Under the pieces are notes generated by a model. It saw only the letters and a list, made by a program, of their open reading frames with translations. It was not told the origin of the DNA and did no database searches. The position numbers were made by a program, and so were the translations under genes. A stretch of DNA of 20,000 nt from an uncultured virus (IMG/VR IMGVR_UViG_3300009152_000029) (Duplodnaviria; Heunggongvirae; Uroviricota; Caudoviricetes). The stretch lies in IMG/VR virus record IMGVR_UViG_3300009152_000029; one strand, written 5' to 3'. Every line of letters starts with the position of its first letter. Positions within the stretch are counted from its first letter, which is position 1. This document shows, piece by piece, positions 1 to 20,000 of this stretch.

Positions 1-1
1 C

Positions 2-499
2 ATTCCAACCGACTGTGAATTCCAGAAACTCCGCACCTGTAAGTATAAGGTAGTTGGGGAGTATGAAATCGACCTCACTGACCCATTGTATGCTTCACGC
101 TTCCAGACTGACCAAGATGATGATGTTGATATCTGGAACGATGATGATGAAGAAGACCTCTGCTCTGGTTGCGATTCAGAATACAATTCTTGGTGTTGTG
201 AGTGTGAACAGTGCGGAAACTGTTGCGACTGTGAGAATGAGGATGAGGAATCTAAGACTGAAATCCAATTGACTCTTCCTCTTGACAACAAGATTCAGAG
301 TGTAGATTGGACGAAGCAAACGGTCAATCTTATCCAATTGGTTGGTCATCTGTTCTCATCTCGTCGTCCGGCTTTGGCTATGTCAATCAGACGTGAGTTT
401 GATTTCTATGATGACCAGACCCGGATTGCCTTTGAGACACTCCTTCATCATACTACCCAAGATGATGTCAAGCGCATCTACAACGAACTGAACCCATAG
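2..499 (+). CDS. rIIB: rIIB-like protein, C-terminal part (5' end outside window), with acidic/Cys-rich extension
   Basis: Frame is open from base 2: IPTDCEFQKLRTCKYKVVGEY matches the recalled T4 rIIB C-terminal motif (SIPxDY..xKxRxCxYxVV); continues into ORF 86..499. Confidence 0.75.
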   Translation: MPTDCEFQKLRTCKYKVVGEYEIDLTDPLYASRFQTDQDDDVDIWNDDDEEDLCSGCDSEYNSWCCECEQCGNCCDCENEDEESKTEIQLTLPLDNKIQSVDWTKQTVNLIQLVGHLFSSRRPALAMSIRREFDFYDDQTRIAFETLLHHTTQDDVKRIYNELNP

Positions 500-518
500 T
501 TTCGGTTTTGTCAAGAAA

Positions 519-550
519 ATCCCCCGAAGAAATTTGGGGGATATTTTTTT
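519..550 (+). terminator. intrinsic terminator
   Basis: ATCCCCCGAA/TTTGGGGGAT stem followed by T-tract. Confidence 0.75.
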
Positions 551-563
551 GTCATTTTATTGG

Positions 564-585
564 AGGAATGGTCTTTACCATTCCT
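564..585. repeat. dispersed palindrome copy 1
   Basis: AGGAATGGT-CTTT-ACCATTCCT. Confidence 0.9.
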
Positions 586-661
586 AAAAAAACTTATCAG
601 AAATATTTTTAAACAGGATTAGAGGTAGAGAAAAAAGAAAATCCATATAGAGGAAAAACTT

Positions 662-1411
662 ATGCCGTATGTTTATCAAGCTGGTGTGTTTACAAGTATT
701 GCAATTAATTTGGGATTAGCTGATAAGCAATTTCAAGATGAATTGTTGCTTTTAGCTGGGACTGCTGCTTCATATACCAAGACAACTCGTGACTTAATTA
801 TTGATTCTTGGGATAATAGCAGCACTGACGCAAATACTGATTCTACATTAACACTTTCACAAGCTTTAAGAAGTGCTGAAATTTCTTTGCCATCAACCAT
901 TGATCCTGTATATTCTGGGACTTTAGGAGCTTTGAATTCATATTTCAATGCTGTAGTCGGAGAATCATTCAGAGATTACTTTAATTCAAAAACAACTAGT
1001 AGAACAGTAAATTTCGTACAAACTACACCAACATCAACTGGCACTGGCTTATCAAGCTTTAGAGACATATATAGAAGAACTTACAATAACGAATTGATTT
1101 ACAAGCTGCACGAGAGAAATACTGCTGGAACATTTTCAGGAACATCAGGTACATATGATAATGCTGGTGCTCTTTTAGAAGTAAGAAAATACGGGGCAGC
1201 AAATAGTACTGGAACAATTAGCTTAAGTTGTGTTAGAGCAAATGATGGCGGAAGTGATGCTATTGTTTTATCATACACTGCTGGTATTCTTGTCACATAC
1301 ACAAATGCTGCAAAATTAACAACACTTGACAGACGATACTTATATGTTTCAGGTGTTGCTATAACTGGAATGTCTGGTTCTGGAGCCAGTTTCGAGGTTT
1401 GGACTAGATAA
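662..1411 (+). CDS. hypothetical Ser/Thr/Gly-rich protein, possibly virion structural
   Basis: 249 aa ORF with GAGG SD; composition resembles structural proteins; no family recognised. Confidence 0.8.
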   Translation: MPYVYQAGVFTSIAINLGLADKQFQDELLLLAGTAASYTKTTRDLIIDSWDNSSTDANTDSTLTLSQALRSAEISLPSTIDPVYSGTLGALNSYFNAVVGESFRDYFNSKTTSRTVNFVQTTPTSTGTGLSSFRDIYRRTYNNELIYKLHERNTAGTFSGTSGTYDNAGALLEVRKYGAANSTGTISLSCVRANDGGSDAIVLSYTAGILVTYTNAAKLTTLDRRYLYVSGVAITGMSGSGASFEVWTR

Positions 1412-1431
1412 AATATTTAGTATATTTTAAA

Positions 1432-1453
1432 AGGGATGGTGAATACCATCCCT
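1432..1453. repeat. dispersed palindrome copy 2
   Basis: AGGGATGGT-GAAT-ACCATCCCT. Confidence 0.9.
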
Positions 1454-1493
1454 TTATTTTTTTGTCAAAGAAAAATAAATGTATAGATAGTTC

Positions 1494-1521
1494 TTGAATC
1501 GGCTAACCCTAATGGTATAAT
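1494..1521 (+). promoter_or_regulatory. sigma70-type promoter for tRNA pair
   Basis: TTGAAT-N16-TATAAT with TG extension, 10 nt before tRNA-Leu. Confidence 0.7.
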
Positions 1522-1531
1522 ATTAGCGTAT

Positions 1532-1612
1532 CCTCCGGTGGTGGAACGGTATACACGACGGACTTAAAATCCGTTGGCGCAAGCCTTACGAGTTCGAATC
1601 TCGTCTGGAGGA
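1532..1612 (+). tRNA. tRNA-Leu (TAA)
   Basis: Acceptor CCTCCGG/CTGGAGG, anticodon arm ACGGA-CTTAAAA-TCCGT, long variable arm, TTCGAAT T-loop; CCA not encoded. Confidence 0.93.
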
Positions 1613-1616
1613 TTTT

Positions 1617-1733
1617 GAGAGAGGTTAGACAAAAGAGTAATCTGAGTCTTGTCGTGAAAGAAATTTTTAATGTGAAGTGGGAATTGTGCTCTGGATAACT
1701 AGTCTCCATCACAGGCAACACATAACCTCTTTC
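1617..1733 (+). ncRNA. candidate structured RNA between tRNA-Leu and tRNA-Lys
   Basis: Closing stem GAGAGAGGTTA/TAACCTCTTTC; internal GACAA..TTGTC and ATGTG..CACAT pairings. Confidence 0.4.
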
Positions 1734-1742
1734 TTTTAGTTT

Positions 1743-1814
1743 GGTTCCATAGCTTAACGGTAAAGCAGAATCCTTTTAAGATTTTGAGTGCAGATTCGAC
1801 TTCTGCTGGAGCCA
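1743..1814 (+). tRNA. tRNA-Lys (TTT)
   Basis: Acceptor GGTTCCA/TGGAGCC, D stem GCTT/AAGC, anticodon loop CTTTTAA, T arm GCAGA-TTCGACT-TCTGC. Confidence 0.9.
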
Positions 1815-1847
1815 CTTTTCACTTGTCTTATCTCCACAAGTGAAACC

Positions 1848-1876
1848 AATCCCCTTCTCCGACAAGAAGGGGATTT
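1848..1876 (+). terminator. intrinsic terminator after tRNAs
   Basis: AATCCCCTTCT/AGAAGGGGATT hairpin. Confidence 0.65.
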
Positions 1877-1880
1877 CCTA

Positions 1881-1908
1881 TTGCAGTACATACAACATAT
1901 GATATAAT
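1881..1908 (+). promoter_or_regulatory. sigma70-type promoter, leaderless geometry
   Basis: TTGCAG-N16-TATAAT, ATG follows after 6 nt. Confidence 0.7.
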
Positions 1909-1914
1909 ACAGGT

Positions 1915-2409
1915 ATGGAAAACACTATTATTACCCCAACCTACGAAGTCAATGTTAAGTTTAGTTGGAAATATCCCGGTAAGCCAATTATAAATGTTGA
2001 AAAGCAAGGGTATATCCAAACAACCAATACCGAAGATAAATTGATTGCTGAAGAATATATTAATTCATTTATTGGCAATTATGAGGTTGGTATTTGTGAA
2101 GTGACAGAGATGAATATTCTTTCTCTTAGGAGAGTATTTACCTATGATGAATGGGTTGAGAAATACAAACCATTAAAGAATCAATTCGAGGAAACTAGTT
2201 TCGAGGGATGTTCTTTCGATTACTCTGAAGATGACCAATGGGAATTTGTAAAGAAGCAGAATCCAGAAAACATTTGGACAATGGTTGATTCTGATGATTG
2301 CTTTGTTGTAATCTCTGGATGCCATTGGGTAAATCGAGAAAGTTATTTTGTCACTGAAAAGCCTGTCCAAAAAGAAGACTTGTCAACTGAATTTCTTGTG
2401 ATAGAATAG
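1915..2409 (+). CDS. hypothetical phage protein
   Basis: 164 aa ORF between promoter and terminator. Confidence 0.8.
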   Translation: MENTIITPTYEVNVKFSWKYPGKPIINVEKQGYIQTTNTEDKLIAEEYINSFIGNYEVGICEVTEMNILSLRRVFTYDEWVEKYKPLKNQFEETSFEGCSFDYSEDDQWEFVKKQNPENIWTMVDSDDCFVVISGCHWVNRESYFVTEKPVQKEDLSTEFLVIE

Positions 2410-2442
2410 AGTACACAGAATCCGCTCATAATTCTGTGTTCT

Positions 2443-2479
2443 ATCCCTCTTCTTCGCTCATAGGAAGAGGGATTTTTTT
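2443..2479 (+). terminator. intrinsic terminator
   Basis: ATCCCTCTTC/GAAGAGGGAT stem plus T-tract. Confidence 0.8.
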
Positions 2480-2492
2480 GCAATTATTCTTA

Positions 2493-2514
2493 AGGAATGG
2501 TAAATACCATTCCT
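2493..2514. repeat. dispersed palindrome copy 3
   Basis: AGGAATGGT-AAAT-ACCATTCCT. Confidence 0.9.
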
Positions 2515-2543
2515 AAAAATATTGATCAAATAATTTTTTAAAC

Positions 2544-2572
2544 TTGCATACCCTAAAGATATATCGTATTAT
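2544..2572 (+). promoter_or_regulatory. sigma70-type promoter of R-M operon
   Basis: TTGCAT-N17-TATTAT, then GAGGA SD. Confidence 0.65.
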
Positions 2573-2589
2573 GAATAAGAGGAAGCCAA

Positions 2590-3321
2590 ATGTCTATCGT
2601 TTTAAATAATGAATCTTGTCTTGATTTTTTGCCTCGTGTTGCAGATAAATCAGTAAATCTTGTTTTGATTGACCCACCATATACAATTTCACGAGCAACA
2701 GGATTCGAGAGTTGTGGAGAGAAGGGTGTTGAAAGATTTAAGATGTCCTATGAATTTGGAGAGTGGGATAATGAAATCTTTGTTCTTGATAAGGTTATGG
2801 AAGAATCTTATCGTATCCTCAAGCCAGGTGGAACATTAATTTGTTTCTATGACTTGTGGAAAATCGAGACTCTTAAGAATTGGATTGAGAGTGCCAAGTT
2901 TAAGCAACTCCGGTTTATTGAATGGGTAAAGACAAATCCTGTTCCTATCAATTCGAAGATTAATTATCTCACCAATTCAAGAGAGATAGCCCTTACTGCT
3001 ATCAAAGGAAGTAAACCAACATTTCATTCTCAATATGATAAGGGAATTTATGAGTTTGCAATCTGTCATGAGAGAGACCGTTTCCATCCTACTCAAAAGC
3101 CTCTCAATTTACTGCAAGCTTTAATTACCAAACACTCCAATGAAGGCGATACTGTTTTGGATTGTTTTGCTGGCTCTGCTTCTTGTGCAGTGGCTTGCTA
3201 TAACACTGGACGAAACTTTATGGGTTGTGAATTGGATGAAACTTATTACACAAAAGCAACAGAGAGAATCGCTAAATTAAATGACAAAAGTACAAATGTT
3301 TCTTCAAGCGTCACAACCTGA
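2590..3321 (+). CDS. DNA methyltransferase, N6-adenine/N4-cytosine beta class
   Basis: DPPY (motif IV) N-terminal, HPTQKP, VLDCFAGSAS (motif I) C-terminal. Confidence 0.93.
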   Translation: MSIVLNNESCLDFLPRVADKSVNLVLIDPPYTISRATGFESCGEKGVERFKMSYEFGEWDNEIFVLDKVMEESYRILKPGGTLICFYDLWKIETLKNWIESAKFKQLRFIEWVKTNPVPINSKINYLTNSREIALTAIKGSKPTFHSQYDKGIYEFAICHERDRFHPTQKPLNLLQALITKHSNEGDTVLDCFAGSASCAVACYNTGRNFMGCELDETYYTKATERIAKLNDKSTNVSSSVTT

Positions 3322-3877
3322 TAGTGATGGTAAAACTCGTCTTTGGCTATATAGTGAATTGGAAACTTTATATCCCGGCGTAGAATTCCAAACTAAAAAT
3401 GGTGGAGATTGGAACCGCTCTGATGGACAATTAAAAGATTTCATTGTTCATAGAGAAAAAGATAAAAATCGCACTATAGGAATTCGTCTTGATGGTTATA
3501 GAGAAACATCAATTGAAAAACGTATACGAACTGATATTTTCAAATCAATAAGAAAACAAAGATGCCGTGTTGTTGATGTTGGTGGAGAAAATATCGAGTG
3601 TGACCATAAAGACGGACGATATAGTTCTGATACTTATAATAGCGTAGAAAATCAAAATGAAGATGATTTTCAGCCATTATTGAGGAACGTAAATTTATCA
3701 AAGAGAACTCATTGTAAGACGTGTGAGGAAACAAATGAAAGATACGATGCAAAAAGGCTTGGTTATTCATTTGGATGGATTGTTGGAGAGTCTAATTATG
3801 CAGGCACTTGTGTTGGATGCTATTGGTATGACCCTAGGCAATTTAATAAAGTAATCTCCAAAGATTATAAACCTTGA
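3281..3877 (+). CDS. IceA1/NlaIII-family HNH restriction endonuclease
   Basis: Motifs FL..QP..G, NGGxWxR, IRLxGY, IEcDHKDGR, DDFQxL, KRxxCKxC, CVGCYxYDP as recalled for H. pylori IceA1; overlaps the MTase 3' end. Confidence 0.8.
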   Translation: MTKVQMFLQASQPDSDGKTRLWLYSELETLYPGVEFQTKNGGDWNRSDGQLKDFIVHREKDKNRTIGIRLDGYRETSIEKRIRTDIFKSIRKQRCRVVDVGGENIECDHKDGRYSSDTYNSVENQNEDDFQPLLRNVNLSKRTHCKTCEETNERYDAKRLGYSFGWIVGESNYAGTCVGCYWYDPRQFNKVISKDYKP

Positions 3878-3907
3878 CAATAGTGTTTTCTTAATGTACA
3901 CTTGTAT

Positions 3908-4138
3908 ATGAAACACGTATTATATGAAGTCACAGATGATTTTGACATTATCATCAAATTGACTTTTGAAAATTACAGTTATCTCAATGCCTTTATCGAA
4001 CAACATACTAAAGAAAAAAAGTATGAGCCAAAATTTCTAGTTCTTGAAATTAATGATGAGGGTGATATTGATTTCATTAGAACATATAATGGAACCAAAG
4101 AAGTTTCCAAAAAACTTGTTGTGGACTACATAGATTAA
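3908..4138 (+). CDS. hypothetical protein (leaderless)
   Basis: TTGACA(3874)-N17-TACACT then ATG at 3908. Confidence 0.7.
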   Translation: MKHVLYEVTDDFDIIIKLTFENYSYLNAFIEQHTKEKKYEPKFLVLEINDEGDIDFIRTYNGTKEVSKKLVVDYID

Positions 4139-4276
4139 TGATATGCTATATTTGTTCAAGGTGATTACAGCATCAAGAACAAACTCAGAATGTGGTGATT
4201 CTGGAAAAATGTGAGAAGAGTGGAAATAACATGGTTCGTATGCCCGTTACATTCTTCTCACATCTTGGGTAATATT

Positions 4277-4534
4277 ATGAACGACATTCTTCTAAAAGTA
4301 GATTTTCCAGTAAAACCACAAACCCTTTATCTATATAAGGGTAAATATAAGGTTATTAAAGATGAATTTTTAGAAGGAGTGAATGTCATTAGAACTTATA
4401 AATGCTCCGAAGGTTATTTCAGTTATACTTCTATATGGCATCCAGGTTTTCAGTACCATTATGAAATAGAAACCGAAAAATGTAAATCAAGATTCTTTGA
4501 GGGCGAATGGTTTGAAATTATTGATGGTGGATAG
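4277..4534 (+). CDS. hypothetical protein
   Basis: Part of ORF 4211..4534; ATG 4277 preferred, start uncertain. Confidence 0.55.
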   Translation: MNDILLKVDFPVKPQTLYLYKGKYKVIKDEFLEGVNVIRTYKCSEGYFSYTSIWHPGFQYHYEIETEKCKSRFFEGEWFEIIDGG

Positions 4535-4589
4535 CTTAAATAAAGCAGAGGAATAAACCTTTGATATGGGTGTAAGTCCCATTCCACCT
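4526..4589 (+). ncRNA. degenerate tRNA-like cloverleaf (pseudo-tRNA or tRNA mimic)
   Basis: GGTGGA/TCCACC acceptor, TA-GCTT..AAGC D arm, AGAGG-AATAAA-CCTTT arm, ATGGG-TGTAAGT-CCCAT T arm. Confidence 0.55.
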
Positions 4590-4593
4590 TTTG

Positions 4594-4666
4594 GGGCGAT
4601 TAGCTTAATGGTTAAAGCAGGGGACTCATAATCCCTTGAGTGGGGGTTCGAGTCCCTCATCGCCCA
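4594..4666 (+). tRNA. tRNA with CAT anticodon (likely Ile2, else elongator Met)
   Basis: Acceptor GGGCGAT/ATCGCCC (1:72 paired, so not initiator), GGGGA-CTCATAA-TCCCT, TTCGAGT T-loop. Confidence 0.9.
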
Positions 4667-4704
4667 TTGTTTCTGGTTGGTTGGTGTTTTGCATGTCCTA
4701 CTCC

Positions 4705-4738
4705 TCCCCTCATTGAAATATATGAGGGGATTTTTTTT
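4705..4738 (+). terminator. intrinsic terminator
   Basis: TCCCCTCAT/ATGAGGGGA plus T8. Confidence 0.8.
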
Positions 4739-4782
4739 GACACTGCTATAACTTTATGATATATTGTTTGTAGAGAAATATT

Positions 4783-4974
4783 ATGCCAAACGATACATTA
4801 AACTATTTATCAGACAAATCAGAACACGATTTGCTGGTCATTCTTGAGGGATTTAAACTACTCTTGGCTGATGCAGAATTATTTGATATGCTTGCTGAAA
4901 AGTTAGATATATCTGACGATGTTCTTGTTGAAATCCGTGAAGATATTAGCAAGTTTATGGCAGACGAGGTATAA
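4783..4974 (+). CDS. hypothetical acidic protein
   Basis: 63 aa ORF after TTGACA(4737)-N17-TATATT. Confidence 0.7.
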   Translation: MPNDTLNYLSDKSEHDLLVILEGFKLLLADAELFDMLAEKLDISDDVLVEIREDISKFMADEV

Positions 4975-4984
4975 TTTACCTATT

Positions 4985-5071
4985 GGAAGAGTGAGCAGAA
5001 TGGTATTGCAACCGCCTTGAAAGCGGTCTCACCCTTGACGGGGTGTGCGGGTTCGAATCCTGTCTCTTCCT
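4985..5071 (+). tRNA. tRNA-Ser (TGA)
   Basis: Acceptor GGAAGAG/CTCTTCC, ACCGC-CTTGAAA-GCGGT, long variable arm, TTCGAAT T-loop. Confidence 0.92.
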
Positions 5072-5095
5072 TATTCCATAAATAAATAAAACACT

Positions 5096-5386
5096 ATGAC
5101 ACTAGAACAAGCAAATAAAATTAGAGACAGAGTGGATGAATTAAATAAATTATATCCAATCAAACTGCGTTACCAGATGATTTGCACAAGTCTTAATAAT
5201 TTTGCTGTCACCATCACTTTTAATTACACTGAAAATGAGTGGATGGAATTTTACGGTATCAATCATATTTATGCTCAAGTTATGGATAAGCTTAATGGAT
5301 ATCAGTTTGCCTTGGAAGCAATACAAGCATATCAAGAAGAGTATGGCAATTTAAAGTTTTCTCAATCTGACTTGCCTTTGGGGTAG
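5096..5386 (+). CDS. hypothetical protein
   Basis: 96 aa ORF followed by terminator hairpin ATCCCTTCCAG/CTGGAAGGGAT (5414-5454). Confidence 0.7.
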   Translation: MTLEQANKIRDRVDELNKLYPIKLRYQMICTSLNNFAVTITFNYTENEWMEFYGINHIYAQVMDKLNGYQFALEAIQAYQEEYGNLKFSQSDLPLG

Positions 5387-5471
5387 GATAAATAATAAAA
5401 CAGATTGAGTCTCATCCCTTCCAGTTTAGTAGTGTTTTCTGGAAGGGATTTTTTATTTGCATTTTATTTTC

Positions 5472-5493
5472 AGGCATTGAGTATACAATGCCT
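5472..5493. repeat. dispersed palindrome copy 4
   Basis: AGGCATTGA-GTAT-ACAATGCCT (one inner mismatch). Confidence 0.8.
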
Positions 5494-5587
5494 GATTTTA
5501 TTATTAAAAATATTTGTTTTGGTGTTCCCAATACGTTGACAATGTATATATTATCCGAGTATACTATCAATGAAAGGAAGCCATACA

Positions 5588-5920
5588 ATGAGTGTAACAG
5601 TTGATTCGGATAAGCGTAAGGTTGGCAATCCTGAATGGAATTTTGTTCTTCCATATAATGAAGCCAGACTTATTGTCAAAAAGTATAAATTCAAATCAAT
5701 GAGAGAATATACTGAATGGGTGAGAGAAGAGAAGCCATATGGTTTATCTACCAATCCATATCAAGTATATACTCGTCGTGGTGAGTGGGTTGGTACTGCT
5801 CACTATCTTGGTAAAATTGATTCAATTGTCCAAGAAGACCAGAACGTCCACGAAGAAAAGCCCGTTAAATTCTGGAAGATTAGTAACATAATCAAACAGA
5901 TATTCGGTCTTGGTCAATAA
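5588..5920 (+). CDS. integrase-repeat (INT_rpt-like) domain protein
   Basis: LPYNEAR..V....FKS.REY.......P..LS.NP...Y...GEW.....YLG repeat motif; promoter TTGACA(5536)-N18-TATACT, SD AAGGA. Confidence 0.7.
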   Translation: MSVTVDSDKRKVGNPEWNFVLPYNEARLIVKKYKFKSMREYTEWVREEKPYGLSTNPYQVYTRRGEWVGTAHYLGKIDSIVQEDQNVHEEKPVKFWKISNIIKQIFGLGQ

Positions 5921-5973
5921 ACAATTAGGATACACAATGAAGTGTATCCTAAAATTTTTTGTCAATAAGCTCT

Positions 5974-5995
5974 AGGAATGGTAATTACCATTCCT
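5974..5995. repeat. dispersed palindrome copy 5
   Basis: AGGAATGGT-AATT-ACCATTCCT. Confidence 0.9.
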
Positions 5996-6121
5996 GAAAT
6001 TTTTATGCAAATAAAAAATATATTCTAAAATATATAGCATAGTTTGTTGACAACATATAGTAGTTAGGTTATACTACTGGTGTAAGAACAACATAGTTAG
6101 TTCTTAGTTGAGAGAAGCCAA

Positions 6122-6607
6122 ATGGAAGATATTTACCCGTACAGTTATGCAAAGTCCTATGCAATGGGCAGTAAGTTCAAGACGATTAAACAGTACTCCG
6201 ATGCTGTCAAGGCAGAAGGTCTCAGTTTTCACGCTGACCCTAAGCGTTACTCCGAGTATACCTCAGCCCATGAGTTCTTGGGTTACACCAAAGAGGAATA
6301 CACCAAAGTCAAGTGTTCCGTAATGGTGTCTAACCGAAACCAATCTGCGGTCAATGCTAAGATTAGGGCAACTTGGGCAAAGAACCGGGTATCACGTCAA
6401 GAAACGGCTGGTCAACTACCTTTGCCAAAGCCTAGCCAGTTGAAGGCTTTTACACCTGAAGAGGTTGTTGACATTCTAGTAAAGTCTAATGCAAGCAGTG
6501 AATACATTGCGGACTTTATCAAGACGCACAAGGTCAACAGTGAGTATGCTGTTGCGGTTTTGATTGACTTGTTGAAGCAAAGCCTTCCATCCGCAGTCAC
6601 AGTCTAA
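6122..6607 (+). CDS. protein with N-terminal integrase-repeat-like domain
   Basis: YPYSYAK.......FKT.KQY..........ADP..Y.......EFLG; promoter TTGACA(6047)-N17-TATACT; terminator 6616-6641. Confidence 0.7.
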   Translation: MEDIYPYSYAKSYAMGSKFKTIKQYSDAVKAEGLSFHADPKRYSEYTSAHEFLGYTKEEYTKVKCSVMVSNRNQSAVNAKIRATWAKNRVSRQETAGQLPLPKPSQLKAFTPEEVVDILVKSNASSEYIADFIKTHKVNSEYAVAVLIDLLKQSLPSAVTV

Positions 6608-6662
6608 CCTGACTATCTCCCCTCCAGAAGTGGAGGGGAGAATAATCTTGACAAAATACTTA

Positions 6663-6683
6663 AGGCATTGTAGTACAATGCCT
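6663..6683. repeat. dispersed palindrome copy 6
   Basis: AGGCATTGT-AGT-ACAATGCCT with perfect TTGACA/TGTCAA at 9 bp on both sides. Confidence 0.9.
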
Positions 6684-6756
6684 ATTGACAATTGTCAAAT
6701 TTTTTCATAAAATACTTATGCATGAAAATGCAAAATAAAGTTTCAAGGTAAATGAA

Positions 6757-6957
6757 TTGAAGAAAATTCACCTCTCTAATTTCCGTAAGAAGTTTGATGA
6801 CAAGTCTTACCAGGCTGTCAAGGATGCTATTGGTAAGAATGCTTTTTTAGCTAATGAAATCAATATCAATAAGATTATTGATAGTATTACAGACCCAGTC
6901 ATTAAGAAGAATTTTGTCAAGTGGTCTGATGGTTATGATTTTGCAATTCTTAATTAA
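6757..6957 (+). CDS. hypothetical protein
   Basis: 66 aa ORF, TTG start uncertain. Confidence 0.55.
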   Translation: MKKIHLSNFRKKFDDKSYQAVKDAIGKNAFLANEININKIIDSITDPVIKKNFVKWSDGYDFAILN

Positions 6958-7094
6958 AAAGGTTTACTCTTAACATTTTTAGTAATAAGAAACTAGTTTG
7001 GTTCTCACGGAGTAAAAAAAGAAAAATTTCTGTTTTTACCATCCAGATGTTGATAGGTATATTGCCCTTAAGTCAATAATCTAGCAGGCCAACA

Positions 7095-7127
7095 AATATC
7101 CCTCTTTTCAGTAAGAGGGATATTTTT
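7095..7127 (+). terminator. intrinsic terminator
   Basis: AAATATCCCTCTT/AAGAGGGATATTT. Confidence 0.7.
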
Positions 7128-7178
7128 ATTTGACAACTCCCAATATATGCGTTATTATATACACATAAGGAGAGCGAT

Positions 7179-7526
7179 ATGGGACTTGATAACCTTTGGA
7201 AAAAAAATGACAACGAAGACGCTATGGTAGAAGGCGATTTTTGCATCTGTGGCGGTCTATGTTCTGACAATGGAAACTCTTCATTTCGTGGTAAAGTTTA
7301 TGCTCGTTTTGTAGAAGATGTCACTGGTGTTTGTTTGTATGGCGACCCAAAAACTTCCAAAATTTCAAACGAAACTGTAAAGCAGATGGCAACTGACTTG
7401 GAAGAAACTGAATGGCGAGATTCTTACATCCAAAACTATGATATTGAAGAGCAAGAGTTTAAAGACCTTGCTAGGATGTTTAGACTTCACGCTGATGCTG
7501 GTCATTACTTGGTTGCTTTTTATTAA
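7179..7526 (+). CDS. hypothetical phage protein (MGLD start)
   Basis: TTGACA(7130)-N17-TATTAT, SD AAGGAG. Confidence 0.85.
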   Translation: MGLDNLWKKNDNEDAMVEGDFCICGGLCSDNGNSSFRGKVYARFVEDVTGVCLYGDPKTSKISNETVKQMATDLEETEWRDSYIQNYDIEEQEFKDLARMFRLHADAGHYLVAFY

Positions 7527-7780
7527 TGACTATCAATCTACGTAAAAACATAGCACGGTTTATCTACATTATTGACCAAACAACAAATGTAGAAAGCCGT
7601 GCAAAAATTCTCAAAGAACTAGACCTAACTGAAAATGAATTTCAGGAGCTGGTAGTGAATCTATTGAAATTTAGTAATTCTAATAATAGGGAATTTTATT
7701 GCTGCAATCCTGAATATCATGGATTTATTGAAACATTCAAAATTATTTCAGAAAAAACAAATACAGAGTTCTTAATCTAA
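7526..7780 (+). CDS. hypothetical protein
   Basis: TAATG translational coupling with upstream ORF. Confidence 0.7.
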   Translation: MTINLRKNIARFIYIIDQTTNVESRAKILKELDLTENEFQELVVNLLKFSNSNNREFYCCNPEYHGFIETFKIISEKTNTEFLI

Positions 7781-7892
7781 GTGCATCTGCGTTGAATATT
7801 ATGTATAATATTATCAGACCTTAGTCAAATAAGGCAATAAAAAACAGGCAAGACCCCTCCACTTGCCTGTTTTTTATTTAACAATTATCTTA

Positions 7893-7914
7893 AGGTGTGG
7901 TAAAGACCACACCT
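7893..7914. repeat. dispersed palindrome copy 7
   Basis: AGGTGTGGT-AAAG-ACCACACCT, after terminator hairpin near 7836-7878. Confidence 0.9.
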
Positions 7915-8064
7915 TTATAAATTTGTCAAAATATTTTTTTCAGCTCTAAAATAGGTAACTTTTTTTGTTACATATCTCCCGATTTCTATTGCACACTTTT
8001 AAAGTATGCCTTATACTATCTTTGTCAGTAAGGAAAAGCCCTTAACTGTTGTTTGGAGAAGACA

Positions 8065-9477
8065 ATGTTTGAAGACCTTACACCCTTGAACGAGATTCGT
8101 TCAGTGGAACCAACCGTTTCATTCACCCGTAACCAGAACTCTGGTCACACACTTAATTCCGCTCTTCTAGAGCCTATCGACAACTCATTCGATAGCGGTG
8201 CTACACAAATCAGTGTATATCTTTCAACCTATAATGGCAAGAAGGTTCTCGTTGTTGCAGACAATGGCAAGAAGGCTTTGACACCATCCATTATGCATAT
8301 GATGGCAAGCGAAGGCTGGACTACCAAAAAGGTAAGCACCATTGTATCACCTAACCTTGGCAAGAATGGTTCGGGATGGAAGAACTTTGTATCCAAGTTC
8401 TCAACCACTGGTCATTCTACCGTCATCATGAAATGCGAAGATGAGTGCATTCACGCAATGGAATACAACCAGAGCAATATGAAAGCAATGGACGATTGGA
8501 ACGTGTCCGTACGCAAGTGCCACTCTCGCATCAATCCTGATGACCCAGCCCTTTCAATTTGGAAAGAGGTCACAGATGAGAATGGCAACTTTATGAACCA
8601 CGGTACTATCGTTGTGGTTCATAACCTGAAAGACGAAGCCTCCTCATTCCTTAAGAATGGACTGAACTTTAACCCGAATGGTTTAAAGAACCTTACTAGC
8701 ATCGGGGCGCAACTTGGTGAGGTATACCAAAAGCGTATCGAAAAGGGTGCATCTCTTAAGGTCGGTCTGACTTATGCAACTCTTCAGGTAGTCAAGCCTT
8801 TAGACCCAATGCTACGACAAACTCCTGTTCAATCCAAGGTGTTCCACGTTGGCAATGAGGATGTGAAGGTGTCTGTGTTCCTTTTGCCAGAGCGTTCCGA
8901 GTGCAAACTATTGCCCAAGGATGTGTACAATCGCCCTGTGAATAACCAAAACTCTGGTGTGTATTTCTACCGTGATGGTCGATTGCACCTAGACAGCAAG
9001 TGCCGTCCTATGCACCCTGCAATTGGTAACAAGGCAATCGAAGCGTACATTGATGGTTATGCCAACGGTACAATTGGCAAGCGAAAGACCACTATTTCGA
9101 GAGAGAGCCGTTCTTGGGTAGTGTTTGCCGACAGCCATGGTCGTGCTTCAAGAGTGCGAATCACCATTGAGGTTTCCTCTAACCTTGACAAGGATTTCAA
9201 TGTAAACCAAATCAAGACAGAGATAGACTTGACCAATGATTCAGTTGCCGACATCGCACTATGGTGTTACCAGATGCCCAAGGAATACGACCAGTATCGC
9301 AATAAGAATGCATCGTACACCTATGTGGACAAATGGCGTAGCCTTACAAAGGGATACCGCAGTGATGTCCTCAAGGCAAGGAAGCACGTTCTTGCAACCT
9401 TTCGACCTGAAGAGTTGAAAATTGCCAAACTGGTACTGAGCAAGTTCACTGAGAGCCTCGGCGAGGTGGTCGAATAG
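8065..9477 (+). CDS. GHKL (MORC-like/HATPase_c_3) ATPase domain protein
   Basis: ALLEPIDNSFDSGA (N box), VVADNG (G1), LGKNGSGWK (G2), HGTIVVV; S5-like GVYFYRDGRL; SD GGAG; promoter TTGCAC(7989)-N17-TATACT. Confidence 0.85.
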   Translation: MFEDLTPLNEIRSVEPTVSFTRNQNSGHTLNSALLEPIDNSFDSGATQISVYLSTYNGKKVLVVADNGKKALTPSIMHMMASEGWTTKKVSTIVSPNLGKNGSGWKNFVSKFSTTGHSTVIMKCEDECIHAMEYNQSNMKAMDDWNVSVRKCHSRINPDDPALSIWKEVTDENGNFMNHGTIVVVHNLKDEASSFLKNGLNFNPNGLKNLTSIGAQLGEVYQKRIEKGASLKVGLTYATLQVVKPLDPMLRQTPVQSKVFHVGNEDVKVSVFLLPERSECKLLPKDVYNRPVNNQNSGVYFYRDGRLHLDSKCRPMHPAIGNKAIEAYIDGYANGTIGKRKTTISRESRSWVVFADSHGRASRVRITIEVSSNLDKDFNVNQIKTEIDLTNDSVADIALWCYQMPKEYDQYRNKNASYTYVDKWRSLTKGYRSDVLKARKHVLATFRPEELKIAKLVLSKFTESLGEVVE

Positions 9478-9483
9478 ACCACC

Positions 9484-9516
9484 AAGCCCCCTCCTTCGGG
9501 AGGGGGCTTTTTTTTT
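9484..9516 (+). terminator. intrinsic terminator
   Basis: AAGCCCCCTCC-TTCG-GGAGGGGGCTT plus T-tract. Confidence 0.9.
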
Positions 9517-9556
9517 GTCAAGTCAAGCTGTCAAATTATTTTTGCAACTTTATCGA

Positions 9557-9578
9557 AGGTATGGTGACCACCATACCT
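9557..9578. repeat. dispersed palindrome copy 8
   Basis: AGGTATGGT-GACC-ACCATACCT. Confidence 0.9.
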
Positions 9579-9643
9579 GTAAAATCTTTGCAATATTTTT
9601 TTCTCTTGAAATTTCATCATATAACAGATATAATATGTCTGTT

Positions 9644-10090
9644 ATGATTATTTCCTTCGAAGCGTCAGCAAGTGAAGACACAACTTTATTTGGCTATTTC
9701 TCTATGGAGTATGACCCAGAATTCTTCTCTGATATTAAAGAGAACCTCACAGATATACCCAAAAACAAACCACTTGCCTTTAAACTTGATACTGATAATG
9801 TGAAATTACTACAAGGCGCATTTCACACTATCCGTAGAATCATCTGCGTCCCAGATATTGAACAGCAAAAATTCACTTATGTATTTAAGCACAATTTTAA
9901 ATCAGGAACAGCAAAGAAATTTAAGTATGCTAAATTACACATAGACAAAGATTACTTTTACTTTACTGGGCATCACGAAAATTTAGATGGAACAAAGCCA
10001 GTAGAATTTCAATCATTAAATTTTGATGTACGTTTTATCGACACTATTCAAAATCAATTTATCAAGCACCAAGAAAACATGGTAAACTAA
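9644..10090 (+). CDS. hypothetical protein
   Basis: ORF 9515..10090 trimmed to start downstream of promoter TTGAAA(9606)-N17-TATAAT. Confidence 0.7.
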   Translation: MIISFEASASEDTTLFGYFSMEYDPEFFSDIKENLTDIPKNKPLAFKLDTDNVKLLQGAFHTIRRIICVPDIEQQKFTYVFKHNFKSGTAKKFKYAKLHIDKDYFYFTGHHENLDGTKPVEFQSLNFDVRFIDTIQNQFIKHQENMVN

Positions 10091-10093
10091 ACT

Positions 10094-10435
10094 ATGGAAC
10101 CTACAGTGTGGATTTACTTTTCAAAAACAGGTACAGGATACGAACTTAAAGGTTCTGATGTAATTTCAGGCTTTGATGCATTTATTAATGTTGATGGCAC
10201 TTATATGGTAGAGTATGCCTTCTCTGATATGAAGAATTCGATGCACTTCTTTATATATGAGTGGGACAATTCACAGAAGAAGCGCAGAACAATTTTTGAA
10301 GGATACCAGAGAGAAAATATTTTGGTGAACTTTGCAAAGAATGTTGATATATGTCATTTAGTTAGACAAGCAATTTACAAAGAATACCTGATGGATAATG
10401 AAGAATTGGAGTTAGAGAAAAATGCAAACTCTTGA
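10094..10435 (+). CDS. hypothetical protein
   Basis: 113 aa ORF, operonic spacing. Confidence 0.75.
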   Translation: MEPTVWIYFSKTGTGYELKGSDVISGFDAFINVDGTYMVEYAFSDMKNSMHFFIYEWDNSQKKRRTIFEGYQRENILVNFAKNVDICHLVRQAIYKEYLMDNEELELEKNANS

Positions 10436-10934
10436 ACAGAAAATAAAGTATCTGAAAAAGACAATTGAAACATTATGGCATGGTGTTTCTGAAACTAAGG
10501 AAGGCGATTACCCACGTATAATTTCACTTTATAAAGAAGTGTTGATGCATGATTACCACGATGCTGATTCTTGGGAAAATATGATTTGGCTTATGTGGAG
10601 TATGGCAATCAACAAGCAAGATACAGTGTGGCTATTCCAAGCAGAAAAGTTCGCAAAACGCTATCTTTCTCTTAATCCAAATGGTTATCGTGCTTATGAA
10701 TACCTTGGTCAGTTCTATCGTATTATGTATGTAGATTTGAAGTTGGCAATTAGATATTATGAATCTGCAATTAGATGGAAAGATGCTCCGAAAAGCACTC
10801 ATCATTCTCTTATTAGTGTGTGTGAAAAATCTGGTGATAAAATAAGAGCCATTGGATATTGCAAAATGACTCTTGCACGTTTCCCCAATGACCCTTACAC
10901 TAAAAGTAAATTGGAAGTATTGACCAAGCTTTAG
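10422..10934 (+). CDS. TPR-like helical repeat protein
   Basis: LNPNGYRAYEYLGQFY...AIRYYESAI and AIGYCKMTLARFPND resemble TPR units. Confidence 0.7.
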   Translation: MQTLEQKIKYLKKTIETLWHGVSETKEGDYPRIISLYKEVLMHDYHDADSWENMIWLMWSMAINKQDTVWLFQAEKFAKRYLSLNPNGYRAYEYLGQFYRIMYVDLKLAIRYYESAIRWKDAPKSTHHSLISVCEKSGDKIRAIGYCKMTLARFPNDPYTKSKLEVLTKL

Positions 10935-10997
10935 GCTTGGTCATCTTCTTTTTTGAGTATAAATAGAATTGATAGGCCAAAACAAACTAGAGTACCT

Positions 10998-11306
10998 ATG
11001 ATACTGAAAAATGCCATTTTTGAGCCCTCCCATACAATGAAAGAAATAGTAACAGCAATTTATCAAAATGGAGAGTTTACAGATAATAATATCTTAAAAC
11101 CTCATTTGACAGATAGAATTGGAATTAGAATGAAGTTTCCCGAAGGCGCTGGATGTATCTTATGGACTAACGGGAAGAAATACTATGCAGTTTGCGAAGC
11201 GTTTGGAACAGTCTTCACTATTAATATTCCACGTAACATAGGTGATGACATTTGGGATAGATTTAAAACATACTATGAAGGAAATTATTCTTACAAACCA
11301 TTCTAG
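10998..11306 (+). CDS. hypothetical protein
   Basis: Part of ORF 10953..11306; TATAAATA at 10958 upstream of ATG 10998. Confidence 0.65.
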   Translation: MILKNAIFEPSHTMKEIVTAIYQNGEFTDNNILKPHLTDRIGIRMKFPEGAGCILWTNGKKYYAVCEAFGTVFTINIPRNIGDDIWDRFKTYYEGNYSYKPF

Positions 11307-11326
11307 GGATGATAAATATCATCCCT
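11305..11326. repeat. dispersed palindrome copy 9
   Basis: AGGGATGAT-AAAT-ATCATCCCT, overlapping the stop codon. Confidence 0.85.
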
Positions 11327-11409
11327 AATTTTTTTTGTCAAATATTTTTATTTTACTTGCACACCATATACATGATGATATAATAAGTCATCAAACCAAG
11401 GAGTCTGAA

Positions 11410-11751
11410 ATGACGAAAAAAGAAGTTATCAATCTATTCATGAGTGCTGTTGGTCAATACACCTCTGCAATCGACAAGACAGCAGAATCGAACATTCAGT
11501 TTAAGAAGAGCGTTTATGCTCTTGAAGATGCAGTAAATCTCATCTATCGTAATGTTGATGCAAAAGAACTTGGAAGCAATGCAGAAGCACGAAATGCTAA
11601 GGTTTCTGAAAAGACCCAAGACCTGATTGTTGCAAAGCGTGAAGCAGAATATCTATTAGAGACAGCTCGTGCCAATGAATCTCGTATCAAAGCAGAAGTA
11701 GACCAGATGAAGTATATCATTCGTGCTTTGGAAGCGAAAGAAGAAGCATAA
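11410..11751 (+). CDS. coiled-coil hypothetical protein
   Basis: TTGCAC(11357)-N16-TATAAT, SD AAGGAG, ATG 11410; terminator 11758-11787. Confidence 0.85.
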   Translation: MTKKEVINLFMSAVGQYTSAIDKTAESNIQFKKSVYALEDAVNLIYRNVDAKELGSNAEARNAKVSEKTQDLIVAKREAEYLLETARANESRIKAEVDQMKYIIRALEAKEEA

Positions 11752-11803
11752 TTGTGCAAAAGAGGGCTAAAAAGCCCTCTTTTTTTTGTTGAAAATAAAC
11801 TTA

Positions 11804-11825
11804 AGGAATGGTAAATACCATTCCT
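11804..11825. repeat. dispersed palindrome copy 10
   Basis: AGGAATGGT-AAAT-ACCATTCCT. Confidence 0.9.
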
Positions 11826-11903
11826 TAAAAAACTTGTCAAATATATTTATTTTCTTGACATCTATACAATATGTGTTATACTATTCGTGTAAGGAGTTAG
11901 GAT

Positions 11904-12215
11904 ATGGAAATTTCAATCGAAGGTTCTTTCGAAGTTAATTATCATTTGGTGATTGACGAAGACGTGTTCAATGAGTGCTGTGAAGAGGCTGGTCTTGACC
12001 CAGCAAACTTTAAGAAGTTCACCAAAGCCCAGTGGGATGAACTCAATCCTCATTTTGTTCAGGCTGTGATTGACAACGAAGCAGATATTGACTACAATGA
12101 AATCCACGAAGAAAGTACAGTTTATGCTGATACTTTGACTATTGATGACAGTGACCAGATGACCACTGTTTACTATGAAGAAAACCGTAAGACAGGTTCT
12201 GTAGAAATTTTGTAG
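11904..12215 (+). CDS. acidic hypothetical protein
   Basis: TTGACA(11855)-N16-TATACT, SD AAGGAG. Confidence 0.85.
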   Translation: MEISIEGSFEVNYHLVIDEDVFNECCEEAGLDPANFKKFTKAQWDELNPHFVQAVIDNEADIDYNEIHEESTVYADTLTIDDSDQMTTVYYEENRKTGSVEIL

Positions 12216-12253
12216 GAAAGGAATGGAGGGACTATGTCCCTCCAAGCTTGATT

Positions 12254-12424
12254 ATGTTATTAGATGATTACCCTATTGTCATCTGGTTTGTACGCAAAAG
12301 TAGAAACAGTTACTTATTATTTGACTCTGCAAATCAGCTCGTAATGAGAAGAGATGAAAAAAGAAAGAAAGAAATATACCAATATTGTGATGATAATGGT
12401 ATAGAAGTTCAAGAAGAGTTTTAA
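12254..12424 (+). CDS. small hypothetical protein (56 aa, not in ORF track)
   Basis: MLLDDYPIVIWFVRK...NGIEVQEEF, ends directly at terminator. Confidence 0.55.
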   Translation: MLLDDYPIVIWFVRKSRNSYLLFDSANQLVMRRDEKRKKEIYQYCDDNGIEVQEEF

Positions 12425-12425
12425 A

Positions 12426-12455
12426 ATAAATCCCAAGAAAAATCTTGGGATTTAT
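12426..12455. terminator. TCCCAAGA-family bidirectional terminator
   Basis: ATAAATCCCAAGA-AAAA-TCTTGGGATTTAT. Confidence 0.75.
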
Positions 12456-12459
12456 CTTT

Positions 12460-12480
12460 AGGTGTGTAAATCACACACCT
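12460..12480. repeat. dispersed palindrome copy 11
   Basis: AGGTGTGT-AAATC-ACACACCT. Confidence 0.8.
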
Positions 12481-12539
12481 GTAAAAATTTGTCAAATAAA
12501 AATATATCCCTTGACTTTCGTCAAGGGATATGATATAGG

Positions 12540-12905
12540 CTACTTCATTTCAAAAATGAATGCTGGTGAATTATCCCAATTTGGATTTGGGCTAAAAGGC
12601 TTATACAAGCGGTCTAAACTTGGGCTGTAAATATAAGTGGTTCCAGCCATTTCACCATTGTCAGGATTTGCAGTCCAGATTTCTTTACCATAGGAGCCTT
12701 TGAAATCTCCAAAGTAATTATAAGGAATCTGGTCATTGTAAACAAAGAAATAATAGACTGATGGGTTTGCTTTGTATTGTGTTACGATAAAGTGCTTGCC
12801 ATCAAACCAAGTACCTTGACCTACATATGCAATACAGGATGACCTATCGCTAACATCCTCAAGTCGAACTCTCATTACCATTCGTTTTGCAGTAGTGTTT
12901 TCCAT
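12540..12905 (-). CDS. hypothetical protein (leaderless)
   Basis: Minus-strand TTGCAA(12940)-N17-TATATT-N6-ATG; terminator hairpin 12504-12531. Confidence 0.8.
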   Translation of the reverse strand: MENTTAKRMVMRVRLEDVSDRSSCIAYVGQGTWFDGKHFIVTQYKANPSVYYFFVYNDQIPYNYFGDFKGSYGKEIWTANPDNGEMAGTTYIYSPSLDRLYKPFSPNPNWDNSPAFIFEMK

Positions 12906-12974
12906 ACCTGTAATATATCATCTGTATTATATGATTGCAAGAAAATTCTCATCTAAAAATAGTTTAAATAGTTC

Positions 12975-13003
12975 TTGTGCTTTACCCATAGATAGTGTAT
13001 TAT
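12975..13003 (+). promoter_or_regulatory. sigma70-type promoter for ncRNA candidate
   Basis: TTGTGC-N17-TATTAT. Confidence 0.6.
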
Positions 13004-13009
13004 ATTGGT

Positions 13010-13278
13010 GTGGGTCAGTATCCGCATTACAGTAAAAGACCAGAACGGCTAGAATCTATTGCGAGATTCAAACAAGGGTAGCAACCTTGGAGTGGTTAAG
13101 TCCACAATCTTTTACTGAAACCTTGGAGATGGTTGACGCAAACAATCTATCCAAGTGTAATGATTTGTGGTTGGGTGCTATGCTCCTTTTAGGACACGGG
13201 CATCATCGTAGGCAGAGACCATCGAAAGAACTGCCCTTGTGTTACGTACTGGTTGAAATCCAGCTAGCCACAAATCCA
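13010..13278 (+). ncRNA. candidate ~270 nt structured ncRNA with tRNA-like 3' domain
   Basis: Own promoter and terminator, no credible ORF, GC-richer than flanks, many nested stems. Confidence 0.7.
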
Positions 13279-13315
13279 AATAAATCCTCTAAGAATTTTC
13301 TTGAGGGTTTATTCT

Positions 13316-13336
13316 AGTTATGGTAATACCATAACT
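13316..13336. repeat. dispersed palindrome copy 12
   Basis: AGTTATGGT-AAT-ACCATAACT. Confidence 0.85.
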
Positions 13337-13400
13337 AAAGTTATTTCGCAAATAAATTTATTTTCTTGCATTGTCTTTATAACTGAGGTAATATATTGCT

Positions 13401-13655
13401 ATGAACAAGCATATCGAAATCACCCGCCATCTTACAGTAGATGGCACAAGCACTTACTATGTTCTTGAGAAGAGCAAGAATTCTTCAAGCATCATTTGGA
13501 ATGGCACTTGCAAACAAGCCGCTTATCAAGTTGCGTATCGTAATGCTCGTAAGGAAAATACTCCTCTTTATGACACTCTATACAAGGCTGAATTAGACCG
13601 TAATGGTGTAAAGCATATCATTCCTGTTGGCAATGAACTGCTGGAAGTAAACTAA
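13401..13655 (+). CDS. hypothetical protein (leaderless)
   Basis: TTGCAT(13366)-N17-TAATAT-N6-ATG; terminator near 13659-13682. Confidence 0.8.
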   Translation: MNKHIEITRHLTVDGTSTYYVLEKSKNSSSIIWNGTCKQAAYQVAYRNARKENTPLYDTLYKAELDRNGVKHIIPVGNELLEVN

Positions 13656-13719
13656 AGCAAAGCCCCTGTAAAAAGGGGCTTGATTATTTATATTATAATG
13701 GTATAATTAGGTAACGACA

Positions 13720-13836
13720 ATGAAGTGGATATATCTAATGCTAACTCTATTTATTTTGCCTTTTGCTTTTATGGCTTGTGGCTTCTTTACAATCGCTTGT
13801 ACTATTGAAAAGTACGTAAGACAAAAACATTCTTAA
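13720..13836 (+). CDS. small membrane peptide (38 aa, not in ORF track)
   Basis: MKWIYLMLTLFILPFAFMACGFFTIACTIEKYVRQKHS, after TGG-TATAAT promoter and before terminator. Confidence 0.55.
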   Translation: MKWIYLMLTLFILPFAFMACGFFTIACTIEKYVRQKHS

Positions 13837-13838
13837 AT

Positions 13839-13872
13839 AAATAAATCCCAAGAATTTTCTTGGGATTTATTT
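13839..13872. terminator. TCCCAAGA-family bidirectional terminator
   Basis: AAATAAATCCCAAGAA/TTCTTGGGATTTATTT. Confidence 0.75.
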
Positions 13873-13874
13873 TC

Positions 13875-13896
13875 AGGGATGGTACTTACCATCCCT
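13875..13896. repeat. dispersed palindrome copy 13
   Basis: AGGGATGGT-ACTT-ACCATCCCT between convergent genes. Confidence 0.9.
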
Positions 13897-14139
13897 TTAT
13901 TTTTTCCTCAACTTTTTTTCTTTCACTGGCTTGACACAATTTACTGTTGCAGCTTCTCCACCTACTTTGATTTCGTTTGGTAGTGGATTTTCTTTAATCA
14001 TCACAGATTTCTTACAATCAGCACATTCCAAGGCATAACAATCATTTCCCAGAATAAGCCAATTTTTCACATTATGCCCACGAGAAAGGACTGTATTCTT
14101 TGTCTCTTCCATCAAACCGAGTATGCTAAATATTCCCAT
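13897..14139 (-). CDS. hypothetical zinc-ribbon-like protein (leaderless)
   Basis: RGH..W...CADC...C motif; minus-strand TG-A-TATAAT-N6-ATG. Confidence 0.7.
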   Translation of the reverse strand: MGIFSILGLMEETKNTVLSRGHNVKNWLILGNDCYALECADCKKSVMIKENPLPNEIKVGGEAATVNCVKPVKEKKLRKK

Positions 14140-14201
14140 GCCGTTATTATATCAGAAAAATAATACTTGCACACGTATATAATCTTTGGTATATTAGTGC
14201 T

Positions 14202-14462
14202 ATGAGAACAGTACTTTGGAACAATACAGAGCGATGGTTCAATCATCACCATTATGAACTATTGATAGAGGATGTCACTGGTTTTGACCTGAAGAAAAGC
14301 CTGTGTGAACAATCTGTCAAGTATATGGCAAAAAGATTATCAGAGACTAAATATCAAAGACGGTTTAAGACATTGTATACCATTTACGAAAATGAATACA
14401 ATGCACTTGTTGAAAAATTCAACAATCAAGCAGACAATAACGGAAAGATAGAGGTAGCATGA
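14202..14462 (+). CDS. hypothetical protein (leaderless)
   Basis: TTGCAC(14167)-N17-TATATT-N6-ATG. Confidence 0.8.
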   Translation: MRTVLWNNTERWFNHHHYELLIEDVTGFDLKKSLCEQSVKYMAKRLSETKYQRRFKTLYTIYENEYNALVEKFNNQADNNGKIEVA

Positions 14463-14611
14463 TGAAAAAATTCAAGAAGTTTATTGAAGAACTGGCTATC
14501 GCATCAGGCACAGAAATGATGCGAGCAAGTCAGATGCGTCCAAGTACTTTCAAGGACAAGTCAAAGTACTCCAGAAAGCAGAAGCACAAGAAAGGTTCCG
14601 AAAATGAGTAG
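14459..14611 (+). CDS. small basic protein with ArfA-like motif (50 aa, not in ORF track)
   Basis: MMKKFKKF...FKDKSKYSRKQKHKK; ATGA overlap, GAGGT SD. Confidence 0.65.
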   Translation: MMKKFKKFIEELAIASGTEMMRASQMRPSTFKDKSKYSRKQKHKKGSENE

Positions 14612-14912
14612 TATTGAAGTGCAAGTAAATGTAGAAGAACTTGATGTTGTAAGACGAAAGTTATCTTTTCAATTAAACAAAGATTTAACATCTGAGGAAA
14701 CAGTTAAATTCTTAATTGAAAGAGAATTTAACATCGCAAAAAAAATTCCCCTTGCAAAAAAATCACCTAATAGAGCTGAAAAATCTGATATCAAAGAATG
14801 CATCTATAATGGTTCTACCTCTGGTGAAGCAATGAAAAAATTAAATGTATCAAGGTCTACATTCTTCAGACACAAAGCAAAAGAGAGAAAGTTGCTAGAG
14901 GAATCTGAATAA
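14604..14912 (+). CDS. C-terminal helix-turn-helix protein
   Basis: GSTSGEAMKKLNVSRSTFFRHK resembles Hin/resolvase-type HTH. Confidence 0.7.
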   Translation: MSSIEVQVNVEELDVVRRKLSFQLNKDLTSEETVKFLIEREFNIAKKIPLAKKSPNRAEKSDIKECIYNGSTSGEAMKKLNVSRSTFFRHKAKERKLLEESE

Positions 14913-14917
14913 ATAAT

Positions 14918-14945
14918 AAATCCCAAGAGAATTCTTGGGATTTTT
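14918..14945. terminator. TCCCAAGA-family terminator
   Basis: AAATCCCAAGA-GAAT-TCTTGGGATTT. Confidence 0.75.
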
Positions 14946-14960
14946 CTTGCATAAAATTTA

Positions 14961-14982
14961 AGGTATGGTAAATGCCATACCT
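14961..14982. repeat. dispersed palindrome copy 14
   Basis: AGGTATGGT-AAAT-GCCATACCT (T-G at inner pair). Confidence 0.85.
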
Positions 14983-15014
14983 TAAAAAATTTGTCAAATA
15001 AAAAAACAGGGTTT

Positions 15015-15158
15015 TCACCCTGTTGCATATGTATATCCTTGCAATCCGTGTTTTTTGATTGCGTGTTTGATGCCTGCCATAGTAGTTGTTGAAACTACAC
15101 AAACATCTCTTATATAAAGATTGAACATACCAAACTCTAACTTAATTATACCTATCAT
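15015..15158 (-). CDS. small hypothetical protein
   Basis: ATGA overlap with upstream minus-strand gene. Confidence 0.6.
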   Translation of the reverse strand: MIGIIKLEFGMFNLYIRDVCVVSTTTMAGIKHAIKKHGLQGYTYATG

Positions 15159-15532
15159 ATTGTTCCTTCCAAGAAATTGAAATCGCTGATGACTGGCGGG
15201 CAATAATCATCAGGTTGCTTGAATGCACCAAGATATTGCTTATACTTATATTGAAACTTGTCAGCTTTGGTGATTAGCACAGGATACACAGTCATAACGT
15301 AACCTAACGAATTGATTGCAATTTCCATTCTTTTGTGATTCACTACAGTCTCAAATGTCATTGAATAGACATCCCTCTTAAGGGTGCGATACAGAAACTT
15401 TGATTCTAGTGGAAGAAAATCTACTAAAGGCAAATCTCTTTCAATCGTACGTAATTCAGCGTGTTCCGTGTAAGTTAGTAACTTGTCAAACCAATAAAGT
15501 GGGTTTTCCCATTCTGTGTTGTAGCAAACCAT
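15155..15532 (-). CDS. hypothetical protein
   Basis: Minus-strand TTGAAT(15588)-N17-TATAAT, SD AGGA. Confidence 0.8.
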   Translation of the reverse strand: MVCYNTEWENPLYWFDKLLTYTEHAELRTIERDLPLVDFLPLESKFLYRTLKRDVYSMTFETVVNHKRMEIAINSLGYVMTVYPVLITKADKFQYKYKQYLGAFKQPDDYCPPVISDFNFLEGTI

Positions 15533-15653
15533 CGTCCTATACCCTTCAATTGATAAGGTATTATATCGTGTGACACCTGAGTATTCAAATTAAATAATAC
15601 TTGACACGTCATATACTACTTGATATACTCTCTTTGTAAGTAAGGAGGTAGTT

Positions 15654-15926
15654 ATGAGAACTACAAGGAATTCGGATAGGCTTCGTGAGATTTTGTTTTG
15701 TACACGCAATCAGATTGTTTCTCTCAAGGACATTCAGATGGATATGATGCGTATCGACAGTAAAGTGGCAAATCAAATCGCAACACAAATATCTGCTCTT
15801 GAGGAAGTTTACAAGCACCAACTATCGCTTGTCACACAGGCAGAGAATGTAGAGCCAAAGCGTGAAGGTTGGCTTTCTGGTCACTTCAAAACCAAAGAAG
15901 ACCGATTAGCCAACATCATGGATTAA
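15654..15926 (+). CDS. hypothetical protein
   Basis: TTGACA(15601)-N17-TATACT, SD AAGGAGG. Confidence 0.85.
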   Translation: MRTTRNSDRLREILFCTRNQIVSLKDIQMDMMRIDSKVANQIATQISALEEVYKHQLSLVTQAENVEPKREGWLSGHFKTKEDRLANIMD

Positions 15927-16000
15927 ATAAATACCCCAGAGATGGGGTATTTTTCTTGACATTATATATACAATCTGGTATATTTACTGTGGAGGTTGTT

Positions 16001-16150
16001 ATGAAGAACTTGTATGCTAAGAAGTGCTGTTGGTGCAAAGTAGTGGTTCAGCCAGGTCAAGGTAAGTGCTGGAGCTACAATGATAAATGGTGGGTTGGAT
16101 GCCAGAGTTGTTTGGATGATAAGTTCAAAGATGAAGACAAGGAGGCTTAG
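16001..16150 (+). CDS. small CxxC..CxxC zinc-finger-like protein
   Basis: TTGACA(15956)-N17-TATATT, SD GGAGG, CCWC...CQSC. Confidence 0.75.
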   Translation: MKNLYAKKCCWCKVVVQPGQGKCWSYNDKWWVGCQSCLDDKFKDEDKEA

Positions 16151-16178
16151 GCCTCCTATTTTTTTGACATTTTACTTA

Positions 16179-16200
16179 AGGCACGGTATTTACCGTGCCT
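16179..16200. repeat. dispersed palindrome copy 15
   Basis: AGGCACGGT-ATTT-ACCGTGCCT with perfect TTGACA/TGTCAA at 9 bp on both sides. Confidence 0.9.
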
Positions 16201-16278
16201 ATAAATTTTTGTCAAATATATTTTTTAAATTTGCATCTTATATAATTTGTGTTATACTATTGGTGTAAGGAGTTTGAT

Positions 16279-16611
16279 ATGAGAGATTTTATGACCCTTG
16301 GACCAGTTCCATTTGAAGAAGAATGCATCCAAGTTAGCCCAGAAGTTGACTACACTGAAATGCGTAATGAAGTTTTCAAGTTTGTCAACCTTTTAAAAGA
16401 ACGGTTTGTTAACATCCCTGAAAACGCTTATTTTGGTATCAAGCGTGAAAGCCATGACTTCGGTACTTACTTTGAAGCGGCTGTTTATTGGGATACTGAA
16501 GACACTGATTCCCAAACGTTTGCATTCTTTGTAGAATCAAACTTACCAGCACATTGGAGTGACGATGCAAAAATTGACTGGTCAGCTGAATATGTAACTG
16601 CTGGCGAATAA
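16279..16611 (+). CDS. hypothetical protein (HDFGTY motif)
   Basis: TTGCAT(16231)-N16-TATACT, SD AAGGAG. Confidence 0.85.
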   Translation: MRDFMTLGPVPFEEECIQVSPEVDYTEMRNEVFKFVNLLKERFVNIPENAYFGIKRESHDFGTYFEAAVYWDTEDTDSQTFAFFVESNLPAHWSDDAKIDWSAEYVTAGE

Positions 16612-16650
16612 ACTAAAAGAATCCCAAGAAAAATCTTGGGATTTATCTTT

Positions 16651-16671
16651 AGTTATGGTATTACCATAACT
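16651..16671. repeat. dispersed palindrome copy 16
   Basis: AGTTATGGT-ATT-ACCATAACT after TCCCAAGA terminator 16620-16643. Confidence 0.85.
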
Positions 16672-16764
16672 TCAAAATTTTATCAAAAAAAATTTTTACT
16701 CAAAATTAATCATATGTACGATGTGATATACTACAGGATGTAACAACAACAGAAAGGTTTCTCT

Positions 16765-17046
16765 ATGAAAAAAATTCTTTTTAACACCAACTATACCAAC
16801 TATACCAATGAAGAGGTAAATATTATTCAAGACACATTGAAGAAAAAAAGTGTTATAATGACTAAATTTACACAGGTAGAAATTGCAGAGATGATGGGAG
16901 TCAAACAGCCACAAGTAAGTAACTGGCTTAATGGTAAGAGAATTCCTACAGCATCTAATTTAGTTAAGTTAGCAGATATATTAGAAGAATACCCTGAAGA
17001 ATTATTAAATAAATTAGAAGTTATTAAGCAAGAGAATAATTTTTGA
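16765..17046 (+). CDS. XRE/Cro-C1 family HTH transcriptional regulator
   Basis: TQVEIAEMMGVKQPQVSNWLNGKRIPTASNLVKLADIL. Confidence 0.88.
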   Translation: MKKILFNTNYTNYTNEEVNIIQDTLKKKSVIMTKFTQVEIAEMMGVKQPQVSNWLNGKRIPTASNLVKLADILEEYPEELLNKLEVIKQENNF

Positions 17047-17115
17047 ATAATGCCCCAGTAAAAATGGGGCAAAAATTCTTATTGACAAGTATATGATAGA
17101 TGATATACTTACTCT

Positions 17116-17337
17116 ATGAAACTTGAACAGGTATTGCCAATGCTCCGTGATGGTAAGACTATCACAAGAAGCAAAAAGTGGAATCCTAATTCTACTAATG
17201 TTATCTTGGTAAAACTAGAAGAATCAGAACTTAAATTTAAATGTGTTTGGTCTACTGGTGAAGAAATGAGTTTTTGGGCTTGTTATACTTTAAAGACTGA
17301 AGATGTATTGGCAGAAGATTGGGAGGTAGCAGGATGA
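17116..17337 (+). CDS. DUF2829/Tad2-like protein (leaderless)
   Basis: L..GK.ITR..WN N-terminus and DVLAEDWEV C-terminus; TTGACA(17082)-N16-TATACT-N6-ATG. Confidence 0.7.
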   Translation: MKLEQVLPMLRDGKTITRSKKWNPNSTNVILVKLEESELKFKCVWSTGEEMSFWACYTLKTEDVLAEDWEVAG

Positions 17338-17654
17338 CAGAAGAGATTATTAATAGAACAATACAGGTTTTTCTTTACACTGGTGGCATTGTTGCTTTTT
17401 GGCAGATTACAAAGCATATGCCTAAAGCACTATATACATTGCTTGAGTGTATAACAGTTATGACGTGTAGCGTTTTGTTGCTCACGCCATTTTCTATGAT
17501 TATTGAATACATCTTGGGTGGCAACATTGACACCACAATGATGTTTGTAGCAGGTCTTGCTACAGTTAGTTTGTTGTCTACTATGTGGATGGTTATGGTA
17601 CAATCATCAAGAGAGTTACAAGGAAAGAAGCAATACAAATATGTTGTTCTCTAA
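17334..17654 (+). CDS. membrane protein (about 3 TM segments)
   Basis: Hydrophobic stretches; ATGA overlap, SD GGAGG. Confidence 0.75.
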   Translation: MTEEIINRTIQVFLYTGGIVAFWQITKHMPKALYTLLECITVMTCSVLLLTPFSMIIEYILGGNIDTTMMFVAGLATVSLLSTMWMVMVQSSRELQGKKQYKYVVL

Positions 17655-17985
17655 GAACGGTTTTAAGAGCGTTGACACTACCGAAGAGTTTGTAAAGCAA
17701 GCGATAGAATTTGGTCAAAAAGACATAGTCTTAAGTGTAGCACATGGCAATGGTGTTATTGATATAGTCATAAGTCCAACAATGGATGCTATAGAAGCAG
17801 ATGTATACCATTTTCTCAATGATGACACAGAATTGAAATATTCTATGCCAATCAAAACCCTCACTGATAATAACATATCATCTTTGGCTTTGACTAGTGC
17901 AATTCATGCATACTTGTCTGAAGCGTTCAAAGTAGCTGAAATGTTCCGAAGCACTACCAGACAAAGCACTGACTACGCAAAGTAA
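17641..17985 (+). CDS. hypothetical protein
   Basis: Part of ORF 17557..17985 from ATG 17641; terminator 17992-18016. Confidence 0.7.
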   Translation: MLFSKNGFKSVDTTEEFVKQAIEFGQKDIVLSVAHGNGVIDIVISPTMDAIEADVYHFLNDDTELKYSMPIKTLTDNNISSLALTSAIHAYLSEAFKVAEMFRSTTRQSTDYAK

Positions 17986-18032
17986 AAAAAGTTCCCCAGA
18001 AATGGGGAATTTTTTTATTGTGAACTATCTTA

Positions 18033-18054
18033 AGGTACGGTAAATACCGTACCT
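18033..18054. repeat. dispersed palindrome copy 17
   Basis: AGGTACGGT-AAAT-ACCGTACCT. Confidence 0.9.
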
Positions 18055-18131
18055 ATAAAATTTTGTCAAATATTTAAAATATATTGCACAATATATACAG
18101 CCTGATATAATCATAGTGTAAGGAGTTAGTT

Positions 18132-18509
18132 ATGAACATTGTAGCATTGGTAAACATTGAGCGTATTCTTGAAGAAGTACGCAACAACATCAGAGGCTTT
18201 TATATTTCTATAGAGGGTGATATCAAGGAACGTGAATTTGACAAAGTTATAGATGGCAACCAGTACTTTGATATTGACAAAATCAAGTCAGATGCTAACT
18301 ACGATTACTTTGAAATCGCATACACAGGTGATGAATCCGTGATTTTCATTTGTGATGAAGAAGGACAGCTTAAAACAAAGTTCAAGGATGATGTAGAGAT
18401 TGGTAACTATAACATGATAGCAAGTGCAATTTACCAAAAACTTTGTAAGAGAGATAATGTGCATTTGTTTGGTGATGTTGTAATTTGCCATACATCAAGG
18501 GTTTATTAA
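18132..18509 (+). CDS. DUF3846-like phage protein
   Basis: ICDEEGQLK...N..AS...LFGDVVI motif; TTGCAC(18084)-N16-TATAAT, SD AAGGAG. Confidence 0.7.
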   Translation: MNIVALVNIERILEEVRNNIRGFYISIEGDIKEREFDKVIDGNQYFDIDKIKSDANYDYFEIAYTGDESVIFICDEEGQLKTKFKDDVEIGNYNMIASAIYQKLCKRDNVHLFGDVVICHTSRVY

Positions 18510-18578
18510 CGTATAATAAACTTGGGCTTGCATTACTTCCAAAAAAAACCTCAGGAATTTTTCTTGAGGTTTTTTTAT

Positions 18579-18600
18579 AGGAATGGTAAATACCATTCCT
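18579..18600. repeat. dispersed palindrome copy 18
   Basis: AGGAATGGT-AAAT-ACCATTCCT between convergent genes. Confidence 0.9.
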
Positions 18601-18653
18601 TACGAATATTGTTAAATAAAAATATCCCTTGACTTTTGTCAAGGGATATGATA

Positions 18654-18857
18654 TCACCATTCGATATCGCCTCCACCGTAGTCTTCATCAGTTCCCCAGC
18701 CTGCTGATGCCAAAGCGTTTGCATCAGCCCATTGGTCATCACAATCTGGTTCATTGTCGAACTGTTCATCCAGTTCCTCATCCGTCATATAATCCATTGG
18801 GTCAACATCAACGCTAGGAAAAATTCTTGCTTCCAACTCCGCTTCAATATAATCCAT
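18654..18857 (-). CDS. small, highly acidic protein
   Basis: Minus-strand TTGACA(18908)-N17-TATACT, SD AAGGAG; ALASAGWGTDEDYG motif. Confidence 0.8.
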   Translation of the reverse strand: MDYIEAELEARIFPSVDVDPMDYMTDEELDEQFDNEPDCDDQWADANALASAGWGTDEDYGGGDIEW

Positions 18858-18965
18858 TGTTCTAACTCCTTACTGCTTAAGTATAACACTTATTATATAG
18901 GGTGTCAAGAACTATTTTTAAAAGATATATCTTGCATCCTATACACAAGATGATATACTATTGCT

Positions 18966-19166
18966 ATGAACACTACAGACAAGGTAATCGTAAAATTCAA
19001 GAGCCGTGTGCCAAAGATGCTCTACACTGCACACTACAATGGAATCCTTCTTGCATCAGGACGTGACCCAATCGACTTGGGCGAGTACTATGCATCCAAG
19101 TACTGCACAGAATGGATTCTGTGCGATGGCAATAACTTTTACACGCAAAGAGGAGTTAATAAGTAA
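18966..19166 (+). CDS. hypothetical protein (leaderless)
   Basis: TTGCAT(18932)-N16-TATACT-N6-ATG. Confidence 0.75.
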   Translation: MNTTDKVIVKFKSRVPKMLYTAHYNGILLASGRDPIDLGEYYASKYCTEWILCDGNNFYTQRGVNK

Positions 19167-19405
19167 TGGCGCATTATTACTTGAACAATGGTGGTACACG
19201 TTGGGTAACTGACAGCAAGATTCAAGTCGTTGGAATTCATAATGGTAAACGATACAGCAAGATGCGCAAACCATTATTCTGGGAACAATTTGGAAACTTT
19301 GTACGTTGTTATGTTCGTGTTGGCGATAATGTTTACCGTGGTGCTACCGAAGACAACAATGGTGTGATAGAATTAAGACTAGACAAGAGTTACAGACTTA
19401 AATGA
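19166..19405 (+). CDS. hypothetical protein
   Basis: TAATG coupling, SD AGGAG. Confidence 0.75.
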   Translation: MAHYYLNNGGTRWVTDSKIQVVGIHNGKRYSKMRKPLFWEQFGNFVRCYVRVGDNVYRGATEDNNGVIELRLDKSYRLK

Positions 19406-19620
19406 ACAATTACAGGCAAAAGGCTCTCTCTCTTTGGTCGGCTTTGCTGGCTGAAGAGAGATGGCATAAGTTTGAAAGCACCAATTGTAAACCATCATGT
19501 AAAGGGTGGAATGGTTGGGCACCTTATTGCGAGTGTTTTGAGAATTTTTGCACATTCGTTCCTCAAGGTGATATTGAAGATATGGAATTGGTTATTAAAA
19601 CAAGACCATTAACTTTCTGA
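19402..19620 (+). CDS. hypothetical Cys-rich protein
   Basis: ATGA coupling; C..SC.GW.G...CEC motif. Confidence 0.7.
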   Translation: MNNYRQKALSLWSALLAEERWHKFESTNCKPSCKGWNGWAPYCECFENFCTFVPQGDIEDMELVIKTRPLTF

Positions 19621-19655
19621 AAAGATTGCAAGATTTTTTTCTTGCAAATTTTTTC

Positions 19656-19676
19656 AGTTATGGTTATACCATAACT
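19656..19676. repeat. dispersed palindrome copy 19
   Basis: AGTTATGGT-TAT-ACCATAACT between two terminators of convergent genes. Confidence 0.85.
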
Positions 19677-19680
19677 AAAG

Positions 19681-19711
19681 ATAAATCCCAAGAATTTTTC
19701 TTGGGATTTAT
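19681..19711. terminator. TCCCAAGA-family terminator
   Basis: ATAAATCCCAAGAA/TTCTTGGGATTTAT. Confidence 0.75.
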
Positions 19712-19714
19712 TTA

Positions 19715-19984
19715 TTACGCTTCGATGTTTACATACTTAATGCGAACATCAACTGAAAGATTGTAATCTCTCAATGCTTCCATCACAACATCTTTCTCAT
19801 AGATGTCTTCACAATCAGTAATGAAGGTCTTAAGATATGAAAGGAATGTTCCACGGCTTACCAAGGTGAATGTAGTGCGGATATCACCATATGTGAACTT
19901 GCTAAGGAACTCGTCTGATTCACCATGACCAAGTTCCATTCCATCAAAAAATTCCGTTGCGTTTACAAAGTCTACTGTTTCCAT
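19715..19984 (-). CDS. hypothetical protein
   Basis: 89 aa ORF, SD GAGGT. Confidence 0.75.
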   Translation of the reverse strand: METVDFVNATEFFDGMELGHGESDEFLSKFTYGDIRTTFTLVSRGTFLSYLKTFITDCEDIYEKDVVMEALRDYNLSVDVRIKYVNIEA

Positions 19985-20000
19985 TACTTTACCTCTTCTA

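Follow-up and report, generated by a model that had tools for sequence, protein, structure and literature searches.

What do the short palindromes that recur behind gene ends in this phage DNA do, and are they read as DNA or as RNA? The window, the whole 20,000-nt stretch analyzed, derives from an uncultivated 358-kb freshwater (lake) jumbo phage. A first-pass annotation had listed 19 copies of a palindrome, here termed PAL, and proposed that it is a structural DNA element delimiting gene cassettes, perhaps a site of recombination or nicking.

Distribution and layout of the palindrome

All 19 copies were recovered with the left-arm variants as listed, each perfect over arms of at least 8 bp (Table 1). 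A family pattern (21–23 nt beginning with AG[GT] and having perfect 8-bp arms) matched the window 19 times, against a mean of 0.03 and a maximum of 1 in 200 dinucleotide-preserving shuffles. The genome-wide mapping that had been proposed was performed with a covariance model built from 65 distinct copies. It recovered 27 genome copies, all within 154,263–180,796, and one weak match at 182,374, where a GC-rich perfect palindrome replaces PAL at the orthologous place. The model matched only 3 genome tiles (144–200 kb) and left the remaining 17 empty, with no PAL in the other 330 kb of this AT-rich, terminator-rich genome. The 27-kb PAL-bearing region consists of small early genes, each unit separately transcribed, and we term it a hyperplastic early region. 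The same element was found in 17 related viral contigs, with mirrored copies in 17 of the 24 IMG/VR contigs retrieved by a degenerate pattern (1–18 per contig). Among species-representative prokaryote genomes, it occurs only in two short phage-like contigs within MAGs.

Table 1. Copies of PAL in the window and parts of the reference junction (copies given as left arm-loop-right arm)
Feature	Position	Strand	Description
Copy 1	564..585	+	AGGAATGGT-cttt-ACCATTCCT; tandem junction; terminator 519-542 precedes
Copy 2	1432..1453	+	AGGGATGGT-gaat-ACCATCCCT, then T-run; sole terminator-like hairpin after ORF 662-1411
Copy 3	2493..2514	+	AGGAATGGT-aaat-ACCATTCCT; terminator 2443-2473 precedes
Copy 4	5472..5493	+	AGGCATTG-agtata-CAATGCCT; position 9 unpaired (A opposite A)
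Copy 5	5974..5995	+	AGGAATGGT-aatt-ACCATTCCT; terminator 5925-5952 precedes
Copy 6	6663..6683	+	AGGCATTGT-agt-ACAATGCCT; 21 nt; TTGACA/TGTCAA boxes on both sides
Copy 7	7893..7914	+	AGGTGTGGT-aaag-ACCACACCT
Copy 8	9557..9578	+	AGGTATGGT-gacc-ACCATACCT; terminator 9484-9509 precedes
Copy 9	11305..11326	+	AGGGATGAT-aaat-ATCATCCCT, then T-run; overlaps stop codon of ORF 10953-11306
Copy 10 (reference junction)	11804..11825	+	AGGAATGGT-aaat-ACCATTCCT; DNA hairpin -10.5 kcal/mol, z -5.6
Reference junction, intrinsic terminator of upstream gene	11758..11783	+	
Reference junction, left box	11789..11795	+	TTG(N)CAA-like (TTGAAAA); TTG 12 nt before PAL
Reference junction, right box	11834..11843	+	TTGTCAAATA; 8 nt after PAL
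Reference junction, sigma-70-type promoter of next gene	11855..11882	+	TTGACA-16-TATACT; TG before second hexamer
Copy 11	12460..12480	.	AGGTGTGT-aaatc-ACACACCT; convergent gap, flanked by terminators 12430-12451 and 12504-12531
Copy 12	13316..13336	+	AGTTATGGT-aat-ACCATAACT
Copy 13	13875..13896	.	AGGGATGGT-actt-ACCATCCCT; convergent gap; abuts stop of ORF 13897-14139 (-); no right box
Copy 14	14961..14982	.	AGGTATGGT-aaat-GCCATACCT; T·G at position 9; convergent gap
Copy 15	16179..16200	+	AGGCACGGT-attt-ACCGTGCCT
Copy 16	16651..16671	+	AGTTATGGT-att-ACCATAACT
Copy 17	18033..18054	+	AGGTACGGT-aaat-ACCGTACCT
Copy 18	18579..18600	.	AGGAATGGT-aaat-ACCATTCCT; convergent gap
Copy 19	19656..19676	-	AGTTATGGT-tat-ACCATAACT; convergent gap; box TTTGCAAG on minus-strand side

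The whole element spans about 52 bp and is two-fold symmetric: TTG(N)CAA, 8–9 nt, AGGNNYGGT, loop, ACCRNNCCT, 8 nt, TTG(N)CAA. Its core is a 9-bp stem closed by an A/T-rich loop of 3–5 nt. The pairs at the foot (A·T, G·C, G·C) and at the top (G·C, G·C, T·A) are invariant, and the three middle pairs vary. On the left, PAL is flanked by a T-run and a TTG(N)CAA box 8–9 nt away, and on the right by a TTGTCAAATA box 8 nt away. These conserved flanks are additions to the first-pass annotation, as is the right-hand box of the copy at 19656, which lies on the opposite side in keeping with the reversed gene direction there. A right-side TTG(N)CAA is present in 18 of the 27 genome copies. The outer TTG/CAA positions are conserved in 54–63 of the 65 distinct copies, without covariation.

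As originally described, all 19 window copies sit behind a gene 3′ end, 17 of them after a separate hairpin. At the two exceptions, 1432 and 11305, PAL and its T-run form the only terminator-like structure after the gene. The five copies in convergent gaps lie between two inward-facing terminators, and none of the four divergent gaps (near 12950, 14170, 15590 and 18920) contains PAL, again as first reported. Tandem junctions, in which transcription should cover one strand only, hold 22 of the 27 genome copies. Nearly all of the small early units are followed by PAL, and the units that it delimits comprise 1–6 genes each, in line with the proposed cassettes. Four terminator–promoter junctions of the same region (4705–4742, 7094–7135, 15930–15961 and 17050–17087) are without PAL, which is therefore not required for cassette autonomy. 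At these junctions the −35 hexamer directly follows the terminator, and the left box of PAL looks like that hexamer.

Pairing constraint and loop orientation

The mirrored arm changes seen in the window hold across the family. Among the 65 distinct copies, 99.0% of core cells are Watson–Crick paired, and two-sided changes occur at six of nine stem pairs (54 cells), giving a score reached by none of 500 shuffles. Sixty-five of 71 candidate copies are perfect over all nine pairs and five are mismatched at position 9 only, the position of the two loop-adjacent mismatches noted earlier in copies 4 and 14. One row (L043:832) was excluded as unrelated. G·T pairs are absent from stem positions 1–8. 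At the middle three positions, the observed base frequencies predict that about 0.21 of copies would match if the arms were independent, and 65 of 65 do. Pairing stops abruptly at the stem foot, with flanks 54% paired versus 99% for the core. Arm changes are also fully compensated at orthologous junctions of relatives; the core differs in 12 of 22 pairs orthologous on both flanks, and pairing is still perfect.

The terminator hairpins that immediately precede PAL copies served as an internal control (n = 59, with 8 short hairpins excluded). Of their 729 pairs, 21 are G·U, spread over 18 hairpins, and seven hairpins carry internal unpaired bases. Mismatches in neighboring palindromes are therefore tolerated rather than erased.

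PAL might instead function as an RNA hairpin, transcribed after terminator read-through and serving as a fail-safe terminator, a 3′-end protection or a processing signal. A T-rich 3′ spacer (five or more T among the first 8 nt past the stem) follows 6 of the 27 genome copies and 10 of the 65 distinct copies, and the replacement of PAL by another perfect palindrome at 182,374 fits such a role. These six copies look like ordinary intrinsic terminators, and two of them are the only such hairpin for their gene; at least some use of PAL is therefore at the RNA level. As a general account, however, an RNA hairpin is unlikely. The 3′ spacer is A-rich in 13 of 27 genome and 39 of 65 distinct copies, and the usual context in both directions is T-tract, hairpin, A-tract, the reverse of a terminator. 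On this account the hairpin would be usable from both directions, which would itself exclude G·U pairs. Stem positions 1–8 lack them, however, even though 22 of the 27 genome copies are in tandem junctions, and the upstream terminators do have them. The PAL core is also far better conserved than the adjoining terminators, with at least ten different terminator sequences in the window preceding one common AGG..GGT core. Finally, loop orientation is unconstrained. The two orientations are about equally frequent (n = 60; AAAT 16, ATTT 13, AAAA 5, TTTT 4), the loop flips in seven pairs of copies that share their arms and have left flanks of 85% identity or more, and loops reverse between orthologous copies.

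Cassette shuffling and the junction

Relatives shuffle gene units at PAL junctions. Homologous junction pairs share the upstream flank only (63), the downstream flank only (59) or both (22), with crossovers on either side of PAL. The block 165,901–166,353 adjoins the block 159,655–160,647 in several relatives. Joints in lake-metagenome contigs link different PAL junctions (11787>18016, 18015>16177, 18070>12500, 12480>11834, 5454>5973 and 6018>6641), although these could be chimeras created by assembly across repeats, and others map to the promoter, outside PAL (11866>18103 and 13371>18940).

Such shuffling would suit a recombinase or nickase site that captures, excises and rearranges cassettes, as in attC, REP/RAYT and HUH systems, and relaxase and HUH nick sites have a similar layout of hairpin, 8 nt and conserved box. 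We nevertheless consider it quite unlikely that PAL is the crossover or nicking point envisaged in the first-pass annotation. Identical PAL arms were found in 10 of the 22 pairs homologous on both flanks, in 20 of the 63 sharing the upstream flank only, in 13 of the 59 sharing the downstream flank only and in 461 of 4134 sharing neither. Linkage to the two flanks is weak and about equal, whereas an attC site moves together with its gene. None of the 65 distinct copies has chimeric arms, so there is no sign of a central crossover between unlike copies. The 270 collinear junction comparisons contained no empty site (269 full-length junctions and one with another palindrome), and an indel present in two metagenomes (17120–17374) is away from any PAL. 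Profile searches of the 89%-complete genome found neither a tyrosine or serine recombinase nor a Y1/HUH transposase (Phage_integrase, Resolvase and Y1_Tnp, which were detected in 14, 12 and 6 of 14 positive-control genomes). Pfam and PHROGs scans likewise found no recombinase or transposase candidates, and a phage RNA polymerase was not found. Relatives thus shuffle units at the junctions, but the crossovers lie to both sides of PAL, and nothing singles out PAL as the point of crossover or nicking. Ordinary homologous recombination across the whole conserved junction of about 100 bp explains the shuffling equally well. This route has been proposed for the promoter-early stem-loop (PeSL) cassettes of T4-type phages, which PAL junctions resemble, and we suggest it here.

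PAL could also be a duplex operator, bound as B-DNA by a dimeric phage regulator that represses or boosts early promoters; one candidate regulator is the HTH_3 protein encoded in the region (16765–17043). Mirrored changes would then be a by-product of template-switch correction of quasi-palindromes, and template switching would presumably yield loop flips. As a 22-bp dyad whose outer and inner triplets are conserved and which has many copies in an early region, PAL has features typical of a phage operator or stoperator (PMC9283540). In about 10 of the 27 genome copies, a constant 21 nt separates the right box from the −35 hexamer. In other copies, however, the promoter is 30–60 nt further off, the five convergent-gap copies have no promoter behind them, and the promoters of the divergent gaps and of the four PAL-less tandem junctions do without the element. 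Correction of unread middle positions by mutation bias alone predicts equally clean terminators, contrary to the control, and independently evolving arms do not account for the complete match at the middle positions. A simple operator is therefore rather improbable. A selfish or neutral MITE-like repeat, spread through terminator–promoter junctions without function for the phage, is highly improbable: the quasi-palindromic unit has box-like ends and its left box would suit insertion at a post-terminator −35 hexamer, but the collinear comparisons show no presence/absence polymorphism, no transposase was found in the genome, pairing stays perfect while the core turns over, and the rest of the genome is free of the element.

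A proposed DNA-level boundary signal

Because pairing is Watson–Crick-strict on both strands, loops flip and the context is symmetric, PAL is best described as a structure-dependent DNA element, which upholds the earlier preference for such an element over a simple operator. Together, these results indicate an element of two-fold symmetry that operates at the level of DNA and relies on its sequence as well as its structure. PAL most likely acts on DNA rather than RNA, and neither an RNA hairpin nor a plain operator fits as well. The evidence points to a hairpin signal in DNA of a so far undescribed kind, with a putative reader. The earlier interpretation thus stands for a covarying structural element at cassette boundaries and not for a recombination or nicking site.

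We tentatively propose that, within PeSL-like junctions, PAL serves as a boundary or insulator signal that works in both directions. An extruded hairpin or cruciform, or a symmetric duplex, would be read by a putative two-fold symmetric factor contacting the invariant foot and top pairs, while pairing alone would suffice at the middle three. Bound PAL would stop polymerases that arrive from either side after reading through a terminator and would shield the next sigma-70 promoter, making each unit an autonomous cassette. The frequent reshuffling of units among relatives would come about by homologous recombination anywhere in the terminator–PAL–box–promoter junction, with no crossover inside PAL.

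Two properties of DNA count against extrusion. Arms of 9 bp are short for spontaneous cruciform formation, and under the twin-domain model the convergent gaps, which hold five window copies, should gain positive supercoils that disfavor it. The spacing from terminator stem to PAL falls into several classes (0 to 34 nt), and one fixed roadblock geometry therefore fits poorly. A precedent for a DNA hairpin with both kinds of stem position is provided by phage N4, whose early promoters extrude in vivo as small DNA hairpins; some of their stem bases are conserved and read, whereas others vary and are constrained only to pair (PMC4496689). At contig level, where terminator and PAL are not separable, RNA depth is 97.9 and 64.3 ahead of the 13316 junction and drops to 1.3 and 0 beyond it.

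Distribution and pairing of the palindrome

All 19 copies of the palindrome (PAL) that the first-pass annotation located in the window are present there as perfect inverted repeats, with arms of 8–9 bp and loops of 3–6 nt. When the window was shuffled 200 times with dinucleotides preserved, the family pattern turned up 0.03 times on average and once at most, against the 19 copies present, and perfect palindromes of 21–23 nt with 8-bp arms of any sequence number 43 in the window compared with 1.7 expected from shuffling. A regular-expression scan of the genome returned 40 candidates; 27 belong to the family, all between 154,263 and 180,796, and the other 13 are unrelated sequences elsewhere. 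A covariance model made from 65 distinct copies, the genome-wide mapping suggested earlier as a check, recovered the same 27 places and one weak match at 182,374, with no match in the 17 tiles covering the remaining genome. As defined by the flanking boxes, copies from 154,263 to 158,053 are oriented one way and the others the opposite way, both matching gene direction, and near 158 kb the two blocks run toward each other. At the PAL region, the GC skew has no switch of the kind expected at an origin or terminus.

Outside this genome, a degenerate pattern scan of IMG/VR found 48 loci on 24 contigs, 17 of which carry mirrored PAL copies (1–18 distinct each), the remaining seven being chance matches. 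Among 185,579 species-representative prokaryote genomes, PAL was found only on two short phage-like contigs, L070 and L073 (4.3 and 2.5 kb), binned into MAGs, and their host assignment is therefore unreliable. The other three of the five prokaryote pattern hits were set aside as chance: contig L071 is mirrored but GC-rich and without the family flanks, while L069 and L072 are unmirrored. PAL belongs to the phage lineage rather than to a host. No Rfam family matched the PAL copies and a literature search found no description of the motif; a sub-threshold His_leader match at window 18536–18654 (37.6 bits against a cut-off of 49), spanning terminator and PAL, was taken as chance.

The PAL core is composed of A1 G2 G3 N4 N5 Y6 G7 G8 T9, a loop of usually four A/T-rich nucleotides, and the exact complement. 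The left flank, which played no part in selecting copies, has a T-run with a G behind it at −12 (52 of 60 copies), giving TTG at −14 to −12, and has CTT(A/T) at −3 to 0; the consensus flanks are CTT(A/T) and (T/A)AAA. On the right, an 8-nt spacer precedes TTGTCAAATA. The right TTG(N)CAA is found in 18 of the 27 genome copies, and most others are degenerate, for example TGATCAAATA or TATGCAAATA. TTG(N)CAA is a small dyad in its own right, which makes the unit as a whole two-fold symmetric across about 52 bp.

Seventy-one distinct candidates were gathered from the genome and its relatives and one unrelated sequence was dropped; 65 of the 71 are complementary at all nine positions, and five mismatch solely at the loop-closing position. 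Positions 1–8 are free of G·T pairs. In the 65-copy alignment, 99.0% of core cells are paired without bulges, six of the nine pairs change on both sides (54 cells), and only pair 9 has a one-sided change, a single U·G. The observed covariation exceeded that of all 500 column shuffles. Pairs 1–3 and 7–9 are invariant or nearly so and pairs 4–6 are variable and fully compensated, the arms matching at positions 4–6 in 65 of 65 copies against roughly a fifth expected under independent base draws (arithmetic from base counts). Beyond the stem foot pairing falls off sharply, to 54% of cells over 15 positions per side; this value, with no consistent covariation there, ruled out an extended hairpin through the flanks. 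As single-stranded DNA, the PAL hairpins fold at −7.8 to −12 kcal/mol (z-scores −2.7 to −7). At 27 genome places and in many related lake phages, the evolution of the family shows selection to keep the arms perfectly paired on both DNA strands. The identical AGG..GGT core follows at least 10 different terminator sequences in the window alone, so PAL is not simply co-duplicated with terminators. The sequence of PAL is probably read as well as its structure. PAL is a well-supported, structure-constrained DNA motif family with a putative reader and function.

Junction layout and the level at which PAL acts

PAL lies behind the 3′ ends of transcription units; of the window copies, 14 occupy tandem gaps and five convergent ones, and the four divergent gaps have none. 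The units it bounds hold 1–6 genes and include divergent gene pairs flanked by a PAL on both outer sides. A typical tandem junction runs from the upstream gene through an intrinsic terminator, the left box, PAL, the right box, about 15 AT-rich nucleotides, a near-consensus sigma-70 promoter and the ribosome-binding site AAGGAG to the next gene. Convergent gaps hold a single PAL between two inward-facing terminators, each with a T-run and box behind. At four terminator–promoter junctions without PAL, the T-run leads straight into a −35 TTGACA, which the left box of PAL junctions resembles; PAL is thus not required at every junction. Two terminator families (see table) recur in relatives, many members having the A-tract and T-tract flanks of a bidirectional design.

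T9, the loop and A14 together are spaced exactly 17 bp from either box, and TG stands at positions 6–7 in about 78% of copies. A face-to-face pair of sigma-70 promoters would fit this geometry, both in the 17-bp spacing and in the TG, but −7 is an invariant A (58 of 60 copies). In intergenic DNA outside the region, 8-mer enrichment gave only TATAAT-like words and no PAL-like motif, so PAL has no link to phage sigma factors. The distance from the terminator stem to PAL varies from 0 to 34 nt and falls into several classes, which gives no support to a roadblock set at a constant distance.

Terminator hairpins directly upstream of PALs served as an internal control (59 hairpins, defined by folding; eight short ones were omitted), since they share molecules and replication machinery with PAL and have similar arm and loop lengths. 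G·U is found in 18 of the 59 (21 of 729 pairs) and unpaired bases in seven, compared with none in 520 pairs of PAL. RNA-level constraint here therefore tolerates wobble, and the imperfection of these neighbors indicates that palindrome-correcting template switching is too slow to yield the perfection of PAL by mutation bias alone. Loops and their reverse complements are about equally frequent (AAAT 16, ATTT 13; AAAA 5, TTTT 4; n = 60), and loop orientation switches between copies whose arms are identical and whose left flanks are nearly so (genome 154,263 versus contig L047; 155,580 versus contig L040). The typical flanks read T-tract, hairpin, A-tract from both directions, the reverse of a terminator. 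Together, the terminator control, the flipping loops and the symmetric context argue for action at the level of DNA and on both strands.

That PAL is instead an intrinsic terminator, a GC-containing hairpin directly before a T-run, holds for six of the 27 genome copies, which have a T-rich spacer and the look of ordinary terminators, compared with 13 that have an A-rich spacer. Two of these six, the PALs at window 1432 and 11305, are the sole terminator-like structure behind their genes. RNA-level use is real in a minority of copies. RNA-contig depth across the junction at 13316 drops from 97.9 and 64.3 to 1.3 and 0 (contig level); RNA contigs of the two metatranscriptomes are small gene-body pieces, none of those listed spanning a PAL, and are uninformative either way.

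The RNA upstream of this junction, on the plus strand, is probably an abundant non-coding RNA. Its depth in the two metatranscriptomes compares with at most 8 in neighboring bins, adapter-bearing loose ends occur at 13021 and 13046, and the minimum free energy is −100 kcal/mol (z −4.7). The segment matches no Rfam family, and the 76-aa TTG-start ORF that overlaps it has no Pfam match.

Positions of features in the window and the genome; L numbers in brackets are pieces of the genome
Feature	Coordinates	Strand
Near-consensus sigma-70 promoters after PAL junctions	window 11855–11882, 6047–6075, 9606–9634	
Terminator family ATCCCAAGA..TCTTGGGAT	window 12430–12451, 13845–13866, 14918–14943, 16619–16644, 19681–19711	
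Terminator family TCCCTTGAC..GTCAAGGGA	window 12504–12531, 18622–18649	
−35 TTGACA at terminator–promoter junctions without PAL	window 4737, 7130, 15956, 17082	
Probable non-coding RNA	window 13008–13312	plus
Overlapping 76-aa ORF	window 13087–13317	
DNA methylase and IceA genes	window 2590–3874	plus
HTH_3 gene, then Tad2-like gene	window 16765–17334	plus
Fifth tRNA-like sequence	window 4525–4590	plus
Population replacement	window 17120–17374	
Locus of the 40-bp perfect palindrome	genome 182,374–182,427 (L011:2374–2427)	minus
Four sigma-70-family factor genes and NusG-like gene	genome 64302–64865, 68634–69314, 203372–203908, 219958–220524, 209948–210478 (L004, L012, L013)	
ART-PolyVal protein	genome 139862–140944 (L008:13862–14944)	
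Pilin-like protein	genome 142190–143083 (L008:16190–17083)	
Laminin_G_3 array	genome 257015–261772 (L015:5015–9772)	minus

Junction shuffling and comparison with known elements

Relatives are strongly mosaic in synteny, with shuffling at the junctions and an ORFan-rich region, as in PeSLs. We compared 93 distinct junctions pairwise. The PAL arms are identical in 10 of the 22 pairs in which both flanks are homologous, in 20 of 63 with the upstream flank alone homologous, in 13 of 59 with the downstream flank alone homologous, and in 461 of 4134 with neither. Crossovers therefore occur on both sides of PAL, and the core is also altered in place, as in AGGGATGAT versus AGGTATGGT behind the same gene and in AGGTACGGT versus AGGCACGGT. 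None of the 65 copies combines arms of two differing types. The junction is full-length in 269 of 270 collinear comparisons; in the exceptional one, another perfect palindrome, CTTAAG-CCGGGG-ATTT-CCCCGG-CTTAAG, has the same place and the same right box. This palindrome, at the weakly matching genome site 182,374, is perfect over 40 bp (arms of 18 bp), and a junction with PAL on contig L024 is its orthologous counterpart; its inner part is CCGGGG-ATTT-CCCCGG, its outer CTTAAG is common to extended PALs, and the same TTGTCAA box and a promoter follow.

Joints in metagenome contigs, which may be assembly chimeras at repeats, adjoin PAL in some cases (11787>18016, 18015>16177, 18070>12500 and 12480>11834) and lie in promoters in others (11866>18103 and 13371>18940). 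The joints 18015>16177 and 18070>12500 run backward and are compatible with mini-circles or duplications, or may be assembly artefacts. In two lake metagenome runs, a 253-bp stretch away from any PAL gives way to 35 other letters, and most of the Tad2-like gene is therefore missing from some population variants.

A recombination or nicking site for cassette capture had been proposed, and the search for its enzyme came back empty: integrase, resolvase and Y1 transposase are not detectable in the 89%-complete genome, with positive controls responding. The Y1 (RAYT) transposase model PF01797 gave no match (E up to 0.01; control positive in six of 14 genomes), and the IntI-type tyrosine recombinase model PF00589 gave none (control positive in 14 of 14). 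PeSL-type homologous recombination across a conserved junction fits better than a PAL-specific enzyme, although recombination might be limited to identical PAL types.

Of the analogies drawn in the first-pass annotation, the one to PeSLs holds for the junction, and those to attC and REP/RAYT fail on defining features. In T4-type phages (PMC2839356, PMC4122927), a PeSL junction combines a terminator stem-loop with an AT-rich stretch and a strong sigma-70 promoter; PeSLs border the ORFan genes of a hyperplastic region, the flanked units are shuffled, lost and gained among relatives, and crossovers occur in varying parts of the junction. The PAL junctions share the composite build, ORFan flanking, hyperplastic setting, unit shuffling and scattered crossovers, and have a strong sigma-70-like promoter with 15 AT-rich nucleotides between right box and −35. 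The PeSL stem-loop, however, is the terminator itself, whereas PAL is a separate, extra palindrome between a canonical terminator and the promoter, with a fixed core, strict both-strand pairing and its own flanking boxes, and is also present in promoterless convergent gaps. The junctions qualify as PeSL-like, and the palindrome is an added component foreign to PeSLs. PeSLs are the known means for large lytic phages to keep and swap accessory genes, to which PAL adds a further element. The PAL-delimited region carries anti-defence and host-takeover candidates, namely a Tad2-like protein, a methylase with an IceA-like nuclease, and tRNAs, so that PAL marks where such genes are exchanged in nature.

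We tentatively take PAL to be a bidirectional boundary or insulator signal acting on DNA, a function inferred from the features described here. The first-pass annotation had proposed a structure-recognised hairpin or cruciform, and phage N4 offers a parallel. Its early promoter is a small DNA hairpin in duplex phage DNA, extruded in vivo, and experiments showed that the conserved stem bases are contacted while the variable ones need only maintain the hairpin (PMC4496689); for hairpins this short, extrusion has been demonstrated at physiological supercoiling. PAL is N4-like in having invariant pairs of the read type at foot and top and middle pairs that vary yet stay paired. The three N4 promoters sit at one end of the genome and have a GC-rich loop region, and N4 has a virion RNA polymerase of 3500 aa (PMC4496689), whereas PAL has 27 copies and A/T-rich, freely flipping loops, and a phage RNA polymerase was not detected. 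None of the ORFs scanned matched an RNA polymerase family in PHROGs or Pfam, and a regular-expression search of large ORFs for catalytic motifs gave nothing convincing; a search with PF00940 had no match and a silent control, and is uninformative. The 3478-aa ORF, similar in size to the N4 enzyme, is a PKD/RCC1 repeat protein.

It appears rather improbable that PAL is an N4-kind DNA hairpin or cruciform, at about 27 copies per genome of a phage using host RNA polymerase, that is read by a new structure-specific protein or by sigma-70 holoenzyme and sets cassette boundaries or switches the early region through supercoiling. The holoenzyme is suggested as reader because TTG(N)CAA stands at exactly 17 bp from the loop on either side, with TG at the extended −10. 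If true, it would be the first case in a virus of multi-copy control based on cruciforms. Should the hairpin be read as DNA, short cruciforms would serve as control or boundary signals in general, beyond a curiosity of phage N4, and PAL would be a clean, portable module for insulated gene cassettes.

The stoperators of cluster A mycobacteriophages (PMC9283540) are many copies of one short intergenic site at which one bound protein halts elongating polymerases. PAL is likewise one short site in many copies spread over phage intergenic spaces. Stoperators are asymmetric 13-bp sites for the monomeric immunity repressor of temperate phages, without an intrastrand pairing constraint (PMC9283540). 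Operators of a dimeric repressor should drift independently where uncontacted, and pairs 4–6 have no mismatches in 65 copies. Stoperator and operator thus both fail on independent drift, as N4 fails on its RNA polymerase.

REP/BIME elements are placed after gene 3′ ends and between convergent genes. They are short (20–40 bp) extragenic palindromes in many copies with compensated stem changes (PMC3733652, PMC2817692), and PAL shares the multi-copy palindromes, the compensation and the placement. PAL differs in its perfect stem, its confinement to a single 27-kb phage region, its position mostly outside predicted transcripts and the lack of a RAYT. The REP GTAG/CGTC tag, sought on either strand within 8 nt of the PAL end, occurs in seven of 65 copies and is unconserved; the REP analogy thus fails on tag and RAYT. 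Integron attC sites, one behind each cassette, are structured, co-varying palindromes whose ends are conserved and whose middle varies while staying paired, but they are 57–141 bp long, imperfect, strand-specific and dependent on IntI, with extrahelical bases and promoterless cassettes, whereas PAL is 99% paired without bulges, its loops flip, its cassettes carry their own promoters and no IntI was detected.

The phage and its gene content

The window is the reverse strand of 157,729–177,728 in one 358,269-bp viral record, which is linear, has 33.7% G+C and a CheckV completeness of 89%. The record encodes a portal, large terminase, DnaE-like polymerase, DnaB-like helicase, primase domains, UvsX-like recombinase, topoisomerase II subunits, rIIA/rIIB, GroEL, four sigma-70-family factors and a NusG-like protein. 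Megablast, blastn and tblastn (one window protein) found no near relative in the phage collection, and the top matches of the DnaE-like polymerase are less than 36% identical; the synteny analysis therefore rests on IMG/VR fragments. Near-identical DNA is present in freshwater and lake metagenomes. The source is an uncultivated freshwater jumbo phage, and it appears to rely on host RNA polymerase. The four sigma-70-family factors are ECF-like and, together with the NusG-like gene, suggest a sigma cascade acting on host RNA polymerase, plus a phage elongation factor.

For 34 of the 43 window proteins there is no Pfam match at E up to 0.01. Within the phage early region, the overlapping genes for an N6/N4 DNA methylase and IceA (NlaIII-like endonuclease family) are a restriction-modification-like pair, and a Cro/C1-type HTH_3 gene precedes the Tad2-like (Thoeris anti-defence) gene. 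An additional, fifth tRNA-like sequence lies directly ahead of tRNA-Met; it has no ARAGORN call and scores 36.1 bits with the Rfam tRNA model (cut-off 29). Elsewhere in the genome are a protein with an ART-PolyVal ADP-ribosyltransferase domain and a pilin-like protein with an N-terminal methylation motif and DUF1559. This domain is typical of Planctomycetota and Verrucomicrobiota, and is a possible hint to the host. Seven paralogous Laminin_G_3 (concanavalin-like lectin) genes of about 220–250 aa form a tandem array adjoining large structural genes.

Follow-up and report, generated by a model that had tools for sequence, protein, structure and literature searches.

Phage T4 carries, within its tRNA operon, the stable RNA known as RNAC, which is the 139-nt species 1 RNA. 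Other structured RNAs invite comparison: GOLLD and ROOL, large RNAs of phages and prophages that often lie near tRNAs, are roughly 600-800 nt long and behave as self-assembling multimers; bacterial Y RNAs (YrlA) are partners of Ro60/Rsr; and in MALAT1-mascRNA, the MHV68 TMERs and engineered tRNA scaffolds a tRNA-shaped unit is placed on an unrelated RNA for processing or stability. According to the literature on T4, RNAC and its companion RNAD are stable RNAs of the phage tRNA region whose roles are still unknown (PMC3014915). Y RNAs are reported in some jumbo phages that carry TROVE proteins (PMC7824862), and a 2023 study catalogues candidate structured RNAs from IMG/VR, 8,495 in number (PMC10690425).

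The stretch of DNA analysed here, hereafter the window, is 20,000 nucleotides long and corresponds to bases 157729-177728, read on the reverse strand, of a 358,269-bp IMG/VR virus record (IMGVR_UViG_3300009152_000029; G000), for which the CheckV completeness estimate is 89% and the GC content 33.7%. Pfam searches with 40 large ORFs indicated a giant tailed phage, returning a weak large-terminase match, a Mu-type portal, a DnaE-type polymerase, DnaB, gyrase A, ribonucleotide reductase, GroEL and Hsp70. The genome also contains nine tRNA genes in two clusters. A related terminase is encoded in more than 195 viral contigs, and the sequencing runs that contain the RNA stretch are of freshwater or lake origin. 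Positions 13010-13276 (+ strand) of the window encode a stable RNA, about 250-265 nt long and non-coding, in which a 5' hairpin is followed by a 130-nt core (one four-way junction and one hairpin) and then by a 115-nt tail shaped like a cloverleaf. The features of the cassette are as follows.

12976..13003, + strand: promoter, read from the sequence, with -35 TTGTGC (12976-81), a 16-nt spacer and -10 TATTAT (12998-13003).
13010..13025, + strand: P0, the 5'-terminal hairpin GTGGGT-CAGT-ATCCGC, whose sequence varies while the hairpin is kept.
13030..13117, + strand: core four-way junction, made up of P1, a mini-helix, P2, P3 and P4.
13030-38 / 13109-17, + strand: P1, CAGTAAAAG / CTTTTACTG, three pairs changed on both sides.
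13040-41 / 13047-48, + strand: mini-helix CC / GG.
13052-57 / 13064-69, + strand: P2, loop ATTGCG, five of six pairs changed on both sides.
13073-77 / 13085-89, + strand: P3, with an invariant 7-nt loop GTAGCAA; never varies except for U·G/C-G.
13092-95 / 13102-05, + strand: P4, two pairs changed on both sides.
13122..13155, + strand: P5, the hairpin CTTGGA/TCCAAG plus GGTTG/CAATC with loop ACGCAAA, five pairs changed on both sides.
13059-63 / 13137-41, + strand: candidate loop-loop (kissing) pairing TTGCG / CGCAA.
13162..13276, + strand: tRNA-shaped tail, made up of S1, S2, Ha/S4 and S5.
13162-73 / 13265-76, + strand: S1, the 12-bp closing stem, six pairs changed on both sides.
13174-79 / 13199-204, + strand: S2, GGTGCT / GGCATC, with an inner hairpin, seven pairs changed on both sides.
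13207-10 / 13243-46, + strand: Ha, CGTA / TACG, the middle pair being G-C in 39 sequences, U-A in 5 and A-U in 1.
13211-15 / 13231-35, + strand: S4, GGCAG / CTGCC, enclosing an invariant 15-nt loop (13216-30, AGACCAUCGAAAGAA).
13249-52 / 13260-63, + strand: S5, CTGG / CCAG, with the T-loop-like TTGAAAT at 13253-59; abuts the 3' strand of S1.
13282..13310, + strand: terminator-like hairpin AAATCCTCTAAGA-ATTT-TCTTGAGGGTTT, read from the sequence.
13315..13337, no strand assigned: cassette-junction palindrome TAGTTATGGTAATACCATAACTA, from the consensus scan list.

Among described systems, T4 RNAC is the closest analogue of this RNA. Like RNAC and RNAD, it is phage-encoded, non-coding, stable and linked to tRNA genes, and in the predicted fold of RNAC a T arm (CCGGGUUCGAAUCCCGG) lies directly before the 3' strand of the terminal stem, as S5 does before S1 here. 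Twice the length of RNAC, the present RNA is conserved chiefly in a core that is not tRNA, and as a rule it comes with a promoter and a terminator of its own. It stands directly before tRNA genes at one of 42 loci scanned. Covariance models of the core (R1, 156 bits at the window RNA) and of the tail (R2, 137 bits) were run on the T4 tRNA region; R1, with filters off on 69500-72500, gave 8.7 bits at best (E 0.13) and R2 gave no match.

The initial annotation had proposed a stand-alone structured non-coding RNA on the + strand, and this was borne out: only one of 200 shuffles folded as well as 13010-13278 (+), the fold z-score was -3.67 on this strand versus -1.47 on the other, and the GC content is 45% against 33.7% for the genome. 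A cmscan of 12800-13500 against Rfam 15, as had been recommended, returned no matching family at gathering scores or at E up to 10, tRNA and riboswitch families included. A snoR20 match (22.4 bits, E 1.8), located past the end of the RNA on the other strand, was dismissed as chance. ARAGORN called four true tRNAs in the window, all elsewhere, and no tRNA or tmRNA at the RNA. The absence of both an Rfam match and an ARAGORN call, the strong covariation and the presence in RNA libraries together support the description "unrecognised phage RNA". That the locus instead encodes a protein has almost no chance of being correct. A 76-aa ORF with a TTG start is present at 13087-13317, and its conservation had been named as the observation that would speak for coding; among 45 homologues the frame is interrupted by in-frame stops in 36 and by net frameshifts in 25, its variable columns show no preference among codon positions (36, 41 and 33 of 64 each), and the ORF matched no PHROG family. 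The coding reading was thereby already refuted.

Homologues were collected by pattern scans. Motif scans of viral contigs gave 12 and then 22 loci, and a metagenome scan matched at least 120 stretches, of which 80 were examined. An extended core motif is present in 106 of the 115 loci examined: 87 have the standard form, seven bear an insert, ten are cut by a contig end and two have another form, while the nine lacking the extended motif are chance matches. The closest large relative, of 316 kb (terminase 76% identical), has an RNA region with 83% nucleotide identity to that of the window. The conserved stretch begins at 13030 and ends exactly at 13276; a different hairpin takes the place of the 5' hairpin, and 21 other bases lie between stem S1 and the terminator, which is kept through compensatory changes. 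The GenBank phage collection, from which records very near the window may be left out, contained no near or distant match to the RNA, and no tblastn match to the 474-aa neighbouring protein. An exact 28-mer scan of viral contigs was likewise without a match, and locus searches with two neighbouring proteins, one at a time, found no relatives. In prokaryotes (one genome per species, 185,579 species) the pattern occurred at seven places, only one of which was a true member, on a 4.3-kb contig binned in a Crocinitomicaceae MAG. That same MAG was the single carrier among 121 sampled Crocinitomicaceae genomes; hence the family is phage-borne, and the contig is probably a mis-binned phage fragment that gives no usable host assignment. 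The family is new to Rfam and widespread in uncultured freshwater phages. Literature searches found no description of the RNA, and six carrier contig numbers were absent from the searchable supplements of PMC10690425, three files of which are not searchable; the motif may be listed in that catalogue under a number.

The structure was evaluated on an alignment of 45 sequences with mutual identity below 96%, drawn from 62 unique standard-form sequences. RNAalifold predicted 67 pairs, 26 of them with compensatory change. To these we added the 4-bp helix Ha, recognized by eye, the loop-loop pairing and three basal pairs of S1. The resulting 79 proposed pairs are 98.1% paired across the alignment, and 31 of them show changes on both sides. 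Shuffled alignments averaged 15.8 such pairs and none of 500 reached 31, and when partners were slid by one to three columns only four to nine were obtained. Relatedness among the sequences is ignored by the shuffle control but not by the slid one, whose outcome is just as clear. Covariation, which the annotation had suggested looking for in homologues, is strong.

Most of the 5' domain that had been read from the single sequence was recovered in the 45 homologues, including CAGTAAAAG/CTTTTACTG, GAATCT/AGATTC, CAAGG/CCTTG and GTGG/CCAC, as well as the helix of CTTGGA (13122) with TCCAAG (13150). The outer helix CATTAC/GTAATG, 47% paired in the family, was not sustained. At the 5' end lies P0: all 28 unique leaders form a hairpin, with minimum free energies of -6.6 to -12.2 versus shuffle means of -2.2 to -6.8, and at least four unrelated stem sequences serve as P0 across the family. 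Many single-stranded positions of the core are invariant. The invariance of the P3 loop was partly forced by the search patterns, yet the loop is also invariant in 12 loci found through the tail motif. The loops of P2 and P5 may possibly pair with each other, within one molecule or equally between molecules. This pairing can form in all 45 sequences, with two one-sided wobble changes and no changes on both sides, and we accordingly leave the contact as a proposal. In one sequence (L161), inspected by eye, a flanking position is altered in both loops so that an extra G-C pair could form. Mutual information on the 62 sequences, computed in search of further tertiary pairs, returned the known helices only. 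Pairings considered by eye (P3 loop with an S2 strand, the 15-nt loop with P5, and ACGG with CCGU) were discarded, as they vary or clash with covarying pairs, and no complementarity of the RNA to the leaderless "MENTT" start was seen.

The 3' domain had been described as tRNA-like and ending in CCA. Its shape holds up: a four-way junction is closed by a stem on which a T-loop-like hairpin stacks directly, and the helices GGCAG/CTGCC and CTGG-TTGAAAT-CCAG are supported on the 45 homologues. Conservation of the T-loop columns U-U-R-A-A-N-U is complete or at least 90%, and the hairpin consensus GG-UU[G/A]AA-N-U-CC fits the tRNA pattern at G53, U54, U55, A57, A58 and C61. What sets the tail apart from tRNA (RF00005) is a closing stem of 12 rather than 7 bp, an invariant 15-nt loop where the anticodon loop would be, a purine at position 56 and a CCA that is not conserved. 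Together with the lack of a tRNA match (gathering cut-off 29 bits) and a negative ARAGORN result, the stem, the loop and the CCA led us to reject assignment to tRNA itself, so that the likeness is one of shape and not of tRNA score. From the stem first drawn with 13 bp, the pairs of 13162-13173 with 13265-13276 remain; the thirteenth, G13174-C13264, is indistinguishable from G13174-C13204. The alternative internal arm ACACGGGCA/TGCCCTTGTGT (ACACGGG/CCCUUGUGU) is 79.8% paired, has no real covariation and clashes with the covarying S2, and it is abandoned. The CCA at 13276-78 occurs in nine of the 45 sequences, overlaps the last pair of S1 and falls where the 316-kb relative has its unrelated bases; as judged by sequence comparison, it is a chance occurrence. 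None of the phage's own nine tRNAs has an encoded CCA either, and its absence from the gene is therefore uninformative about later addition.

Transcription presumably starts near 13010. The -35 element matches the consensus at only three of six positions, which is why the promoter was missing from the consensus-scan list, but relatives have TTGACA-17-TATTAT or TAATAT at the same place, and at least nine of 12 consensus matches were found in 28 of 72 unique upstream sequences, confirming a promoter at a conserved place. In those 28 sequences the distance from the -10 element to P1 is fixed at 28 or 36-40 nt. The terminator hairpin was missing from the same list owing to one mismatch; its reality is upheld by compensatory changes in relatives, e.g. 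AAACCCCC.../...GGGGGTTT. Of 64 unique downstream sequences, 40 have a hairpin with a T run after it; the hairpin is missing where tRNAs or a gene directly follow the RNA. The terminator lies 3-40 variable bases after S1. The palindrome downstream of the terminator had been regarded as one copy of a repeat, and a repeated family does exist: a related core, ATGGTAWWTACCAT, has 11 matches in the window versus 0.45 expected. The copy at 13315-13337, with a loop one base shorter, lies outside those 11.

Evidence of transcription came from sequencing runs. The RNA stretch was found in twenty of them, six being lake metatranscriptomes, in which 33-47% of the words of a 451-nt query were present, about the share of the query taken up by the RNA. 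When four of the metatranscriptomes, from four studies, were compared with window positions 12600-13800, each yielded exactly one whole contig.

Run X11: 13021-13260, contig of 240 nt.
Run X16: 13032-13263, contig of 232 nt.
Run X17: 13019-13216, contig of 198 nt.
Run X19: 13020-13241, contig of 222 nt.

All four contigs bridge the joint between core and tail, with no loose ends, and the flanking genes within the 1.2-kb flanks are uncovered; jointly the contigs cover 13019-13263 only. A transcript check had been called for, and these contigs are good, if indirect, evidence that an abundant and discrete RNA with both domains is made. Since the contigs span the joint, cleavage there is not indicated. 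The contig ends need not be those of the RNA and may simply lie where strains differ, in the hypervariable 5' hairpin and in the S1 3' strand; nor do the contigs give strand or level. DNA carried over into the RNA libraries may contribute, although the flanks are absent.

Comparison of divergent loci revealed that the RNA is modular. In locus L123 (phage terminase 43% identical) a different cloverleaf, closed by a stem of 12 bp, stands after the core. It scores 28.5 bits end to end on the Rfam tRNA model (cut-off 29), has a degenerate anticodon arm and is uncalled by ARAGORN. L161 lacks the tail, and its core and P5 lead straight into a ribosome-binding site and a gene. At three loci an additional ~115-nt module separates P5 from S1, and four have a hairpin of ~25-40 nt in the bulge after S4. 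Across 447 kb of sequence, comprising the whole 358-kb and 70-kb genomes and including the T4 tRNA region, an R2 tail match was never found without the core. The swap in L123, the tailless L161 and the restriction of R2 to places beside the core identify the core as the constant part and the tail as an exchangeable accessory. In this RNA, then, the 5' hairpin may have any sequence, the 130-nt core hardly varies and the tRNA-shaped tail can be replaced. Paralogues in the 358-kb genome were considered and dropped, as core and tail alike are single-copy.

The RNA also crosses between phages that have little else in common. A 69,885-bp record (G008; CheckV 100% complete, 46% GC) lacks a homologue of the large terminase of the 358-kb phage and has an RNA 87% identical over 248 nt to that of the latter. 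At the nucleotide level these two genomes match at two places only, the RNA and a 67-nt piece of an acidic-protein gene. They have seven proteins in common, none of which adjoins the RNA in both; among what they share are a 72-aa ORF and the acidic 67-aa ORF, which lie 1-2 kb from the RNA in the 70-kb phage and 5-6 kb from it in the window. Pfam and PHROGs searches of the genes around the RNA were uninformative, except for a Mom-like gene ~400 nt downstream of it in the 70-kb phage, and most of the small flanking ORFs are without a known family. Flanking ORF clusters differ among loci; the commonest upstream cluster occurs at 39 of 72 and is absent from the window. In the 70-kb phage and in L161 a gene with a ribosome-binding site begins within ~20 nt of the RNA, and in L182 tRNA-Leu(UAA), tRNA-Lys and tRNA-Ser follow ~20 nt after it with no terminator between. 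This is the only one of 42 loci scanned with tRNA genes within 1.5 kb of the RNA; in the window the nearest tRNA is ~8 kb away. The RNA is an expressed, strongly constrained, horizontally exchanged and non-coding element.

Several described classes were considered and set aside. A tmRNA is contradicted by ARAGORN and Rfam and by the two ends of the RNA, each of which closes its own domain. Like YrlA, the present RNA is a composite of a tRNA-like module and a second module, but its modules are in tandem and not nested; a Y RNA was rejected as there was no Rfam match and neither TROVE nor RtcB (PF05731, PF01139) was found in the ~89% complete 358-kb genome. For a riboswitch, the downstream ORF clusters differ, the terminator stands at a variable distance from S1 and no Rfam riboswitch matched. 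The RNA resembles GOLLD and ROOL in being phage-borne, highly structured and occasionally beside tRNAs; it is 250 nt long, and no Rfam match to either was found at its locus. MALAT1-mascRNA, the TMERs and the tRNA scaffolds are eukaryotic, viral or artificial, and the contigs that bridge the joint distinguish the present RNA from them.

The reading that we prefer, tentatively and at somewhat under an even chance for the package as a whole, is that the RNA acts in trans on a conserved host component and is stabilized by a tRNA-derived tail. The core would be the working part, since no other module occurs in all forms of the RNA and since conservation is as high in the loops and junctions of the core as in its stems. 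The 87% identity of the RNA between phages otherwise sharing so few proteins, none adjacent to it in both, makes action in trans on something conserved in the host the most likely mode. We favour a core that binds, titrates or mimics a factor handling tRNA or other RNA over one that pairs with a phage-specific protein. Action on a host factor is thus suggested by distribution only. The tail would serve as a tRNA-derived handle which, together with the 5' hairpin, shields the ends of the RNA and lets it use the cell's tRNA maturation machinery, a role that fits an RNA heading a tRNA operon without its own terminator. We call the tail tRNA-derived for its shape, its T-loop-like motif and the one swapped relative, the window's tail itself being without a tRNA score. 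The long S1 stem may, by way of speculation, stop RNase P from severing core from tail. Where a gene starts within ~20 nt of the RNA, as in the 70-kb phage and L161, a cis role may be added. The earlier suggestion of a decoy against an anticodon nuclease or other defence sensor, or of a protein scaffold, is a guess. In a bolder version, to which we give a rather low probability, the core is a new functional fold spread as an exchanged cassette, being a tRNA-mimic decoy that disarms a tRNA-directed host defence or an RNA-processing enzyme, a new ribozyme or a self-assembler, and the tail is a natural "tRNA scaffold".

Other explanations account for parts of these data. Invariant loops and junctions are also what protein-bound RNAs display, and the RNA could be the scaffold of a ribonucleoprotein with a dedicated phage-encoded partner, hidden among the neighbouring small ORFs without known family; the 72-aa and acidic 67-aa ORFs near the RNA of the 70-kb phage would be candidates. 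The distance of these ORFs from the RNA in the window, the want of any ORF adjoining it in both genomes, the dissimilar flanking clusters and the failure of the 358-kb genome to encode a TROVE or RtcB protein make this scaffold unlikely. We consider it equally unlikely that the core is a self-contained fold, i.e. a ribozyme, a ligand-binding aptamer or a GOLLD/ROOL-like multimer joined through complementary loops. Its compact junction, the two invariant complementary loops UUGCG/CGCAA (intra- or intermolecular), the many invariant single-stranded positions and its independence of genomic context speak for such a fold, but no known ribozyme or riboswitch matched, no downstream gene is consistent and RNA contigs spanning both domains do not suggest a cleavage product. 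The tRNAs directly after the RNA in L182, and the ribosome-binding site and gene after it in the 70-kb phage and L161, would suit an element acting in cis, as structured leader of a downstream gene or tRNA operon or as a signal for its processing. This is improbable: the window and most relatives have a terminator of their own, the next gene has its own promoter, downstream genes differ and the RNA contigs stop short of the downstream gene. Strongly disfavoured, at a very small probability, is a functionless relic left by the decay of tandem tRNA genes. In its favour, each domain is a four-way junction, P3 (5 bp and a 7-nt loop) and P4/S5 resemble anticodon and T arms, and L123 has a near-tRNA; such a relic would hardly retain 87% identity across unrelated phages of 34% versus 46% GC, compensatory change at 31 pairs, its own promoter and a presence in RNA libraries.

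Taken on the comparative and expression data, this phage RNA family is real and uncatalogued, with solid support and an informative modular anatomy. It offers a tractable entry to the role of phage RNAs like T4 RNAC, being abundant in lake metagenomes, present in RNA libraries and common to unrelated phages, and the covariation support is good enough for an Rfam entry. The modular build, with a constant core, an exchangeable tail and an optional insert, shows which part to test, and it suggests that tRNA shapes serve phages as general-purpose handles on RNAs of other kinds. Should the core indeed target a host factor, an RNA would join the counter-measures of phages, which are mostly proteins; and if the new-fold reading is true, this would be the first RNA like T4 RNAC, in a class that is 50 years old, to have a defined mechanism.

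The stretch analyzed here and the 358-kb genome record that contains it (G000) differ at two bases, namely position 3319 (T in the window, A in the record) and position 13073 (C versus T). The latter is located in the first pair of P3 of the structured RNA (window 13010–13276), and three contigs from lake metatranscriptomes read this base as T. Across the family alignment, this pair is U·G in 31 sequences and C-G in the other 14 of the 45. The features considered in this part, both in the window and in other genomes carrying the RNA or related to G000, are as follows.

Features of the window, of G000 and of other genomes
Window 568–18596, 11 sites, and also 13315–13337: palindrome family with core ATGGTAWWTACCAT
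Window 1531–5071 and G000 133255–137251: nine phage tRNA genes
Window 8053–9477 (+): 474-aa ORF encoding an ATPase domain of the GHKL type (PF13589 at E 1.1e-08)
Window 12540–12905 (-): gene starting MENTT, divergent from the RNA
Window 18654–18857 (-): acidic 67-aa ORF with a C-terminal motif common to G008, an unrelated complete 70-kb phage
Window 19402–19620 (+): 72-aa ORF, 46% identical to an ORF of G008
L123 (locus of the RNA family) 499–571 (-): tRNA-like unit fused to the RNA core (28.5 bits)
L175 (locus in G008) 2–868 (-): Mom-like protein (PF25680, E 2.4e-09)
G006 205683–208889 and G010 16081–19287 (relatives of G000): split large-terminase match

Variant forms of the RNA were observed within the family. 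In L123, the acceptor stem of the tRNA-like unit is lengthened to ~12 bp, and a 4-nt loop occupies the position of the anticodon loop. Three other loci (L127, L136 and L213), together with the truncated L154, possess an additional module of ~115 nt between P5 and the tail, consisting of a closing stem and three hairpins; a search of Rfam with this module gave no match. None of the nine tRNA genes of G000 encodes a 3' CCA, and the bases that come next are TT or TA in each case.

Besides the RNA, the only match at the nucleotide level between G000 and the 70-kb phage is the stretch encoding the C-terminal motif of the acidic 67-aa ORF. The C-terminal motif found in both phages is WADANALASAG.GTDEDY.GG, and the ORF matches phrog_36991, a family of unknown function. 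The G008 counterpart of the 72-aa ORF is encoded ~1 kb from the RNA, and a search for a family to which the 72-aa ORF belongs returned no match. The Mom-like gene of G008 is located ~400 nt downstream of the RNA. The 474-aa ORF had no match in PHROG and no relatives in the GenBank phage collection.

The palindrome core was matched 11 times in the window against an expectation of 0.45. These palindromes separate small gene cassettes and are often situated 3' of a terminator-like hairpin, as at 18548–18600. Since the ATG of the MENTT gene directly abuts, on the 3' side, a promoter-like site at 12940–12912, this gene may be leaderless; its 14-base start is found again, with one mismatch, at window position 1915 (feature 1915–2409, +).

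In both G006 and G010, the large-terminase match is composed of two pieces (residues 2–258 and 235–703) lying ~1 kb apart within a single open frame of 1077 aa. The terminase of these relatives looks, from its sequence, as if it carries an in-frame insertion, for example an intein.

Follow-up and report, generated by a model that had tools for sequence, protein, structure and literature searches.

A structure-selected palindrome between promoter-type boxes: a putative boundary element of repeated intergenic cassettes in an uncultured jumbo phage

The 22-bp palindrome located at positions 16179..16200 of the 20,000-nucleotide stretch of uncultured phage DNA analysed in this work (hereafter, the window) appears to be a structure-selected inverted repeat, which can fold into a hairpin on either strand or be extruded as a cruciform. 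The comparative analysis of its copies demonstrated selection on the structure, a fixed register of the flanking boxes, a position behind terminators, and the restriction to one region of the genome; breaks of synteny appeared to fall at the cassettes that harbor it. We suggest that the 52-bp symmetric unit surrounding the palindrome might be a single component of a regulatory cassette that recurs between the genes of the early, accessory-gene region of this phage. This cassette might be a composite one, similar to the promoter-early stem-loops (PeSLs), provided with an extra hairpin/cruciform-capable boundary element, a possible reading that we favor, albeit tentatively.

The arrangement TTGACA-N9-palindrome-N9-TGTCAA, which an earlier note on this DNA had pointed out at 16164-16215 (copy 15) and at 6648-6698 (copy 6), is exact at both places. 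In copy 15, the palindrome corresponds to AGGCACGGT-ATTT-ACCGTGCCT, that is, to a co-varying 9-bp stem and a 4-nt loop. The unit follows a hairpin that closes the upstream gene (ORF 15869-16150), whose TAG stop falls within the hairpin itself, and no Pfam family matched the small ORF lying downstream (within 16267..16611). The locus is organized as follows (the strand is given where one is assigned):

16140..16163, plus strand: terminator-like hairpin AGGAGGCTTAGGCCTCCT with its T-run (terminator scan: 7 pairs, 5 GC)
16164..16169, plus strand: left box TTGACA, precisely 9 bp 5' of the copy 15 palindrome
16170..16178: left 9-nt linker, T-rich (family consensus TTTATCTTA), without pairing to the right linker
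16179..16200: copy 15, perfect 22-bp palindrome AGGCACGGTATTTACCGTGCCT
16201..16209: right 9-nt linker, A-rich, then T
16210..16217, plus strand: right box TGTCAAAT, in which TGTCAA occupies 16210-16215
16218..16230: A/T tract separating the right box of copy 15 from the real -35
16231..16258, plus strand: sigma70-type promoter as read from the sequence, TTGCAT, N16, TGT-TATACT (extended -10), which would serve the downstream gene
16267..16611, plus strand: Shine-Dalgarno AAGGAG (16267-16272), ATG (16279) and small downstream ORF

A palindrome scan retrieved 19 copies of the family in the window and 27 in the whole 358,269-bp record; the palindrome is 22 nt long in 22 of the latter and 21 nt long in the other five. 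These 27 copies are paralogous cassettes, the DNA 5' of the left box differing from copy to copy, and hence they cannot be counted as independent events. In addition to copy 15, the window embeds the following palindromes:

564..585: copy 1
1432..1453: copy 2, straight after a stop codon and followed by TTATTTTTTT, so that it can itself terminate
2493..2514: copy 3
5472..5493: copy 4, left border of the hypervariable island
5974..5995: copy 5
6648..6698: copy 6 with its boxes, TTGACA-N9-AGGCATTGTAGTACAATGCCT-N9-TGTCAA; palindrome of 21 nt with a 3-nt loop, starting at 6663
7893..7914: copy 7
9557..9578: copy 8, right border of the hypervariable island
11305..11326: copy 9, adjoining a stop codon, with a T-run next to it
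11804..11825: copy 10, canonical cassette with the real -35 at R30 and the centre at -74.5
12460..12480: copy 11, 21 nt, in a convergent intergenic gap without downstream promoter
13316..13336: copy 12, 21 nt
13875..13896: copy 13, in a convergent gap
14961..14982: copy 14, with a single T.G as loop-closing pair, in a convergent gap
16651..16671: copy 16, 21 nt
18033..18054: copy 17
18579..18600: copy 18, in a convergent gap
19656..19676: copy 19, 21 nt, in a cassette facing the minus strand

The evidence for selection on the structure comes from an alignment of 84 copies from six phage records, i.e., the 27 of this genome and 57 found in five records of relatives. Of the 756 cells of the 9-bp stem, 99.2% are paired, and seven of its nine pairs underwent double-sided compensated changes (78 cells); among the 672 cells of the outer eight pairs no one-sided change was found and, in spite of the 78 double changes, no G.U either. 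None of 500 shuffles attained the pairing or the covariation score of the real alignment, and when the register was slid only 33-45% pairing was left. Moreover, a pattern search of the five relatives, leaving stem positions 4, 6, 17, and 19 free and allowing two mismatches, yielded 47 sites, all of which are symmetric in the outer eight pairs. Orthologous sites exhibit differing but compensated stems (AGGCATTG.. / AGGGATTTAC.. / AGGGATTGT..), as well as 20-nt and 10-bp-stem variants. The foot of the stem (AGG/CCT) is conserved; across the unit, AG..CT is invariant, and GGT..ACC and CAA are near-invariant. The loop, of 3-4 nt, is free at its two middle bases, carries A at position 10 in 57 of 69 copies (83%) and T at position 13 in 49 of 69 (71%), and has more A than T on the sense strand (160 vs 116). 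Single-strand DNA folds range from -9.1 to -12.8 kcal/mol (z -3.9 to -6.5). We infer that the perfect symmetry might also be kept by arm-to-arm template-switch conversion instead of selection.

The covariation is confined to the palindrome. Indeed, in the 84-copy alignment none was detected in the linkers or in the boxes, whose pairing (42.7% and 67.3%, respectively) is accounted for by the column composition. Copies 6 and 15 do fold into an extended 52-nt hairpin, of the kind of an RNase III-type site; this candidate was dropped on the basis of the linker pairing, of the lack of covariation, and of the inner box positions, which are mostly unpaired.

The boxes are instead kept in their sequence and register. 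As previously listed, the right TGTCAA recurs at offset 9 in copies 2, 6, 7, 9, 10, 11, 14, 15, and 17, with variants at the same offset in copies 1, 3, 5, 8, 12, 16, and 18, and the left TTGTCA, TTGCAA, TTGCAT, TTAACA, TTGAAA, or TTGTGA in copies 1, 3, 4, 5, 7, 8, 10, and 17; a perfect left TTGACA is present in copies 6 and 15 only. The positional enrichment over shuffled DNA is extreme: of the 27 copies of the genome, 18 bear TTGnnA at left offset 9 and 19 bear TnnCAA at right offset 9 (2000 flank shuffles gave means of 0.21 and 0.18, respectively, with a maximum of 3), and at any other left offset from 0 to 19 TTGnnA is found in none of the 27. Over the whole family, the left box keeps TTG..A only (T24 T27 G23 n n A23, of 27), and the right one (R10-R17: T22 G18 T22 C24 A27 A25 A23 T19, of 27) forms, together with the T's preceding it, the 11-bp mini-palindrome ATTTGnCAAAT. 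The hexamer TTGACA/TGTCAA is the most over-represented one of its own composition in the region (76 vs a median of 14 over 180 permutations). We infer that the flanking boxes would be sequence-selected contacts or conserved -35 relics, and not parts of a firing promoter.

The unit had been interpreted as a symmetric double promoter sharing a defective -10, and the geometry underlying this idea holds on both strands: each of them presents a -35-like hexamer, 17 bp and TGG up to the palindrome centre, and resembles the promoters of the phage itself, including the one cited at 15956 (TTGACA-N14-TGG-TATATT), which is present. The N17 ends in TGG in 17 of the 19 window copies and in CGG in the other two, and the TTGnnA and TnnCAA boxes stand 17 bp from T9/A14. 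The lack of the final T of the -10 was confirmed as well, since position 6 is never T in the 22 copies of 22 nt (A in 21, G in one); the full overlap of the two hexamers puts this A on both strands. At position 2, A is present in 57 of 69 copies, and the hexamer is only 5 bp long in the 21-nt copies. What does not stand is the shared -10, which falls in the loop of a structure-selected stem-loop. To judge from the sequence, the palindrome centre has the traits of a hairpin loop and not those of a -10 element, because the loop is of 3-4 nt, its middle is free, and the stem co-varies to keep the pairing; a promoter spacer has no need of co-varying paired flanks. The comparison with the symmetric bidirectional promoters of bacteria, as described by Warman et al. 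(bioRxiv 10.1101/2020.01.31.928960), leads in the same direction: elements coinciding on opposite strands, an AT-rich centre, and inward -35-type hexamers are shared, but in those promoters positions 2 and 6 of opposite -10 hexamers pair, position 6 is described as key, and the starts are 18 bp apart, whereas here the hexamers coincide fully over a centre of 5 or 6 bp and positions 1 and 6 coincide, one base short of the working geometry. As for the cruciform-activated bidirectional promoter also proposed in the earlier note, a cruciform-capable element fits the data, but the configuration is not a productive symmetric one.

The same features might be ascribed to a two-way, non-firing promoter mimic that would dock the host sigma70 RNA polymerase via the -35, TGn, and the two leading bases of the -10, and act as a decoy, roadblock, or post-terminator capture site, perhaps under the control of cruciform extrusion. 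We consider this improbable, even though it would account for the exact 17-bp promoter geometry on both strands and for the over-representation of TTGACA/TGTCAA, and even though real promoters (TGG-TAATAT, TGG-TAAACT, TGG-TATATT) are one base away from TGG-TAAATA: T is missing at -10 position 6 in 22/22 22-nt copies, the five 21-nt copies of this genome have a 3-nt loop with a free middle, the left box is reduced to TTG..A, the stem covariation is left unexplained, and the arrangement lies outside the productive symmetric configurations that passages of bioRxiv 10.1101/2020.01.31.928960 describe. The mimic would suit a phage that seems to depend on the host core polymerase, the genome having three to four sigma-family ORFs and no Pfam-detectable RNA polymerase. 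It is quite improbable, in our opinion, that we are dealing with a new boundary element in which a cruciform-capable hairpin, placed where a -10 would be between inward -35 hexamers, traps the sigma70 polymerase. If this were true, the element would hold, whichever way it faced and with no start of transcription, either free holoenzyme or the polymerase released at the terminator that precedes it; the trap would be turned off or on by extrusion under supercoiling, and the neighboring early units would be insulated, with the polymerase being fed to the next promoter.

Phage N4 possesses three early hairpin promoters, with 5-7-bp stems and 3-nt loops, which are read by its virion RNA polymerase. 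A supercoil-extruded DNA hairpin upstream of early genes and a structure-dependent recognition would be common to the two systems; however, here every gene has a sigma70-type promoter and no phage RNA polymerase was detected. A promoter for an N4-like or phiKZ-like phage polymerase was set aside on weak grounds: Pfam found no polymerase, but the PF00940 control matched no genome, and the genome has five unassigned giant ORFs of 1220-2855 aa. The sigma54, NtcA, T4-late, and SPO1 gp28 motifs were dropped after a by-eye comparison with their consensus sequences. The Spo0A box was dropped too: the 0A box consensus given in a passage of PMC2731898 is TGTCGAA, and the TGTCAAA found here is one base off (A for G), in a phage from a freshwater source.

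The possibility that a symmetric protein recognizes the unit deserves separate consideration. A dimeric DNA-binding protein, be it an early regulator of the phage or a factor of the host, might use the duplex palindrome as its operator, with the TTG/CAA boxes as outer contacts, insulating or shutting off about 27 early units together. The earlier note had also proposed a site for a dimeric phage factor. The two-fold symmetry of the whole 52 bp and the invariant and near-invariant bases speak for it, as does the retention of A10 and T13, which is not needed by a 4-nt hairpin loop. Nonetheless, six of the nine stem positions vary, always with compensation, and a protein would not enforce pairing at bases that it does not contact; the half-site spacing changes, both between the 21- and 22-nt copies and in the 20-nt and 10-bp-stem variants of orthologous sites. 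There is about one copy per transcription unit, in the early region only, and an XRE-type HTH_3 protein is encoded among the cassettes (16765-17043, E 9.8e-13), a second ORF (14604-14909) having a sub-threshold HTH-like match to CENP-B_N (E 0.0042, 17.2 bits with a cut-off of 21.2); but the centre is poorly placed for a repressor, since it falls about 74.5 bp before the inferred start (-74.5) or is remote from any promoter. Overall, we regard the operator as unlikely. A literature search on palindromic repeats lying between genes close to early promoters of phages, and on cruciforms preceding phage promoters, retrieved no matching element.

A function exerted at the RNA level has to face the position of the units with respect to terminators. 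A hairpin of -8 kcal/mol or stronger lies within 60 nt upstream of the unit in 70 of 84 cases, and thus little RNA should reach the units. Besides, the usual 3' flank of the palindrome is AAAAAATTTT, the T-run being usually 5-6 nt away: at least six T's in the 9 nt following the palindrome were found in 5 of the 27 copies of this genome, and a stem with an adjacent T-run, a feature of intrinsic terminators, occurs in a minority only (1432, 11305, 13875, 20275, and 20900). A general terminator role was dropped for most copies, where a separate hairpin lies upstream and the U-tract is not adjacent. The hairpin might still act in read-through or long early transcripts as a back-up terminator, a 3'-end stabilizer, or a processing site, and its strong covariation, its location at gene 3' ends, and its A-rich sense-strand loop, as well as the terminator-like call given to the copies abutting a stop codon with a T-run (1432, 11305, and 13875), are in agreement with this. 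We deem it rather unlikely, however, not only in view of the upstream hairpins and of the flank replacing an adjacent U-tract, but also considering that the absence of G.U in the outer stem is unusual for a one-strand RNA helix and that the extended 52-nt hairpin required by an RNase III site has no covariation. Rfam, at the gathering score, reported only four tRNAs in the window and no family for the hairpin. The low-cover contigs of two metatranscriptome runs gave no usable transcript ends; the RNA contig of a relative starts at 11834, beside copy 10, but carries no weight at its 86% identity.

Going back to the composite cassette that we favor, in the gene direction it would open with the stop codon and an intrinsic terminator ending in a T-run; the hairpin would follow, set 9 nt from the left box TTGnnA on one side and 9 nt from the right box TGTCAAAT on the other; then some 12 nt of A/T would lead to a real sigma70-type promoter (TTGACA/TTGCAT, N16-17, TGnTATAAT), the Shine-Dalgarno, and the start codon. 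In about half of the copies a real promoter of the sigma70 type follows 40 bp downstream; by eye, the real -35 lies at R28-R31 in about 12-13 of the 27 units, the others having a farther promoter or none, and a strict scan (at least 9/12 matches) assigned a promoter to 9 of 27 units, with the canonical centre at -73.5 to -75.5. Some units are embedded in convergent gaps without a promoter. All of the 27 copies fall within about 27 kb of the 358 kb, in a region dense in consensus promoters; indeed, the three 10-kb bins with 25 of the 27 copies also hold 17 of the 40 near-consensus sigma70 promoters of the genome. As many as 36 of the 43 window ORFs have no Pfam family; among the accessory genes are an RM pair, a Tad2-like gene, and the XRE HTH gene.

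PeSLs were reportedly described in T4-like phages by Arbiol in 2010. According to Comeau 2014 (PMC4122927), these cassettes comprise an AT-rich region, a stem-loop, a sigma70 promoter, and a Shine-Dalgarno, they occur in hyperplastic regions, and degraded half-PeSLs keep extra -35 boxes. The cassettes analyzed in this work are likewise repeated and intergenic, lie among small variable genes, share the succession of AT-rich stretch, stem-loop, promoter, Shine-Dalgarno, and start codon, may be associated with insertions, replacements, and inversions between relatives, and include degraded copies with extra -35 boxes. However, the stem-loop of PeSLs is a terminator, whereas here it is mostly an extra element behind a separate terminator, consisting of a perfect co-varying palindrome with fixed boxes 9 bp off, and is also found without a promoter; moreover, this phage, with its DnaE-type polymerase, is not recognizable as a T4 relative.

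The comparison with relatives at 66-94% nucleotide identity revealed genes in shuffled and inverted order. Of 34 breakpoint ends, 22 fall no farther than 150 bp from the centre of a palindrome, vs 29% of random points; this link may mean only that both are intergenic, because the ends of all HSPs come almost as near (57 of 103). A palindrome-bordered 4-kb island contains three different gene sets in three genomes, and contigs from DNA metagenomes display alternative joints at cassette positions, although joints in repeats may be assembly artefacts. Hence the idea that the palindrome might be the boundary, or joint, of PeSL-type cassettes, that is, a common end for small early gene modules in either orientation, at which modules would be swapped, inverted, and replaced among relatives; the element would act at the DNA level, by keeping transcription units apart and by serving as a recombination joint. 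Against the joint stand TTG..CAA at 9 bp and loop A10 (83%), which better fit a contact with RNA polymerase or with some protein; besides, the core, of 22 bp and with variable stems, offers little length for homologous recombination, a recombination role alone does not demand self-complementarity, and no site-specific recombinase was found in the 358 kb.

As regards this last point, no match to the tyrosine recombinases (PF00589) or to the Y1 (RAYT) transposases (PF01797) and no serine recombinase were found in the 358 kb of the record, which is 89% complete, so that their absence is not proven. In integrons, attC sites conserve structure over sequence, have inverted end triplets (AAC/GTT), and occur once per gene cassette, and the REP/BIME of enterobacteria are imperfect palindromes with a GTAG-type head, linked to RAYT transposases. 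With attC our units share the conserved structure, the inverted end triplets, and the position after each gene, and with REP/BIME the nature of short co-varying multi-copy palindromes following genes, convergent gaps included. They differ from the former in the triplets (TTG/CAA), in the flanks without covariation, in having no extrahelical bases, in the promoter of each cassette, and in that no integrase was found; they differ from the latter in lying behind terminators and beside promoters, with no Y1 transposase. A structure-specific recombinase or transposase, comparable to those of attC or REP/RAYT, might use the palindrome as its site, which would make the genes excisable cassettes. A hairpin with a conserved foot and inverted TTG...CAA triplets at a fixed distance from it, located at the 3' ends of small genes whether or not a promoter follows, would suit such a site, and so would the shuffled gene order of the relatives; yet no enzyme of this kind was found in the 358 kb, the boxes are unlike AAC/GTT and do not co-vary, and, in contrast to those of integrons, the cassettes are each provided with a promoter, all of which makes this explanation very improbable. 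An attC, REP, or IS200-type site was accordingly dropped, no recombinase or transposase having been found in the 358 kb, and so was a MITE with target duplication, the left box being usually not TTGACA and no terminal repeats having been seen.

Composite promoter-terminator cassettes are known mainly from T4-like phages, and those described here belong to an unrelated lineage of uncultured freshwater jumbo phages, with the addition of an unusually clean structure-selected palindrome and of promoter-type boxes in a fixed position. Should the element prove to be a boundary or a recombination joint acting on the DNA, it would contribute to explaining the way in which genes for anti-defence and host takeover are shuffled in giant phages; should it bind a regulator or RNA polymerase, it would represent a compact, portable insulator of early transcription. 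Under either reading, the cassette, of about 130 bp, can be tested with ease on a plasmid.

As for the phage itself, megablast, blastn, and tblastn of one window protein retrieved no cultured relatives, and the best matches of its DnaK are scattered over unrelated phyla, so indicating no host. Its DnaE-type polymerase shares at most 35% identity with any record of the phage collection.

The window corresponds to 157,729-177,728, read on the minus strand, of a 358,269-bp IMG/VR virus record (G+C 33.7%, estimated completeness 89%), which it fails to match at two positions, 3319 and 13073 (0-based offsets 3318 and 13072). A scan of the record for AG...CT palindromes of 21-22 nt, with at most one mismatch over the outer eight pairs, retrieved 29 of them within a 28-kb stretch versus 19 across the remaining 330 kb. 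The family core was present in 27 of the 29 (19 of these copies lie inside the window, and all 27 are confined to about 27 kb), and the GGT..ACC core occurred in none of the 19 palindromes outside the stretch. The window copies follow the order in which the earlier note had numbered them, and its statements on the boxes flanking each copy were all reproduced, including the two perfect units, TTGACA-N9-palindrome-N9-TGTCAA:

6648-6698, copy 6 unit: layout as in copy 15, palindrome of 21 nt
16164-16215, copy 15 unit: TTGACA, 9 nt, AGGCACGGTATTTACCGTGCCT, 9 nt, TGTCAA

The boxes stand at a fixed register, and their enrichment at the 9-bp offset is borne out: counting outward from the palindrome, TTGnnA occupies left offset 9 in 18/27 copies (0/27 at each of the other offsets in the range 0-19) and TnnCAA right offset 9 in 19/27, against about 0.2 copies in shuffled flanks, the weight of these counts being limited by the fact that the 27 copies are related cassettes and not independent events. 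In the gene-oriented copies the left-box columns read T24 T27 G23 n n A23, and the right-side columns R9-R17 read T27 T22 G18 T22 C24 A27 A25 A23 T19. A unit of this kind might be the operator of a symmetric protein, an explanation that we regard as rather unlikely.

The palindrome was analyzed in an alignment of 84 copies: the phage genome supplied 27, and the other 57 came from five relatives, virus records found by pattern search and retrieved whole or in part. The 9-bp helix was paired in 99.2% of 756 cells, a statistic that is partly circular, since family membership demanded near-palindromy with one mismatch tolerated. Changes on both sides were found in seven of the nine stem pairs (78 cells), and the outer eight pairs showed zero one-sided changes and one unpaired cell among 672; none of 500 shuffles reached the observed pairing or covariation score, and pairing dropped to 33-45% once the register was shifted by 1-3 columns. 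The phage's own 27 copies made no use, over the outer eight pairs, of the one mismatch allowed, and the sites recovered from the relatives, by a pattern leaving four stem positions free and permitting two mismatches, were symmetric across the same pairs in 47/47 cases. Three genomes differ in their stem at one orthologous site, and each of the three stems is internally compensated. The loop is of 4 nt (3 nt in the 21-nt copies), with A as its first base in 57/69 copies, T as its last in 49/69 and a free middle. Linkers were paired in 42.7% of cells, and the box helix in 67.3%, because TTG and CAA are conserved and not through covariation, which was absent there. Since the stem co-varies while linkers and boxes do not pair, the unit is, on the evidence of this alignment, a stem-loop selected for its structure and flanked, at a set distance from the stem foot, by boxes selected for their sequence. 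G.U-type intermediates are wholly absent from the stem, and for this reason the balance leans, short of proof, towards a DNA-level palindrome (a cruciform, or a hairpin on each strand); a hairpin acting at the RNA level appears unlikely to us. Arm-to-arm template-switch conversion could, by our own inference, be an alternative way of keeping the arms identical.

The unit had previously been read as a symmetric double promoter sharing a defective -10, and this reading survives only in part. The two hexamers do coincide, and the final T is absent from all 22 of the 22-nt copies (position 6 is A in 21 and G in copy 14), T being never found there because of palindrome symmetry; however, the centre acts as a hairpin loop whose stem co-varies, and judging from sequence it is a hairpin and not a -10. 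According to bioRxiv 10.1101/2020.01.31.928960, positions 1, 2 and 6 are the key ones of a -10, and symmetric bidirectional promoters that work have position 2 of each hexamer paired with position 6 of the opposite one and starts separated by 18 bp; the coinciding hexamers of the phage unit miss that layout by one base. The likeness to the phage's own promoters is genuine: TTGACA-N14-TGG-TATATT is present at 15956, as had been noted, other real promoters carry TGG-TAATAT and TGG-TAAACT, and among hexamers of equal composition TTGACA/TGTCAA shows the strongest enrichment in the region (76 versus a median of 14). Such resemblance and enrichment would suit a decoy for polymerase, as once proposed, but a position 6 that is never T and an overlap one base off that of working symmetric promoters make this idea quite improbable.

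In gene direction, the canonical cassette comprises a stop codon, a terminator hairpin with its T-run, the left box, 9 nt, the palindrome, 9 nt and TGTCAAAT, then about 12 A/T, TTGACA/TTGCAT, N16-17, TGnTATACT, AAGGAG and ATG; the palindrome centre lies at about -74.5 from the start, as placed by promoter geometry. An upstream hairpin of -8 kcal/mol or lower falls inside 60 nt in 70/84 units. A few units adjoin a stop codon with a T-run behind (1432, 11305) and may themselves be terminators. Promoterless units occupy convergent gaps (12460, 13875, 14961, 18579, 19656), and terminator-promoter junctions lacking the unit occur at 4705-4765, 7094-7158 and 15929-15984. The seven copies past the window end are mirrored and their genes lie on the opposite strand; therefore, the TGTCAAAT side tracks the direction of transcription. 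In its working, the element would resemble a composite promoter-terminator cassette.

Genes of the palindrome region are small and mostly without assignment; those assigned encode a DNA methylase with an IceA/NlaIII-like nuclease, a GHKL ATPase, an XRE HTH protein and a Tad2-like anti-Thoeris protein. The relevant features are as follows:

1531-1815 and 4594-5071: tRNA genes Leu-TAA, Lys-TTT, Met-CAT and Ser-TGA, scattered among cassettes
2590-3874: overlapping genes for N6/N4 DNA methylase (E 4.4e-32) and IceA/NlaIII-like nuclease (E 2.8e-30), a predicted phage-borne restriction-modification pair
16765-17043: XRE-type HTH protein (E 9.8e-13), adjoining the Tad2-like gene
17116-17334: Tad2-like anti-Thoeris domain protein (E 4.2e-09), adjoining the XRE-type gene
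About 64.3-64.8, 69.1, 203.7 and 220.0-220.5 kb on G000:C1, a contig of the phage genome: three to four small sigma70-family ORFs (regions 2 and/or 4)

The Tad2-like/XRE pair would fit an anti-defence or early accessory region. Three 10-kb bins holding 25/27 copies contain 17 of the 40 near-consensus sigma70 promoters of the genome, which also encodes DnaE, DnaB, gyrase A and B, RecA, RuvB, RecJ, GroEL and DnaK. The sigma70-family ORFs, every one outside the palindrome region, presumably serve middle or late transcription. Since such genes are present and Pfam profiles detected no RNA polymerase in the 89% complete record, the palindrome region would fit an early region transcribed by the host polymerase.

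The five related records align to the region at 66-94% nucleotide identity, with different block order and orientation. Of the ends of non-collinear junctions, 22/34 are no farther than 150 bp from a palindrome centre, versus 29% for random positions, but so are 57/103 of all alignment ends, and therefore the signal places the junctions between genes with more certainty than at the palindrome itself. Copies 4 and 8 enclose a hypervariable island of 4.1 kb (5472-9578) with family hairpins at its borders, and the genes it holds differ largely among three related genomes. Its counterparts in two relatives measure 2.1 and 2.6 kb and differ largely in DNA (G002 18851-20955, G003 5649-8207), having about 0.8 kb in common at 65% identity; homology stops at the bordering hairpins. 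In one relative, two cassettes of the phage genome are joined inverted, the switch falling within the box-palindrome segment, and freshwater DNA metagenome contigs contain more alternative joints at cassette positions, partly perhaps assembly effects at repeats.

Among the mechanisms considered, we tentatively prefer that of a boundary and joint element working at the DNA level: the unit would mark the boundary between cassettes, acting as DNA rather than RNA, and would serve as the joint where cassettes meet. A recombinase or transposase site is very improbable, no such enzyme having been found in the phage genome (record 89% complete). The promoter-early stem-loops (PeSLs) of T4-like phages, as described in PMC4122927, are cassettes of an AT-rich region, a stem-loop, a sigma70 promoter and a Shine-Dalgarno sequence, found in hyperplastic regions near indels, and their degraded copies retain -35 boxes. 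The phage cassettes appear to be shuffled in the same way, and they have in addition a palindrome that is perfect and co-varies, with symmetric boxes at a fixed distance; the element may thus be filed with PeSLs as a variant not seen before, although one defining feature fails, because the conserved stem-loop is not a terminator in most units. No similar element was found in the cultured phages of the collection searched, Rfam holds no family for it, and the literature on intergenic palindromic repeats and cruciforms near phage promoters yielded no match.

Two further repeated hairpin families were observed:

12426-12455, 13839-13872, 14918-14943, 16620-16643 and 19681-19711: second family, AAATCCCAAG-loop-CTTGGGATTT
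12504-12531, 18622-18649 and past the window end: third family, ATATCCCTTGAC-loop-GTCAAGGGATAT

The second is the terminator immediately before many palindromes, and the TTGGGA left box comes from its 3' arm. The third, with TTGAC/GTCAA within its own stem, either occupies convergent gaps or precedes minus-strand cassettes as their upstream terminator. Real promoters carry a conserved spacer motif, (G)TATATACA, about 2 nt past the -35 (at 11861-11870 and in other canonical promoters, e.g., TTGACAGGTATATACA), similar to the GGTAnnTACC top of the palindrome. Finally, 13010-13312 (+) is a GC-richer stretch of about 300 nt (0.40-0.47), preceded by a sigma70-like promoter and followed by the terminator/palindrome 12, whose only ORF (76 aa, TTG start) belongs to no Pfam family. 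It had no Rfam match at E<=1, and its predicted fold reaches -98.6 kcal/mol (z -4.77). Adapter-like loose ends occur at 13021-13046 in the metatranscriptome, and the stretch, a candidate abundant structured phage RNA, is by far the most deeply covered in each of the two runs (224.9 and 133).
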